DNA of 64,000 nucleotides from IMG/VR virus record IMGVR_UViG_3300042341_001047, one strand, 5' to 3'. The notes beneath the pieces are model-generated. The model ran no database searches and had not been told where the DNA came from. It saw nothing but the letters and a program-made list of their open reading frames with translations. This DNA is from a virus. Positions 1-64,000 of this stretch are shown here, piece by piece; position 1 is the first letter of the stretch; every line of letters starts with the position of its first letter. The translations under genes were made by a program, and so were the position numbers.

Positions 1-127
1 GCTGATCATTAACTTTCATTGCGACATAAAAGTTTTCAACGGATGGGTATGTAATACCTTGGTGTTCTATCTTACAAGGATAGAAATTGGATAAGAATCT
101 CCAACGACCTTCAAATTTATCAATCAT
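1..127 (-). CDS. NADAR (YbiA-like) family protein, N-terminal part, runs off the window edge
   Basis: Not in ORF track. Manual translation from ATG at 127: MIDKFEGRWRFLSNFYPCKIEHQGITYPSVENFYVAMKVNDQ. FLSNFY..I...G..Y.SVE..Y.A.K is the NADAR N-terminal signature. Confidence 0.8.
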   Translation of the reverse strand, partial: MIDKFEGRWRFLSNFYPCKIEHQGITYPSVENFYVAMKVNDQ

Positions 128-156
128 AGATATTATATAATTAGATTAAACAAAGT

Positions 157-483
157 TTACCAATACCAAGGTGCATCTTTGTAGTTATCTTCAAAGATAT
201 AATTCTCATCACCTTTCATGATTCTATGTACTACTTGTTTAGATTTGGCTCTTTGTGAACGATTAAGCATATTTCTATACCACCAAGGTGCGCTATTAAA
301 ATATCCATTATATTCATTATGGAATTTTTGACGAAGCCTTTCGTTAATTTCACAAAGACGTGAATTTTGAGGACGACTCCATTTAGGGTATCTTGGTGTA
401 GAATCGTATATATAATCATGCTCTTTTTTAAGAGAAATATATTCTTTTTCTCTTAACCAGTGTTTGTTTGTGTGTTTTGACAT
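157..483 (-). CDS. hypothetical basic, aromatic-rich protein
   Basis: 108-aa ORF co-oriented with neighbours, no recognised motif. Confidence 0.6.
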   Translation of the reverse strand: MSKHTNKHWLREKEYISLKKEHDYIYDSTPRYPKWSRPQNSRLCEINERLRQKFHNEYNGYFNSAPWWYRNMLNRSQRAKSKQVVHRIMKGDENYIFEDNYKDAPWYW

Positions 484-536
484 ATGTATAAGTTATTTTT
501 TAAATACTTACATGTCAATTCTATCTCTTAATTTTT

Positions 537-602
537 TCATATTCCTAATTTTGTAGACCCAGGTGACCAAGGCAAATGATATGTTCTGTTATACTTACTC
601 AT
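537..602 (-). pseudogene. truncated N-terminus of an RNA ligase-family gene
   Basis: ATG at 602 reads MSKYNRTYHLPWSPGSTKLGI*. KY.RT.HLPWSPG is the N-terminal motif of RNA_ligase-family proteins; similarity ends after 17 codons. Confidence 0.6.
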
Positions 603-606
603 TTTA

Positions 607-614
607 CAAATATA
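607..614 (-). promoter_or_regulatory. Bacteroidota-type -7 element TATATTTG
   Basis: TAnnTTTG 4 nt before the ATG at 602; no clear -33 box. Confidence 0.45.
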
Positions 615-631
615 TATAATTTTCTCATAAT

Positions 632-669
632 AAAAAAAGACCTCACTCCCATTTCAGGAAGTGAGGTCT
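632..669 (-). terminator. intrinsic terminator downstream of tmRNA
   Basis: AGACCTCACT...AGTGAGGTCT stem followed by a T-run on the minus strand. Confidence 0.75.
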
Positions 670-696
670 AAAAAATCGATATTACTATCGAACTTG

Positions 697-1078
697 TGGA
701 GATGACGTTGTACTGCCCAACGTGTCTTTTTCAGTTACTAATAATTACTCATTCACAGGCTTAGAAAGTTTTTCTTAACTTACAAACTATTTACTTGATT
801 TTGAAAGACTCTAACAAGTAAAAACAATAAATCTCACCTTTTTTAACCCCGTGTGAATCGGGATGGAGAATTTTTTGATAACAACTATTGTTTAGACAGT
901 TGCTAGATCTTCTACAGAGATCATGTTGTTTTGTAGAGCCGCTACTAAATCTTCACGAGTTCCTACTTCATTTGTTTTGCCATTTACGACTTTGCCATCT
1001 AATTTATAAATCGGTCATTTGACAACCCGATACCTGCATAAATACCACCACTCTGCAAATCAATTCTAAAACATCCCC
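697..1078 (-). ncRNA. ssrA: tmRNA (one-piece)
   Basis: 5' GGGGATG pairs with 3' CATCTCC-A, giving the G3:U70 Ala determinant and discriminator A. T-arm ACGTTG-GGCAGTA-CAACGT. Internal tag ORF 981..892 reads GKTNEVGTREDLVAALQNNMISVEDLATV*. Length 382 nt; CCA not encoded. Confidence 0.9.
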
Positions 1079-1104
1079 AAGTGTGTATATTTGTTACTAT
1101 TCTA

Positions 1105-1136
1105 CAAATGTATATATAATATTCTAAAATAACAAA
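1105..1136 (-). promoter_or_regulatory. Bacteroidota sigma-A type promoter for tmRNA
   Basis: TTTG(1136-1133)-N20-TACATTTG(1112-1105) matches the TTTG-N19-21-TAnnTTTG consensus. Confidence 0.75.
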
Positions 1137-1153
1137 AAGTTTAATAAATTTAA

Positions 1154-1660
1154 TTAAAAAGGTGTATTATCATCATCTAAACCATCACCATAATAAAAAT
1201 TAAAAGTCAACATTGGTCTACCATCTTTAGCATACCAAATTTCAAATTCAGAATCATATTGTGCTAAGGTATCTCTTTTAAGTTTTTTAGCAACTTCAAA
1301 TACTCTTATTACATCTCTTAATCTTTCCTTTTCATTCATAAAAGCAACAATAGAAATATCTAAATCATCATTTGTTATCTCAACTTCAACTCCAGTATTT
1401 TTGAACATTAATCTAAGAAGATATAGTAAATGACCAAACTGACCATCATCTTCTGAATCATCATCTTCATCGTCATCTTCATATGAATAGTCTTCTTCAT
1501 CATCTGTTAGTTTCTTATAACCTTTATCATCATAAAATTCATCGTCATCATCATCGTCATCACCATCTGTACTTGGATAATTAGGTCTTCCAAAAAGAGA
1601 GTCATCATCATCATCCCAACGACCTTCATTTACTATTTGTGTATACTTTTTAATTTTCAT
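1154..1660 (-). CDS. highly acidic protein with capsid-targeting-like leader
   Basis: Starts MKIKKYTQIVNE; long D/E tracts follow. Confidence 0.7.
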   Translation of the reverse strand: MKIKKYTQIVNEGRWDDDDDSLFGRPNYPSTDGDDDDDDDEFYDDKGYKKLTDDEEDYSYEDDDEDDDSEDDGQFGHLLYLLRLMFKNTGVEVEITNDDLDISIVAFMNEKERLRDVIRVFEVAKKLKRDTLAQYDSEFEIWYAKDGRPMLTFNFYYGDGLDDDNTPF

Positions 1661-3021
1661 TATTTTAGTTCTATTTTTAGGTAAGTTTCATCAAAGAAAG
1701 CAGTATCTTCTATCTTATATTTCTTTAATATAACAGATAAAGATGTTAATGAATCATAAATTTCTTCAATAGCACCATCTTCTAAATCACATTGTAAAGA
1801 AACACCACCACCATCTTCACGGACAACTTTAACATCTATAGCAAATGCTGACTTTTTAAGTTCTGATATTAAACTACCATGTTTTCTTAAAACTTCTTCA
1901 TCTAAACCAATTTTTCTAACAGTTGGAAGAGAATTCCAATCAACACCAATACTTGCCTTAGCAAGTTTTTCTAAATATGTAATATTTTGATACTCATCTG
2001 CAGTGTGTTCATGCATATATCCAACAGAAACATTAGTACATTCTGATATTTCTTCTAAAAATGATGCTGAATCGGTATAAACACCTGTTGGATCTAAAGA
2101 TAAATCCATACCTTGTTTATTATACTCTTTACAAAGAGCTGTTCCAAAATCATTCGAACAACAAACTCTACCTAATTGAGATGTTATAACTGAGTGATAG
2201 TTTCTTCTATCAAAAGAAACACATCTCTTAATATCTTTAAGATAATCAACCTCATCATAAACTGATGAAAGTAATCCAGAACCGATTCCACCTCTTTCTT
2301 CACCAATAAAGAAATAATAAAGACCTGGTACATTATGAGCCATCATATATAACATAACAGCCACACCAGCTTTATCATCAGCTCCTAATATAGAATTACC
2401 ATCGGTAATAATATATTCTTCACCTTTTTCTTCACTTGAATAAAGTTTTGTTATTTTTTGTTCTCTATCAGCAGTATCTAAGTGAGAAGTAAACATAGTT
2501 TGTGGTTTTGAATCTCCTATTATTTTATAATAGTTACCAACGATATCTTCTTCTAATTTTGGAAGAAATTGTAAAACTTCTTTTTCATAACGATTATCTG
2601 CAAAGTGAGGGTATGTTTTAGTAACTAATGAAAGGAAAGTGCTTCTTACATCTTTTGGATTGTATTTAAAATCTTCAACTTTAATTAAATTACCATCAAT
2701 TGGTTCACCAGCAGATAAAGAGTTATACATTCTAAGAAAATCATTAACATCGGAAGGACTTAATAGACTTCTAAAGTAATATTTAATAAAATTTGATATA
2801 GGCATTGGTGTCACTTTACCATCAATAGTAACATCAAATGAATTTTTCTTTTTAGAAACACTAACCGTTTCAATTCTTAATCCATTATGATATTTAGCAG
2901 ATATTTCACCTAGCCAAAGTAGCTCAAATGCTACATAATTATTTGCATCTTCCAGTTCTTTAAGAATACTTTCTAACTCTTTTGTATAAGTAACTCTTAC
3001 TGATTTTTTATCTTCTGCCAT
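1660..3021 (-). CDS. M28/M20-family zinc peptidase with N-terminal extension
   Basis: SHLDT, LGADDKAG, FFIGEERG, SFDRR and HEHT metal-binding motifs. Confidence 0.8.
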   Translation of the reverse strand: MAEDKKSVRVTYTKELESILKELEDANNYVAFELLWLGEISAKYHNGLRIETVSVSKKKNSFDVTIDGKVTPMPISNFIKYYFRSLLSPSDVNDFLRMYNSLSAGEPIDGNLIKVEDFKYNPKDVRSTFLSLVTKTYPHFADNRYEKEVLQFLPKLEEDIVGNYYKIIGDSKPQTMFTSHLDTADREQKITKLYSSEEKGEEYIITDGNSILGADDKAGVAVMLYMMAHNVPGLYYFFIGEERGGIGSGLLSSVYDEVDYLKDIKRCVSFDRRNYHSVITSQLGRVCCSNDFGTALCKEYNKQGMDLSLDPTGVYTDSASFLEEISECTNVSVGYMHEHTADEYQNITYLEKLAKASIGVDWNSLPTVRKIGLDEEVLRKHGSLISELKKSAFAIDVKVVREDGGGVSLQCDLEDGAIEEIYDSLTSLSVILKKYKIEDTAFFDETYLKIELK

Positions 3022-3057
3022 TTATAAAAATATTTTTATTATGTTATATATTAATTA

Positions 3058-3447
3058 TTAAACTTGAATTTCATAAGAATTTGTATAATCAACTTTAACT
3101 TGACCATCATTCATGTTTGGTTCTTTCTTAACAAACCTTCTTTGACAATAAACTACAGTAGCCTTACTATCTTTAGATGCTTTACTATTTTTCTTAGCCA
3201 ATTCAGCTGCTTTTTTAATAACCGAATCAATAGGAAGATTTTCTCTAACTCTAATAACAACATGAGAACCCGGAACACCTTTAACGTGCATCCAAATATC
3301 TTCTTTATCAGCTATATTAAATGTTAAGTGGTCATTAGATTTAGCATCTTTACCTACATAGACAACAAATCCGTCTATATCTAATTTTTGTATATTAGGG
3401 AATTTATCTTTTTTACCCTCGAATAGTGAAAATTGTTTTATAATCAT
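3058..3447 (-). CDS. stand-alone NFACT-R (DUF814) RNA-binding domain, as in RqcH/FbpA
   Basis: VYVGKDAKSNDHLT...DIWMHVKGVPGSHVVIR...AAELA...S...V.Y...V.K pattern. Confidence 0.85.
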   Translation of the reverse strand: MIIKQFSLFEGKKDKFPNIQKLDIDGFVVYVGKDAKSNDHLTFNIADKEDIWMHVKGVPGSHVVIRVRENLPIDSVIKKAAELAKKNSKASKDSKATVVYCQRRFVKKEPNMNDGQVKVDYTNSYEIQV

Positions 3448-3472
3448 ATACTATATATAAACTATTTAAAAC

Positions 3473-3502
3473 AAAAAAAGACCCAAGAAGGGTCTTTTTT
3501 TT
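3473..3502. terminator. intrinsic terminator after capsid gene (A/T tails on both sides)
   Basis: AAAAAAAGACCC-AAGAA-GGGTCTTTTTTTT. Confidence 0.8.
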
Positions 3503-3520
3503 AATATTTCAATCAAACTA

Positions 3521-5272
3521 TTAGTTCAATAACTGAGCAGCGTCAGTAACTGTAATAGTCATAAATTGTTTTTGTGGATACCAACCAACTTCAGTTACTG
3601 CGTATCTTGAACGTAACAACATTCTTGGTGCGAATGTAGCTTCAGAGATTACAGAAATAGACTGAGCCATTAAGTAAGGTACGAAAATGATACCTGGTTG
3701 GTCAGGGTTATTCTTACGACCTAATACGATTCTGTTATCGTTATATCTCATATATGGATCTACATAGATAGAGATGTCTCCGATTGAACCTACAGGGTAT
3801 AATTGACCTTGTCCGTTTAATTTAGATTTAACTGGGTTAATTGTGTAACCAGCGATATCTTGAAGAGCTGCAGCTAAACCTCCGTTTGTGATAAGGTATT
3901 GAGCAGGTCCTACACGACCTTCAGTCGCGATATAGTTCGAAGCGTGAGCAATCTTAGTGATTAACTTTCTTTGAACAGCGTGAGTTGTTTCACCACCAAC
4001 ATAACCTGATGTTTGATTAGCATAAGCTGTATTCAAGTCAAAGATTGTTGTTCCTGTACCAACAGCACCACTAGATAATGGAGCACTAGCCGCGTTTAAT
4101 GTACCCATTTCGAAGATTTTAGCAACGATTTGTTTAGAGATTGTTTGAGACAACTCATTAACAAGGATAGATTCCATTTTTTGAACGATATCCATACCTG
4201 TATTAGCTTTGATATCTTCAATTTCAGTTCTTCTAAGAGCTGAAGATACTTCGATAGTACCAACTGCTACAGTTTTAGAAGAGATTTTTGGTCCGATAAC
4301 ACCAGCATATGAATCATCATCTGACTGACGAGACATTGGGTAAGAACCAGCAGCACCAGTACCAGCTGTCCAGTTTGCAGAGAAACCTGGGATATGGTCT
4401 TCTAAAGCAGATACCAATTCGATAGTTTTTGTTCCAGCAACAACATTACCCGTAATAGTAGAGTAAGTACCTACTTGAGTAATTTGGTCAATCATAGATT
4501 GAGTTGGGTTAAAAGTGTTTCTTGCTTGGTCAAATGCCCAAAGTGTAGATGTTCCACTTGCTAAAGCTGTAGCAGTATGAGCTGTGTTAGCTTGTCTGTA
4601 AGCTCTGAAGATTGGGAAACCATCGATACGAGAGAAACCTAAGAACTCAGCAGTACCTCTTTTATCAGCATTTTCTTGACTAGTTACAGTAACTGTACCA
4701 GCGATAGCTGAAGAAGCATTAAGAGATATCCAAACTCTACCGTTTGCTAAACCACCTGTAGTTTCATTGATTGAATTAGTAGCTAAGAAAGCTCTAATTG
4801 ATCTTTGAATAGATGCGTTTTCTGGACAATTTAATTTGAAAACTTGTGGTCTTTCATCAGCACCATTAACTGAACGAACGTCATCATATTGAAAATCAAT
4901 ATAAAGTAAGTCGATTTTTGGACCTGGAGTTGGTTTAACAGCTACTAAATCTAAACCGATTGTTTGAGCTGCAATTTTCATTGCTACTGGTAACAAGTTT
5001 TGACCTACGTCTCCTGAACCAAGTGATCCACCGTTTCCGTTTCCAGACCAGTTACTACCTAGTAAAGAACCAGCTAATGAAGATGGTTGAGCAGCTGTAA
5101 CAGCTCCCATACCTGCAACGTTAGAAGCGTTAACATACGCATTCTCGTTGATTGAGTGATATTCAGCCATTTCTGACATCCATTCAACTCTTTCAGCAGA
5201 TACACCCATGTTTTCCAATACTGGAGTCCACTTCTTAACTGCTTTTTGTTTGTCTATTCTAATGTGTGACAT
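3521..5272 (-). CDS. gp23: major capsid protein, T4 gp23-like
   Basis: KKWTPVLE start, DLVAVKPTPGP, ILVNELSQTISKQI, IYVDPY, IFVPYL...SEATFAPRMLLRSRYA C-terminal gp23 motifs. Confidence 0.92.
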   Translation of the reverse strand: MSHIRIDKQKAVKKWTPVLENMGVSAERVEWMSEMAEYHSINENAYVNASNVAGMGAVTAAQPSSLAGSLLGSNWSGNGNGGSLGSGDVGQNLLPVAMKIAAQTIGLDLVAVKPTPGPKIDLLYIDFQYDDVRSVNGADERPQVFKLNCPENASIQRSIRAFLATNSINETTGGLANGRVWISLNASSAIAGTVTVTSQENADKRGTAEFLGFSRIDGFPIFRAYRQANTAHTATALASGTSTLWAFDQARNTFNPTQSMIDQITQVGTYSTITGNVVAGTKTIELVSALEDHIPGFSANWTAGTGAAGSYPMSRQSDDDSYAGVIGPKISSKTVAVGTIEVSSALRRTEIEDIKANTGMDIVQKMESILVNELSQTISKQIVAKIFEMGTLNAASAPLSSGAVGTGTTIFDLNTAYANQTSGYVGGETTHAVQRKLITKIAHASNYIATEGRVGPAQYLITNGGLAAALQDIAGYTINPVKSKLNGQGQLYPVGSIGDISIYVDPYMRYNDNRIVLGRKNNPDQPGIIFVPYLMAQSISVISEATFAPRMLLRSRYAVTEVGWYPQKQFMTITVTDAAQLLN

Positions 5273-5352
5273 AATTTAATTTTTATTTTTTTTTGTTATC
5301 TATATATAACCCTTGTTTTATCTACTTTTCGGAGATGTGGATTTTTTATAGA

Positions 5353-7470
5353 TTAGATGTTTTTGAATCTTTCCATAATAGCAGTAACATCATTATCAGA
5401 AAGTTTATCTTCTTGTATAAGACTTTCGTGTGATACTAACTTTTTAGTTACAGATTCATTTGTTTTAAGCTTTCTAGTTGCCCAGAAGTGCTCAACTTGA
5501 GATTCGTTCATTAAAACTTCAGCTGGGTAAAGTCTAGCTTGTGATAAGATAGATTTTTTAGCAGATTCATTCATTTGACTCCAGATAGCCTTAGTGTTTT
5601 CAGGCATTAATCTGATTACTCTTTCTTCAAGTGTTTCATTCTTTGTTGATAATGCTTCAGCAATTAGACCTAATACATCTTTGGATGTGAAATAACTTCT
5701 CTCGTTTATGTGAAGTTTAACAGATTCCTGTTCTTCGTCTGATAGTGCATAAAAGCTATCTACTTGTGACTTGTTTAAGAATTTTAAGAAATTCAAGTCT
5801 GTAGATTCAGAAACTTTACGTTTTTTAGCTTCTTCTATTAATTTATTAATTGATTCAGATAATTCAGAATCTTCATGTCCACCAACTTCATAGTTATGTG
5901 AATGAACTTCTTCTTCATTTTCTTCATTTTCATTTTCTTCTTCATTTTCCATATTGTAAGCCTCTTCTTCGTGAGCTGAAGGAACACCATTGTATTCTTC
6001 TTCATCTTCTTCAGTAGCGTTAGGTCCACAATTTTCATCTTCTTCAGCATCTTCGAAACCAGCAGCTTGTAATGAAGGGAAAGCTTCTTCTTCATTTGAT
6101 TCAAATAATTTACCACCTTTAGAATTTAATTTTTCAACGATTAATCCTTGGTAAGAAATTGATTTGTCTAAGTTTTCAGCGATATATTCTGAATAAGCGA
6201 TATTATCATCTAAATGTTCAGCGATGTACTCAGAGTAAGCGATGTTACCTTCAACGTGTTCAGCTAAATATTCTGAATAAGCGATTGAATTATCAACGTG
6301 TTCAGCGATGTACTCACCGTAAGCGATACTTTTATCTAAGTTTTCAGCGATGTACTCAGAGTAAGCGATGTTTTTGTCTAAGTTTTCAGCTAAATATTCT
6401 GAATACTCAATGTTTTTATCCAAATTCTCAGCTAAATACTCAGAATAAGAAATGTTTTTATCCAAATTCTCAGCGATATACTCAGAATAAGAAATATTTT
6501 TATCAAGATTTTCAGCTAAATATTCTGAATACTCGATATTTTTATCTAAGTTTTCAGCCAAATACTCAGAGTAGTTAACAGCCTTTTCAAGATTTTCGGC
6601 TAAATAGTCATTATGTTTAATAAGTTTATTTGTAGTCTCTTTTAAAGACTTATTCTCATTAACCATAATTTGAACTTTCTCAGCCAAATAATCCAAGTAC
6701 TTAACAACTTGAGAATTTGTGTTATTTAACTCATCGTAATACTCTAAAAGTTGTTCAAGTTTTTTAGGACTTAAGTTACCTTTAGAAATTGCACCTTTAA
6801 CTTCTTTCTTAGTAGAAGCTAATTCTTTAACTAAATATTGAGAATAGTCAGTTAACTGTTGTTTAGTAACAAATTCATTTTTGTTCATATCAAATAGTTG
6901 ATTTATTTTGGACTCATCGGACATTTCATATATCCTAAAGTTGGAGTTTTGATTATAACCCAAAGACTCGTTAAGAACCTTCACGCTCATCTTAGCCGAT
7001 GCAAATCCTGGATCAGCTACTATATCATAAGTAAATAATTTCTTTAAGGAAACAGTACCATCTGATTCAGTAATACCAGCCGCTCTTGAAGAAACAAAAA
7101 CTGGACAACCATCATCAACTAATGCTTTAGCTTCTTTACCCCAATAGGTACTAAGAAGTCTAATTTCACCACTAACAAGGTTAGATTCTTTTACATAATT
7201 TGCTTTTGTAATTATGTGAGAAGCTCTAGAAAGAGATGTATCAAAAACATCTGGGTGATCAAACTCACCATAAACAGCACCTAGACTGCTCATTCTATCA
7301 TTCATCTCATTTAAAGCAGGAAGAAATTTGTCAGCAGTATAAATTCTTTCATTACGATTTTTAACACCGAATTCCGTGAATGTACCACCAAGTATATAAT
7401 CTTTCTTACCATTGACACTTTCTCTTATAAGAGCATTTGTCGAATTTTCTACAATTAAAACTGGTTTCAT
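5353..7470 (-). CDS. gp21: prohead protease (gp21-like) fused to coiled-coil scaffold (gp22-like)
   Basis: NRNERIY, GEFDHP (His), VSSRAAG (Ser), YDIVADP (Asp) in the first ~165 aa, then ~540 aa of coiled-coil and acidic sequence; lies directly upstream of the capsid gene. Confidence 0.88.
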   Translation of the reverse strand: MKPVLIVENSTNALIRESVNGKKDYILGGTFTEFGVKNRNERIYTADKFLPALNEMNDRMSSLGAVYGEFDHPDVFDTSLSRASHIITKANYVKESNLVSGEIRLLSTYWGKEAKALVDDGCPVFVSSRAAGITESDGTVSLKKLFTYDIVADPGFASAKMSVKVLNESLGYNQNSNFRIYEMSDESKINQLFDMNKNEFVTKQQLTDYSQYLVKELASTKKEVKGAISKGNLSPKKLEQLLEYYDELNNTNSQVVKYLDYLAEKVQIMVNENKSLKETTNKLIKHNDYLAENLEKAVNYSEYLAENLDKNIEYSEYLAENLDKNISYSEYIAENLDKNISYSEYLAENLDKNIEYSEYLAENLDKNIAYSEYIAENLDKSIAYGEYIAEHVDNSIAYSEYLAEHVEGNIAYSEYIAEHLDDNIAYSEYIAENLDKSISYQGLIVEKLNSKGGKLFESNEEEAFPSLQAAGFEDAEEDENCGPNATEEDEEEYNGVPSAHEEEAYNMENEEENENEENEEEVHSHNYEVGGHEDSELSESINKLIEEAKKRKVSESTDLNFLKFLNKSQVDSFYALSDEEQESVKLHINERSYFTSKDVLGLIAEALSTKNETLEERVIRLMPENTKAIWSQMNESAKKSILSQARLYPAEVLMNESQVEHFWATRKLKTNESVTKKLVSHESLIQEDKLSDNDVTAIMERFKNI
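6154..6615 (-). repeat. 11 tandem 42-bp (14-aa) repeats, YSEY(L/I)AENLDKNIx
   Basis: Visible in both protein and DNA within the scaffold region. Confidence 0.95.
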
Positions 7471-7535
7471 TTAAATAGTTATTTTTTAAAATATAGAGTA
7501 TATATTCACTTCAAAAAACCGTTAAAAATAAAGAG

Positions 7536-7650
7536 TGGATTTTTTACAGAACTTCTACAACAATTGACTTTGTTATACTAAGCAGGTTCAAAGTAATGTA
7601 TTTATCGAAATAATGAATATGATTTCCTAAGTGAATGGATTTTTTACAGA
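7536..7650. repeat. 15-bp direct repeat TGGATTTTTTACAGA, two copies 100 bp apart
   Basis: Exact copies at 7536-7550 and 7636-7650; one-mismatch copy at 5338-5352. Confidence 0.85.
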
Positions 7651-7703
7651 GGGGCAGTGATTAACTTAATAAATAATAGAAATTTTTGCAAATTCGAGGA
7701 TTT

Positions 7704-8090
7704 ATGATACTAACAAGAGTAATAGATATTAAAATAAATGAATCAAACTTTCAATACTATGAAGATTTGGGATATGATGTAACTATTGGGGAAAATATAC
7801 AAATACCCATAGAGTTAATGTCAAAAGGATCACATTATAAAATAACTTGTAAATGTGATGGATGTGGTATAGAAAAGGATGTAATCTTTAAAAACTATAT
7901 TAAATATGATAATAAGTGGGGTGAATATTATTGTAGAAAATGTTCCGAAGTAAAAAGAAAGAAAACACTAAGAGAAAACTTCGGAGTTGACTACCCAATA
8001 CAAAATAAAAAGGTTCTTACTAAGATGAAAAAAACTCTAGTTGAGAAGTATGGTGTAGATAATATCTCAAAGAGAGATAAACAAAATTAA
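7704..8090 (+). CDS. Zn-finger and KYGV-repeat protein resembling homing-endonuclease DNA-binding modules, no nuclease domain seen
   Basis: CKCDGC, YCRKC, KTLRENFGVDYP and KTLVEKYGVDN. ATG at 7704 preferred to TTG at 7686. Confidence 0.65.
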   Translation: MILTRVIDIKINESNFQYYEDLGYDVTIGENIQIPIELMSKGSHYKITCKCDGCGIEKDVIFKNYIKYDNKWGEYYCRKCSEVKRKKTLRENFGVDYPIQNKKVLTKMKKTLVEKYGVDNISKRDKQN

Positions 8091-8111
8091 ATTCACTAAT
8101 AGAATAAACAT

Positions 8112-9992
8112 ATGATAGAATTAAAAGAGGGAGATGTATTTGTAGGACAAATAGAATTTTCGACAAACGGAAACGCATCTCTAAAAATAGAAGAGAAAGA
8201 AGTATTCATTTATAAAAAGAATACACTTAACTCATTACACTTAGATAAAGTGAAAATTGAAATATTCAAAGCTGAGAAAAAGCTAGAAGGAAAAGTTACT
8301 GAAGTAGTTTCAAGATATAAGACAGAATTTGTTGGAAAAGTACAAATAGGTAAAAAATCAACATTTGTAATACCAGATAGTAATAGAATTCCAGTTGATT
8401 TCTATATCAAAGGTGGATTAGTAGCTGAAGATAATCAAAAGGTTATTGTTGAGTTAGTAAAGTGGACTGATAGTAAATCACCACAAGGTAAAATAGTTAA
8501 AATATTAGGAGATTCTGGTGATAACAACGCTGAGATGAACTCAATTATGTATGAATATAATCTACCTGTTGATTTCCCACAAGATGTTATAAATGAGGCT
8601 GAATTAGTACCAGAGATTATAACTGAAAAAGAAATTAAATCTCGAAGAGATATGAGAGGTATAACAACCTTAACTATTGACCCAGTTGATGCTAAAGACT
8701 TTGATGATGCTTTATCAGTTAATATAATAAGTGATAATAAAATTGAAGTAGGAGTACACATCGCAGATGTTGCTCATTATGTAAAACCTGAAACTAAATT
8801 AGATGAAGAAGCTTTCAAAAGAGCTACCTCTGTTTATTTAGTGGATAGATGTGTTCCAATGTTACCAGAAAGATTAAGTAATGGGATATGTTCTCTAAAA
8901 CCTCACGAAGATAGACTAGCATTCTCTGTTATATTCACATTAGACTATGATGGTAATATATTAGATACTTGGCAAGGAAAAACAATAATACACTCTGATA
9001 GAAGATACTCATACGAAGAAGCTCAAGAGATAATTGAAGGTGTTGATGGTGATTATAATAAAGAGATAAGAATTTTAGATTCTATTGCTAGAAAAATCAG
9101 AAAGAAAAGAATTAAAGATGGTTCTATTGAAATGGGAGGCATTGAAGTTAAATTCAAATTAGCACCAGATAACAAGAAACCAATTGGTGTTTATTTCAAA
9201 GAACAAAAAGAAGCTAATAAATTAATTGAAGAATTTATGTTATTAGCTAATAAATCTGTTGCTAAGACACTTTCAACAGCTGGATGGGCAAATGTATATA
9301 GAGTTCACGATACACCTAATATCGATAAGTTAAATGAATTGGTTGGAATTTGCAACACATTTAAATACGAATTAGATGTAGATGTAGAGTCGAATGACTT
9401 GAAGAAGTCACTTAACAATTTACTAGTTCAGATTAAAGGAACACCTGAAGAGAATATGATAGAAACATTAGTTACTAGATGTATGTCTAAGGCTACTTAT
9501 ACAATCAAGAACATAGGACACTATGGTTTAGGATTTACACACTATTCACACTTTACAAGTCCAATTAGAAGATATCCTGATTTAATCACACATAGAATTT
9601 TATTTGATTTCTTAAATAAAGGAAAACAGGGAAACCCTGGTAAAGTTGAAGACCAAGCTAAATGGTGTTCATCCCGTGAATTGATTGCTGCTAAAGCTCA
9701 AAGAGATTCTATTAAATATAAACAAGCTGAATATCTTTTAGATAAAATCGGAAAAGTATTTGATGGAATCGTATCAGGAGTAAGTGATTGGGGTATGTAT
9801 GTTGAATTAACCGAAAGTAAATGTGAAGGAATGGTTAGATATCAAACATTAGAAGGTAAATGGTCAGTTGATACAAATAACTATACTATAACTAATGAAT
9901 TAGGTGATAAAATCAGATTAGGAGATCCTGTTAAAGTTGTAGTTAAATCAGTAGACTTAGAAAGAAAACAAATAGATTTCACAATATTTTAA
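8112..9992 (+). CDS. rnr: ribonuclease R (RNB family)
   Basis: Cold-shock/OB region, TIDPVDAKDFDDALS catalytic motif, IEEFMLLAN, HYGLGF..YSHFTSPIRRYPDL, C-terminal S1 domain. Confidence 0.93.
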   Translation: MIELKEGDVFVGQIEFSTNGNASLKIEEKEVFIYKKNTLNSLHLDKVKIEIFKAEKKLEGKVTEVVSRYKTEFVGKVQIGKKSTFVIPDSNRIPVDFYIKGGLVAEDNQKVIVELVKWTDSKSPQGKIVKILGDSGDNNAEMNSIMYEYNLPVDFPQDVINEAELVPEIITEKEIKSRRDMRGITTLTIDPVDAKDFDDALSVNIISDNKIEVGVHIADVAHYVKPETKLDEEAFKRATSVYLVDRCVPMLPERLSNGICSLKPHEDRLAFSVIFTLDYDGNILDTWQGKTIIHSDRRYSYEEAQEIIEGVDGDYNKEIRILDSIARKIRKKRIKDGSIEMGGIEVKFKLAPDNKKPIGVYFKEQKEANKLIEEFMLLANKSVAKTLSTAGWANVYRVHDTPNIDKLNELVGICNTFKYELDVDVESNDLKKSLNNLLVQIKGTPEENMIETLVTRCMSKATYTIKNIGHYGLGFTHYSHFTSPIRRYPDLITHRILFDFLNKGKQGNPGKVEDQAKWCSSRELIAAKAQRDSIKYKQAEYLLDKIGKVFDGIVSGVSDWGMYVELTESKCEGMVRYQTLEGKWSVDTNNYTITNELGDKIRLGDPVKVVVKSVDLERKQIDFTIF

Positions 9993-10442
9993 ATGGATGG
10001 TTGGAGTGTAACAAAGTCTTTTAATATTAAATTAGATAATAATAATTTAGAACAATACGAGAAACTATTATCTAATTTTAGTAATTGGAAAGAATATAAA
10101 AGAGATATTAAACTAAATTCAATTTTAGAAGATAAAAAGATTGAATTTACTTTAGATATATCCGCACATTCTCTTGGTGTTATGTATGTAAATGTTGTAA
10201 CAGATGATAATTATGACTATGATGTTCTTAAAAAATCATCATCTGCTATAAAGTTTATGAAATTTATACTCAAAGGTAATAATGTTTTAGAATTAGAAAT
10301 AACAATTAAAACAATGACTACTGAATGGGGTAAGATTATCAGAAACTTAATTGAATCAGGAGTTGAACTAGAACTCAGACAAAACATAGTAGATAATCAA
10401 GTCAAATCTTTCTACTTTACATATCCAAAAATGACAGCATGA
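9993..10442 (+). CDS. hypothetical protein
   Basis: 149-aa ORF abutting rnr; contains KRDIKLNSIL. Confidence 0.7.
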   Translation: MDGWSVTKSFNIKLDNNNLEQYEKLLSNFSNWKEYKRDIKLNSILEDKKIEFTLDISAHSLGVMYVNVVTDDNYDYDVLKKSSSAIKFMKFILKGNNVLELEITIKTMTTEWGKIIRNLIESGVELELRQNIVDNQVKSFYFTYPKMTA

Positions 10443-10876
10443 TGAAATTTATCAACATATTAACAGAAGCCAATCAGGACTATTTAAATGAAATCATAGA
10501 TAAAATGTCTATTTCTGAGATTGAATATATCGAATCTTTATATTCCAAATTTAGTGCAATTGAATACATAGATGATAATGATAATGAATGTATGTTTGCT
10601 ATATTAGATGATAACCTATTAGTAGACATATCAAATCTATATAAAAAATATGGAATAAAATTCAAAGTGGTGGATTTATCAACTGATATATTTTTCGACA
10701 ACCACTTTGATGTTCTTTTTGAAAATAATATTGGACAAGATATGTCTAATATCATACTTAAATTAATATTAAGTTTCAAAGAAGATTTTACTACAAAGGA
10801 TATTGTTCTTGATAAAATATTAAGTAAAGGAATATCCAGTCTTACAAAATTTGATAAAGAGATTCTAGATAACTAG
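10439..10876 (+). CDS. hypothetical protein with C-terminal LDKI..xG..SLT..K..L motif
   Basis: ATGA overlap with upstream gene; motif shared with 29611..29958 and 55667..56125. Confidence 0.7.
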   Translation: MMKFINILTEANQDYLNEIIDKMSISEIEYIESLYSKFSAIEYIDDNDNECMFAILDDNLLVDISNLYKKYGIKFKVVDLSTDIFFDNHFDVLFENNIGQDMSNIILKLILSFKEDFTTKDIVLDKILSKGISSLTKFDKEILDN

Positions 10877-12588
10877 AATTCGAATTCCCCACCACCTTCA
10901 GCAGGAGGAGTTTCTCCACCCTCAGCCGGAGCTTCTGGAGCGGCTTGAGCACCTTGAGCAGGAGCTTCACCTTCAGCAGGAGGCGTCTCACCACCTTCAG
11001 CAGGAGCTTCACCACCTTCAGCAGGAGCACCACCGGCAGCGGCGGCAGCGGCGGCGACAGACGCAGCATCTTTAGCCCAGTATCTTTGATTTTCAGCAAT
11101 TTCCTCTTGAGTAAGTTTAAATACATTGTCTATTAAGTAATCAACGTGGAAGTAAGGTTTCTCACCATTCATAATTCCAACTAATGTTCCAAATATCTCA
11201 GCTTTCTTAGCTAAGTTTCCTAATTTCTTCCACTCTTCAAATACTTGATTTGAGTTAAAAGTAATATCCATTTGATTCATGATAACTTCATCATCTTTCA
11301 ACTCAGGGAACTCAATTAACATTTGTAATTTAAGAGGTTTAACAATTAATTCTTTAAAGTTAGCTCTTAATCTATTAACAAAGTTATAAAACTTAATCTC
11401 ATCTCTTGTCATCTCAGAAGCATCTGAGAAAAGGTTACCACCACCATTTTCTTTATCGAATCTTTGGAAAGGAATTTTAGAAGCTCTTTTCAAAGCATTA
11501 TAGAACCAAGTTAACATATCAGACTCATTCAAGTTATGTCCTTCTGGTGAAACTAATTCCATAGCTGGTGTACCAGCATCTCCTTCAGGAAACCAAATTT
11601 GTTTATTATAAGGTAAGTGTTTAGCCCCATTGATACTTAAAGTACCTAATGTATCATCCCATTCTACTTCTTCAGAATAGTCATTAATTAATTGACCAAT
11701 TTGTTCTTCAGCTCTTTGTCTTGATAAACCTTTAATTGGAATAGTAAATTTTTGATAAACGGTAGCATTAATAATGTTAAACATAACTCTTGTTTGTTCA
11801 AGAATCTTTAACTGATTATATGGTTTAATTAAACCTTCAACATAAGAAGTTTCTGAATAATCATTTTGAGTAGAGTAAGAAATATAAACTATTTGAGAAT
11901 CTAAGAATATTCTTCTTAATTGAGGATCCTCTGGAAACTGAATCCATAAGTGACCTATTGTTGGTTCATAAGCTGGAACTAAAGTTTCTGGTCTTAATCT
12001 ATTAAATCCAATGATATTTTTCTTTTTATCATCATAAATAATTTCAAGTGCTAAATAACCATCAACTAAAAAGTCTTTCATCATATTCCAAGCCGTGATA
12101 CTATCACCGAATCCAAACTTATTATAAATTTTTTCAAAATACTCTTGATATTTATCTTTTACTTCTTGTGGATACTCATTAGATAATGTTTTTGGAGAAC
12201 AAAAGTCTCTATCATCATTGTAAACGATACTCTCATCAGCTATCGAACTAACAAAGTCTCTAATCTCATCTTTAATAGAATACTCTCTTAGGATTCTTCT
12301 TTTATCACCATATGCTTTATCTAAGTAAGGAATAGATTTTCTATTTAATACCGAAGCAACGGCTCTTTGAGAAAAGAAATCATACATTGAGTTACCTCTA
12401 GCAGCGTATGGATCTTCGTTGATACCAATACCTACTTGATTTCTAACAATCATATCATCATAATTCATACCATATGATGATAAACTTCTTAAAATTCTAT
12501 TAAAAAGTCCTTTGTTTTCAACTGCACTATTTGTGTAAGCGAAATTCGAATTTGATGTATCTTGATTAGATTGATTATAAGAAGCCAT
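10873..12588 (-). CDS. gp20: portal protein, T4 gp20-like
   Basis: SYVEGLIKPYNQLKILE, GLSRQRAEE, LKRASKIPFQRF, EMTRDEIKFYNFVNRLR, LIVKPLKLQML match gp20 motifs. Confidence 0.9.
   Translation of the reverse strand: MASYNQSNQDTSNSNFAYTNSAVENKGLFNRILRSLSSYGMNYDDMIVRNQVGIGINEDPYAARGNSMYDFFSQRAVASVLNRKSIPYLDKAYGDKRRILREYSIKDEIRDFVSSIADESIVYNDDRDFCSPKTLSNEYPQEVKDKYQEYFEKIYNKFGFGDSITAWNMMKDFLVDGYLALEIIYDDKKKNIIGFNRLRPETLVPAYEPTIGHLWIQFPEDPQLRRIFLDSQIVYISYSTQNDYSETSYVEGLIKPYNQLKILEQTRVMFNIINATVYQKFTIPIKGLSRQRAEEQIGQLINDYSEEVEWDDTLGTLSINGAKHLPYNKQIWFPEGDAGTPAMELVSPEGHNLNESDMLTWFYNALKRASKIPFQRFDKENGGGNLFSDASEMTRDEIKFYNFVNRLRANFKELIVKPLKLQMLIEFPELKDDEVIMNQMDITFNSNQVFEEWKKLGNLAKKAEIFGTLVGIMNGEKPYFHVDYLIDNVFKLTQEEIAENQRYWAKDAASVAAAAAAAGGAPAEGGEAPAEGGETPPAEGEAPAQGAQAAPEAPAEGGETPPAEGGGEFEF
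10885..11056 (-). repeat. GC-rich PAEGGE(A/T) repeats and poly-Ala in the portal C-terminal tail
   Basis: AAAAAAAGGAPAEGGEAPAEGGETPPAEGEAPA...PAEGGETPPAEGG. Confidence 0.85.
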
Positions 12589-12659
12589 TTATTGTTTTAA
12601 TAAAATTTATATTATATATTAAAATCAAAGAGTCCCTCCAAACAATTGATAATGTTGAA

Positions 12660-13136
12660 TTATACATAGAAAGTTCTAAAAACAACCTTCAAATCTGTTG
12701 AAGTTAGCTTACTTTCAACGAAAAATGATTGAAAATCGTCTTGATTTTTAGAAATTGCATCTACTAATTTTTGAAATTTCATAGCTGATCTTTTCTCTAA
12801 AAATTTATTACCTTCACTCCAAGTAATATCACCTGTTTTAGGATCGATAACAGAGTCTATTCTATGTGTATTATTACCAGAGTTGAATATGGATCTAAGT
12901 AAAAAAGACTCACCTGATCTAAATAAACTCATCTCTTGGAACTTAGCCTCAGGAAAAGGTCTAACACCACCAACTAAAATACCAAAAATCATCTCGTCAA
13001 CTTCTCTTCTAGACATATTAACAGCGTGTGTTCTTAATTCTTTAGCTCTATCGATTTGCCCAAAATCTTCTAATTTATCAGCAGCACTGATATATGTTGA
13101 GTAATCCAATTCTTCAAATTTTCTGATGTGTTTCAT
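12660..13136 (-). CDS. hypothetical protein with capsid-targeting-like leader
   Basis: Starts MKHIRKFEE; TAATATATA upstream at 13161-13169. Confidence 0.7.
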   Translation of the reverse strand: MKHIRKFEELDYSTYISAADKLEDFGQIDRAKELRTHAVNMSRREVDEMIFGILVGGVRPFPEAKFQEMSLFRSGESFLLRSIFNSGNNTHRIDSVIDPKTGDITWSEGNKFLEKRSAMKFQKLVDAISKNQDDFQSFFVESKLTSTDLKVVFRTFYV

Positions 13137-13170
13137 AGTATTTTGTATATTTTATATGATTATATATTAA

Positions 13171-13866
13171 TTATTTATTACCATATTTTTTTTGATTGCT
13201 TTGAATTCTTTGTATATGTTTTTTCAATACAACATATTTATCGGAAATTTCTCCTCGAACATCATAGAAGTCATCCATAGATGAGTTCATTATTTCTTGA
13301 TGTCTCTTATCCTTATCCTTTAACTTAACTTGCCATATATCAAATAACTTACCTGGATCATATTTATTTTTAGGGTGTCCAGATATTAAAAATCTAGGAA
13401 CTAAACTCATATCAATTCTATGAACTAATTTAACCAATCTAACATCATATTCAACGATAGAATATTCAAATCCAAACTTTATAAGTTCAGCATACATACC
13501 CTCATAATTAACTTTTAATGGTCTATTTTGGTCTAAATCCTCTTCTGTAATAAATTTATCAAATAAAAAAGCTCTTACTTCAAGTGGTATAAAATTTAAA
13601 TTAACACCAAATACTATTATCTGTTTTCCTATTTTTTTATAGTTTGTAACAAAAATAGGAGACCACTTCATCCAATTAGAACTATCAAGGTAATGTAAGT
13701 GAAAAAACATACCAGGCATTAAATCCTTAACATCAATAGCAAAAACATCTTTATCAGATTTTTGATACTTATTATAAAAATATAAAGAGTTATTTTTAAA
13801 ATTATCTGCTATACCATCTCCGTCAACTAACATTCTAAGACCTATTCTATCAACCAATTCCCCCAT
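13171..13866 (-). CDS. gp2: DNA end protector, T4 gp2-like
   Basis: PGMFFHLHY...SPIFV...FGVNLNFIPLEVR pattern; divergent from gp4. Confidence 0.65.
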   Translation of the reverse strand: MGELVDRIGLRMLVDGDGIADNFKNNSLYFYNKYQKSDKDVFAIDVKDLMPGMFFHLHYLDSSNWMKWSPIFVTNYKKIGKQIIVFGVNLNFIPLEVRAFLFDKFITEEDLDQNRPLKVNYEGMYAELIKFGFEYSIVEYDVRLVKLVHRIDMSLVPRFLISGHPKNKYDPGKLFDIWQVKLKDKDKRHQEIMNSSMDDFYDVRGEISDKYVVLKKHIQRIQSNQKKYGNK

Positions 13867-13880
13867 GAGTTTAATTTTCT

Positions 13881-13892
13881 TTTATATATAAA
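13881..13892. promoter_or_regulatory. palindromic putative late promoter TTTATATATAAA between gp2 and gp4
   Basis: Perfect 12-bp palindrome carrying the TWATATATA motif on both strands in a 42-bp divergent gap. Confidence 0.6.
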
Positions 13893-13908
13893 GAAAACTA
13901 TTATAGAT

Positions 13909-14433
13909 ATGTTAAATTCAAAACCAAATAACTCTAATTATAATCAAGGAAATTATATACCTAAGAATAAAGACAAGGTAATTAAGTTAAATACACAAGG
14001 TGGTGTTTATTTTAGAAGTTCTTGGGAAAAGAAAATTATGTATTGGTTAGACATGAAATCAGAAATTATAAAATGGGGAGCAGAATGTTTACAAATACCA
14101 TATCAAATGACACACTTTGATAATGGTGACACAAAAGTCAAAAGTCATATATATCACGTTGACTTTTATTATGAAATGAGAATCAATGGAGAACTAAAAC
14201 AAATAGTAGCCGAAGTTAAACCAATGAAAGAGTATAAAATGGTTCAAGCTCTAAACGAAGGAAGATTAGAAGTACCTGATAAAGGAACTAAGAAACTAAA
14301 AAACTTTGAGTACGACTTAAAAATGGCTTATAAAAATAAACAAAAGTGGGAAACCGTGATTGAATGGTGTAATAAAAAGGGATATACCTTCATTATAATA
14401 ACTGAAGATCATCTTAAGAAGTTTAATGTATAA
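13909..14433 (+). CDS. gp4: head completion nuclease, T4 gp4-like (TnsA-type PD-(D/E)xK)
   Basis: FRSSWE, WGAE..QIPY, YHVDF, EVKP, KWE...WC.KKGY.FIIITE. Confidence 0.88.
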   Translation: MLNSKPNNSNYNQGNYIPKNKDKVIKLNTQGGVYFRSSWEKKIMYWLDMKSEIIKWGAECLQIPYQMTHFDNGDTKVKSHIYHVDFYYEMRINGELKQIVAEVKPMKEYKMVQALNEGRLEVPDKGTKKLKNFEYDLKMAYKNKQKWETVIEWCNKKGYTFIIITEDHLKKFNV

Positions 14434-14767
14434 GACTATAAATAAATATCATCAATATAAAGATGATAGAAATACTAGGTAGTATATTATCCCAAACTGC
14501 ATATAACCTTTTACTTAAATGATAAAATGGAAATTTAAGAAGATATAGAGAAAGTAAAGTAATAAATAATACTTTTTGAGATGACCATAATCCTATAATC
14601 ATCCAAACAAAAAATAGAAATTCTGTGAAGTAATAAACTAAGTCTATTTTTTTAATAGCCATTAAATCTTTATTTCTAAAGTTTAAGTCCAATCTTTGTT
14701 TGTTAAAAACAAGAAATATCTTAGTCCATATAAAAACTAAAATAAAATAATAAAAAAAAGTAATCAT
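14423..14767 (-). CDS. small multi-pass membrane protein
   Basis: Three to four hydrophobic segments in 114 aa. Confidence 0.65.
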   Translation of the reverse strand: MITFFYYFILVFIWTKIFLVFNKQRLDLNFRNKDLMAIKKIDLVYYFTEFLFFVWMIIGLWSSQKVLFITLLSLYLLKFPFYHLSKRLYAVWDNILPSISIIFILMIFIYSLIH

Positions 14768-15069
14768 ATCATTTCTGTGTTATATATTATATCTTCAAAT
14801 TTTATAAGATTTTGAAATTCAACCTCAGATATTTTAACAGAATTTGAAGTGGATAATAAATTATAAATACTATCAGTTAGAAAAACTTCAATTCCTTCAC
14901 CAACAATACTATCATATTCATTGGGTATATCACCAGATTCTCTATTAGAATAAATATTTGAAACAAATTTTATTCTTTCATCTTCATTAATATGAATTGA
15001 GCATCCATTACTAAACACACCATCATTTTGATTTGACTCTTCCCAAAGTTGTAAAATAACCTTATTCAT
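14764..15069 (-). CDS. hypothetical protein
   Basis: 101-aa ORF with ATGA overlap to the next gene. Confidence 0.65.
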   Translation of the reverse strand: MNKVILQLWEESNQNDGVFSNGCSIHINEDERIKFVSNIYSNRESGDIPNEYDSIVGEGIEVFLTDSIYNLLSTSNSVKISEVEFQNLIKFEDIIYNTEMI

Positions 15070-15140
15070 TTTTTTAATAATTTATAGTCATTTTATAAAA
15101 CAATTGTGAGAAAGTTTCATAAAATAAAAAAAACTTTAAA

Positions 15141-16250
15141 ATGAGCGTAAAATTAGAATACATTTGGTTAGATGGTTCGGAACCACAACAATTAAGAAGT
15201 AAAACTAAAATTGTCGAAAAATCAGACACACTTTTGGCAAAAGATTACTCTATGTGGTCTTTCGATGGAAGTTCAACACTACAAGCAGAATCAGGAAGAG
15301 GTAAAAATACAGATTGTCTTTTAAAACCAGTGTTTATAACAAAAGATCCATTCAGAGGATATCCACACAGATTAGTATTTTGTGAAGTATTAAATCCTGA
15401 CGGAACTCCACATATAACTAATCACAGATATAAGTTAGAAGAAAAAATGAATCAGTTAGGATTACTTGAAACGATTGATAAAAACGAACAACCTTGGTTT
15501 GGTTGGGAACAAGAATACACACTAACACATAAGACAGGAAATCCTTTTGTTGAAGGTGAAGGTTTGCCATTAGGATTTACAAAAGATATTTTACACCCAG
15601 GAATAGGAACCTCATTAAATCCAAGACCACAAGGTGATTATTATTGTGGTATTGGAGCTGATACGGTTATTGGTCGTAATATAGTTGAAGAACATATGGA
15701 TATGTGTATAGAAGTAGGTTTAGATATATCAGGAATAAACGCTGAAGTATTACTTGGTCAATGGGAATATCAAATTGGTCCAGTTACATCATTAAATGGA
15801 TCGGACCAATTATGGGTTTCTAGATATTTACTACAAAGAGTTGCTGAAAAATATGATACTAATGTTTCACTTCATCCAAAACCATTAAAAGGGGACTGGA
15901 ACGGAACTGGATGTCATGTGAACTTTTCTACTAAGGAAATGAGAGAAGAAGGTGGATTGGATATAATCAAAGAAACAATGCCTAAATTAGAGAGATTTCA
16001 AAAAGAACACATTGAAATCTATGGTTTATTCAATGAAGAAAGATTAACAGGACAACACGAAACATCAAGTATTAATGATTTCAGCTATGGATTTTCTACA
16101 AGAGATACTTCTATCAGAATTCCAGCACAAGCTATAATTGAAAAGAAAGGTTACTTTGAAGATAGAAGACCAGCATCAAATTGTGACCCTTATTTAGTTT
16201 CAGAAAGAATGTTAGAAACGGTATATAGTGGTGTTGAAACAGAAGCTTAA
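15141..16250 (+). CDS. glnII: glutamine synthetase type II
   Basis: LEYIWLDG, LRSKT, WSFDGSST.QA, PWFGWEQEY, GINAEV..GQWEYQIG, GDWNGTGCH.NFST, RLTG.HETS, GYFEDRRPASNCDPY. Confidence 0.95.
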   Translation: MSVKLEYIWLDGSEPQQLRSKTKIVEKSDTLLAKDYSMWSFDGSSTLQAESGRGKNTDCLLKPVFITKDPFRGYPHRLVFCEVLNPDGTPHITNHRYKLEEKMNQLGLLETIDKNEQPWFGWEQEYTLTHKTGNPFVEGEGLPLGFTKDILHPGIGTSLNPRPQGDYYCGIGADTVIGRNIVEEHMDMCIEVGLDISGINAEVLLGQWEYQIGPVTSLNGSDQLWVSRYLLQRVAEKYDTNVSLHPKPLKGDWNGTGCHVNFSTKEMREEGGLDIIKETMPKLERFQKEHIEIYGLFNEERLTGQHETSSINDFSYGFSTRDTSIRIPAQAIIEKKGYFEDRRPASNCDPYLVSERMLETVYSGVETEA

Positions 16251-16263
16251 TATTAATAAAAAT

Positions 16264-16291
16264 AAAAACCTCTCAATTGAGAGGTTTTTTT
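16264..16291. terminator. bidirectional intrinsic terminator
   Basis: AAAAACCTCTCAATTGAGAGGTTTTTTT between convergent genes. Confidence 0.8.
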
Positions 16292-16386
16292 ATTTTAAAT
16301 AAGTTTTGAATTTTTTCTTTTCGTCTTTTCTGTCTTGAAGGAAATATAGTTATTGGTATATTAGCGGCACCAAATGCTGGTGTCAT
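16273..16386 (-). CDS. possible small basic protein (37 aa, or 56 aa from ATG at 16443)
   Basis: MTPAFGAANIPITIFPSRQKRRKEKIQNLFKIKKPLN*, directly after gp55; below the ORF-track length cutoff. Confidence 0.4.
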   Translation of the reverse strand: MTPAFGAANIPITIFPSRQKRRKEKIQNLFKIKKPLN

Positions 16387-16414
16387 AACTATATCAAATG
16401 TTTTTAGATTGATA

Positions 16415-16780
16415 TTAGAGTGAGTGGAGTCCCATGCCATCATTTGATCCCTCTATTGATAATAATTTAATTAAATTATCATTATCGCCTTTTTTCTTAT
16501 ATAACTCATTAAACCCCTTAGCTATTCCTCTTTTAAAGACTTCGGTGAAGTAAGCAAATGCGTTTACTGATTTATCCTCGTTGAAATTGTACCAGTTTTG
16601 GAACATATCAAGTAATCCGGATTGGTAACAATCTAATTTATCATCATTAGACCAGTATCTCATTTTTTTAATTGTTTTCTTTGCTAGTAGCTCTAACATT
16701 TTCTCAGCATTTCTTGTGAGTTTTCCTTGAGCTTTTGATATGATTACCTCAATATAAAGGTCTTTGTTGTTTAGATACAT
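16415..16780 (-). CDS. gp55: late-transcription sigma factor, T4 gp55-like
   Basis: YLNNKDL start and NFNEDKSVNAFAYFTEV motif typical of gp55. Confidence 0.82.
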   Translation of the reverse strand: MYLNNKDLYIEVIISKAQGKLTRNAEKMLELLAKKTIKKMRYWSNDDKLDCYQSGLLDMFQNWYNFNEDKSVNAFAYFTEVFKRGIAKGFNELYKKKGDNDNLIKLLSIEGSNDGMGLHSL

Positions 16781-16860
16781 TCATATTCATTATTTTTTTA
16801 AGGTTCTTAACCTTTCATGATTTCATGTTATATACTTTTTTTATATAAAAGTTTTAAAAT

Positions 16861-16893
16861 AAAAAAATCCTCAAATAAATTTGAGGATTTTTT
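16861..16893. terminator. intrinsic terminator
   Basis: AAAAAAATCCTCAAA-TAAA-TTTGAGGATTTTTT. Confidence 0.8.
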
Positions 16894-16907
16894 AATATGT
16901 TTTGAAA

Positions 16908-18191
16908 TTACGCTCTAACTCTTTCGTTATATTGTAACTCTTTTGTTGCGTTTAATTCAGTGTTTAAAACATCTCTTCTTTTTTCTAAATTTTTAAGAGC
17001 TGTTACTAAAACTGCTGATTCACCAATCATTTGGATAGAACCTTTAACTTTCTCAATGTTAAATTGAACATCTTCTAATTTAAGAGTGATTTCTCTTTCT
17101 TTATCTTCAAGTTTTCTTTTAACGATTAATTCTTTATCTAATCTATTTTCGTAGAAATATGTTAAATCATAGTTTAATTCATTTCTTACTTCATTTACCA
17201 ACTCTAAAGCTGATTCATATTTGAAGAAAGAGTTACCATATCTCTCATCACATCTATATAAATATGTACTATTTTTATAATTGAATGCGAAGATTTCTAA
17301 ATAAGGGTTAATTAAGTTATTAACTCTCTTAACAACATCTAATTCTACAAATTTATCTAAGTTTTTAGAAACCTCAAGTAAAACAGGATAGAAGTTTTTA
17401 TTAACAATTGGAATAATTGGAGAATCAAATACACTTTCCAATGTAGTCTCTTCGTTCATCTCATCATCATTGATGAATAAACTACTTTTCTTACCAACCG
17501 AAAGACCGATAGTTAAATATTCCGAAATTCTGAAATTAACTCTATCTTCAGTAACTGAAGCATATTTCATAGCCGTTTCCAACATTCTTAGACTTTTTAA
17601 TTCTTCTTCGTTTTTAACGTGATTTTCTAAAAGAGTTTTCTCAATTGTATTTTCACTTAAAAGGAACCAAGAATCATTAACAAGAGCAACGTGACCATCT
17701 TCAACTTGTTCAACAATTGTGAATGTAGATTCACCTTTACCACCACTTAAAAGATTATTTCTTTTTTCAGGTGATTTTGTCAAATTATGAACAAATAATT
17801 TAACTTCTGGTACCCAATCATAGATAGCTAATTCATTAAGAATTTTAGACATTCTATCTTGGTCAGTGTCTAAGTTAATTGTTTGAAGAAGAACGTTTAA
17901 TGGTTGTCTATACAACTCTCCTTGATTTTTAGTATTAATCACATTATATAAATTTTTCAACTCATATAATAACTCATAATTCTTCACATCATCATTAAGA
18001 TTTTCTAACAAAGATTTAACACTTTTATCGTATGTGTATGGTTTAAGCCTCTCATTAAGAGAGATAATGATTTGTTTTTCAGATAACTCATTACAAGCAT
18101 TCATATGTCCCTCAACTATCCCAGATACTTCCTCCTGTTCAAGAGTTAAGTTCTTTTTGAAGTTAAACAATTCAAGTTTAAGATTCTTCAT
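16908..18191 (-). CDS. hypothetical late protein, possibly structural
   Basis: 427-aa ORF with upstream TAATATATA and a C-terminal coiled coil. Confidence 0.7.
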   Translation of the reverse strand: MKNLKLELFNFKKNLTLEQEEVSGIVEGHMNACNELSEKQIIISLNERLKPYTYDKSVKSLLENLNDDVKNYELLYELKNLYNVINTKNQGELYRQPLNVLLQTINLDTDQDRMSKILNELAIYDWVPEVKLFVHNLTKSPEKRNNLLSGGKGESTFTIVEQVEDGHVALVNDSWFLLSENTIEKTLLENHVKNEEELKSLRMLETAMKYASVTEDRVNFRISEYLTIGLSVGKKSSLFINDDEMNEETTLESVFDSPIIPIVNKNFYPVLLEVSKNLDKFVELDVVKRVNNLINPYLEIFAFNYKNSTYLYRCDERYGNSFFKYESALELVNEVRNELNYDLTYFYENRLDKELIVKRKLEDKEREITLKLEDVQFNIEKVKGSIQMIGESAVLVTALKNLEKRRDVLNTELNATKELQYNERVRA

Positions 18192-18269
18192 ATTTTAAAA
18201 TATTTTTTTTTATATAACATATATATTAAGGCTTAAAAGTCATTTTTTACCATTTTTGAAAATTTATTT

Positions 18270-19427
18270 TTAATTTCCATTATTAGCATTATTAGGGTCC
18301 TGAGCATTAGGATTTATATTTCCACCTGATGCTCTTTCTCTTGCCTTCAGTATATTATTAAACCATCTAGTTCTTTTTGGTCGAATATCATAAAAGTCAG
18401 TATTTGCAAAAGAACCTAAAGGATCACCTGGACTTGTAGAACCTTGTGTATTATAGAACGATCCAGTCACACCAATATTTCCATTTGGACCTTGATTACC
18501 ACCAGCATTCTCACTACCACCAACGGTACCAAATGCGGGATTGATAGCTCCACCACCAGGACCACCAGATCCACCAGGACCGCCACCAACATATCCACTA
18601 GGATTTTGTTGATTTCCTGAACCAGGAGAACCAGGAAAAGCACCAGGAGCACCACCAAAAGAATTTGAACTACCATAACCCGGAGAACCAGGTTGTGCAA
18701 AACTATCAGAAATTCCACCAGCCAATGCAAATCCATTTGAATCAGCCATACCCGAACCTTGTGTTTGAGGATATCCAGTTGAATTAATTCTATCTCTTCT
18801 AAAAGCTGGATAATAAGTCTCAACAGTAAAAGAAACTTTTAATTTAATATTATTATCAGATGTTAAATTCTTCTCTCTAGCCATTTCTATTGAATTACTA
18901 TCAGGCATCAATATAACAGCATCTATATTCATAAAGTTATGTTCAAAATACATAAATTTATATAACCAAAGTGTGTCTAATATTGCTTGACTACATTTAA
19001 AGGTATCTATCTCAGAACTAAGTAATATTTCTAAATCATAATTTACCGTAACCGGAACTGCTCTAACTTTAGCTAAAACTTTTCTAATCTCAACCTCGTT
19101 CTCAACAACCATTCTTAACCAAACATTAGGGTTGGCGAATTCATCAGATTTAATATTAAATCCAGTCATAGTTAGGTGCCCTCTTGGTATTAAATCAGTG
19201 TTTAATTCAACAAATCTGTTTTCAGAAACAATATCATCTTGAAAAGAATCTAGTAAAAATCTTTCATCTCCTGTAAGAGAGTAGTAAAAAGGAACCTGAA
19301 CAAATTTATCACCTGAGGAAAATCTATTAATCCATTTTATCTGACCTTCAAGTGTATCTAAAACACAAACGGTAAGATCTCTAAAAAATATGTCTTCGAA
19401 ATTAAATCTTTCTCCTATCATAGTCAT
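18270..19427 (-). CDS. gp15: tail completion/sheath stabiliser, gp15-like, with Gly/Pro/Asn-rich tail
   Basis: VPFYY...ERFL, IPRG, VPVTVNYDLEIL, VETYYP; low-complexity C-terminal ~170 aa. Confidence 0.7.
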   Translation of the reverse strand: MTMIGERFNFEDIFFRDLTVCVLDTLEGQIKWINRFSSGDKFVQVPFYYSLTGDERFLLDSFQDDIVSENRFVELNTDLIPRGHLTMTGFNIKSDEFANPNVWLRMVVENEVEIRKVLAKVRAVPVTVNYDLEILLSSEIDTFKCSQAILDTLWLYKFMYFEHNFMNIDAVILMPDSNSIEMAREKNLTSDNNIKLKVSFTVETYYPAFRRDRINSTGYPQTQGSGMADSNGFALAGGISDSFAQPGSPGYGSSNSFGGAPGAFPGSPGSGNQQNPSGYVGGGPGGSGGPGGGAINPAFGTVGGSENAGGNQGPNGNIGVTGSFYNTQGSTSPGDPLGSFANTDFYDIRPKRTRWFNNILKARERASGGNINPNAQDPNNANNGN

Positions 19428-19488
19428 ATATATTAAATATAAACTTTCTCTTCATGAGATTATATACCTATTAATTAAGCGAATAAAT

Positions 19489-20451
19489 ATGTCTGTTAAA
19501 TCATTACTATTATGGGAAAAGTGGCGTCCAAAAACTATGGAGGATGTCATTCTTTTACCTAGAATCAGGAAACACTTTGAAAATGGTGTCAATCAAAACT
19601 TTATATTCTATGGTCACTTTGGAACTGGAAAAACAAGTTTGGCTAGAATTCTTATTGGAAAATATACAAAAGATAAACCATTTTTAGAACTTAACTCTTC
19701 TTTATACACATCTATTGATGTTTTAAGAAGTGAGATTGAAGATTTCTGTAAGTTCACTCCAATGATGGAGACTGATTCCGATATTAAATATATTTTCTTA
19801 GATGAGTTTGAAAGAGTGTCGGCTCAATTCCAAGACGCATTCAAAGCATTTATTGAAAAATATAATAAGAATGTTAGATTTATCATTACAACGAATCACT
19901 TAAATAAGATTTCAGATGGTATTAAATCAAGAATACCCCAAATAAATTTTGATTGTCAAAATCTTGAAGAAGAGAAATATCTTAAACAAGAAGTTTACAG
20001 AAGAATCAACAATGTAATTCTACCTAAAGAAGGTAAAGAAATTCCTAAAGAAGATTTAGTTTCTATTATTACTAAAAAGTTTCCTGACTTCAGATCTATA
20101 ATGGTCGAGGTTCAAAACTATTTAGAAACTGGTAGTTTAGGTGAAAATTCATCCAATGTGTCTAATAAGGTAAAATTAGATTTATACTCTTGTATATATG
20201 ATAAGTCAATGGATTATGAAAAGATATATCACTTCTTAATGTCTAACTTTGGACCTGAAAAAATTGATGTAATGATTAAACTATTAGGTAAACCATTTAT
20301 TGATTGGTCTATATCCGAAAGTAAGAATATAGATAAATTATTTGATTGTAATTTTATTATAGCTGATTATTCATCTAAGTTAGAAACTAATACAGATCCA
20401 ATAATATTGGGTCTGACTATAATTGGAAAGTTTAGAGACATTTTAAATTAA
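19489..20451 (+). CDS. gp44: clamp loader AAA+ subunit, gp44/RFC-like
   Basis: LWEKWRPKT, GHFGTGKTS Walker A, IFLDEFE Walker B, FPDFR. Start moved to ATG 19489 to avoid overlap with gp15. Confidence 0.9.
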   Translation: MSVKSLLLWEKWRPKTMEDVILLPRIRKHFENGVNQNFIFYGHFGTGKTSLARILIGKYTKDKPFLELNSSLYTSIDVLRSEIEDFCKFTPMMETDSDIKYIFLDEFERVSAQFQDAFKAFIEKYNKNVRFIITTNHLNKISDGIKSRIPQINFDCQNLEEEKYLKQEVYRRINNVILPKEGKEIPKEDLVSIITKKFPDFRSIMVEVQNYLETGSLGENSSNVSNKVKLDLYSCIYDKSMDYEKIYHFLMSNFGPEKIDVMIKLLGKPFIDWSISESKNIDKLFDCNFIIADYSSKLETNTDPIILGLTIIGKFRDILN

Positions 20452-20482
20452 ATAAGGGTATAATATATTTAATATATATGTT

Positions 20483-20857
20483 ATGCCAGCTGATTTTACA
20501 GATTTCTACATATTATACCCAGGTCATCCAAGATTCACTGATTCAAAAATCATCGAAGATGATATTATAAGTGTCATTATACAAAAATGGCAGATGATAT
20601 TATTTACTAATAAAGGTGATGTTTTTGGATTACCAAATTTTGGAGGAAATTTAGTAGAATTACTACATGAAACAAGACTATCAGCTGATGTAATACAAGG
20701 AGATCTTACACAACAAATATTATCCTATATACCAGAAATATCTGGATTACCATACACATTAAAAGTAAACATATATGAGGATCCTGAAAGATATCAGGAA
20801 TGGATGGAAATAGCCTTCACTATATCAGAATATGAAGTTTATGTAAGTGTTATCTAA
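20483..20857 (+). CDS. gp25: baseplate wedge protein, gp25-like
   Basis: ILFTNKGDVFGLPNFGGNL.ELLHE...I..YIPE pattern. Confidence 0.75.
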   Translation: MPADFTDFYILYPGHPRFTDSKIIEDDIISVIIQKWQMILFTNKGDVFGLPNFGGNLVELLHETRLSADVIQGDLTQQILSYIPEISGLPYTLKVNIYEDPERYQEWMEIAFTISEYEVYVSVI

Positions 20858-20887
20858 AATTGACTGGATTTTTTTATATATAGTATT

Positions 20888-21415
20888 ATGAAAAAACTAG
20901 TTTATCTAAAGAAATTTAATGAAGCATCTGAAGAAGAATGTGACTTTGAAACATTTAAGGAAATAATGATGGATTTATCTGATTATTTTCAATGTGAATT
21001 TCATGATTATACCAAAAATCTTGATAATGGCTTTCTAGAAAATGATTATTTTTATGATTGTGAATTAACTATACCTCAGATAACCAATGATGATGTAGAT
21101 GAAGAAGGAACATATCTAACAGCTAGATACCTAAATGATATATTACCACCAACAGATGACCCACAAGATGTCACTGAATTCTATACAGAATTACAAGACT
21201 CTGTTGACAATCAAATTGAAAATCTTCAAAAATTAAAGAATAACTTAGATGTTATTATGAGTAATAATAACAAAATTAAAAATATATTCAAAATTTTAGA
21301 AGAAGAAATAGTTCCAAGATTTGAACACTTTTCAAACTTTGAATTATGTTCAGTTGGATTTGACGGAGATGTAATTAGAATTTCTTTTGATATGCCCGAA
21401 CCCGAAGAGGATTAA
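20888..21415 (+). CDS. acidic hypothetical protein with capsid-targeting-like leader
   Basis: Starts MKKLVYLKKFNE; TTATATATA just upstream. Confidence 0.7.
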   Translation: MKKLVYLKKFNEASEEECDFETFKEIMMDLSDYFQCEFHDYTKNLDNGFLENDYFYDCELTIPQITNDDVDEEGTYLTARYLNDILPPTDDPQDVTEFYTELQDSVDNQIENLQKLKNNLDVIMSNNNKIKNIFKILEEEIVPRFEHFSNFELCSVGFDGDVIRISFDMPEPEED

Positions 21416-22023
21416 ATAGGACAACTACTAGCAGTATAAATATACTTATAATCTCTTTTAATTTTAACCCCAAGACTTTCAGCGGTTGTAACTACATCTT
21501 CTAAACATTCAGAATCAGCACCACCAACAATTGTAACTTCTCTACCTTTTAACGATTTAAGTAGTTCATATAATTTCTTAGGAACGTGAAACCAGACATG
21601 ATTATTATTTATAAAAGTAATAATAGTTCCTTCTTTAGTATTGAAGATATCACCTTTTTTCAAAGTTTTCTCTTCTTCCATTTTACTAACTTTGTTATAA
21701 ACTTCTTTATCTAAAATCTTTTTATAAAAATCAGCATCTACATCATAGTTATATCTTTTTTCTATAAGGTCTTTCTGATTAGGGAAATGATAAAGGTCTT
21801 TATGAACTGGAATATCAGGTTTATCATCATATAAATAATCTTTATCCACATTTTTACCATCGACATGATTATCCCACAATTGATAAACATTTTGAAAGTT
21901 TTTACAATACTTTTTCAATTCATTTAAGTACATCTCAGAAAAGAACTTTTTAAATGACTTCTGAACATCAACAATAATCAATGTATCATCGTTATAACTC
22001 TCAAATGTTTTAATGAATTTCAT
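21412..22023 (-). CDS. isochorismatase/cysteine-hydrolase family protein with capsid-targeting-like leader
   Basis: LIIVDVQKSF and VTIVGGADSECLEDV (Asp and Cys catalytic motifs); starts MKFIKTFES. Confidence 0.7.
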   Translation of the reverse strand: MKFIKTFESYNDDTLIIVDVQKSFKKFFSEMYLNELKKYCKNFQNVYQLWDNHVDGKNVDKDYLYDDKPDIPVHKDLYHFPNQKDLIEKRYNYDVDADFYKKILDKEVYNKVSKMEEEKTLKKGDIFNTKEGTIITFINNNHVWFHVPKKLYELLKSLKGREVTIVGGADSECLEDVVTTAESLGVKIKRDYKYIYTASSCPI

Positions 22024-22039
22024 ATACTATATATTAAAT

Positions 22040-22069
22040 AAAAAACCCATCAATTTCTTGATGGGTTTT
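22040..22069. terminator. intrinsic terminator
   Basis: AAAAAACCCATCAA-TTTC-TTGATGGGTTTT. Confidence 0.8.
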
Positions 22070-22090
22070 AATTCTTTGAATATTTATAGA

Positions 22091-22768
22091 TTAAAGAGGT
22101 AATTCTTCTTCACCTTCTTCAGTTTCTTCTTCCTCTTCTTCCTCTTCTTCACCTTGAGCTGGTTGAGCTTGTGCTTGTCCTTGAACTGGTTGTGCTTGAC
22201 CTTGTGCTTGTGCTTGACCTTGTGCTTGACCTTGTGCTTGACCTTGTGCTTGACCTTGACCTTGACCTTGTGCTGGTTCTTCAAATTCACCTTGAGTTTG
22301 TCCTTGAGCTGGTTGAGCTTGTCCTTGAGCTGGTTGAGCTTGTGCTTGACCTTCTGGTTGAGCCTGTGGCTGAGCCTGTGGTTGAGCCTGTGGCTGAGCT
22401 TGTGGTTGAGCTTGTGGTTGAGTTTGAGCCTCACCTTCAGTTTGTACTTGTGGTTGTGCTTGACCTTGAGTTTGTCCTTGTGCTTGACCACCCATTAATG
22501 CTCCACCTGGAATTTTTTCAACATCTAAGTTGTTCATATTGATATACTTAACGATTTCTTCAGCGATGTCAACATCACCAAAAAATTGACGAAGGTTTTT
22601 ACCAGTAGTATCTTTTACTTTCTTCACATAAGCATTAATTAATGACTGAGGAATATCAATCATAGTCTTAACTTTATAAATATCGTTTACTTGAAAAACA
22701 GACTCTTTAATAATTTCTTCTCTGTTCTTTTTAATACGATAGGTTTCAAATGTTCTAATATGCTTCAT
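22091..22768 (-). CDS. protein with capsid-targeting-like leader, Q/A/P/G repeats and poly-Glu tail
   Basis: Starts MKHIRTFETY; ~90-aa globular part, then QAQP/QAQG repeats and an E-rich end. Confidence 0.8.
   Translation of the reverse strand: MKHIRTFETYRIKKNREEIIKESVFQVNDIYKVKTMIDIPQSLINAYVKKVKDTTGKNLRQFFGDVDIAEEIVKYINMNNLDVEKIPGGALMGGQAQGQTQGQAQPQVQTEGEAQTQPQAQPQAQPQAQPQAQPQAQPEGQAQAQPAQGQAQPAQGQTQGEFEEPAQGQGQGQAQGQAQGQAQGQAQAQGQAQPVQGQAQAQPAQGEEEEEEEEETEEGEEELPL
22150..22487 (-). repeat. 12-bp tandem repeats encoding QAQG/QAQP
   Basis: GACCTTGTGCTT and GAGC(C/T)TGTGG(C/T)T arrays on the + strand. Confidence 0.9.
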
Positions 22769-22826
22769 TTTATTTGAATATTTTTTATAGATTATATATT
22801 AAGTCTAAAAACTCATTTTTTATCAT

Positions 22827-23336
22827 TTAATGAATAAGTAAAGATAATACTAAGCCTATTATAGCCACTCCACCGATACCACCACCAATAATCATTTTTA
22901 CTTTTTGTTTGTGAATTTTATCTAAGTGTAATTTTATTTCTTTATCCTTATTCTCTATTTCTTTAATATATGTAAGTTCTTTATTCTTATAATCAATAAT
23001 TTGACTTTGTAGGTTTGATATTTCCTTGTCTTTAACTACTATTAAAGACTTTTGATTATTTAATTGAACCTCTTGACTAGCAATCACCATATCTTTTTCA
23101 TTAATAACTTTAATACAAGCGGAATCAACTGATCCTATTTGAACATTAAGTTTTTCAAAAAGTGGAATTAAATCTGTTTTATTATCAAGTGCTTGTGCTT
23201 GTTCAATTGTCATCACAATAACTTTTTGACCCAATGAGTCAGTCTCAAATCTCGGATATTCTATTACTTGAGCCGAAACACTCATTGTTAAAAATAAAAA
23301 AGATACACAAATAATATATTTAATTAAATTTTTCAT
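22827..23336 (-). CDS. secreted coiled-coil protein with C-terminal TM, spanin-like candidate
   Basis: Signal peptide ending SVSA|Q, coiled coil, C-terminal IIGGGIGGVAIIGLVLSLLI. Confidence 0.5.
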   Translation of the reverse strand: MKNLIKYIICVSFLFLTMSVSAQVIEYPRFETDSLGQKVIVMTIEQAQALDNKTDLIPLFEKLNVQIGSVDSACIKVINEKDMVIASQEVQLNNQKSLIVVKDKEISNLQSQIIDYKNKELTYIKEIENKDKEIKLHLDKIHKQKVKMIIGGGIGGVAIIGLVLSLLIH

Positions 23337-23749
23337 TTTATTGTTTTAATTTTTAGAGAATTAATTAAATCCTGATCAGTTCTATTAGGAGGATTATTTT
23401 TTAATTCTTGAATTTTCTTTCTTGTTTCTTCCATCTCCTTTAATAACTTATTAAGTTGTTCTTTAGAAGCATTAGCTTTAGTTTTAAATTTCTGTATTTC
23501 TAATTCTTGATCAGAAATTTTAATTTTTAATAGAGAATCTTGTTTTCTCAACTCATTAAAACTAATATTAAGAGAGTTTAAGTGTAATTGAATCGAATCT
23601 CTCTTTTCATGAAGTTCTTTGTTCTCTTGTTTTAATTTTTTTAAGTCATCTTTATAGTTATCACTTCCTCTGAAATACCACATATAGAAAAATATAAGTG
23701 AGAATCCAAGTAATACCAAAATCAGTATAGATTTAATATCCAGTTTCAT
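23333..23749 (-). CDS. N-terminal TM plus coiled coil, i-spanin (Rz)-like candidate
   Basis: One N-terminal hydrophobic helix then a long heptad region; ATGA overlap with the next gene. Confidence 0.55.
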   Translation of the reverse strand: MKLDIKSILILVLLGFSLIFFYMWYFRGSDNYKDDLKKLKQENKELHEKRDSIQLHLNSLNISFNELRKQDSLLKIKISDQELEIQKFKTKANASKEQLNKLLKEMEETRKKIQELKNNPPNRTDQDLINSLKIKTIK

Positions 23750-23861
23750 AAAAACTTTTTAATTTTAATGATATATATAAAATAATAAATGTTTCGTGAT
23801 AAATTATTATCTTTTTAATATTTTCACTATATTTGCATTCGATAAAATTTATAAATAGTAA

Positions 23862-24389
23862 ATGAAGTATAAAAGATTAATATCATTCGATTTTGATGAC
23901 ACCTTATGTCACACGCCAAAACCCGAAGAAGGTGAAAAAATTTGGAAAGAAAAAACCGGAACAGATTGGCCATACAATGGTTGGTGGGGTAGACCAGAAA
24001 GTATTGATCCAGAAATATTTTATGTACCATTAAATCAATGGGTATATGCTAAGTATTTAGAAGCAGTGGCTGATCCAGATAACTATGTTATTTTAGCAAC
24101 TGGTCGTCTTAAAAAGAAGGAAGGAATGCTTGCTAATGTTATGAGTATTCTAAATCAACACAATTTATCATTTGATGAAATCCACTTAAACTGGGGAGGT
24201 GACACATATAACTTTAAAACTAAACTATTTGAAGAAAAAATAGAAGAACTTGGTGTTAAAGAGTTTGTTATGTATGATGATAGACACGAACACTTAGTTA
24301 AATTTGAAGAATGGGCATCTGAACATCATGTTGATGTAACAATAGTAGACGTTATTAAAAAAGAAGAGACTAAATATAAAAATATATAA
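23862..24389 (+). CDS. HAD phosphatase, Swiss-Army-Knife RNA-repair-like (HAD_SAK)
   Basis: FDFDDTLCHTP, WW.RPES, LATGR, MYDDRHEH; TATATTTG element at 23828-23835. Confidence 0.75.
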   Translation: MKYKRLISFDFDDTLCHTPKPEEGEKIWKEKTGTDWPYNGWWGRPESIDPEIFYVPLNQWVYAKYLEAVADPDNYVILATGRLKKKEGMLANVMSILNQHNLSFDEIHLNWGGDTYNFKTKLFEEKIEELGVKEFVMYDDRHEHLVKFEEWASEHHVDVTIVDVIKKEETKYKNI

Positions 24390-24392
24390 TTT

Positions 24393-24677
24393 ATGGCAAC
24401 AATTACAAAGAAGAAAACAAAATCGAAAGTACAAGAAATTTTAGCAAAACCTTATAAGCTAATTCTTCACAATGATGATCACAATACATTTGATTGGGTT
24501 ATTACTTGTTTAATGAAAGTTTGTAACCACGAGTTAGAACAAGCTAATCAATGTGCTCATATAATTCACTATAGAGGAAAGTGTGATGTTAAATACGGAG
24601 ATTTAGAAACAATCTCAACAATGAAAGATAAACTAAGAGGTGCTGGTCTTTCAGCAACTATGGAGTCTAATGATTAA
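24393..24677 (+). CDS. clpS: Clp protease adaptor ClpS
   Basis: YKLILHNDDHNTFDWVI.CL...A..IH.RGKC.V, GLSA. Confidence 0.9.
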   Translation: MATITKKKTKSKVQEILAKPYKLILHNDDHNTFDWVITCLMKVCNHELEQANQCAHIIHYRGKCDVKYGDLETISTMKDKLRGAGLSATMESND

Positions 24678-26803
24678 CTATTAAACCAGTTTTTCCCCTG
24701 ACTACCTTTATATCTATTCATTTGTTGCTTTCTTATTTTCAGGACTTGTCCATAATCAACTCCGTCAACATAGTCCATATTTTTAAGACTTTCTTGAACA
24801 TAGTTTGTAAATTCTTTATCAACAAATTTACTAGACCAATCCTCTACCATTTCAGAAAATTCATGTCTACTAAATATAGTAGTAGCATTAACTATAGTCA
24901 TAACACTATCATCATTCCCAACATCAGCCGCATATCTAGTATTACCGGCTGTTGTTGTGTGCTTGACAAAAGTTGTTATTTCTCTGATATTATCTTCATT
25001 GTTTATAACAAATGATTTACTTTGCATTAGGTCTTGATAATCTTTAACCATAAGATTTTTATTCTCACCTACCTTTAAACCCATTTTTTCTTCAGTTGCG
25101 TCAGCTCTATGTTTATATCTAACAAAAACCGAAGAACCATAGTTATTATTACCATCAAAAACATGTGGTAACTCAGCAAATAAAGTATTACCATAGTTAT
25201 TTAACTCAACTACTACTTTAATATTTTCTGGATTTAAGTATTCAAAGACGATCATATAAAGTAACTCAGCTAATTGTTTAACTGAAATAAAATTATTTCT
25301 GAAAATACCAATTTGTTCTAGTCTAAAGAAATCAACAATAGATTTATAAGACGCTTTTTGAGATTCTATGAGATCTTTCGGTTTCTCAGAAACTCTAAAA
25401 ATGTTTATTATAGAGTAATCTTGACCTAAACCTTCAGATATATCAACTGAAATGACTATTTTATAATCTTTTCTTTTAAGTGGTATGAATATATCATCAT
25501 CATCAACCCACTTTAAGTCGTTATAACTAAATTTAAGTTTTCTATCAAACTCTTGTATTTCTTCAAATACATAGTTCTTTTTATTTCTCAACAAATCATC
25601 AATAATAGCCTCATTAAGTAATGATTTAGAAGCATTAATAAATCTTAGTCCATATTCTTGATTGAAGGCATCTTCACCACCGATATCCTTTATAGCCTCT
25701 TCTTTCCAAGTTGTCATTTCAGATATAGCTAAAATAGGAACTTCAAATCCATTCTTATCAATAAAAGTTGTTTTCTTAACTTCTTCATCTGTACATTTAT
25801 CATTATTATAAACATAGATAACATCTTTCATATTATCAGTGATATACTTCATCTCAAGTTTTGTATGTTGAGACCATCTATCCTGCACTACTTGAAATAT
25901 CTCTTCTTTAGTAACACCATACTCATACATTTTATGAGCGTTTAATCTAATATAAGTTATAAATCGACCCGGAACTTGATACCAATAAACCCTCATCGCT
26001 TTATAGTTATTCTTTAGTGGATCTCCATCTGGTCGTTCAGCATCAATTAGTAATCTATGGAATAAATTCATACCATTTGGAGTTGATGTAATAATAATCT
26101 TTGAATTTTGAACGGCTGATACGGTTGGGAAAGCAGCAGTATAGTAAGGTTCAATAATATTTGAAGGAATATGAGCAAACTCATCTAAGTAAAGTACGTC
26201 AATCGTAAAACCAATAGCCGGAGTCTTTGTTCTAGCAGATGTTTTAATTCTACATCCATTTTCAAATGTTAATGACTTCTGATTCCAAGTTTTAATACCG
26301 GGTTTTAAGAAGAAAGGTAATAAAGAGTAGATAGATTTAATCTTATCAACAATTTCAACAGCGGTATCACCTTTGTTGGCAACAATCATTATGTTCTTAT
26401 CATTATTAAATAGAATAGTATGTAACATAAAAATAGAAGATGAGATAGTCTTACCTACCTGACGAGATGCCATTAAAATACTAAATCTATTATTAACAAA
26501 GTTGTCAAGCATTTCTTTCTGATAATCTCTTAGTAGAATATTATCAATAGATCCATCTTCTGTTTTAACCTTACAATATTTTTCGGTAAAGTAGTGAACA
26601 TCTAAAGCACATCTAACATACTCCTGTTGTTCGTCAGGTGTCATCTTAAATGAGGCACCCGCTCTTCGAAGACCAACCTCACTTTTTAACCAAGGGTTTT
26701 GGTATCTTTTAACGACTACTCCATCGTTTATTTTATCTGTTGCTTCATCTACTAATTTAGTAGTGAAAATCATCTGTCTTTCTTGTTGTTTAGCTACTGC
26801 CAT
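24674..26803 (-). CDS. gp17: terminase large subunit, gp17-like
   Basis: LRDYQ, ASRQVGKT Walker A, LYLDEFA Walker B, ITSTPNG, VDISEGLGQDYS nuclease motif, NDDSVM. Confidence 0.95.
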   Translation of the reverse strand: MAVAKQQERQMIFTTKLVDEATDKINDGVVVKRYQNPWLKSEVGLRRAGASFKMTPDEQQEYVRCALDVHYFTEKYCKVKTEDGSIDNILLRDYQKEMLDNFVNNRFSILMASRQVGKTISSSIFMLHTILFNNDKNIMIVANKGDTAVEIVDKIKSIYSLLPFFLKPGIKTWNQKSLTFENGCRIKTSARTKTPAIGFTIDVLYLDEFAHIPSNIIEPYYTAAFPTVSAVQNSKIIITSTPNGMNLFHRLLIDAERPDGDPLKNNYKAMRVYWYQVPGRFITYIRLNAHKMYEYGVTKEEIFQVVQDRWSQHTKLEMKYITDNMKDVIYVYNNDKCTDEEVKKTTFIDKNGFEVPILAISEMTTWKEEAIKDIGGEDAFNQEYGLRFINASKSLLNEAIIDDLLRNKKNYVFEEIQEFDRKLKFSYNDLKWVDDDDIFIPLKRKDYKIVISVDISEGLGQDYSIINIFRVSEKPKDLIESQKASYKSIVDFFRLEQIGIFRNNFISVKQLAELLYMIVFEYLNPENIKVVVELNNYGNTLFAELPHVFDGNNNYGSSVFVRYKHRADATEEKMGLKVGENKNLMVKDYQDLMQSKSFVINNEDNIREITTFVKHTTTAGNTRYAADVGNDDSVMTIVNATTIFSRHEFSEMVEDWSSKFVDKEFTNYVQESLKNMDYVDGVDYGQVLKIRKQQMNRYKGSQGKNWFNS

Positions 26804-26826
26804 AATTTTAGGAACAATATCTTTTT

Positions 26827-26836
26827 AATATATATT
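26827..26836. promoter_or_regulatory. palindromic putative late promoter AATATATATT between the terminase genes
   Basis: Perfect 10-bp palindrome in the 50-bp divergent gap. Confidence 0.55.
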
Positions 26837-26853
26837 GTAAAAAACCACCTTCT

Positions 26854-27489
26854 ATGTCAAAAGCAGAAAATGAAAGAAATAGAATAAAGGATGAATTTGA
26901 TGAAATTCAGTCCGAAAGCGGAGAATTTGATATCAGCAAACACTTAGCAAGACCTGAAGATTTACCAGATTTAGGAGCAATTGAGATGTATGATTATGAC
27001 TCAGATATGACCGTTGCTTCACAACAATCAATGGAAGTATTAGAATCACTTGTAGATTTATATCTAAGTGACGTACCACAATTAAAAGAACACCCATATA
27101 TAAAAAATAAGCTGAGAGATGATGCTTTAGTTTATGCTGAAACAATCTTCTTATCAAAAATGACTAGAAAGAACTTCTTATCACAATTGAGACAAGTAGA
27201 TAATGGTGACAATTCAGCAAGAATGCACGAGGTTGTCAACCAAACAATTGGCCAAATTAGAGAAAACTCTAAATTCTCATCTACTCAAAGAACTGAATTG
27301 GAGAAATTTTATAAAGGACTAAGAAAAGATTTAGGTTTGAACGAAATCGAAAGTCCAGATGTTCAAAAAGCAATTGATGACTTCTCAGGAGAAATGCCAG
27401 AGTCAGATACAGGTGCTATCATGGATAACAGAAAGTTGAATGATTTGATTAAAAATGCGATGATAGGGAAAGATAAAGATTCTAAGTAA
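26854..27489 (+). CDS. gp16: terminase small subunit, gp16-like
   Basis: DNSARMHEVVNQTI resembles the gp16 xRxxEV helix motif; adjacent to gp17. Confidence 0.6.
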   Translation: MSKAENERNRIKDEFDEIQSESGEFDISKHLARPEDLPDLGAIEMYDYDSDMTVASQQSMEVLESLVDLYLSDVPQLKEHPYIKNKLRDDALVYAETIFLSKMTRKNFLSQLRQVDNGDNSARMHEVVNQTIGQIRENSKFSSTQRTELEKFYKGLRKDLGLNEIESPDVQKAIDDFSGEMPESDTGAIMDNRKLNDLIKNAMIGKDKDSK

Positions 27490-27490
27490 A

Positions 27491-28336
27491 TTATCTATAC
27501 TTAAAACTTTCAAAAGCCTTAATCAAGTTACTAAATTCAATTTTTACCTTTGTTGTAACGAATCGGTTAACTCTATTACCAGTAACAAGGTTAACAAAAA
27601 GTAATCTTTCTTCTTGTTTTAATTCACTTTTAATTCTATCCTTTAAATTAGAATCGGTATTAGAAAGTAAAACGGTTAAGAGTTTATTTGAATCGATTGC
27701 TAATTTTATAGCATTTTCTTCATCATCATAAAAATACAATTCAGTATATTTCTGTAACTCTTCTTCAGTGAATTTATCACCTTCTGTTTTCAATCCTATA
27801 ATGTGTTGTAGTAATAGTCTAGCTTTTTTATAAGATATATCATCACTATTTCTATTATAGAATGTCTCAGAGATGAAATAATACTTTTTAATTTTTAATC
27901 CATTTTCTTTTAATTTCTCTTCTATTTTAGAAATCATTACTTCATAGTTTCTTTTATTATTTCTAGAACATATAAAGTAAATATCATCATCTGTATTTTT
28001 AAGATGTAGTATATTATCTAAATTTAGTGTATATTCTAAATTCTCCATTAACTCTTTATTCATAAATTCCTGCATAGAGAATATTAGATTAGAAAAATTA
28101 GCTTGATGATTTTTAGATTTAACTTTTATCTTATTCATAAAATCCGAAGAAACCCAATAGTCGGTTCCTCCAAACTTCATAGAGCTTTCTTGACCTTTAT
28201 AAATACCTTTTTTTATTAAATTAAACTCGGATTGAGATATTTTTAATATAGGTATACTAGGCACAGCTTTATCCACAACCCAAACCATACTATTAGTATT
28301 TAATATAACATCGATGTCAAAAAAGTGAGCTTTCAT
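27491..28336 (-). CDS. HAD-like protein
   Basis: HFFDID motif I, ICSRN motif II, YFYDDE motif IV. Confidence 0.5.
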   Translation of the reverse strand: MKAHFFDIDVILNTNSMVWVVDKAVPSIPILKISQSEFNLIKKGIYKGQESSMKFGGTDYWVSSDFMNKIKVKSKNHQANFSNLIFSMQEFMNKELMENLEYTLNLDNILHLKNTDDDIYFICSRNNKRNYEVMISKIEEKLKENGLKIKKYYFISETFYNRNSDDISYKKARLLLQHIIGLKTEGDKFTEEELQKYTELYFYDDEENAIKLAIDSNKLLTVLLSNTDSNLKDRIKSELKQEERLLFVNLVTGNRVNRFVTTKVKIEFSNLIKAFESFKYR

Positions 28337-28611
28337 TATTTAAAATTTGTTACTTTATATCTTACCTGATGAGGCATACCATCAAATCTACTTCCTTCAT
28401 ATTCTTTATCTTTCCATTCAATTCCACCACTAAGTTCAGAATCAAAGCTTTTACATTTATAACAATATAAAGGAGCCATCATTTCAATATCATCCATTGG
28501 TTCATTTTTTGTTATTTTAACATCTGGATTCACAGGTACCATATCTTCTTTTCTATAAACAAAAGTCGCTTTACACCAGGCATTTCGACAAATAGATTTT
28601 AATTGTTCCAT
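28336..28611 (-). CDS. small putative Zn-binding protein
   Basis: CRNAWC and CYKC. Confidence 0.6.
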   Translation of the reverse strand: MEQLKSICRNAWCKATFVYRKEDMVPVNPDVKITKNEPMDDIEMMAPLYCYKCKSFDSELSGGIEWKDKEYEGSRFDGMPHQVRYKVTNFK

Positions 28612-28624
28612 GTAATTATATATT

Positions 28625-28656
28625 AAAAAAAAATCCCATCATTTAGATGGGATTTT
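28625..28656. terminator. intrinsic terminator
   Basis: A9-TCCCATC-ATTTA-GATGGGA-TTTT. Confidence 0.75.
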
Positions 28657-28678
28657 AATTAACATATATATTTTTTAT

Positions 28679-29134
28679 TTATTTTACCATATCTCTACTA
28701 ATTGCAAAGTTGTATAAAATTGGTAGATTAAGATACTTTACAAATCCGTCTCTTACATCTGCTAGTTTTTTTGATTTTTTAATGATATTTATTATTAGAA
28801 ATCCAAATTCTTCTTGAAATTCTAAATAACTATCACACCATGGTTTATTATAGTGGTTTAGTGTTCTCCACTCTGCATAACCACCTGTTAACCAAAATAA
28901 GGCCTTCTCAGGTGTTATATCTTCATAAATTATTTTATCTATCTCGGTATTCCAAATCGGGTCATTCCATTCTAATTTTCTCATAAGAATTGATACACCT
29001 TCTGCAATGTCAGAAGTTGACTCTTTTCCTATTTCAAAAAAATAATCACCTGATTCTTTTTTAACTCTGATTACATTTTGATTCAAAATTTCCTTAGCTC
29101 TTTCTTCTTCAAGAACAATTCTTTTTCTCTTCAT
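28679..29134 (-). CDS. hypothetical protein
   Basis: 151-aa ORF. Confidence 0.7.
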   Translation of the reverse strand: MKRKRIVLEEERAKEILNQNVIRVKKESGDYFFEIGKESTSDIAEGVSILMRKLEWNDPIWNTEIDKIIYEDITPEKALFWLTGGYAEWRTLNHYNKPWCDSYLEFQEEFGFLIINIIKKSKKLADVRDGFVKYLNLPILYNFAISRDMVK

Positions 29135-29143
29135 AATAATTTG

Positions 29144-29446
29144 TTATTTTTTTATATCTTGAGTTAAATTAACACCACTATGCCATTTTCCCCCAAAATT
29201 ACCACTCTCCCATATCCCGTTTTCCCAATTTCCATAAAAGTCACCATTTTTAAAAATACCATAGTGCCAGTCTCCAGTAAAGAAACTACCACCATTCCAA
29301 ATAAGTGTACCTTTTTCTATCTCAATTTGAGCATTCTCGATTTCCGAGTCGATTAACCAATAAAAATTCTCACTTAAAAGAATATCATCGATTTCTACCT
29401 CTGTGGTATAAGTCTTATTACGATATTTTAGCTCTATGTATCTCAT
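29144..29446 (-). CDS. small protein with (W/F)xxGx pentapeptide-like repeats
   Basis: WNGGS FFTGD WHYGI FKNGD FYGN WENGI WESGN FGGK WHSG. Confidence 0.7.
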   Translation of the reverse strand: MRYIELKYRNKTYTTEVEIDDILLSENFYWLIDSEIENAQIEIEKGTLIWNGGSFFTGDWHYGIFKNGDFYGNWENGIWESGNFGGKWHSGVNLTQDIKK

Positions 29447-29556
29447 ACAAAAAATTTAATTGTATAATATATATATTCAATTTTTGAACAGTTAAATAAT
29501 TGACCTTGATTTTTTATCAAAAAATGGTGGTGCTTAAAAAAAATATATTTTAAAAT

Positions 29557-29585
29557 AAAAAAACCGGAATTATTCCCGGTTTTTT
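29557..29585. terminator. intrinsic terminator
   Basis: AAAAAAACCGG...CCGGTTTTTT. Confidence 0.7.
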
Positions 29586-29610
29586 AAGATTTGTATAAAA
29601 ATAGGTATTT

Positions 29611-29958
29611 TTATTGACCATCAAGAAAACTTTTTTCGTTTTCAGTTATGGATGTGATACCATATTTAGCAATTTTATCAAGTATTGAATCTACATCCAT
29701 TACAACTTCTTTTTTAGCCAATGTGATTGTTTCCATTTTTGACAAGAAATCCATGTATTCGTCAGAGTAAATCATTTTTGTGATCTTCTTAGTAGTAAAA
29801 GCCACTAATATACCAGAACTCAAGTCGATCCAGATTTTAACAGAGTCAGCTTTTTTATGTTTGTCTAAGAAATCATAATTAAGTTTGTATACAGAAGCAA
29901 GTTCTTGAAGTTTGCTTTGATTGTATTTTGTTAAGTCGATACAGATTATATTTTTCAT
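29611..29958 (-). CDS. hypothetical protein with C-terminal DSILDKIAKYGITSITENEKSFL motif (DUF6576-like)
   Basis: Motif by eye; has its own host-type promoter. Confidence 0.7.
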   Translation of the reverse strand: MKNIICIDLTKYNQSKLQELASVYKLNYDFLDKHKKADSVKIWIDLSSGILVAFTTKKITKMIYSDEYMDFLSKMETITLAKKEVVMDVDSILDKIAKYGITSITENEKSFLDGQ

Positions 29959-29977
29959 AGTGGATTTATTATTTATA

Positions 29978-30009
29978 CAAATATAACAATAATTTCAATT
30001 CAAATCAAA
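29978..30009 (-). promoter_or_regulatory. Bacteroidota sigma-A type promoter
   Basis: TTTG(30009-30006)-N20-TATATTTG(29985-29978). Confidence 0.7.
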
Positions 30010-30139
30010 TATTATGATATATATTTTTTATTATTTTCAATAAATATTATCAATGTCTCAAATATACGGACTTATTATGAATAATGAAAAATAGAGTTAA
30101 ATCTTTTAATATATACTTTTGAAAAAAATACATATTTAT

Positions 30140-32887
30140 ATGAAGTATATTAGTGGAAGAGATGAATTTCTTAGAAAAAGTATCAATAAAGTAAATGAAT
30201 TTAAATCTTTAGAAGAAAAATATCCATCTCTGAAAGAAGAATATAAATCATCTGATTTCGAGCTAATACTTGAAGATAGTGGTCCTTTTGCAAATGATAT
30301 TCCTTGGGGTGACTCATTATTAGGTAGATTAATTAATAGTACAATCAGAAAAGCTAAAATACAAGCTAATTTAGTTAGAATGAAAGGCGTTGTTTCTCGT
30401 TTAAAAAGTACATTTGATGACTTACTATTAGAATCAAAAGTAAATGACTTAGATGAAAGTGATTTAGCTGAATGGGCTAAAATTAGAAACTTCATATATC
30501 TTTATAACTTAGAAAAGGCTGTAAAGAATATGCATGTTGAAAAGACTCCTTTACAAGAAATAAAAAACTTAACTAATATAGCTATTGAAAAAACAGAAGA
30601 AACTGCTGATATACCTAAGAAAAATGAGTTACTAAGACAATTAAATGAATGGAAGAAGTTTTTAGATTCAATTAAGGAAGAAGATAACGTAACCGAAGAG
30701 GATATGGATCCAGAGAAAAAAGCTGAAAGAATCTCAGGTGAAAAAGTTTATCTATCATATATTGCTAATTTTCAAAGTGCTCTTAGAATCGTTAATAAAT
30801 TTATAGTAGCTAACAAAAAAAGATCAGACGCTGTTCTTCCACACTTAGCTGGAAATAAAGGGTTTAAAGACGGAAAATTAACAGATGCTGAAAAAGCAGA
30901 ATTAGCTAAGAAAAAGGTACCAACAACAGGAGCTACAACAACTACAGTTGGGGCAACACAATCTGTTAATGCATCACATGAGTATGAATTTAATTGGGTT
31001 TACTCAATTAACGAGGCTACTCCACCAGTACCACCAGCTCCACCAAAGTCAGATAGTAAAGTTTATAACTTAATAAAATCACTACATGGTGTAGTTGCTC
31101 AAATAATGCCACCAAAAGAAAAGGGGTCTCAAATTGAAGGTATAAATGATTTTCTTAAAAAGGATATAAATGCACTTAAGAATGACCAATATAAAAACCC
31201 AATTAAAAAAGTATATCAAACAGTTGCCAAAATTACAAAAATTGGTGATATAGCTAGTTCTGAGAATGATATAAATGCTTTATTGGCTAGGCCTGAAGAT
31301 TTGGGTAAAAGAATGGCTGAACTTTATATAGTATCAAAAACAAAAGAAGATGGTAAATTCGAAGGACTTGATAAAGAACTACAAGATGAGTTAGCTATCT
31401 TTAACACTACAATGAAAGGTGCTTTATATTATAATCTTCAGTTTGGAAAACAACAATCAACTGAAAAATCAAATAAACCCGAAGATAAAAAAGAAAGTAT
31501 TATTAAAAAATACGATCTATTTATGAAAGTATTTGAAGCCGATGAAGCTCAAATAACAGAAGATAAACCTGAGGATAAAAAAGAGGATAAAAAAGAAGAT
31601 AAATCAGGTGAGGTCGGAGATAGACCTAAATCAGGTTTTATAACAAAGATACAAGACTGGTGGGGCCAAAATATGGACTTAAAAGAGTGGATGATGGACA
31701 AAGCCGAGGTTGAAAAAATAAGAATAAACTTAGATAAAAAACTTGCTGAGAAAAAAGATTCTGTTACAATAAGTAGTATTGATCCTGTATTAGAAATATG
31801 TAAAATATTTAATAGATCTTATAGAATACACACAACACAAGTCATACCAACTGGAAGAAGTGGTGGTAAAGTATCTAACAAAACATACATGGAATATACT
31901 TGTTTTGGTTCAGGATCACCAGCAAATGCAGGTGAAGGAGGAGGACCATATAGAAATAATAAGTTATTTGATCAATGGTATGATGCTGTGATGGATATAC
32001 TTAAAGAGAAAAAATATCAACCTATATTTAATGTTGGAACAAGAATGAAAGTTGGTGATGAATATATCGACAGAGCTGGATCTAACTTAGGTAAATTTAT
32101 GAGAGATATGTTAGAAGGTGATGAGTTCTTTACTAAGAGTAAAGATGGTGGTGGTCCACAATCAAAATTCTTAGATAAATATTTTGGATATAAAGATCCA
32201 GCAAATATAGAAAAAGACATAGCATATGAAGGAACAGCTGAGATGGATGAAATTAGCACAGTTGCTGGAAGTATGCCAAAACCAATTGATATTAGGTTTG
32301 TAAAAACTCTGATACCATACACCGAAGCTAAGGAATTGGTAGGAACATTTTTTGCTATAAAAGACAAAACATCATCCGAATATACTTTCTTTTTCATACA
32401 AAGTATAGATGGTGACTTTGCTTATGTTTTATTTAGTAATGGATTTGGAAAATTCAAAAATTCAATATCTAGAGGAGCACCAAAAGGTAACTATAATTCA
32501 AAAGATGGTGACGTTAAACTTGGAAATAATGTAACAACAGAAACAAATTCAAATGGATTACCATGGTCAATATATGGTGCAAAGATAGCTATAAAAACAT
32601 TGATAAATGTATCAGGTGGAATTGCAAATACCAATAAGAAAACATTAACTGGAATAGGATTATCAAAAGATGATGAATCTAAAATTGTAGTTGGTGGTGG
32701 AGAAGAAAAAGGAGGAGTTAGAGATGAGATAACACCAAGTGAGATAATAACTCTAATAAAATTAGAAGGTGAAGTACCATCAAATAATAGATATAAACTA
32801 TCAAAAGCGGAAACTGATAAACTTAAAACACCTTTCTCTAAGTTACTAAGAGAAATACCAGAAATAAACTCAACAAGCTTTAAATAA
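30140..32887 (+). CDS. large hypothetical late protein, possible internal head protein
   Basis: ~915 aa from ATG 30140; TAATATATA upstream; several (I/L/F)xE sites and linker-like segments. Confidence 0.7.
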   Translation: MKYISGRDEFLRKSINKVNEFKSLEEKYPSLKEEYKSSDFELILEDSGPFANDIPWGDSLLGRLINSTIRKAKIQANLVRMKGVVSRLKSTFDDLLLESKVNDLDESDLAEWAKIRNFIYLYNLEKAVKNMHVEKTPLQEIKNLTNIAIEKTEETADIPKKNELLRQLNEWKKFLDSIKEEDNVTEEDMDPEKKAERISGEKVYLSYIANFQSALRIVNKFIVANKKRSDAVLPHLAGNKGFKDGKLTDAEKAELAKKKVPTTGATTTTVGATQSVNASHEYEFNWVYSINEATPPVPPAPPKSDSKVYNLIKSLHGVVAQIMPPKEKGSQIEGINDFLKKDINALKNDQYKNPIKKVYQTVAKITKIGDIASSENDINALLARPEDLGKRMAELYIVSKTKEDGKFEGLDKELQDELAIFNTTMKGALYYNLQFGKQQSTEKSNKPEDKKESIIKKYDLFMKVFEADEAQITEDKPEDKKEDKKEDKSGEVGDRPKSGFITKIQDWWGQNMDLKEWMMDKAEVEKIRINLDKKLAEKKDSVTISSIDPVLEICKIFNRSYRIHTTQVIPTGRSGGKVSNKTYMEYTCFGSGSPANAGEGGGPYRNNKLFDQWYDAVMDILKEKKYQPIFNVGTRMKVGDEYIDRAGSNLGKFMRDMLEGDEFFTKSKDGGGPQSKFLDKYFGYKDPANIEKDIAYEGTAEMDEISTVAGSMPKPIDIRFVKTLIPYTEAKELVGTFFAIKDKTSSEYTFFFIQSIDGDFAYVLFSNGFGKFKNSISRGAPKGNYNSKDGDVKLGNNVTTETNSNGLPWSIYGAKIAIKTLINVSGGIANTNKKTLTGIGLSKDDESKIVVGGGEEKGGVRDEITPSEIITLIKLEGEVPSNNRYKLSKAETDKLKTPFSKLLREIPEINSTSFK

Positions 32888-33453
32888 TGAGACACTTAAA
32901 AAAATTCAAACTATTTAATGAGGAAGTTGATTTTGAAACAAATATCACTGATGAGCCTGATTTAAAAATGTCTAAGGAAAAATTATCAACATTAAAGAAA
33001 AATCTTACTGATTATAAGACGAAGAAACCTTTACTAGATAAAGCTTACCTAACAGCTCTAACAGACATTGATTTAAAATCGGCTGTAGATGGAATTGTTG
33101 GTAAGACTGACACTTTACCAGAAAAAGATAGGAATCCTTTTTTAGTAGAATATTTACATGTAGCTAATCTTAAAAGAAAAGTAGATAAGTTTCAAAAAGA
33201 TATAACTAAGGATAAAATATCAAAAGATGATTTTCAAGAAGAATTAAGTTTAGCAACTGAAACTAGTACAAAAGCTGCTGTTAGTAAAAAGTTAACCGAT
33301 ATAAATACAAGAATATCGACTAAAACTACTACTATATCATCATTAGTTAAAGATATTTCAGATGCTCAAAAGGCTCTTGATACAAAAATGTCTAATGTAG
33401 AAAAAGAAATGATGGATTATATTAAAAAAATATCCTCAGAAACTCAAAAATAG
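32887..33453 (+). CDS. coiled-coil protein with capsid-targeting-like leader
   Basis: Starts MRHLKKFKLFNE. Confidence 0.72.
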   Translation: MRHLKKFKLFNEEVDFETNITDEPDLKMSKEKLSTLKKNLTDYKTKKPLLDKAYLTALTDIDLKSAVDGIVGKTDTLPEKDRNPFLVEYLHVANLKRKVDKFQKDITKDKISKDDFQEELSLATETSTKAAVSKKLTDINTRISTKTTTISSLVKDISDAQKALDTKMSNVEKEMMDYIKKISSETQK

Positions 33454-33514
33454 AAAAAATATCGTTTTTTAAGTTTTATATATACTACATAACATAAAAA
33501 AAATTATAAATAAT

Positions 33515-36500
33515 ATGGCAATTCAAATTGGAAAATACAAAAGACCAGGAATCTTCATAGAAGAATTTGACAATTCAATTATCAGTAGCCCAATAGTAGA
33601 GGGAATTACTAACATGGTAATTGGTGTGTCTAAAAAAGGACCAGTTAATACTCCTATTAGATTAACTACTACAGGTGATCTTGAATCTATCTTTGGTCAA
33701 TTGGACAGAGGTTTAGAAAGAAAAGGTTCTTTTTTCCACAGAACAATAGCTAAGATGTTAGAGTCATCTCCTGTTTTCGCTATCAATCTTTTAACTACAG
33801 ATGATACATTAGATTTAATTGAATATAAATCTTTATCAGCATCTTCAGGATATGTAAATGATATAGAAAGAGAAGGACCTTATAGAAGATTCTTTGATAC
33901 TACTGGATTCTGGAAAAGAGACGCTGAGTCTTTCATGAATCTTACAAAAAGTAATGTTGGATATTCTGAAAGAGCATTCAGCTTAACAAACTTATCTGAT
34001 AAGTATGTTACTGCATTTGTAGTAAAAAGTGCTAGAACTGGATTTGATAGAACATTAATCGAATGGTATGGTTCTATTGAAAAACTTCCAGCATATGTTA
34101 ATGCTAATGACTTCGCATCTGACTATTTAGTTGATGTTATCGTTGTTAGTGGTGACTGGTCAAATTATCAAGAATTGGCAATTGATACAAGATGGAGTGC
34201 TTACTTTAACGCATCTGGTTTAGTTAAAACTCAATTAAGATCTTTCGCTAATGATAGAAATGTTACATTGTTAGCATACTACGAAGGATTGTCATTGATT
34301 CCATATTTTAGAGATTCAAACGGAACAAACATATTTATTGAAACTACAATTAACAGAGATACTGATAGAACTGGATTATTCTGTTCATTCAATGCTGATT
34401 TAGTTGAAACAGACTATTACAATGGTTTATTAGACTTAGTTGGTAATACAATAGCTGGTGAGAATGAGACTGATATTGAATTCTTATCTTATAAAGAAAC
34501 TATAGCTGAATCAATTGAGATTACAGCAGTTCCTCTTGATTTACCAGGTAACGTAACAGCTGTCTTAGGTGGTAGTTTTAGTTATGTTCAATTTCCACAC
34601 GCATTTGACTCAAGTTTACCAGGAGATAGTCCTGTATCAAGTGGTGTTATAGATGCTAGTAACTTCGATAATAGAACTTCTTGGTTTGGTGAGAATTATG
34701 TTCATAATGTTGTTCAAGACTCAACAGTTTCAGCAGCATCTGCATCAATATCTATATCATATAATGTTGCATCTGGAGCATTTGCTGTAATTGGTGATAA
34801 AGAAGTTCCTGTTTCTGGAACAACATCATTAGTAATAACAGCTAGTGATTATGCTTTTTCAGGATCACAATTAACATTTGCATCTGTATTCACACTTGAT
34901 TCAACAGGTGAGATTTCAGTAACAAGTAATTTGGTTGGTAGTCCAGCAGGAACACCAGCGAATCCAACGGTTGCTTTAAGTGACATCGTTCTTGGATACG
35001 CTACATTTAGTATGATAAATCAACAAATTATCCCAACATCTGTAAAAATAAATCCAGTAAATATTGGAACAAGTAGTACAACATCAGGTTTTGTTGATTA
35101 CAAATTTGGAACATCAATTACAGATGATTATTTTATCGCAACACAAAGTACAGCAGGTTCAATTAAAGTTGAGTTCCAAAACACGAACACATCTGCATCA
35201 CCAGCTAACTACAAACAATATAGAAGATTTAAGATGTTCTATAAATTAGTTGACCTAATTAGTTCATCTAATAAAGATAAAATGTCTATATGTTTAGGTC
35301 CAAATCTTGGATATAGAAAAGTAAGTCTTTCATCAATGACTATAACTGATATTGTTGCAACAACAACAACATCAAACAAATCATTTGTATTAAACACTGG
35401 TTTAACTAATGTTGAATTAGCTGATGTATTGAAAGGTTACTTATCATTCTACACAGTAGATAACGAGTTTATCCTTGGTACTGATTCTGTATCTACAAAA
35501 GAAGCACAACCAACAGGTACTAATGGTGTTGTTGGTAGATACTCTAAATTCTACTCAAGATACTTTGATGGAATAATTAATACAGGAGATTACTTCTACT
35601 CAAATAAAATTACAATCGCTCCACCATTTGCGGTTGGAGATACAGTAAATGTAATATTCATTGATGGTGAAGATAATACAAATGGTGGAACAAATATGGG
35701 ACCTACTTCTTCATTCGCTGGAAATAATTATGTAGTGATTGAAAGTTCAGTTGACCCAGCATGGGGTACTTATGACCAATTTATAGTTCCTAATTCAGAA
35801 AAGAATACGGGTACATTTACTATCATAGATACCGATTCGTCATTAGCTTCAGACCTTGGATATGGTGCTGGATACTACGCATATGGAGTAACTGAAGAAG
35901 TAGTATATGAAGAATTATTTAATGTAAATACTATATTTGATTACAATATCAAACATTACTTAAAAATGTATTTAGATAATGATGGAGTTTTAGAAGTTGA
36001 GTTCAAAGATGAAACGTTCACAGCAACTGAGCCGGTAGATGTAACATCAAATAATACATTCTTTATTCAATCAGCTAAATCAAACTTCAAACAAACAATC
36101 GAAGTTGAATTACCAGCTGGATATATTCAAGTACCTAATAAGATACTTGTAACAGGAACAAGATACACTGAAGTAAGAGTTGGTGACTTCTTATCAGCAT
36201 ACTATGACTCAAGTTTATTAGCAATTGGTGAAGTCCCAAGAAAACTTACAAGAATTCTTTCTAAAAGACAATATAGTGGAGATCCTACTTTAGTTGAAAT
36301 CACTTGTGACTCTAGAATCGCAACAAGTTATAGTGGTTCAGCATTACAAGCTACAAGATATACTTCTGTTGACAATTACGCAACAACTTACAAGGCAATA
36401 TCTCTTAAAGGATTTAGAATTAGACAAGCATCTTTACCTGATGGAACTGAAGCTAGACAAAACTCTATTCTTAACTTAGTTGCTAAAGGAACACCATTGT

Positions 36501-37435
36501 TCAAAGCAGTAACTAATAAAGAAGCAATTGACTTTAGATATTTAATAGATTCATTTGGACTTGGTCTGACTGAAAGATCTAAACAACAATTGGTTGATAT
36601 ATGTGGTGATAGATTAGACGCATTTGGTGTCTTAAACATGCCTTCGATGAAGTCATTCAAAAACTCATCTTCTCCATCTTTTGTTAACTCTGAAGGAGTT
36701 TTACAATTAGAGTATGTAGCGAGTGGAGGAGACCCTGAAAGTTCACCAGCATTCCTTTACTCATTCGGTGACGGAGCAGGTTCAACTTGTGTTGGTTACT
36801 TTATGCCGTATGTAGTTACAAATGATAATGGTAGACCAGTTGATGTTCCACCAGCAGCATGGGTAGCAACTACATATATGAGAAAACAAAACTCAAATGC
36901 AAGTGGTATAACTCCTTGGACAATTGCAGCGGGTGTTACTAATGGTAGAATCACTAACATCGTGGAAACTGAAATGGATTTTACTTTAACTGATATCGAA
37001 TATATTAACCAAGCTCAAATGAACCCTATCGTGTTCAAGAGAAATAGAGGAAATGTAATTGAGACTGAAAACACAGCTCAAACACTTTACAAATCAGCTC
37101 TTTCTTACATTCACGTTAGAGAGGTCCTTATCGAACTTGAAAGAGAATTATCAAGTATGTTATTAGACTTCCAATGGAAATTTAATACACCTGATATTAG
37201 AGCTGAGATTAAACTTAGAGCTGACGTAATTTGTGAGACTTACGTTTCTAGAAATGGTTTATTTAACTACTTCAATAAAATGGATGAGGAAAATAACACT
37301 AATGAGATTATCGATAACCAAATTGGTGTCCTTGATACATATGTTGAACCAATCAAAGGTATGGGAATAATTGTGAATAACATTACAATTCTTAGAACTG
37401 GAGCAATCAACGCAGGTGGTTTCATGAATGGATAA
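33515..37435 (+). CDS. gp18: tail sheath protein, gp18-like, with large insertions
   Basis: RPGIFIEEFDNS, SKKGPVNTP, IFG; C-terminal PWTIAAG..NG, MNPIV, SALSYIHVREVL, NTNEIIDNQ, YVEP. Confidence 0.92.
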   Translation: MAIQIGKYKRPGIFIEEFDNSIISSPIVEGITNMVIGVSKKGPVNTPIRLTTTGDLESIFGQLDRGLERKGSFFHRTIAKMLESSPVFAINLLTTDDTLDLIEYKSLSASSGYVNDIEREGPYRRFFDTTGFWKRDAESFMNLTKSNVGYSERAFSLTNLSDKYVTAFVVKSARTGFDRTLIEWYGSIEKLPAYVNANDFASDYLVDVIVVSGDWSNYQELAIDTRWSAYFNASGLVKTQLRSFANDRNVTLLAYYEGLSLIPYFRDSNGTNIFIETTINRDTDRTGLFCSFNADLVETDYYNGLLDLVGNTIAGENETDIEFLSYKETIAESIEITAVPLDLPGNVTAVLGGSFSYVQFPHAFDSSLPGDSPVSSGVIDASNFDNRTSWFGENYVHNVVQDSTVSAASASISISYNVASGAFAVIGDKEVPVSGTTSLVITASDYAFSGSQLTFASVFTLDSTGEISVTSNLVGSPAGTPANPTVALSDIVLGYATFSMINQQIIPTSVKINPVNIGTSSTTSGFVDYKFGTSITDDYFIATQSTAGSIKVEFQNTNTSASPANYKQYRRFKMFYKLVDLISSSNKDKMSICLGPNLGYRKVSLSSMTITDIVATTTTSNKSFVLNTGLTNVELADVLKGYLSFYTVDNEFILGTDSVSTKEAQPTGTNGVVGRYSKFYSRYFDGIINTGDYFYSNKITIAPPFAVGDTVNVIFIDGEDNTNGGTNMGPTSSFAGNNYVVIESSVDPAWGTYDQFIVPNSEKNTGTFTIIDTDSSLASDLGYGAGYYAYGVTEEVVYEELFNVNTIFDYNIKHYLKMYLDNDGVLEVEFKDETFTATEPVDVTSNNTFFIQSAKSNFKQTIEVELPAGYIQVPNKILVTGTRYTEVRVGDFLSAYYDSSLLAIGEVPRKLTRILSKRQYSGDPTLVEITCDSRIATSYSGSALQATRYTSVDNYATTYKAISLKGFRIRQASLPDGTEARQNSILNLVAKGTPLFKAVTNKEAIDFRYLIDSFGLGLTERSKQQLVDICGDRLDAFGVLNMPSMKSFKNSSSPSFVNSEGVLQLEYVASGGDPESSPAFLYSFGDGAGSTCVGYFMPYVVTNDNGRPVDVPPAAWVATTYMRKQNSNASGITPWTIAAGVTNGRITNIVETEMDFTLTDIEYINQAQMNPIVFKRNRGNVIETENTAQTLYKSALSYIHVREVLIELERELSSMLLDFQWKFNTPDIRAEIKLRADVICETYVSRNGLFNYFNKMDEENNTNEIIDNQIGVLDTYVEPIKGMGIIVNNITILRTGAINAGGFMNG

Positions 37436-37450
37436 TAAATAATAAAAAAT

Positions 37451-37482
37451 AAAAAAACCAGATAGAAATATCTGGTTTTTTT
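37451..37482 (+). terminator. intrinsic terminator after sheath gene
   Basis: AAAAAAACCAGATA-GAAA-TATCTGGTTTTTTT. Confidence 0.85.
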
Positions 37483-37608
37483 ATTTTAAAATAGTTAAAC
37501 TTTCTACTCTTTTTTAGTTATAAAACTAACGATAAAAATATATTTGTTCAAAAAACAGAAGAGAGAACGAATACTAATATATAATAAAATAAAAAATAAT
37601 TACACAAT

Positions 37609-38553
37609 ATGTCTAATGAAAACGAAATGAGTGAAGAAGAATACCTTAAGAAACATCTTAGTGGTATAGATAGCTCAAGTAATAACTCACAAAACTCTGA
37701 TATCCCGTTTGTAGCTCAACCAAAAGTTGATAATACAAGAACAACTGACCTTCAGTATTTTAACTTCAATATTGAAGAGTTACCTTGTGGTGATTTCTAC
37801 CCAACTGGCACACTATTTATGGTAAGACCAGCAAAAGTAAGAGAAATTCAAGCATATTCAATGGTTGATGATAATAACTTTTATGATATAGTAGAAAAAA
37901 TGAATGATATGTTACAATCTTGTGTAAGAATTAAATACTCAGATGGTAAAATAGGTTCTTATCTAGAAGTGAAAGACCAAGATAGATTATATTTACTATT
38001 CTTAATAAGAGAACTTACTTTCCAACAAGGAAATACATTAACAATTCCAGCGAAATGTGGAGTTTGTTCTACTGAATTATCAATTGATCTTAAAAGAGAA
38101 AACTTTACTTTCCATGATGTTGATGAAAAATTGGATAGATATTTCAGTTTATCTGATAGAACATATCACTTTTCTACAGTAAACGGAAGAAACTTTGAAT
38201 TAACACCACCAAATATTGGTCTTCAAAAAGCTTTCACAGATTATATCTTAAGAGAGAATAATGAGAAAAGAACTCCAAATCTTTCTTTCTTAAAGATTAT
38301 TCCTTTTATGTTAGGTGGAAGAACTACAATTACATATGAAGGAATCAAAGCTAAACTTAAAGAGTTTGAAGAAATAGATGATATTTCATTCCAATTCCTA
38401 AACGCAGCTGTAAGTAAAATGACTTTTGGTATCAAGGAATTGAAGAAAACCTGTACGTGTGGTGAGGAGGTCCACACAGATATGCAATTTCCCAACGGAG
38501 CCTCAGGTATTTTCATTATTCACGATGCCTTTGAAGCATATATTAAAGAATAA
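37609..38553 (+). CDS. gp26: baseplate hub subunit, gp26-like
   Basis: LP.G..Y, VRPAKVREI, DRLYLLFLIRELT, CGVC and CTC Zn motifs. Confidence 0.65.
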   Translation: MSNENEMSEEEYLKKHLSGIDSSSNNSQNSDIPFVAQPKVDNTRTTDLQYFNFNIEELPCGDFYPTGTLFMVRPAKVREIQAYSMVDDNNFYDIVEKMNDMLQSCVRIKYSDGKIGSYLEVKDQDRLYLLFLIRELTFQQGNTLTIPAKCGVCSTELSIDLKRENFTFHDVDEKLDRYFSLSDRTYHFSTVNGRNFELTPPNIGLQKAFTDYILRENNEKRTPNLSFLKIIPFMLGGRTTITYEGIKAKLKEFEEIDDISFQFLNAAVSKMTFGIKELKKTCTCGEEVHTDMQFPNGASGIFIIHDAFEAYIKE

Positions 38554-38776
38554 GTTATTGCTACAAAAACATTTCAAAACTCAAGAAATATCAATGGATG
38601 AGTGGCCATTTTGGATGTTTGAAGAAAACATAAAACTGGTAAACGAAATCATAGAAGAGGAAGATTCAGAGAAAAAGAAACAAGAAGGAGAACAATCAAA
38701 AGGAATGCCGAACTTCGACGCAAACTCAATGATGAAAAACGCATCTAGTTTCTCAAGTAACATACCCAAATTTTAA
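38525..38776 (+). CDS. baseplate hub assembly chaperone, gp51-like
   Basis: From ATG 38525: LKNKLLLQKHF...SMDEWPFWMFEENIKLVNE, resembling the small gp51-like ORF that follows gp26 in T4-like phages. Confidence 0.55.
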   Translation: MPLKHILKNKLLLQKHFKTQEISMDEWPFWMFEENIKLVNEIIEEEDSEKKKQEGEQSKGMPNFDANSMMKNASSFSSNIPKF

Positions 38777-38783
38777 TTAAAAT

Positions 38784-38809
38784 AAAAACCCACTTCGGTG
38801 GGTTTTTTT
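38784..38809 (+). terminator. intrinsic terminator with cUUCGg tetraloop
   Basis: AAAAACCCAC-TTCG-GTGGGTTTTTTT. Confidence 0.9.
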
Positions 38810-38826
38810 ATGCAACAAAAAGGCAT

Positions 38827-38858
38827 AAAAAAACCATCAATTTTTATTGATGGTTTTT
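38827..38858 (-). terminator. intrinsic terminator after tail tube gene
   Basis: AAAAAAACCATCAAT...ATTGATGGTTTTT. Confidence 0.8.
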
Positions 38859-38874
38859 AATTAATATTTAAATG

Positions 38875-39501
38875 TTATTGACCATATCCAGAAACTAGTG
38901 GATTAGTAATTGTAAAGTCATTATCAATATATTCATCAATAAAGTAGTCATAGATAAAGTCAGCTTGAAGATTCTCCATAATGTTATTAGAAGACCAGTC
39001 AAGTGCGTAACCAGCTAATTGTTTGATTTGTACGTTTTGATAAGTAACACGTCTTAATACAACACCTTTTTTATCATGTTGATTAACGATAACTGTACCA
39101 ATGATATCACTCTTATAGTGTAATGAACCATTTTGAGAATTGAATACTAAATCGTACCAAGCTTTCAAAGCATTCCATACCTCCATCGAACCTGCTTGAT
39201 TTACGTTAACATTGAATTTAATGTTAAATTCACCAGCGGTTTTAGTTGGAGTTGTCAAAAATTGACGAGTTGAATACTTGAATCTTTGTTCTTTGATACC
39301 AACGTCAAATTGAGTTAAGTTCATATCAATATTAAGTGCGTTTTGTAATAACAAAACTGGGTTTCTCCCTTGAGCAACCAAAATTGTAGGTAAAACGAAT
39401 GTCACCTCAAATAAGTTAAGGTAAACTACTTCATCCGGAAATGTTCCAGGTCCACCTGGAGATCCTACATTTATCAACTGTGTATAATGTGGTAATGGCA
39501 T
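38875..39501 (-). CDS. gp19: tail tube protein, gp19-like
   Basis: NLFEVTF.LP, W.ALKAWYDLVFN, YKSD, LDWSSN, F.YDYF. Confidence 0.8.
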   Translation of the reverse strand: MPLPHYTQLINVGSPGGPGTFPDEVVYLNLFEVTFVLPTILVAQGRNPVLLLQNALNIDMNLTQFDVGIKEQRFKYSTRQFLTTPTKTAGEFNIKFNVNVNQAGSMEVWNALKAWYDLVFNSQNGSLHYKSDIIGTVIVNQHDKKGVVLRRVTYQNVQIKQLAGYALDWSSNNIMENLQADFIYDYFIDEYIDNDFTITNPLVSGYGQ

Positions 39502-39615
39502 ATTTTTTTTAATTATTTTTTATAAGTTATATATTTTAATTTTTACTTCCTTTATCTCTATTTTGAAAATTATGTTGTAAAAAATGCCATTTCCACTATT
39601 TAATAAATAGTATAT

Positions 39616-39963
39616 ATGAATTGTAATTATAGATACTGTAATAAAGAAATTGTTTGGGGTAGACCAGATAGAAAGTTTTGTAACAAAAATTGCAAGTCAA
39701 AAGAAAATGCCATAATAAAAGAACTAAAGTCACTTAATAGAAGAAACAAGGGAAATAAAGACTTTGTAGAAAAATCAAATATTAAACATAACTATAAGTA
39801 CAACTATGACTTAACAGTATATGAAAATTGTAGAAGTTTAGTTAAAATAATATGCCCAATACACGGAGAATTTGAACAAACACCAAATGCTCATCTATAT
39901 GCTGGAAGTGGATGTGAGAAATGCGCTAGAGAAGCTAGAAGAAAAGAAACAATTTCAGAATAA
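39616..39963 (+). CDS. Zn-finger protein with homing-endonuclease-associated repeat, no nuclease domain seen
   Basis: CNYRYC..FCNKNC, then KYNYD...Y.N....VKIICPIHGEFEQTPNAHL..GSGCEKC. Confidence 0.7.
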   Translation: MNCNYRYCNKEIVWGRPDRKFCNKNCKSKENAIIKELKSLNRRNKGNKDFVEKSNIKHNYKYNYDLTVYENCRSLVKIICPIHGEFEQTPNAHLYAGSGCEKCAREARRKETISE

Positions 39964-39989
39964 TTTCATATAAAAAGAAAACGTTTTTA

Positions 39990-41114
39990 ATGAAAGTTTT
40001 TATTACAACCGATTGGCATTTTGGAGTATATCTAAATAACCTAGATAAATGGTTAGATATGATGGAAGATTACTTCTACAACTCTTTTATCCCATACATC
40101 AAAGAAAATTCAAAACCAGGAGACATTCTTATTCATTGTGGTGACTTATACGACAATAGAACATCTATTCCTATCATTGCATCATATAAGGCAGAGAAAA
40201 TACTTATAGAGCTATCTAAAATACTACCACTACATATTATAGTAGGTAATCACGACCTTTGGAATAAAGGATCTAATGATATAAACTCAGTTAGGTTATT
40301 CAATCACGTTCCAAATGTGTCAGTTTACACACAAACAACATCTATTGACTTAGATGGTCAAAAATTGATTCTTATGCCTTGGGTAGAAAAGAGATTAGAT
40401 ATGATTAAAGAAATTGATAGTAATCCAGGTGATTATCTTTTCTGTCACTCTGATTTAAATGGATGTTTAATGCACTTAAATTCAGTTGCTCACAGAAATG
40501 CTGATAAAATCGATGTTGATAACTTTGGAAAATACAAACACGTTTTTTCAGGACATATTCACATTCGACAAACTAACAAAAACTTCTCTTTTATCGGATC
40601 TCCTTACCAAATGGATAGGAATGATATGGGTGATCAAAAAGGTATAACTATACTTGATTTATCAAGTGATAAAGTTACTTTTGAACCAAATACATATTCA
40701 CCAGTATTTAAAAAATTCAGAGTTGTTAACGAAGAAGATATTGATAAGTTAGATGAGTTAAAAGATACTAAAGATTATATAGATTTAGCTATATCAAACA
40801 ATCTTTTAATTAGTAATAGAAAGCTTCGTAGAAAGTTAGAAGTGATGTTAGAAAAAGGTAATTTTGCTTCTGTAGAGTATATTGATGATATTACTAAAGA
40901 ATTAGTAGATGGTGAAGAAGTAAATGAATCCAATGACATTGAATTTGATGAAAATGGAATGGAAATATCTGTTCAATTAGAATACGAGGATTATATCAAA
41001 GAGTATATCTTGAAACAAAAATATGATAGTGATAATTTCAAATCAGGAATTGTAAATGAATTTGATGAAGTCATTAAGATATACAATGAAAATTATAAAG
41101 TCAAATCTGACTAA
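39990..41114 (+). CDS. gp47: recombination nuclease, gp47/SbcD/Mre11-like
   Basis: TDWHFG, GDLYDNR, VGNHD, SGHIH, GSPYQ. Confidence 0.9.
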   Translation: MKVFITTDWHFGVYLNNLDKWLDMMEDYFYNSFIPYIKENSKPGDILIHCGDLYDNRTSIPIIASYKAEKILIELSKILPLHIIVGNHDLWNKGSNDINSVRLFNHVPNVSVYTQTTSIDLDGQKLILMPWVEKRLDMIKEIDSNPGDYLFCHSDLNGCLMHLNSVAHRNADKIDVDNFGKYKHVFSGHIHIRQTNKNFSFIGSPYQMDRNDMGDQKGITILDLSSDKVTFEPNTYSPVFKKFRVVNEEDIDKLDELKDTKDYIDLAISNNLLISNRKLRRKLEVMLEKGNFASVEYIDDITKELVDGEEVNESNDIEFDENGMEISVQLEYEDYIKEYILKQKYDSDNFKSGIVNEFDEVIKIYNENYKVKSD

Positions 41115-41142
41115 AAAAACCCATCTTTAGGATGGGTTTTTT
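41113..41142. terminator. bidirectional intrinsic terminator
   Basis: AAAAAAACCCATC-TTTAG-GATGGGTTTTTT, overlapping both convergent stops. Confidence 0.8.
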
Positions 41143-41393
41143 GTTAACTTTATTTTTAAATCATTTGTTCCTTTTATTAATCGATGATAAGTACCCATTG
41201 GTATAAATACTTCTCCTTTTATTTCTTTAGGTAGTTCATTGTCAATTTGAATTAACCAATCTGTTTCACCAATAGACTCAATTATTCTATCTTCTCTATC
41301 ACGATGCCACATAAACTCACCAGAATCGACCATCTGACTGAATTCTCTGATAAAAGTGTTATCACTTAATTTATTTTCTTGAAATGGTAACAT
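41127..41393 (-). CDS. small cupin-like protein
   Basis: WHRDREDR...WLIQID...FIP..TYHRLIKG. Confidence 0.55.
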   Translation of the reverse strand: MLPFQENKLSDNTFIREFSQMVDSGEFMWHRDREDRIIESIGETDWLIQIDNELPKEIKGEVFIPMGTYHRLIKGTNDLKIKLTKNPS

Positions 41394-41977
41394 TATATAA
41401 TCTTATTAAAATTTTCAATTAAAGACTCATCAAATATTGCTACATTTTTAGAACCTCTTTCTACTACATAAAATCCATCATATCCTTTAGACTTTATTTG
41501 ATTGATAATTGGATCAGACTCAACAACTCTCCAAGCTCCATTTTTTACTCTCCATAGATAATGATAAACACTTTGTTCTTTTTCTGTTATATCAAATTCC
41601 TCATCTGTGTCCGGATTATATCCTTTCATACCATTACTAACTTTGATAAACTTAGTACCATTTACCTCATCGATATAATTATTATCTATCATTTTTTGAA
41701 TCACTGTAACTAAATCTAATTCTTTCATTGTTTCAATATCCATTAGATTACATAACTTAATATTAGATTTAAGTTTAACTTCAAAAACAGAGGCATCAGG
41801 AAATTCATCTTTCTCATCAAGTGAGGCAAAGTTTTTAGCAAAGTCTAAATTATTCGTTAAAAATATAGCACCTGCGAATCTTTTCTTTTCAGGTGGAAAA
41901 TCACCTTTTCTGTTACCATGATATAATTTTTCACTTGTAGTAGATTCAAATAATTGATATGTTTTTAAGTATTTCAT
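41393..41977 (-). CDS. ADP-ribosyltransferase-like protein with capsid-targeting-like leader
   Basis: LYHG, AIFLT....A..FA, VFEV.L, GYDG..V.E....AIFD; starts MKYLKTYQLFES. Confidence 0.6.
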   Translation of the reverse strand: MKYLKTYQLFESTTSEKLYHGNRKGDFPPEKKRFAGAIFLTNNLDFAKNFASLDEKDEFPDASVFEVKLKSNIKLCNLMDIETMKELDLVTVIQKMIDNNYIDEVNGTKFIKVSNGMKGYNPDTDEEFDITEKEQSVYHYLWRVKNGAWRVVESDPIINQIKSKGYDGFYVVERGSKNVAIFDESLIENFNKII

Positions 41978-41980
41978 ATA

Positions 41981-42553
41981 TTACCAAAAACCGGGATAAG
42001 TGCGTCCTCCAAAAAGATGACCATATTTATTGAGTCTGCAGCTCCAATATCCAGCTTTAGTCTTATCTTTCTTTAAATGACATTGGTGTCTAGCAGCAAA
42101 TGACTTTCTTGCCTTAGGATTACTAACTTTAGCAGTTAACCCACCATGAACATCACCAAAAGAAATCTTTTTAACATTTCCTTTTGCACTCTTGACATAT
42201 ACATAGTATTTTTTAACACCACCACGCATTGGATAATTTAATTTAACATCTTTACCTTTATATTCGGCTTCCTCTCTTATCTCTTCTATATTTTCCATAG
42301 GTAAATCTAAAGGAACTAGTTCACCATTGAACATTCCAAACTTACCAATATCAGTTGATTCATATAATTCTTTATCAACATCACATAGATTAACTTTACC
42401 TAAATCAAATAATTGTCTAGCTTCTTTGATAACTTCATAGAAAGCTTCTGAACCTGGTCTGAATATATTTTCAGTAATAGGTTTATTATTCTCTAGGTGG
42501 TATTTAAGAGACTCTGATACATTAACAGATTCTGTGAATTTTATAATCTTCAT
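41981..42553 (-). CDS. hypothetical protein with capsid-targeting-like leader and basic C-terminal domain
   Basis: Starts MKIIKFTES; KKYYVYV...KKISFGD...ARKSFAARHQC...AGYWSCR. Confidence 0.75.
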   Translation of the reverse strand: MKIIKFTESVNVSESLKYHLENNKPITENIFRPGSEAFYEVIKEARQLFDLGKVNLCDVDKELYESTDIGKFGMFNGELVPLDLPMENIEEIREEAEYKGKDVKLNYPMRGGVKKYYVYVKSAKGNVKKISFGDVHGGLTAKVSNPKARKSFAARHQCHLKKDKTKAGYWSCRLNKYGHLFGGRTYPGFW

Positions 42554-42567
42554 AAATTATATATTTT

Positions 42568-42996
42568 TTATTGATTAGCAATTGAATTTATAAAGTCTGA
42601 AATATTCATAACTTTAACATCATTTTCTGGGTTTGATTGTTCAACCTCTTCAACTTCACCACTACAAGTACAATCCTGACAACATCCACAATCTTCTTGA
42701 CCATTACATTGATCACAACATCCACATCCAACTTCTTGAGTAGGTACTTGAGGTTCTTGTGAGAATTCTTCTCCTTCAGGTTTAACCCCAACTTCGATTT
42801 CGATTGTAAAGTTTTCGAAATTTTTAATCTTTCTTAGTTTATCAAATTCTTTTTTAACCTTTTCTTGATCTTCAACTTCTGTTTTAAATGATGGCTTCTC
42901 ATCTTTATCAGCTAAAACCTCTACATTAAAAAGAACTTCTTGGTCTTTGACTTTCTCATCCTTTTTTGTTTCGTTAAATTTTTTAATTTGTATCAT
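42568..42996 (-). CDS. acidic protein with Cys cluster and capsid-targeting-like leader
   Basis: Starts MIQIKKFNE; CGCCDQCNGQEDCGCCQDCTC. Confidence 0.7.
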   Translation of the reverse strand: MIQIKKFNETKKDEKVKDQEVLFNVEVLADKDEKPSFKTEVEDQEKVKKEFDKLRKIKNFENFTIEIEVGVKPEGEEFSQEPQVPTQEVGCGCCDQCNGQEDCGCCQDCTCSGEVEEVEQSNPENDVKVMNISDFINSIANQ

Positions 42997-43006
42997 AGTT
43001 TATTAT

Positions 43007-43381
43007 TTATTTTTGGCTTAATTTTTTTACAATTAAAGCACATTTTTCATATTCCTCTTCGGATTCCAACTCATCTTTATATTCCATAAGTTGTTTTCTA
43101 TCACCTAATTCTAATTTAAGTCTGAATCTAACTTCTCTTAATTCATCCATATTATTAACTTCAGAGTCTATTAATTTATCAATAACATCTCTATCAAATT
43201 GCGACATTTTTAGAAATTGATTCCAGTTATAAACATCATTCTCAGATAGAAAGTCTAAAATATTAACAACACAAGAATCAACTCTACTAAGTTTAGTAGT
43301 CTTGTTCTTTTTCTTAGAGTTATTAAATATCTTCTTAAAAAACTCTTCGTTGATAAATTGATTATATCTGTTAATTTTCAT
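43007..43381 (-). CDS. protein with capsid-targeting-like leader and C-terminal UVR-like motif
   Basis: From ATG 43381: MKINRYNQFINE; ends ELESEEEYEKCALIVKKL. Confidence 0.7.
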   Translation of the reverse strand: MKINRYNQFINEEFFKKIFNNSKKKNKTTKLSRVDSCVVNILDFLSENDVYNWNQFLKMSQFDRDVIDKLIDSEVNNMDELREVRFRLKLELGDRKQLMEYKDELESEEEYEKCALIVKKLSQK

Positions 43382-43451
43382 ACTCTTATATATTAAATTC
43401 ACTTACTAAGAAAAGATAAATTAATATATATGTAAAAGTTTACATTATTAA

Positions 43452-46400
43452 ATGTCAAATCATAAAAACCTATTATTCTTCAACAAAGAAGGAGATTATT
43501 TAAATTTCAACTACAACTATACGACAGATAGATTTGAAGGAGATTTACTTTTTCACGAAAACTCTTCAGATACTTTCAAAACATTAGGAATTTATATGTT
43601 GGAGAATATACCATCATTTGAGTTCGAACTACCTGGAACGCTAACCTTAAATAAATTCCAGTTATTCAATGAATATGGATTGTTTTTCTATAATAGCAAA
43701 TATGAGAATCAAAGTATTAATAGAATTGAACCCATTAACAATGATCCAACATTTTATTCGAAATGGATATTTGGTGATAACTTTGAAAAGAAATTTCCAA
43801 TAGGTAGTATAATTAGATTTGATTCAGTATTTTTAGAGTTCAACAATCCTACACAAACTTATACCGTTGTATCAACGAAAAAAGGAGCTGTAATGATTAT
43901 AAGTTCTGTTGATAATGCAACATTTGAGTCAATGTATATTTCACAATATTCCGATCAGTCAATATATGTAGGAAGAACAATATCAGCAATAAATGGAATT
44001 GGAGTTTATAATTATATAAATAGTTTATATAGTGATAATCTTTCTTATTGGAATGAACCACAATTTTATGATAAATTATATAAAAAGAAAAAATTAAATA
44101 TAATAAACTCACAATTAAATGATGGGATTTACACAGTAAAAGAAGAAGAACTAACAGATAACAAACACTTTGAATACTACACATCAGGAATGAATGGTGA
44201 AGATATAATAATTGAGGTTGTTAGTAAAACAGATTTACCAAGAATATATGATGGTGGTTTAAATATAAACCAAGTATCAAATCAAATAACATCAGGTGGT
44301 GAGATTTTAACATTCTCATACACATCAAATGTAGGAGCTAACGGACCATATACATCATTAACTTCAAATGGCGCATCATCTTCCGTAACGGGAACTGGTG
44401 GATTATTTGATGTTGTAGTTTCCGGTGGTGTTGTATCATCAGTTACAATAAATAAAATAGGTAAACAATATACTGTTGGTGATTTATTTGTTATAGATGG
44501 TGTATCTATAGGTGGTAGCACAATAATAGATGATATTTATATAACTATAAATAGTGTAGCGGACCCGATAGTAAGTGTAGAAAATAAAATATACTTCTCT
44601 AGTAGTGTTCCGGATATATTAAAACCTGGTAGAGAATTTAAAATAATAGGCTCAACAACAAATCAAAACTTCTTTACTATAGCTAATATTCCTACATTTA
44701 CGGGAAACACACAAGAAACATTCTACGGAACTCAATCACAAGTTCTTTGGAATAATAAAATATATCAATGTATATTAGCTTATACTCAAAGTTTTACTGG
44801 AGCAACTCAGTTTGTAGATCCATATACAACAGAATATTGGTCACCGTCCATAAGTTATATAAAAGTTGACCAAGTAGTAACACCTGAAATATTACTAGGT
44901 GCTCAAATATACCTAACAACTGATAGAATATATTTTGGATATGGATTCACATATAGCACGGCAGCAACTTTAGCATCTGCTGCTGAAAAATATAAAGATG
45001 ATTTAAAGTCATTTAATATTGATTTATTTTATGAAAATAATAAATTAAAGGCAGATTTAATATATCCGAGTAAATATGCAGAAGTAAATTTCTATCAAAA
45101 TCAAATTGGACCAACATATTCAATAGGAAATGTTACACAAACATATGAGAGAGTGACTCAAGTAGAAGAGTCTGTAAACTCTGAACTAAATTATGATATA
45201 TCTCAAAATATTTTGGTCAATATTGTATTTACAGATATAGATGAATATGGATTTAAAGTTATTATAAACGGACAAGTTTATCAAGAAGAATTAGCAGCGA
45301 TATACAGCGGTGGTCTTTTAGATATGCAAAGAACAATTGACAGAACTCTTAGAAATTGGCTAGCTAGACATTATACAGAACTAATAGGATTAGGTATAAT
45401 AGCTGATATACAATACACGGGTCCTATATTTTCACCATTTGTAAACTCAATAAAACTACAAACACAATATCCGAATGTTCCTTTAATAATAGATGATATT
45501 TTTGTAGGGATAACTGCTGATTATTATATTGAACACTCTAGAGTTCTTTTTAGTAACAATGATTATACTAATACTAGACCAACTATTGGACCAGTTTTAA
45601 CTTTAACTATAAATGACGATGAATTTAGTCAAAATACAATATATCAAACCGGATCATATTCACAATATCCTGATATTCCGGCTACTTTATCAGCATGGGT
45701 TGATGAACACGGAGACTATTTAAGAACATTTGGAATTTTAGTAACACCTATAAATAATTTACTAAAATTTGATGTTAAAAGATTAGATAGGAGACTTGAT
45801 TACACTATAAACACAGGCAAATTATCAATACCAGGTATTATAGACTACACAATAACTAAAAAAATAAAGGGTAATGATGGTTTACTTATAACCTCAAATG
45901 AGGTATCTTTACCTACTGATTTAGTATCATTTGAAGATGCTGGATTTGCAACAGGAATGGTTTTCTCTATTAATAATACCATACATCCTTATAACAATCA
46001 AGAGTTTGTTATTCAATTTTTGGATCCACAAGTCTTAAATTTAAGTTATCAGGGACCATTCTGGGGATTAACATCTGGAATTTGTAATTCATCAGCATTT
46101 ATCACATTAGCATTTGACACTGGATATGGACAAACAGCATGTGATGGACCTATTGTTGGACCAACTCCTAGTGGAGCAGGACCATATCAAATAGGAGCAT
46201 TTGATCCATCAGCATTTACTTTAACATATAATCCAAATACTTATACACTAAACACATATAATCTTCAAGGTTATCCAGGAACATCAGGCTTAGTAGACTT
46301 AATCTATGTTCAGTTATCTAATTCAATTTATGCTTTTGGAGATGACTTAACGGTAATGGATTCATATATAACTAGCTATTTAACAACAGTCTATTTACCT

Positions 46401-49400
46401 GGAAATACTCAAAGTATTGAGATAGAGTATAACTCATATAATAACTATCTTTATTGTTTATCAAAGAATAATATATTCGTAGTTGATCCTCTACTAAATA
46501 CATTAGTAGCAACAATGTCACTTGCTAATAACGCACATGATATGGAAATCAATCCAAACAATGGTGATATTTATGTAACATATGATAATAGTCCAAATAT
46601 TGATATTTGGGACTATACAAATACATTAGCTGTGACTTTAGGAACATCATCACTTAATTTTCCACCATCTGCAACATCTTGTGGAAAGATGGTATTTAAT
46701 GAATTTGAAGGTGATATGTATGTAATAACAGATGCTAATCAAACTCTTAGAATAAATGGAGGTCCTAGTTTACCAGGATACTTACCACCAAATTCATCAA
46801 ATCCTAATAGAACAATACAAACAACTTATGGTATACCAGGATTAACAAATTCAATATTCTATGAACCTATTAATGAAGCTATTTATGTTTATGGTTCTTC
46901 TAGTTTATGGAAAATTGACAATGGTGTGTCTCAGTCAATTTCTGGAATAACAACACAACCATTTAATGATATTATATTTAATAATCTAACAGGTGAGATG
47001 AACATTTCAGATTCATCAACATCATTTAAATCTCTTAATCTATCTACTGATGCCATTACAATAAATACTGGAGTATCAAACTATGGTTATTTAGCATTAA
47101 ATCAATTTGACGGAGATGTTTATTTATCATCACTTTCATCAAATAGTGTTAGTGTAATTAGACCAACAACAGGAGCAGTGGTTCAAACAGTTCCTTTACC
47201 TTCTGGTAGTACAAGAATTATATACAATCCAGACAGAAGATCAGTTTGGGTAATAGAACCATCTACCAATACGATAACAGAAGTAGAAGTTACATTAAAT
47301 AGTAGTATTAATATTAACCCAAGTGTTTATAATCCAATTAATGACAATTCATATGGAACCTTAGATCCTAATTATGAACCACATGTTGACCTATGGTTAA
47401 AAACTAAAGAGTATGTAAGAAGACCAAGAGAAAATTTTGAAGGAGAAGTTCAAGTTAAATATTATTGGAAATGGTTTGCTGATGATGTTCCTGAATTTTT
47501 CATGTATGACTTTAGTGGAGATCAGTTACCAGTAAATGGATCATATTCATATACAGGAATAAAACCACTTAGCCCAGTAGTGTTGAATAAAAACGCTAAT
47601 AAGGATTTAACTAAACTTAACGCACCTGAATATCAACAAACTATATTTAATAAAGTTGAGTATAAACTAAGTTATATAGATGATGAATCTAATATATCAA
47701 TAGAACCTGAGCCTATTCAATTATTTATTGGATATAAATCAGAAGAAGAAGGAGCATTAAGATCTGTTTTACAACTTTGGAAGAAAGAAGAGGTTACTAT
47801 TGAATTTGAATCAACTCAAATAAATGGAACAATATTAAGATTTGAAACCTTAGATGAATTTGGACCAGATAAAAGAGGTATGATAAGTATAAATACACTA
47901 TCATCAGAATTCTTCATAGGAAAGGGTTTAAAAGAAGGTCAATTAATAACTATTTATGTAAGAGATTTAACAAATAAATCATCTCAATATATATCAAACA
48001 ACAATGGACTTATAATGAAAATAAGAACCGTCTATGCTAAGAATATGGTATTGGACTTTTTATCTGGTAATGACTTATTATATCCAGAATCAACAGTAAT
48101 AGTAGACTACCCTAAAGTAAATACTACTACTTATTTAAAAACAACTATAAAGGTTATAGACAGAGAGATATCTAGATTTATTGTATATGGTCAAACTGAA
48201 GTAGAGGATGAGAGATTTAAAATTGAATTAGGTAATGTTGGAAAACTAATAGCACCAAATGAAGTATTTATTTTCAAAGAATATGATATTTTAGAAGGTG
48301 GTACAGATTGGACAATTTTAAATAAGAAAAGAAAAGAGATGTTGATGATGAAACATCTTATATACCCGTATATAGGAGCTTACAAATCAATAATAAATGC
48401 AATAAACTTCTTTGGATATAATGACTTACAATTAAATGAATATTATAGAGATATAAATCCTAATTCAGAAAAGTTTTTAAAACTATTCAAAGTAGAAATA
48501 CCGGATATGTTTGATAACACAGTAGAAGGATTTACTGAAAGTGAATTTGTAAAAAATAACTTTCCAAACGAAAACTACGAAGAAACAAATATGTTTAACC
48601 TAACATATCAAATAACAGATAAGGAAGGAACAAATGTACTAAACTATTCAATAGATGAAGTTGTAATTAAACTACAAGGTCTTAAATATTGGCTTAAGAG
48701 AAATATAATTCCATTAACTCACAAAATAATGGATATAACAGGGAAAGCATATCTAAAAAGCACAAATGAGATTGTACATACGACATATGATGTTAGATTT
48801 ATAAACTCAAAAGAGAATATGACCCCTATAACATTTAGGTTAAATGAGGCTTATTTAATGCCAATTAATAGTGGTTCTACCGTTTACAATTGTGTATTAG
48901 ATTTTTATACAATAATTGAAGGAATAGGATCTGATAAAAATCCAACTGGTTTAGTTCCACCTCCGAAACCATTTAATGGAGTAGATTTAGAAATACCTGA
49001 TTACTTTAATATTTCTATAAGAACTTATAAAACATATAAAGAATGGGCACCATTTAAAACTTACAACGCTGGTGATAAAATAACATACTATGATAAAATA
49101 TATGAATCAGCCAAAGAAAATAATAAAATTAATAATCCTCGAAAATATGAAAATACTAAATCTTGGATACCTAATACCTCATATGAAGTAACAAATGTAG
49201 TTGAGTATAACAGAGATATTTATGTGTGTACTGGATTAGGCACATTCGCGACATCATCAGGAACAGCATCTATAACAACAAGTGTTCCACCAGTTTTAGA
49301 TAATGGATCTGATAAAAATTGGCTTAATATAACTCAGTGGAGAGAAATAGATTTAGAACCTGTTCAAACACTATCTGAATTTAGAAAAGTTCCAAAAAAC

Positions 49401-49610
49401 TCTGAAATGAATCCTATATTACCCTATAATTTCACAATAGATTCAAATATTGATCCATTTGTTGTAATTGAAGTAACATCTGATAATGGATATGGATTAA
49501 TCTATAGAGATAGAAAAAACTATGAAATAAGAGGAAATAAAGATTTAACAGAGCCTACAAAATATATAGATCCAATAGGTCCATTTATTCCTATATCTCA
49601 AATATACTAA
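43452..49610 (+). CDS. very large baseplate/tail-associated structural protein with beta-propeller-like region
   Basis: 2052 aa; repeated xNP.NG.IYV / YNP....VWV blades, YIGAYKSIINAINFFGY wedge-like motif; late promoter upstream. Confidence 0.7.
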   Translation: MSNHKNLLFFNKEGDYLNFNYNYTTDRFEGDLLFHENSSDTFKTLGIYMLENIPSFEFELPGTLTLNKFQLFNEYGLFFYNSKYENQSINRIEPINNDPTFYSKWIFGDNFEKKFPIGSIIRFDSVFLEFNNPTQTYTVVSTKKGAVMIISSVDNATFESMYISQYSDQSIYVGRTISAINGIGVYNYINSLYSDNLSYWNEPQFYDKLYKKKKLNIINSQLNDGIYTVKEEELTDNKHFEYYTSGMNGEDIIIEVVSKTDLPRIYDGGLNINQVSNQITSGGEILTFSYTSNVGANGPYTSLTSNGASSSVTGTGGLFDVVVSGGVVSSVTINKIGKQYTVGDLFVIDGVSIGGSTIIDDIYITINSVADPIVSVENKIYFSSSVPDILKPGREFKIIGSTTNQNFFTIANIPTFTGNTQETFYGTQSQVLWNNKIYQCILAYTQSFTGATQFVDPYTTEYWSPSISYIKVDQVVTPEILLGAQIYLTTDRIYFGYGFTYSTAATLASAAEKYKDDLKSFNIDLFYENNKLKADLIYPSKYAEVNFYQNQIGPTYSIGNVTQTYERVTQVEESVNSELNYDISQNILVNIVFTDIDEYGFKVIINGQVYQEELAAIYSGGLLDMQRTIDRTLRNWLARHYTELIGLGIIADIQYTGPIFSPFVNSIKLQTQYPNVPLIIDDIFVGITADYYIEHSRVLFSNNDYTNTRPTIGPVLTLTINDDEFSQNTIYQTGSYSQYPDIPATLSAWVDEHGDYLRTFGILVTPINNLLKFDVKRLDRRLDYTINTGKLSIPGIIDYTITKKIKGNDGLLITSNEVSLPTDLVSFEDAGFATGMVFSINNTIHPYNNQEFVIQFLDPQVLNLSYQGPFWGLTSGICNSSAFITLAFDTGYGQTACDGPIVGPTPSGAGPYQIGAFDPSAFTLTYNPNTYTLNTYNLQGYPGTSGLVDLIYVQLSNSIYAFGDDLTVMDSYITSYLTTVYLPGNTQSIEIEYNSYNNYLYCLSKNNIFVVDPLLNTLVATMSLANNAHDMEINPNNGDIYVTYDNSPNIDIWDYTNTLAVTLGTSSLNFPPSATSCGKMVFNEFEGDMYVITDANQTLRINGGPSLPGYLPPNSSNPNRTIQTTYGIPGLTNSIFYEPINEAIYVYGSSSLWKIDNGVSQSISGITTQPFNDIIFNNLTGEMNISDSSTSFKSLNLSTDAITINTGVSNYGYLALNQFDGDVYLSSLSSNSVSVIRPTTGAVVQTVPLPSGSTRIIYNPDRRSVWVIEPSTNTITEVEVTLNSSININPSVYNPINDNSYGTLDPNYEPHVDLWLKTKEYVRRPRENFEGEVQVKYYWKWFADDVPEFFMYDFSGDQLPVNGSYSYTGIKPLSPVVLNKNANKDLTKLNAPEYQQTIFNKVEYKLSYIDDESNISIEPEPIQLFIGYKSEEEGALRSVLQLWKKEEVTIEFESTQINGTILRFETLDEFGPDKRGMISINTLSSEFFIGKGLKEGQLITIYVRDLTNKSSQYISNNNGLIMKIRTVYAKNMVLDFLSGNDLLYPESTVIVDYPKVNTTTYLKTTIKVIDREISRFIVYGQTEVEDERFKIELGNVGKLIAPNEVFIFKEYDILEGGTDWTILNKKRKEMLMMKHLIYPYIGAYKSIINAINFFGYNDLQLNEYYRDINPNSEKFLKLFKVEIPDMFDNTVEGFTESEFVKNNFPNENYEETNMFNLTYQITDKEGTNVLNYSIDEVVIKLQGLKYWLKRNIIPLTHKIMDITGKAYLKSTNEIVHTTYDVRFINSKENMTPITFRLNEAYLMPINSGSTVYNCVLDFYTIIEGIGSDKNPTGLVPPPKPFNGVDLEIPDYFNISIRTYKTYKEWAPFKTYNAGDKITYYDKIYESAKENNKINNPRKYENTKSWIPNTSYEVTNVVEYNRDIYVCTGLGTFATSSGTASITTSVPPVLDNGSDKNWLNITQWREIDLEPVQTLSEFRKVPKNSEMNPILPYNFTIDSNIDPFVVIEVTSDNGYGLIYRDRKNYEIRGNKDLTEPTKYIDPIGPFIPISQIY

Positions 49611-49622
49611 TTACCTTAAAAT

Positions 49623-49653
49623 AAAAAACCTCCAATTATATTGGAGGTTTTTT
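49623..49653. terminator. bidirectional intrinsic terminator
   Basis: AAAAAACCTCCAAT-TAT-ATTGGAGGTTTTTT. Confidence 0.85.
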
Positions 49654-49669
49654 TATTCAGTGAGATTAA

Positions 49670-50320
49670 TTATGCTTCTGGTTGTAAAACAGAACCACTA
49701 GCAGTTTCAAAGTCAACACCAGAATCAAAAGTAACAATCCAATCTTGGATTTCTTTTGATAGATTTTTACTTGTAGCTTCGTAATAATTAAAGATTTTAG
49801 AGATATCTCCAATTTTTAATAAAAGTTTAGAGAAAGTATAAGCATCTTTTGTAAGACCTTTAATTTTATGTTTAGAAATTAAATGATAGATGTAAGTAAT
49901 CTCAGTAGCATCAACTGGGAAAGCAACTACATCTTTATCATTAACATACTTAGCATCTTTCATACCACCCATCGTATTTGTCAATTCAATAGCGAAGAAG
50001 ATAGTATTTACGTCATACTCTAATTTAGTTAGAATTAAGTCTGTTAAGAACTTATGTTCAGATCTATTAAGGAAGAAGTTATACTTTGCTTCTTTTAATG
50101 AATTAACAAAGTTATACCAAAGAACTTGAGCCTCTTTATATAACTCATCTTTCTCCTCATCAGTTTTATCTTTACCAACATTAGAACTCATATAGTTCTC
50201 AACATCAGAAATTTTACTATCAAGAATAGATTCTTGTTGAAGACTTAGAATTAAATGCTCAACACCTTCATTTGTGATAGATAATTGTGGTTTTACTGTA
50301 TTTGTTTCGATTTTGTCCAT
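49670..50320 (-). CDS. hypothetical protein
   Basis: 216-aa ORF in a co-oriented run. Confidence 0.7.
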   Translation of the reverse strand: MDKIETNTVKPQLSITNEGVEHLILSLQQESILDSKISDVENYMSSNVGKDKTDEEKDELYKEAQVLWYNFVNSLKEAKYNFFLNRSEHKFLTDLILTKLEYDVNTIFFAIELTNTMGGMKDAKYVNDKDVVAFPVDATEITYIYHLISKHKIKGLTKDAYTFSKLLLKIGDISKIFNYYEATSKNLSKEIQDWIVTFDSGVDFETASGSVLQPEA

Positions 50321-50336
50321 ATTTTTATTTTTATTT

Positions 50337-50549
50337 TTATCCTTTAATTAAGGTTTCTAAACTCTCTAGTTTATCTTTAGCATCTGTATATTTACCAATC
50401 CATTTATCTTGTTCTTCAAGTAAATCAGAATGTTCACCGATAGCCGCTAGGTTATCATTTGATAAATAAAGTTCTAATGCTGCCTCTGCTTCAGCCATAT
50501 CTGATTGATATCTAAGTCTAAGAGCTTTTATATATTTTTCGTTTTTCAT
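50337..50549 (-). CDS. small helical phage protein
   Basis: 70 aa, AIGEHSDLLEE.DKW motif. Confidence 0.65.
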   Translation of the reverse strand: MKNEKYIKALRLRYQSDMAEAEAALELYLSNDNLAAIGEHSDLLEEQDKWIGKYTDAKDKLESLETLIKG

Positions 50550-50561
50550 ATTTTTTAAATT

Positions 50562-50993
50562 TTATGCTATAAATTCTTCATCAATTTTAGCATCTTTCTT
50601 TTGCTCTTGGTATAACTCTTCCACTTTATTAGCTCTTGCTACTTTCTCAACACCATATTTATTAACGATTGATGAAAAGGTATTTAGGTCTGTTTTTCCT
50701 AATTTGATTTTACCAGTCTCTACATTGATATTAATTTTATCAATTTCTTGTTCAATTAAAATTGTAATTGACTCTTCATCAAATACCATCATTAAATCTT
50801 CATTGATAGATACCATTATTTCTTTTTGTAAAAGAAATGCAAATTTTGGTGGAATTACTGATACTTTAATCAGTTCTTTTTGTTTCTCATCTCCCTCAAA
50901 TTGAAATTTGACAGAAACTGGAAATGCTTTTTTGTTAAATACTTCAAAGAATGTTGATATTGTATCCTCTGACAACTCGTAGAAATTATCCAT
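50562..50993 (-). CDS. hypothetical protein, possibly a degenerate phage metallopeptidase fold
   Basis: ILIEQEIDKI where HExxH would be expected; D...F..IV.KYG. Confidence 0.55.
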   Translation of the reverse strand: MDNFYELSEDTISTFFEVFNKKAFPVSVKFQFEGDEKQKELIKVSVIPPKFAFLLQKEIMVSINEDLMMVFDEESITILIEQEIDKININVETGKIKLGKTDLNTFSSIVNKYGVEKVARANKVEELYQEQKKDAKIDEEFIA

Positions 50994-51046
50994 ATATTAT
51001 TTTTTATTTGTTTTTTATTATAAAAAATATTCGAGGAAAAGTTTAG

Positions 51047-51478
51047 TTAGAGAAATAAAATAAGTAATAAAATAAGAGAAATAACTGAAATTGTTGGTAA
51101 TATTCTATATCTAATAATATCATAATACTCATTACTCTTGAACAGAGAAAATCCAATAACTACAAGGTATGAATATTTATCAACTTTTTTAACTTCATAA
51201 AAATCATATAACTCTTGTAAACCTTTAGTGTTCAAGAATTTAGACAATTCTGTAGTATATTCTTTTACAGAGCTCTCAGCTATCTTATCAATATCTGCCT
51301 TTCTTAAGTTATAAGGCTCTCCTATAACCTCATTAGGAATATTTATAACATTATAAATTCTCCAAGCATTATCAATTCTTGCACCAAATGTTTGTTCTAA
51401 TTCAGTCTTAATGGATTTAAGAGACTTTTTATATTCTCTAAAAACACTTATTTTTTTAAATAGAGATATTCTTTTCAT
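51047..51478 (-). CDS. hypothetical protein with C-terminal TM
   Basis: Ends ILPTISVISLILLLILFL. Confidence 0.65.
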   Translation of the reverse strand: MKRISLFKKISVFREYKKSLKSIKTELEQTFGARIDNAWRIYNVINIPNEVIGEPYNLRKADIDKIAESSVKEYTTELSKFLNTKGLQELYDFYEVKKVDKYSYLVVIGFSLFKSNEYYDIIRYRILPTISVISLILLLILFL

Positions 51479-51515
51479 TTGTATTATATAATTTATATAT
51501 CAATTAGTTTAGTCA

Positions 51516-54500
51516 CTATGGTTTTTCAGTTCCTAATTTCTCTTCTTTTTTAGCAGTCATTATGTGCATTACTAAATCATCAACTGTATCAACATTCTTG
51601 TTAATTGAGTCTAATAAATGAGCAATTCTATCCAATTTATGTAAAGCACTTTCACCTTTACCATCAACAGGACCTTGATTACCTTTCTTAGCCCAAACTT
51701 CTCTTTGACCACCACCTGGTTTCTCACCAACATTTGGACCACCTCCTCTTTTTGGTGAATCAAGTAACTTAGAAAATACACTACTTCTTTTTTCTAGAAC
51801 GGTCAACATATTATTGAACATTTTAGAATCCATTGACGAAAGTATTGCAATATTACCAGTCAACTTTCTTATCATATTAACTTTTTGACCATCAACTGAT
51901 TTAATAGCCGAACTAAACTTATTAAGTGATGAGGCCAATTTATCAAATGCACTAGCCATTTTATTCATACCTAAAGCTGCTCTTGAAACAGGATCCAATC
52001 CAAATACGCTTAAAAGACCACCACCAGATAAAGTATCATCTTTACTAAGATATCTAACTAAACTAGCAAAGTCTCTAATATTAGTAGCCATATTTTTTAC
52101 ATAACTAGGATCTATTTTATTTTCAAAGAATTTTTTATTCTTCCATAATATACCAGCAGTCATCACTAACTGATTTACAATCCTATTAACGGTTCCAACA
52201 TCAGCGGCTCTAGTAGTTTCTACAGAGTAACTACCAAATCTACCAAGACTCATAGTTTTAACCTCTTTAATAGTAAGAATCTTATCAAGTATTCTAGTTA
52301 ATTTAGCATAATTTTCTAAGTTCCAATGTAGATCATAAACCCAATTTCTATCTAATTTAAATTTGAAAAACTTTTGATTAATATGTAAAATTCTAGCTGT
52401 TTCAACAATTTGACTAACAACTCTATTAACAATAGAAACATCTTTCATCTTTCTTGTTGTAGTACTAGTAGTTGACGCACCAACTCCCATAAATCCACCA
52501 GATTTGATAGATGTTTTTTCATCAAATCCTAACATCTTATCTAATTGTTGAGTTATAGATGCAAACCCTATAACATTTTTACCCAAATTAGTAACCCAAG
52601 ACTTATCTAACTTAAATTTAAAGTATTTCTGAGCACTCCACAAATGTTTAGCTGACATAGATATAGACTTAATACCTCCTTCAAGAATCTTAGAATACAT
52701 CGAAAATATGGCAACATTAAATCCTCTTTCTTCAATTTCACCAAAAATATCCATAAATCCTACTATAGATAATTTAACACCGTTGGCCCAAGCCTGACTA
52801 GGATATGCTTTCCAAGCATCAGCACCAATAGTATTAAAAGCAAATGCGGCGTCTGTCAATGAGTAAGCTAAAGTTCTAACACCATATGACATATTATCAA
52901 CTACCTCAGTACCAGATGTAAACCAACCAGTATCCTCACTTAATGATTTGAAAACAGGAGCAAAAGCGTTAAGAGCAGCACCAACTCCTTCTCCCCACTT
53001 CTTAGAAGGATAACCCTCATCAAATGTGGCTTTATTAGCGGCGAATATTTTAGCAGCATCTATAATACCTTTAGATATAGTTATTATAGCAGCGCTCATT
53101 TTTTTACCTCCACTAAACGGGAAGTCAACTAACATCTTATAAACAGGAGCAAAAGCACCAATAGCTAAACCGACTCCTTCGGCCCATGCTTTTGGAGGAC
53201 CATTCTTAAATACTGCTTTATTCTTAGCAAAGAATCCAGCAGCATCAACAATACCACGAGAAACAACTTTGATAGCTCTAGCAAAGTCATCAGGACCCAC
53301 ACCACCTCCACCAAATGCCTCCATTACAGAACTCATCACCAACATCTGATAAACTTGACCAAATGCACCAATCGCGATAGCAACTCCTTCAGCCCATGCT
53401 TTAGTTGGTCCGCCCGTATATTTACCAAAAGCTAAGATACTAGATACTTCAACTATTGACCAAGCAATAGAAGCTAACATACTCCTTCCTTGTTCAAACG
53501 GGTCTGAACCGGTGAAAAAACTTATAACAGCTGCCGCCATACCAATTGCACCTAATACAAGAATAAGTGGAGCAAAAGTTGAAAATAATAATACAGTAGC
53601 GACCGTCCATCCAAGCATTCCTTTATTATCATATTTACCTTTTGATAGTATTTTAGAGGTCTCAACAATAGTTTCTGCAACAGCAAGTACCAAAGGAACA
53701 CCCAATGCAAATGCTATTAATCCGATACCAGTCATTGCTATCCCACCCAAGACCACCGCCATAAGAGCAAAAGGAACCATAGCAGCCACAGTACCAAGTG
53801 TCCATTTAATAGGTGGATACTTGTTATATTTACCCATCGCTAGAATATGTGAAGTTGCAACAATTGCTAAGGCAACAACCAGAACCATAGCCCCACCCGC
53901 CAAGATGGCCAACGCGCCAAACCCAGACATAGCGATACTACCTAAAACAAGCATTGCTGGAATAAATGCCAATAGTGATAAACCAACTCCTAATGCCCAT
54001 TTCCAATCTGGATATTTTTTATAATTACCCATTGCTAGTATATGAGATGAAACCATTATAGCAACTGATATAATAACAATTAACAATGCTCCCATAATAG
54101 CATCTTTAACACTAACTTTCAACTTACTAAGAGCGAACATAGCTACCCCTATCGCAATAACAGCAATCGCCAATACCACCGAGTATATTGCAATCTTCAA
54201 CATTGTCATAAATGGTATTGTCTTAGTCTTACTAAGAATATGAGAAGATAACATTATAGCTATAGAAATCGCAACAAAGAAAAGAGGTAATTTAAAAACA
54301 TCTTGCATCTTCATTTTAGAAACTGCTTTTATTATAAATTTAGCCGCAAAAGAAATAACAATAAATACAATAGCAATACCAAGAGCTGTTAAAAACTGAG
54401 AGAATCCTATTGGCTTAATCATAGAAAAAGCATGTGATGAAAGAGCAATAGCATATGAGATAGCAACAAGTATAATAGGTATTCCAATAGCAGCAACTAA

Positions 54501-55583
54501 CATTTCAACCGGAGTCAACCCCTTGAAAGCTGTCATTAATTTTCTAATTCCAAAGGCAATTATAGTAAATGCCAATGCAATAAATATAGTTGTAAAGAAC
54601 TGACCAAGACTAATTGGTCTAACTAATTGTAAGGCGTAAGATGATAAAGCAATACCCAAAGCGATAGCAGGTAATATCAAAGGCAAGAATATAACAGACT
54701 TTGATAAAGCTGCCATTCCAATCCCTTTAAATGCTTGTAATAATTTTCTTATACCAAATGATATAACGGTGAAAGCCAAAGCTATAAATATAGTTGTAAA
54801 CATCTGACTAAATCCAACAGGTTTAACTAACTGAAAAGCCCAAGATGCAAAGGCGATACCTAAAGCAATCGCGGGTAATATCATAGGTAAGAATAAAACA
54901 CTTTTAACAACTTCCAGGAATGACATACCCTTAAATGCTCGTATCAATTTATATATAGCCGGTGATAAAGCAGAGAATCCAACACTTATTAATATTATAG
55001 TAAACATTTTAGTAAATGTAACTGGAGTAACCATTGACAATATCCAAGAAGAGATTGTTATACCAAGTGAAATAGCTGTAATAGCTATAATAAAATTCTT
55101 AGAATCTTTCTTAGCATCAAACCCAACTTGTTTTAATACGGTATGAACTTTAGCAAAACCTATAGCTAATAAAGGAAGAGCTATAGATAAGGCAATAACG
55201 GATAAGAAATTAACTTTACCAACAAGATTGAAGGCGATACCTAAAGCTAAAACAGCAACAGCTAACAATAAAATAACTCCAATTCCTTCTTTGAAGTTTT
55301 TTTGTTTTTGCTTGTCTTTACCAAGTCCTTCAGCAGCATCAGCACCTTTACTCTTGCTTTTACCCATCTTCATTATAGTTTGTTGATTAGCAAGTATTTG
55401 TTTACTATCTTTTTGTAATTGCTTTACACCAGCGTTAATCTCTTTTATTTCTTTTATAAAATTACCACCTTTCATCGCTTTAGCAGTAGCAGATGAAGCC
55501 TCACTCTTACTCTTAAGAGAGTCTGAAATATCTTGCAGGGCAATTGATAAATTATTTAAAGAATCCAGTAACTTCTTATCCAT
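51516..55583 (-). CDS. tape-measure-like protein
   Basis: 1355 aa of long hydrophobic Ala/Gly/Ile-rich repeats, then repeated P.K.WAEGV..AIGAF units; late promoter upstream. Confidence 0.65.
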   Translation of the reverse strand: MDKKLLDSLNNLSIALQDISDSLKSKSEASSATAKAMKGGNFIKEIKEINAGVKQLQKDSKQILANQQTIMKMGKSKSKGADAAEGLGKDKQKQKNFKEGIGVILLLAVAVLALGIAFNLVGKVNFLSVIALSIALPLLAIGFAKVHTVLKQVGFDAKKDSKNFIIAITAISLGITISSWILSMVTPVTFTKMFTIILISVGFSALSPAIYKLIRAFKGMSFLEVVKSVLFLPMILPAIALGIAFASWAFQLVKPVGFSQMFTTIFIALAFTVISFGIRKLLQAFKGIGMAALSKSVIFLPLILPAIALGIALSSYALQLVRPISLGQFFTTIFIALAFTIIAFGIRKLMTAFKGLTPVEMLVAAIGIPIILVAISYAIALSSHAFSMIKPIGFSQFLTALGIAIVFIVISFAAKFIIKAVSKMKMQDVFKLPLFFVAISIAIMLSSHILSKTKTIPFMTMLKIAIYSVVLAIAVIAIGVAMFALSKLKVSVKDAIMGALLIVIISVAIMVSSHILAMGNYKKYPDWKWALGVGLSLLAFIPAMLVLGSIAMSGFGALAILAGGAMVLVVALAIVATSHILAMGKYNKYPPIKWTLGTVAAMVPFALMAVVLGGIAMTGIGLIAFALGVPLVLAVAETIVETSKILSKGKYDNKGMLGWTVATVLLFSTFAPLILVLGAIGMAAAVISFFTGSDPFEQGRSMLASIAWSIVEVSSILAFGKYTGGPTKAWAEGVAIAIGAFGQVYQMLVMSSVMEAFGGGGVGPDDFARAIKVVSRGIVDAAGFFAKNKAVFKNGPPKAWAEGVGLAIGAFAPVYKMLVDFPFSGGKKMSAAIITISKGIIDAAKIFAANKATFDEGYPSKKWGEGVGAALNAFAPVFKSLSEDTGWFTSGTEVVDNMSYGVRTLAYSLTDAAFAFNTIGADAWKAYPSQAWANGVKLSIVGFMDIFGEIEERGFNVAIFSMYSKILEGGIKSISMSAKHLWSAQKYFKFKLDKSWVTNLGKNVIGFASITQQLDKMLGFDEKTSIKSGGFMGVGASTTSTTTRKMKDVSIVNRVVSQIVETARILHINQKFFKFKLDRNWVYDLHWNLENYAKLTRILDKILTIKEVKTMSLGRFGSYSVETTRAADVGTVNRIVNQLVMTAGILWKNKKFFENKIDPSYVKNMATNIRDFASLVRYLSKDDTLSGGGLLSVFGLDPVSRAALGMNKMASAFDKLASSLNKFSSAIKSVDGQKVNMIRKLTGNIAILSSMDSKMFNNMLTVLEKRSSVFSKLLDSPKRGGGPNVGEKPGGGQREVWAKKGNQGPVDGKGESALHKLDRIAHLLDSINKNVDTVDDLVMHIMTAKKEEKLGTEKP

Positions 55584-55666
55584 TTAGAAATATAAATTTT
55601 ACAATGTATATATAAAATATGATTATTCTTCTTAATATATAACTATAAGAAATCATCGGTGATATT

Positions 55667-56125
55667 ATGAAAATTAAAAGATTAATAGAACATTATTTAT
55701 TTAACAAATCAGTTAAAGAGATGGAATTAGACAAAATTTTAGAGAAAGTCTTAAAAAAGAAAACTCTAACACCAAGGGAAAAGGGATTTATTGAGTTATA
55801 CAACTCAACCCAAGAAGTCTTAATGAAAGACTATTTATATCTTTCAAAAAACTCAGCTTTTAAAAAGATAACTGAGATATTAGAAGTTGGTAAAAAGATA
55901 ATATGTGACCTACACGACAGAAATGGTAAGATAGGTCTTGAAATTATAGGAATTGTGAACAATTTTGAACAAGAAACTTGCTCATTAACTTTAAAAGGTG
56001 GTGAAAAACACAATCTTCATGATAAGTTCCTTTATAATTTAATATATAACATAAAGAAGGACCAATATTCAATTGAAGAACAAGATGAATACTTCGAAAA
56101 AATACCTACTGAGAATGAAGATTAA
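55667..56125 (+). CDS. hypothetical protein with LDKIL....LT..EK.F motif
   Basis: MELDKILEKVLKKKTLTPREKGFIE. Confidence 0.7.
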   Translation: MKIKRLIEHYLFNKSVKEMELDKILEKVLKKKTLTPREKGFIELYNSTQEVLMKDYLYLSKNSAFKKITEILEVGKKIICDLHDRNGKIGLEIIGIVNNFEQETCSLTLKGGEKHNLHDKFLYNLIYNIKKDQYSIEEQDEYFEKIPTENED

Positions 56126-56396
56126 AAGTTTTAGAAAATTTATAAACGAAGAAGTATCAGGTACTGAGTTAGTAGGACCAATTGGTCCGGCTTATGGAGA
56201 AACAGGTCTTCAAAATAAGACTGTTACTTTCCATGACACCAATGTTATTCAATCAGATATAGATAATAAAATATACACCATAGACGAATATAATAATGTA
56301 TATGGTGACTATCTAAAATCAGGTGGTAAGCCACTACCAGAAGGATTTAATCGTGAAAATTTAAACAAAATACTCGATTTTTTATCAGGTAAGTAA
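56115..56396 (+). CDS. small protein with capsid-targeting-like leader
   Basis: From ATG 56115: MKIKSFRKFINEE. Confidence 0.7.
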   Translation: MKIKSFRKFINEEVSGTELVGPIGPAYGETGLQNKTVTFHDTNVIQSDIDNKIYTIDEYNNVYGDYLKSGGKPLPEGFNRENLNKILDFLSGK

Positions 56397-56417
56397 TTAT
56401 ATTCAATATATAATTAT

Positions 56418-57317
56418 ATGGATACAATATATTGGTTTACCGGACAACCCGGACACGGAAAGACAGTACTTTCAAACTTACTTATCAAATACCTAGAAGA
56501 AAAATACAACAAAAAAGTATTTCACGTAGATGGTGATGATTTAAGAAGCTTAACTAACAATCAAAACTACTCAAAGGAAGGTAGATATGAGAATATCAAA
56601 AGAGCTCAAAGTATCGCACAATACATACAAAACAAAGGAAATGATGTTGTTGTGTCTTTAGTAGCTCCATATAGAGAACTAAGAGAAGAATTAAAATCGA
56701 GAACAAAAGTTGTAGAAATATATGTACACACGACTGATATAAGAGGTCGTGAGAAATTTCACTCAGATGAATATGAATCTCCTGTAGAAGACTACATAGA
56801 CATTAACACTACAGATGAAGAACCAGAGGTTACAATCAAAAGACTTATAGATAAGTTAGATTTACCTTGGTCTAAGTCAAATCATGGTGGACTACCAACC
56901 AATAATAAAGATAAAAAAAGAGCTATTTTCATTGGAAGATATCAACCATATCATAATGGACATATTCAACTGATTGAGCAAAAATTAAAATCTGGAGTAG
57001 GAGCTTTAATAATGATTAGAGATATTGAACCAGATGATAAAAATCCATTCACAACTCAACAAACGGTTGATATGATAAGAAAGTATCACTCATCAAAAGG
57101 TGATGATGTTGAAGTTATAATAATACCAGATATAGAGTCAGTTAATTATGGAAGAGGTGTTGGATATGAAATAAATGAGTTTACACCACCAGATAACATA
57201 GGCAACATATCAGCAACAAAGGTAAGAGATTGTATAAAAGAAGGAGATGATAGTTGGAAATTAATGGTTGATGAGTCAATCCAAGAAGATATAAAAAAAT
57301 ATCTACTAAATGAGTAA
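56418..57317 (+). CDS. cysC: adenylylsulfate (APS) kinase fused to an HxGH nucleotidyltransferase domain
   Basis: WFTGQPGHGKT P-loop, VDGDDLR, YSKEGR.EN, VSLVAPY, YESP; then FIGRYQPYHNGH...ISAT.VR. Confidence 0.85.
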   Translation: MDTIYWFTGQPGHGKTVLSNLLIKYLEEKYNKKVFHVDGDDLRSLTNNQNYSKEGRYENIKRAQSIAQYIQNKGNDVVVSLVAPYRELREELKSRTKVVEIYVHTTDIRGREKFHSDEYESPVEDYIDINTTDEEPEVTIKRLIDKLDLPWSKSNHGGLPTNNKDKKRAIFIGRYQPYHNGHIQLIEQKLKSGVGALIMIRDIEPDDKNPFTTQQTVDMIRKYHSSKGDDVEVIIIPDIESVNYGRGVGYEINEFTPPDNIGNISATKVRDCIKEGDDSWKLMVDESIQEDIKKYLLNE

Positions 57318-57735
57318 AGAAAAAACTTATCAGATAAGATACAACACAAAATCAACTTCAGATAAAGATACTTGGAGATTAATATGTGGAGATGAAGAAA
57401 TATTAGTATCTAATATATTTATAAAATCAAAAGTAATAACAACAAAAGATTTTATTGAGAAACTTGGATGGAAATATCATGTTACATGTGTAGGAGTTCT
57501 AAAAATTGAAAATGGAGTAGCTTATATAAATGAAGTAGACAACTCAACAAAAAGACACATACTTAAAACCTTATCATATAGAATACTTGGAACATCAGTT
57601 ACTGTAATTGGTGCTTATTGCTTTGGTTTGTCAATAGAGATGTCATCTTTATTAGGAATGAGTGAATTATTAATAAAACCATTAATTTACTTTTTACATG
57701 AAAGATTTTGGTTCAGGTTTATAAAAATAAAATAA
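57310..57735 (+). CDS. protein with C-terminal DUF2061-like membrane domain
   Basis: KRHILKTLSYRILGT...ELLIKPLIYFLHERFW. Confidence 0.7.
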   Translation: MSKEKTYQIRYNTKSTSDKDTWRLICGDEEILVSNIFIKSKVITTKDFIEKLGWKYHVTCVGVLKIENGVAYINEVDNSTKRHILKTLSYRILGTSVTVIGAYCFGLSIEMSSLLGMSELLIKPLIYFLHERFWFRFIKIK

Positions 57736-57738
57736 AAA

Positions 57739-58413
57739 ATGTTAGTATCACATCTATATAAATTTATTTTTATAAAATCATTAAAAACAGCTGGTACAAG
57801 TACTGAGGTATTTTTAGAACAATATTGTATATCCAATATAACGGAAGATCATAAGAGAGAAGCAATTGCAACCGAAGAAGGTATAATAGGTAAAAGAGGT
57901 AAAAAGGGAACATCAACAACAGCTTATGGTGAATATTGGAACCACATGAAAGCTGGTGTACTAAGAGAATCATTAGGTAGTGAGATATTTGACAACTATA
58001 CTAAAGTGATAAATGTCAGAAACCCATTTGATATGTTAGTAAGTAACTACTTTTTCAAACCATTTTATGATGTTTATAGTAAAGGAGCAATCCTAACTTT
58101 CAAAGAATTTATAATGACAACTAACATACTAGTTGAACTAACAGATAAACACAATAGATTTATGTTTATTGATGGAAATTTTATAATTGATGAGGCAATT
58201 AGATATGAAAATTTAGAAAATGATATAAATGGTTTAATCTCTAAGTTAGAAATGCCACCATCTCAAAGATCTCTTGGTTATTATAAAAAGTCAAAAAGAA
58301 GAGATGATTCAGTTCACTATTCAACAATGTATGACTCAGAAACTAGAGAGTTTGTTGAAGAAGTAATGAAAGACTATTTAGAAAGATTTGACTATAAATT
58401 TGAAAATAATTAA
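57739..58413 (+). CDS. sulfotransferase (Sulfotransfer_2-like)
   Basis: FIFIKSLKTAGTS (5'-PSB), VRNPFDMLVSNY (3'-PB), IRYENLEND, D...FDY.F. Confidence 0.85.
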   Translation: MLVSHLYKFIFIKSLKTAGTSTEVFLEQYCISNITEDHKREAIATEEGIIGKRGKKGTSTTAYGEYWNHMKAGVLRESLGSEIFDNYTKVINVRNPFDMLVSNYFFKPFYDVYSKGAILTFKEFIMTTNILVELTDKHNRFMFIDGNFIIDEAIRYENLENDINGLISKLEMPPSQRSLGYYKKSKRRDDSVHYSTMYDSETREFVEEVMKDYLERFDYKFENN

Positions 58414-58448
58414 TTTTAAAAATTAATATATAAAAGAAAAATAAAAAG

Positions 58449-58667
58449 ATGGTAGTTAATTTTAATAATCCTAAAAACCCAGCAATTACTAAAGTAACCG
58501 TAAAAAGAGTAGTTGATAACAATGAAAAGAAGAAAGTTACAGCTCACGTAAAAGAATTTAGTGGTAAAATTACTTTATGGGAAGGCGATGTTGCTTATAC
58601 AGCTATTGGTCAATGGACTGATACAGATGTACAAAATAGACTTTTGGAAATTTATAATAATAACTAA
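58449..58667 (+). CDS. small hypothetical late protein
   Basis: 72 aa; TAATATATA upstream. Confidence 0.65.
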   Translation: MVVNFNNPKNPAITKVTVKRVVDNNEKKKVTAHVKEFSGKITLWEGDVAYTAIGQWTDTDVQNRLLEIYNNN

Positions 58668-59654
58668 TTAAATTAGTCTTTCTATAATTTTCATCTCTAA
58701 TAAGTATTCATTCATAACATTTTCAATTGAAAATTTGGAATAATCTTGATTTTTATCAAATTTATAATCTCCATTATAGGTAGCTTTTAAAGCTGCCCTA
58801 TAATCTTTATAATCTATATCCTCCCATTCTGATTCCTTTGAATAGATTAAAACACTATCAAAACTTTGTTCTATTTGTATTGGAAAGGTTTCAATAAGAC
58901 AAGCATTACTAGGATTAATAAAATCCATATATCCACTTATTTTAGAGTTGAAGCAAATAATATCTTTTTTAAGAACGGCTGCGTATAAAAGTGGTATACA
59001 AAATCCTTCCATATATGATAAACAAATATAACAATCAATTCCTTTTCTAATTGACATTAATTCTTCAATTGATAAAAAATCTCTTATTATTACAATCTCT
59101 GGTGAGTTTTCATTTTTTTCTATTAAACTCTCAACATCATTACGATACTTACCTTCAGAAATTTTAATAACTAATCTAACATTATCATTATTGGTGAATG
59201 TTTTATTAAAATGTTTTATAATATTTATAACATTCTTTCTAGGTATTCCGGTTGTCTCTGAATAAAATGTATATTTTTTATCTGTAAACTTATCACTAAA
59301 ATAAGTATTATCAGAATCTAATAAATCTGTGTAGTAATAGTTTGGTATTATAGAAATTGGAGATATAACTCCATTTTCAATTAATATTCTCTCACAATTG
59401 GTAGAAGGAGTTATAATTAAATCATAGGTATTAAACGCGTCTATGGTATTTCTATAAAACTTAGTACCATCCACAGGTTGTATCAGAATACACTTTTTGT
59501 ATCTATCTCTATGAGGAACTTTCTTTAAGTAATGTTGTAGTAAAACATCACATCTAACTGAATTTATAGTGTAGTATTTACTTAAAAAGTCAAATATATC
59601 TTTATTTATTTCTTTAAGAGAGTGACCAAATACATCTTTAATATTAATTCTCAA
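58668..59654 (-). CDS. GT-B (GT4-like) glycosyltransferase
   Basis: IITPS, RKNV, DCYICLSYMEGFCIPLLYA (EGF.. donor-binding motif); TTG start. Confidence 0.8.
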   Translation of the reverse strand: MRINIKDVFGHSLKEINKDIFDFLSKYYTINSVRCDVLLQHYLKKVPHRDRYKKCILIQPVDGTKFYRNTIDAFNTYDLIITPSTNCERILIENGVISPISIIPNYYYTDLLDSDNTYFSDKFTDKKYTFYSETTGIPRKNVINIIKHFNKTFTNNDNVRLVIKISEGKYRNDVESLIEKNENSPEIVIIRDFLSIEELMSIRKGIDCYICLSYMEGFCIPLLYAAVLKKDIICFNSKISGYMDFINPSNACLIETFPIQIEQSFDSVLIYSKESEWEDIDYKDYRAALKATYNGDYKFDKNQDYSKFSIENVMNEYLLEMKIIERLI

Positions 59655-59686
59655 AATTAAAATTCTTTTTTATTAATATAAAGAAA

Positions 59687-60385
59687 TTAACTATTTGTTT
59701 TACCTGAATTTGAAATATATAATTCAAAGGCCTTTGTCAATTTAACTTTGTGTAAATTTTGTCTCTCTGTAAATTTTTTAACAAACAATACAATCTCATC
59801 AACTTGATATGAGTTTTTAGGAACTGGAATTTTAGACTTATTTGGAATAGCCGGCATTTCTTCAATTTCTTCACGACTAGGTAAATCAGGAACCTTATTA
59901 AAAGTCTCTTTTTGTTTTTCTGCTTTAGTTTTTGAGTTTTTAATTATACCATCCGTATATCTTTTAAGACTAAGCATCTTATTTTTAGAATTTTTCTTAA
60001 TATTAACCACATCATTACCTATTAGCTTATCAGATATGAAAAGAGATAGTTCTGTTTCACTAAGAGAGTTATAATCATTTAATATTTTATTTCTTTTTCT
60101 TAAATTAGAATTAAGATCATCTATTTTTTTCTGAGTTCTTTTAATTAAAGCTTGATCAGTCAATCCTTCAATTGATTTTTCAAATTCACCAATACTATTT
60201 TGAATCTTATGACATTCCATAGATAATGTATTCCCAGCAGATCTAATACCATCAATCTCACCTAATATAGAATTTATGATGTCAGAAGTATATTGTTGAT
60301 TATCTTCAAAATATGAAGTAGAATTTCTTTTAACCGGAGTTATATCAGGTCTTGGTCTTGTTGATTTTTTTACTAGTCCTTCCAT
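59687..60385 (-). CDS. hypothetical coiled-coil protein
   Basis: 232-aa ORF. Confidence 0.65.
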   Translation of the reverse strand: MEGLVKKSTRPRPDITPVKRNSTSYFEDNQQYTSDIINSILGEIDGIRSAGNTLSMECHKIQNSIGEFEKSIEGLTDQALIKRTQKKIDDLNSNLRKRNKILNDYNSLSETELSLFISDKLIGNDVVNIKKNSKNKMLSLKRYTDGIIKNSKTKAEKQKETFNKVPDLPSREEIEEMPAIPNKSKIPVPKNSYQVDEIVLFVKKFTERQNLHKVKLTKAFELYISNSGKTNS

Positions 60386-60390
60386 ATCTT

Positions 60391-60861
60391 TTATTCATTA
60401 AATCTTTTTTTTATTGGTAAATCAATACCTGGAAAACGTCCACTACTACTATCACCAGCAACAATTGACATAGCTTTTCCAATATTTGTAAAAAATTTAG
60501 CATTGTCTCGAACCAAATTTTTATATTCTTTAACTTTAAAAAAGAAACTAAAAATTTTGGTTGTTAGTATAACTTCTGTCAATTCAACTACATTACCTAT
60601 TTCTTCTTGTTGTTTAACGTATTTTTCATTAGACGCAGAGACTCTGATTGATCCACCAACTTTAGAATTAACTATCAAAGAACTTCCATCTATTTGAACA
60701 CCACCAAGGTCTTCAACTAGACTCCATGTATCAACTACAAAACCTTCAATATCAGTCACGGTATTTAAATTATATGATGTTTGTCTATCATCATCTGAAG
60801 TGATTCTTGATATAAACATACCACTCACTACTGTATCCGCATTATTTGGTTGTTCCTCCAT
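60391..60861 (-). CDS. hypothetical protein
   Basis: 156-aa ORF. Confidence 0.65.
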   Translation of the reverse strand: MEEQPNNADTVVSGMFISRITSDDDRQTSYNLNTVTDIEGFVVDTWSLVEDLGGVQIDGSSLIVNSKVGGSIRVSASNEKYVKQQEEIGNVVELTEVILTTKIFSFFFKVKEYKNLVRDNAKFFTNIGKAMSIVAGDSSSGRFPGIDLPIKKRFNE

Positions 60862-60864
60862 AGT

Positions 60865-63800
60865 TTATATATTAATATTTTTTACTGTTAACGCATCAAA
60901 AGCATTATGATAAGTTAATCTCTTAACACCATCATATCTTTCAATTATGTGACAACTATAAGTCGCATAAACTGATGGAATTCTAACATTATTTATGGTT
61001 ATTATTATATCATCTGTTACTGAAACACCACCAACATTTACACCATCTATTCCAAATGTATTACCAGTTACATAATTTTTACCACTTGTGTTGATAGAAA
61101 CAGATGATACAGTACCACCAGATGATATAACAACATCAAAAGTGGCTCCGGTTCCATTAAGACTTGAAGGACCGCTCGGTGTTAATCCACTGTAAGTACC
61201 AGTAATCCCCGAATTAGAAGTTGTTAAAGTATAAGTTAATATCTCACCATTATATGTTGTAAAATCAACTGAACTTATTTCAGTTTCAATTATATTTTGT
61301 TTAAAATTTGAATCAATAGTATTTAGGAAAAACTTATTTGTTACTATCTTATTATAAGAGAAGTAATCAAGTATATTATTATCACGGAACCAACCATTAA
61401 TCTCATTGTTATAAAATTGACTTTTAATTATATTATCATGAAAGTAATATCCTACTCTATTTTCAGTAAAAAAGTTTTCTATTTGATTACCTTCAAACGA
61501 ATCACTAATATGATTTTTGGAAAAAACAATTCCTATATTATTATCAATAAAGTAGTTAGCAATATGATTACTTTGATATGATGACTGAATAGTATTATAC
61601 AAAAATAAATTACCAATGTGATTATCCATAAAGTCCTCCGCTATATAATTACCACCTGCGTTATTTCCAGCTTTTGGATCAGATCCAAAATGATCACCTA
61701 TAACATTTCTCTGAAATCCAGCACGAATGTCATTTGAAGGACCTGATAATGTAGAATTACCAAATCTATTTCCGATTTTATTATGTTGAAATTCTCTTCT
61801 TATCTGATTAAATCCAGTAATATCACCTATAGAGTTTAAAACAAATCTCGGACCCATCATATTAGGCCAACCACCATTACCACTATTACCAACAAATAGG
61901 TTTCCAATTTTATTACTTCTAGAAGATCTACCAAAAGAGTTGAACCAAATTTCATTTCCTAATTGATTCCATTGAAAGTTTTTATCAAAAATATTAAAAA
62001 TAACATTATCACCAAATGTGTTATTTTTAAATGAACTGGCCATTAAATTACCACCATCTTCACCACCAGAACCAGCTGGATAATTAAAATCATTACCAAA
62101 ATAATTTCCAATTTTATTACCTATAAAGTCTTCTTGTGTATTATTTCCAGTAGGAGTATAAGTAGAGAAGAATAGATTTTGTTTAGCTCCAAAATAGCTT
62201 CCGATTTCATTATGTTGAAACCTAACACCAATATTATTACCTTCAAAGAATGTTCCGATTTTATTGTATTGGAATTCATTAGCAATAGTATTTAATCTAA
62301 AGTTATTACCAATATTATTATCTGTAAAATCTTTACCTATTGTATTACCAAGTGTAGTAGATCCCATTAAATCACCTATAACATTTCTAGCACAACCAAT
62401 GTTGATAAAGTTACCAATAAATGAGTCACCAATATGATTTGACTCAAATCCATCTTTAATAGTATTAAACATACTAGTATATGATAATACATTTGATGTA
62501 AAATATTTACCTATTGTATTTGAATAAAAGAAATAAGGAATAGTATTTCCAGTAAAATCACTAGCTATATCATTATTTGAGAATAAATTTCCAATTGTAT
62601 TAAAATTAAAATGTGGTTTTATTACATTAAATGTGAAATCATCACCAATATTATTAGTAGACATATTATCACCACCAAATTGGTCAGTATATGTAATATT
62701 AAATACAAATCCATGTCCAATTGTATTGAAGTTGAATTTAGTACCGATTAAGTTACCACCGTTTCCACCACCACCATTTATATCATACCCGAAATAGTCA
62801 CCAATTCTATTATTATTAAAAAAGTCTTTGATTCTATTTGAGAACGGAGTTGGAAAATAGAAATTAGGAGTAGTTTCCTCATTCCCGAAATAACTACCAA
62901 TTACATTATACTTGAAAGCATATCCTATTTCATTTTTGATGAAATAATCTTTAATTTGATTACTTTTGAATCCTTGACCAATTCTATTAGATTTAAATGA
63001 ATGTCCAATAAAATTCTTTTCAAAGTTTGCACTATTACCATAAACACTTGATGTTCCAATTACATTTAACTTGAAGTCATTATCAATATCATTTTCTAAG
63101 AAGTTATCTAGAATATAATTAGATTCAAAATTACTACCAACATTATTATATTCAAAGTTATCTTGTATTTGATTTAATTTGAAGTTCAATTTAGTATTAT
63201 TACCAACAAAATCATCTCCAATTATATTATCAGTATTTAAATCTCCTAAGTTATTATTTGTAAAGTTATTTGATATCGTATTTTGTGCAAAAATGTTTCC
63301 AATGTTATTAGAATCGAAACGATTTCCTATAACATTCAACAAACAAAGATTACCAATAACATTATCGACACAATTTCTACCAAAAAAATTAACTATAAAT
63401 TCGTCTCCAATGTTATTATTAGTAAAGTTTGAATCCAGTAAATTAAATTTGAAGTCTTCTCCAATAATATTACTATAGAAACCATCATTAATCAAGTTTT
63501 GAAAGAATCCATTTCCAATTTTATTAGCTTCGAAGTTTTCAAATAAAATATTATCATTAAAGAAGTTACCTATCCTATTTCCAAAGAATAATGTTCTTAT
63601 ATTGTTACCAAGATTATTATTATTTATATCAGTACCAAAATAATTACCAATAACATTATCATAGAAACTAGCTGGTCTTACTCCACCATAATTACCTATA
63701 ATATTATTTTGGAAGTGATCACCTATCTTATTCCCATGAAAGTCATATCCTATTAAATTGGTTGAAAAATAATTTTGTATTTCATTGGAATAAAAATCAT

Positions 63801-64000
63801 AGTCTATGAAATTTTTTTCAAAGTTATTTTGTATCTCATTTAATCTAAAATTATTTTTTATATTATTATTAACAAAAGTATTACCTATTGAATTTCCGAA
63901 AAAATAATTTTTTATTACATTTTCAGTAAAGGAATTTCCGATAATATTATCATAAAAGTTCAATCTAATATTATTATTAGAGAAACCTCCACCAATAGTA
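60865..64000 (-). CDS. fibre/spike-like beta-helix protein, 5' end outside the window
   Basis: Frame stays open to the window edge (TIGGGFSNNNIRLNFY...); 11-aa NxIGNxFxxNx repeats over ~900 aa. Confidence 0.8.
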   Translation of the reverse strand, partial: TIGGGFSNNNIRLNFYDNIIGNSFTENVIKNYFFGNSIGNTFVNNNIKNNFRLNEIQNNFEKNFIDYDFYSNEIQNYFSTNLIGYDFHGNKIGDHFQNNIIGNYGGVRPASFYDNVIGNYFGTDINNNNLGNNIRTLFFGNRIGNFFNDNILFENFEANKIGNGFFQNLINDGFYSNIIGEDFKFNLLDSNFTNNNIGDEFIVNFFGRNCVDNVIGNLCLLNVIGNRFDSNNIGNIFAQNTISNNFTNNNLGDLNTDNIIGDDFVGNNTKLNFKLNQIQDNFEYNNVGSNFESNYILDNFLENDIDNDFKLNVIGTSSVYGNSANFEKNFIGHSFKSNRIGQGFKSNQIKDYFIKNEIGYAFKYNVIGSYFGNEETTPNFYFPTPFSNRIKDFFNNNRIGDYFGYDINGGGGNGGNLIGTKFNFNTIGHGFVFNITYTDQFGGDNMSTNNIGDDFTFNVIKPHFNFNTIGNLFSNNDIASDFTGNTIPYFFYSNTIGKYFTSNVLSYTSMFNTIKDGFESNHIGDSFIGNFINIGCARNVIGDLMGSTTLGNTIGKDFTDNNIGNNFRLNTIANEFQYNKIGTFFEGNNIGVRFQHNEIGSYFGAKQNLFFSTYTPTGNNTQEDFIGNKIGNYFGNDFNYPAGSGGEDGGNLMASSFKNNTFGDNVIFNIFDKNFQWNQLGNEIWFNSFGRSSRSNKIGNLFVGNSGNGGWPNMMGPRFVLNSIGDITGFNQIRREFQHNKIGNRFGNSTLSGPSNDIRAGFQRNVIGDHFGSDPKAGNNAGGNYIAEDFMDNHIGNLFLYNTIQSSYQSNHIANYFIDNNIGIVFSKNHISDSFEGNQIENFFTENRVGYYFHDNIIKSQFYNNEINGWFRDNNILDYFSYNKIVTNKFFLNTIDSNFKQNIIETEISSVDFTTYNGEILTYTLTTSNSGITGTYSGLTPSGPSSLNGTGATFDVVISSGGTVSSVSINTSGKNYVTGNTFGIDGVNVGGVSVTDDIIITINNVRIPSVYATYSCHIIERYDGVKRLTYHNAFDALTVKNINI
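61270..64000 (-). repeat. degenerate 33-bp (11-aa) N.IG..F..N repeat array
   Basis: Periodic Asn/Ile/Gly/Phe pattern throughout the ORF. Confidence 0.85.

Follow-up and report, generated by a model that had tools for sequence, protein, structure and literature searches.

Throughout one clade of the largest known phages there is a divergent one-piece tmRNA that is missed by ARAGORN and Rfam, and the genes found with it in related genomes support the view that this clade carries what appears to be trans-translation machinery. The window (the whole 64,000-nt stretch analyzed, from IMGVR_UViG_3300042341_001047) belongs to a Mahaphage-type megaphage of ~630 kb, an uncultured bacterial virus whose host is predicted to be a member of the Bacteroidota, and it lies on a contig of 87 kb that is 15% complete. 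A sequence-only reading of the window had named a tmRNA, an M28 peptidase, NFACT-R, RNase R and ClpS, each of which is confirmed at its position (Table 1), and had combined them into a single toolkit for ribosome rescue and proteolysis. We consider it fairly probable that in this translation-rich megaphage the genes instead make up a small core with independent accessories. That huge phages have rescue genes is, as a broad claim, already known: tmRNA and SmpB were described in them by Al-Shayeb et al. 2020 (PMC7162821), and tmRNA is known in phage G and mycobacteriophages (PMC4131195).

Table 1. Features of the window (positions on the 64,000-nt stretch; a point marks no strand)
Feature	Position	Strand	Remarks
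Intrinsic terminator 3' of tmRNA	638..669	-	
Divergent one-piece tmRNA	697..1078	-	7-bp acceptor with G3·U70 and A73; CCA unencoded
T-arm of tmRNA	705..723	-	6-bp stem, 7-nt loop GGCAGUA
Tag reading frame	892..981	-	29 codons + TAA; GKTNEVGTREDLVAALQNNMISVEDLATV
Overlapping TATATA (late-type) and TAnnTTTG (Bacteroidota -7 type) 5' of tmRNA	1105..1118	-	motif match only
Acidic protein	1154..1660	-	capsid-targeting-like leader; usually between M28 and tmRNA
Clan MH (M28/M20-like) di-zinc peptidase	1660..3021	-	extra N- and C-terminal domains; no leader
Stand-alone NFACT-R	3058..3447	-	129 aa; leader MIIKQFSLFE; PF05670 E 1.8e-16
TATATA late-type motif of NFACT-R gene	3454..3459	-	59/63 copies
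Terminator between capsid gene and NFACT-R	3473..3501	.	
Major capsid protein, gp23-like	3521..5272	-	73% identical to LR745206 and LR756502
Prohead protease-scaffold fusion	5353..7470	-	14-residue YSEYLAEN-type repeats, leader-like
RNase R-family exoribonuclease	8112..9992	+	downstream of DUF7487 gene; TIGR02063 over cut-off
ClpS	24393..24677	+	convergent with terminase gene; PF02617 E 7.3e-19
Terminase large subunit (context)	24674..26803	-	
Small protein	43007..43381	-	capsid-targeting-like leader; degenerate UVR-like C-terminus (weak)

The divergent tmRNA and its protein partners

The tmRNA is real: acceptor stem, T-arm, pseudoknot stems, tag frame and terminator are all in place between G1 (1078) and A73 (697) or next to them, and among related copies with 66–86% identity to that of the window, compensatory changes occur in 17 of the 30 named pairs, a level reached by 0 of 500 shuffles. 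G3, U70 and A73 are kept in all 59 complete copies, two-sided changes are present in the acceptor stem and in five of six T-stem pairs, the extra A-U pair being invariant, and helix 2 covaries. The first pseudoknot is 100% paired in stem a and 79% in stem b, and a second one is 95–96% paired. The T-stem has 6 bp in 43/45 copies, with a loop that is mainly GGCAGUR, in place of the canonical 5-bp stem and UUCRANY loop; a relative in locus L264 has a 5-bp T-stem. The loop resembles, we presume, that of the alphaproteobacterial two-piece tmRNA. The window copy gives no match with ARAGORN or with the Rfam model RF00023. That model covers the whole of one homologue with a score below cut-off (32.8 bits, E 1.6e-12) and reaches 65.2 bits with the tmRNA of LR756504. 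A search for the T-arm pattern in 185,579 prokaryote genomes matched a single 3.6-kb contig, and ARAGORN, which misses this type, was the program used in the 2020 huge-phage survey (PMC7162821).

The tag frame is open in all 45 distinct copies, in each of which the remaining two frames stop within 26 codons, and indels within it preserve the frame. The commonest tmRNA tag length is 10 residues (PMC11915505), so that the phage tag is about three times as long. As the sequence-only reading had stated, smpB is missing from the window, nor is it found in the 87-kb contig; the search beyond the window that it had suggested located the gene, with the tail motif of its product intact, in 6/6 complete or near-complete relatives, and in relatives it lies ~130 kb from the tmRNA. 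Without this tmRNA the SmpB of LR745206 and LR756502, both published complete genomes, would seem orphaned. LR745206 also has a gene of the CCA-adding/poly(A)-polymerase family, and the closest relatives encode ClpP (two to three copies) and a ClpC-like Clp ATPase. Lon was looked for and none was found.

From this anatomy and these partners we infer a function in trans-translation. We regard as unlikely the alternative of a tmRNA that sabotages or hijacks the host by titrating its SmpB, or that frees ribosomes but adds a stabilizing or sorting tag by which truncated or phage products evade ClpXP. The absence of an Ala-Ala end from all 45 tags, the length of the tag and the atypical T-arm would suit such a role, for which the TLD-only RNA of phage DS6A, an inhibitor of host tmRNA (PMC4131195), offers a precedent. 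However, a titrator would have no need of a phage SmpB with an intact tail, the complete pseudoknot and tag anatomy is kept, and the last residue of the tags is a hydrophobic one, V or A; in the related LR756504 the tag has an Ala-Ala end. The 13-bp acceptor/T branch could still hamper use by EF-Tu or the ribosome.

Co-occurrence, RNase R and ClpS

The sequence-only reading placed tmRNA, NFACT-R, RNase R, ClpS and the peptidase in one coordinated toolkit, possibly a counter to ribonuclease toxins of the host or to abortive infection, and as a whole we judge this improbable. Parts for trans-translation are present in the clade (tmRNA and SmpB, and in the closest relatives ClpP and a Clp ATPase), but the roles given to the RqcH route, RNase R and ClpS are not supported. 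Co-presence is frequent: RNase R, NFACT-R, M28, the acidic gene and tmRNA occur together in 30 of the 48 fully spanned loci, ClpS is in 74/74 terminase loci, and the two closest complete genomes hold the full set and, in addition, SmpB, ClpP, a Clp ATPase and a mini release factor with GGQ. Joint absence of ClpS, ClpP, RNase R and NFACT-R in LR756501 also favors a toolkit, as does the RNA-repair pressure suggested by the leader-bearing RNA ligase, CCA-type nucleotidyltransferase and 2H enzymes. However, the loci were selected by capsid or terminase similarity and co-occurrence thus reflects shared ancestry, being high mostly because of synteny in a conserved head region, and losses of RNase R and NFACT-R, as judged from both the locus counts and the tree, never coincide (Fisher p=0.34). 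Promoter classes differ as well, with the late motif upstream of tmRNA in 43/44 copies, NFACT-R in 59/63 and M28 in 62/68 but of RNase R in only 3/66, against a TATATA background inside genes of 5.6%; the TAnnTTTG motif precedes 27/44 tmRNA copies. The tightest unit, by promoter motif and gene order, is NFACT-R, M28 and tmRNA, which share late-type promoters and moved together once, in a 629-kb phage where, at a distance from the capsid gene, NFACT-R is fused to M28 and lies with a tmRNA. Only this one phage has the fusion, and tmRNA relocates alone in loci L009, L028, L030 and L035.

RNase R had been cast as the partner that degrades non-stop mRNA, a role that its structure and history do not support. 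The enzyme has the CSD-RNB-S1 core with its catalytic motif intact (the strict pattern in 42/49 copies), yet it lacks the N-terminal HTH, and all 49 copies end at the S1 domain without the K-rich tail that E. coli RNase R needs for non-stop mRNA decay (PMC3949413); by that E. coli rule, and with its rare late motif and independent loss from its slot, it would not be the partner of the tmRNA. The domain layout, with HTH and tail absent, resembles RNase II, and in LR756502 the gene is ~150 kb from the head genes.

ClpS, in turn, had been placed downstream of tagging, but it is N-termini that ClpS recognizes, and the tmRNA adds its tag at the C-terminus. The N-D-D...H N-degron pocket is intact in the terminase-linked ClpS copies, but the Clp ATPase of the closest relatives is without Clp_N, the ClpS-docking N-domain, which is found only in LR756501, a genome with no ClpS. 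The partner of ClpS must therefore be a host enzyme, or else ClpS would be a competitor. The protein read as carrying a UVR motif has no PF02151 or other Pfam match, and what remains of that claim is its weak C-terminal likeness and an Atlas neighbor (0.85) in which 39% of members are UVR.

Stand-alone NFACT-R, the M28 peptidase and leader peptides

The nearest full-length relatives of the phage NFACT-R are RqcH proteins of Rhodothermaceae and Cytophagales, and by sequence it would be a C-terminal domain cut out of an RqcH of the Bacteroidota type. An origin in the eukaryotic solo clade is not supported, bacterial RqcH being closer. NFACT-N is the domain that reads tRNA-Ala. It (PF05833) is absent from all 13 records searched, so that the phage protein would be unable to Ala-tail, and six genomes yielded no S4 protein of RqcP size, four of them being free of any S4 match and the other two giving one 265-codon frame and one sub-cut-off match; a Pth gene was also looked for and none found. 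The claim that the phage touches the Ala-tailing route of RqcH is thus not supported.

His54 of NFACT-R is the equivalent of Jlp2 H44 and CCDC25 H41, aligning with the histidine of the CCDC25 DIWFH motif, and in yeast Jlp2 the histidine is essential for peptide release (10.1101/2025.09.04.673968). It is invariant in 32/32 aligned NFACT-R sequences, and the W-x-H motif is present in 119 of 120 near homologues. Our preferred reading, held tentatively and by analogy, is that NFACT-R is catalytic in the manner of Jlp2. Somewhat short of an even chance is that it is injected as a non-catalytic binder or decoy, which would bind tRNA ends, tmRNA or the 50S A-site finger, act as a competitor of host RqcH or sequester a host defense sensor. 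NFACT-R is a predicted RNA-binding domain (PMC4075521) and in RqcH is near the A-site finger (PMC8012679); the histidine is likewise in 78/78 full-length RqcH relatives, so that His54 may be mere inheritance; and one syntenic branch (L032, L044, L053, L059) has lost both histidines and is maintained with its leader. Against a mere binder, the cavity residues N38, D50, W52, H54 and H62 are invariant over hundreds of phage copies while other positions diverged, and Jlp2, the sole solo NFACT-R tested so far, is catalytic.

The neighboring peptidase gives no Pfam match, M28 matches being found instead in paralogue and fusion forms, but its fold confirms clan MH, matching PepT/TET with likeness to both M28 and M20, and its di-zinc ligands (H180, D182, D215, E241, E242, D271, H339) are invariant. 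LR745206 has five M28 paralogues. The NFACT-R leader, disordered in the structure model, is present in 108/120 homologues, and the leader pattern, derived from the window's contig and then applied to LR745206, is found in 136/886 of its ORFs (~15%) versus 30/2959 internal Met. The leader resembles the T4 capsid targeting sequence.

Proposed mechanism and its significance

We propose that the tmRNA functions in trans-translation, alanylated via G3·U70, given its CCA by an added step and paired with phage SmpB, and that it would free ribosomes stalled on broken mRNA while adding a long tag without an Ala-Ala end. Products with this tag would probably go not to ClpXP, the usual route, but to another protease, for which phage ClpP and the N-domain-less ClpC are possible candidates, or would be slower to degrade. 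NFACT-R and M28, the neighbors that form the tightest unit with tmRNA, would be expressed late, as judged from a motif match only. The leader most likely loads NFACT-R into the head for injection, after which NFACT-R would release peptide from peptidyl-tRNA via His54, freeing tRNA and 50S subunits. M28 may trim short peptides, although, having no leader, it is probably not co-injected. RNase R would act as a general structured-RNA exonuclease with its own schedule of expression and loss, and ClpS, likewise on its own schedule, as an adaptor for host ClpA/ClpC. The full chain, in which megaphages pack and inject a stand-alone NFACT-R peptidyl-tRNA release enzyme, with a peptidase and a tmRNA that supplies a phage protease by way of its long tag, is doubtful when taken together.

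If NFACT-R does release peptides, it would be the first factor of the Jlp2 type from outside the eukaryotes, and the NFACT-R domain of bacterial RqcH, with the same histidine, may itself end Ala-tailing. The Jlp2 paper asks if other histidine-bearing NFACT-R domains release peptides (10.1101/2025.09.04.673968), and a 2021 review lists the termination of bacterial Ala-tailing as unanswered (PMC8012679); with a natural 116-residue solo domain and a histidine-less branch as control, both questions are directly testable. The 7/6 arm and long tag, for their part, probe the limits of EF-Tu, SmpB and Clp proteases.

Comparison with known systems

The phage tmRNA has in common with the standard one-piece tmRNA (SsrA, RF00023) the alanine acceptor with G3·U70 and A73, a long helix 2, pseudoknots, the resume context, an internal tag frame, a length of ~380 nt and an SmpB within the same genomes, and differs in its 13-bp acceptor/T branch (6-bp T-stem), GGCRGUR-type loop, mostly unencoded CCA and 27–30-residue tag that never ends in Ala-Ala. 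Compared with B. subtilis RqcH of the NFACT family RqcH/NEMF (7AQC/7AS8), NFACT-R has 38% identity, an rmsd of 1.4–1.5 Å and the W-x-H...H in common, but is without NFACT-N, HhH, coiled-coil, M domain and RqcP, and has an added leader. With Jlp2/CCDC25 it shares the stand-alone fold (TM 0.72–0.75 by query) and the conserved N and H beside the essential histidine, and differs in its bacterial RqcH origin, lack of the C-terminal coiled coil and K, not D, at H+2. RNase R keeps the CSD-RNB-S1 core and catalytic aspartates of the E. coli enzyme without the HTH and K-rich tail, and ClpS has a pocket like that of the ClpAP/ClpCP adaptor, but the phage relatives' own Clp ATPase is without Clp_N. In T4, the capsid targeting sequence that gp21 cleaves from IPII/IPIII (PMC9958956) is similarly an N-terminal peptide of ~10 residues with aromatics and a Glu end, and a T4-type prohead protease is present here too; the phage leader, by contrast, marks ~15% of all ORFs where T4 has a handful, and its packaging is putative.

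Genome setting and a hidden tmRNA

Two items stand out in this region, a hidden, divergent tmRNA and a solitary NFACT-R protein that carries both a leader peptide and the histidine of yeast Jlp2. The window derives from a viral contig of 86.8 kb (15% complete) with T4-like head and tail genes, namely those for capsid, prohead protease, portal, terminase and sheath. Its capsid protein shares 73% identity with the capsid proteins of LR745206 (634,780 bp) and LR756502 (642,428 bp), whose sizes agree with the genomes of 634 and 642 kb that have been placed in the Mahaphage clade, with Bacteroidetes predicted as hosts (Al-Shayeb et al., PMC7162821). The occurrence of tmRNA and SmpB in huge phages is already known, with ARAGORN used for detection (PMC7162821).

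Neither ARAGORN (default and relaxed thresholds) nor Rfam (gathering and E-value thresholds) reports the tmRNA of the window, and ARAGORN calls one in none of 80 related loci. These blanks are not taken as absence because base pairs covary, and the lack of a tmRNA that such silence would imply was rejected on that ground. Two-sided changes occur in 17 of 30 named pairs (acceptor stem, T-stem and two pseudoknots), five of them pairs of the T-stem on its own, and helix 2 likewise covaries. Across the 30 pairs 94.9% of cells are paired, a value reached by no shuffle, in a test inflated by the relatedness of the copies, and sliding the register lowers it to 33-50%. The element is present in 47/48 loci spanning the region, at 66-86% identity among relatives, and G3, U70 and A73 are kept in all 59 complete copies, the G3·U70 count being made on BLAST-retrieved copies independent of the structure search pattern. 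One homologue aligns to RF00023 over its full length (E 1.6e-12, its score short of the cut-off), and the single-sequence fold is uninformative (z -1.18). On this comparative evidence, the tmRNA is genuine; the other genes named in the sequence-only reading were confirmed with it. In LR745206, ARAGORN finds 59 tRNA genes and misses the tmRNA.

Features of the window, its contig and related loci (LR and L identifiers denote related genomes and loci)
Feature	Sequence	Position (strand)	Remark
tmRNA	window	697-1078 (-)	
Acidic gene	window	1154-1660 (-)	leader
M28-type peptidase	window	1660-3021 (-)	
NFACT-R	window	3058-3447 (-)	leader; beside capsid gene
RNase R	window	8112-9992 (+)	
Glutamine synthetase II-like	window	15141-16250	amid head genes
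HAD, Swiss Army Knife RNA-repair family	window	23862-24389	directly upstream of clpS
ClpS	window	24393-24677 (+)	
UVR-labelled gene	window	43007-43381 (-)	leader
APS-kinase-like, DUF2061, sulfotransferase	window	56418-58413	grouped
Leader-bearing ORF regions	window	12660-13136, 21412-22768, 32887-33453, 41393-43381, 56073-56396	
Leader-bearing ORF regions	LR745206		L129-L160
Second M28-like peptidase	G000 C1 (contig of window)	2486-3571	upstream of window
DTG-motif protein	G000 C1	4130-4546	upstream of window; RimB-type protease look (by eye)
tmRNA	LR745206	204891-205273	
ClpC-like ATPase, no N-domain	LR745206	423224-425329	L123, L124
RF-1-family protein	four complete genomes		L103-L106
NFACT-R-M28 fusion	L264 (629-kb phage)	5001-6500	
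tmRNA	L264	7727-8104	5-bp T-stem
NFACT-R, ~230 residues	L024, L031 and similar	11752-12456, 11746-12432	
NFACT-R, histidine-less	L032, L044, L053, L059	11780-12256, 14064-14561, 9249-9725, 13400-13918	no Pfam match

Partners of the tmRNA and the limits of a toolkit

The sequence-only reading joined tmRNA, NFACT-R, RNase R, ClpS and peptidase into one phage toolkit for rescue and proteolysis. It noted no smpB in the window, and none lies on the whole 86.8-kb, 15%-complete contig; a search among relatives located SmpB, with its tail motif intact, in each of the four complete genomes and in two closer relatives that are nearly complete; in the two closest of the complete genomes, the gene and the tmRNA are about 130 kb apart. 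Lon was ruled out as reader of the tag, no Lon gene being found. The search for arfB returned an RF-1-family protein of 134-142 residues in 4/4 complete genomes, with GGQ and without a codon-reading domain; because the ArfB-type basic tail is missing by inspection, the ArfB identity was dropped, and the protein is a candidate codon-independent release factor.

RNase R has an intact catalytic motif; all 49 copies start past the HTH and end with the S1 domain. It occupies its slot at 65/79 loci, its losses from the slot are scattered over the capsid tree with none coinciding with loss of NFACT-R, and in LR756502 some 150 kb separate it from the head genes. Genes for capsid (72/79), prohead (80/80), NFACT-R (59/63), M28 (62/68) and tmRNA (43/44) have a TATATA motif upstream; for RNase R the count is 3/66, against a background of 5.6%. 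In E. coli, RNase R depends on a K-rich tail for non-stop mRNA decay (PMC3949413). The absence of that tail here, the motif count and the independent losses do not bear out RNase R as a coupled part.

ClpS adjoins terminase in 74/74 loci, its pocket intact. ClpP is found in the closest relatives, as is a ClpC-like ATPase that has a UVR segment and no Clp_N domain. Since ClpS docks on Clp_N, it probably acts on a host ATPase, and its proposed link to phage proteolysis lacks the usual coupling part. The UVR-labelled gene exists, its UVR call being a weak lead; each genome has three or four proteins with UVR motifs, which may be adaptors. A Bacteroidota-type promoter motif (motif match) precedes the HAD gene.

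The toolkit interpretation is thus partly supported: tmRNA-SmpB and Clp parts are present in the clade, the RqcH link fails, and the parts that usually couple RNase R and ClpS are missing. Co-occurrence across relatives is high, but largely synteny.

A solitary NFACT-R protein

Ala-tailing requires RqcP and NFACT-N, which reads the tRNA-Ala anticodon (PMC8012679). NFACT-N was found in 0/13 records and the search for rqcP gave no RqcP-sized S4 protein in the relatives' genomes, so the suggested contact with RqcH Ala-tailing was rejected; by its domain content, the phage protein is not RqcH. Its 129 residues are predicted to fold as NFACT-R (pLDDT 89), and the model lies 1.4-1.5 Å from RqcH and 1.9-2.9 Å from CCDC25. 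Among full-length proteins, its closest relatives are the RqcH proteins of Rhodothermaceae and Cytophagales.

The only solo NFACT-R that has been tested, yeast Jlp2, releases peptide from peptidyl-tRNA via H44, equivalent to H41 of CCDC25 (10.1101/2025.09.04.673968). The phage DIWMH motif aligns with DIWFH of CCDC25, and His54 is therefore the residue equivalent to Jlp2 H44; no change at this position occurs among 32 aligned copies. Histidine-dependent peptide release by the phage protein is accordingly conceivable, and we put it forward tentatively, because RqcH shares the histidine (78/78 full-length relatives) and one branch with syntenic NFACT-R has lost both histidines. That branch is a natural negative control. 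The protein may instead be a binder or decoy, a reading to which we give somewhat less than even credence, slightly more than to release. NFACT-R did not alternate with Pth or Pth2 across genomes; Pth is absent in all genomes searched, and weak Pth2-like matches occur in 4/5. The variants of about 230 residues have an additional acidic N-terminal domain and retain a leader-like motif internally, at the domain junction.

NFACT-R lies directly upstream of the M28-type peptidase in 64/72 loci (68/72 counting the divergent branch). The peptidase has invariant di-zinc ligands and a PepT/TET-like fold, and LR745206 has five paralogues. In one 629-kb phage NFACT-R and M28 are fused and followed by a tmRNA, and the 5 kb around them contain no capsid gene; this single event gives the strongest hint that the two are functionally linked. 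Complex prediction of the two proteins gave no answer (score 0.00).

Leader peptides

Residues 1-13 of NFACT-R are predicted to be disordered and hold a leader of variable sequence with a constant pattern, basic, aromatic, then Glu, which we take to be akin to the T4 capsid targeting sequence. The latter is a peptide of about 10 residues removed by gp21 (PMC9958956). The leader also resembles a repeat of the phage's own scaffold. The pattern occurs at 13/82 ORF starts vs 2/482 internal methionines on this contig and at 136/886 (~15%) vs 30/2959 in LR745206. M28, RNase R and ClpS have none; in LR745206 its bearers include an RNA ligase, a CCA/poly(A)-type nucleotidyltransferase, a 2H/Acb1-like phosphoesterase and DHH proteins. 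We infer that leader-bearing proteins are packaged in the capsid, and the ~15% share would, on sequence grounds, imply a very large packaged protein set. A literature search, incomplete in coverage, found no description of megaphage leaders.

Divergence of the tmRNA and its tag

Of 45 distinct copies, 43 have a T-stem of 6 pairs and three encode CCA; the T-loop is mostly GGCAGUR. The extra A-U pair of the T-stem never varies, and its pairing is therefore unproven by covariation. The T-arm pattern had one match in 185,579 prokaryote genomes, a 3.6-kb contig of a Peribacteria MAG (L128) that bears the same phage tmRNA type at 73% identity and is probably misbinned phage DNA. The tmRNA of the 629-kb phage, to which ARAGORN is also blind, has the same long tag type. 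Long tags occur as well in the more distant Mahaphages LR756504 (L107), whose tmRNA is above the Rfam cut-off and has a tag ending in Ala-Ala, and LR756501 (L111), whose candidate scores 21 bits with its ends unconfirmed. No account of this tmRNA type was found in the literature, in a search of incomplete coverage.

All 45 copies keep an open tag frame, and the two other frames meet a stop within 26 codons; codon conservation in the tag arises partly because an RNA helix lies within the frame. The tags of these 45 copies share a conserved EDLV core, and their last residue is V or A, with none closing in Ala-Ala. They are 27-30 residues long, in contrast to bacterial tmRNA tags, for which 10 residues is the commonest length (PMC11915505).
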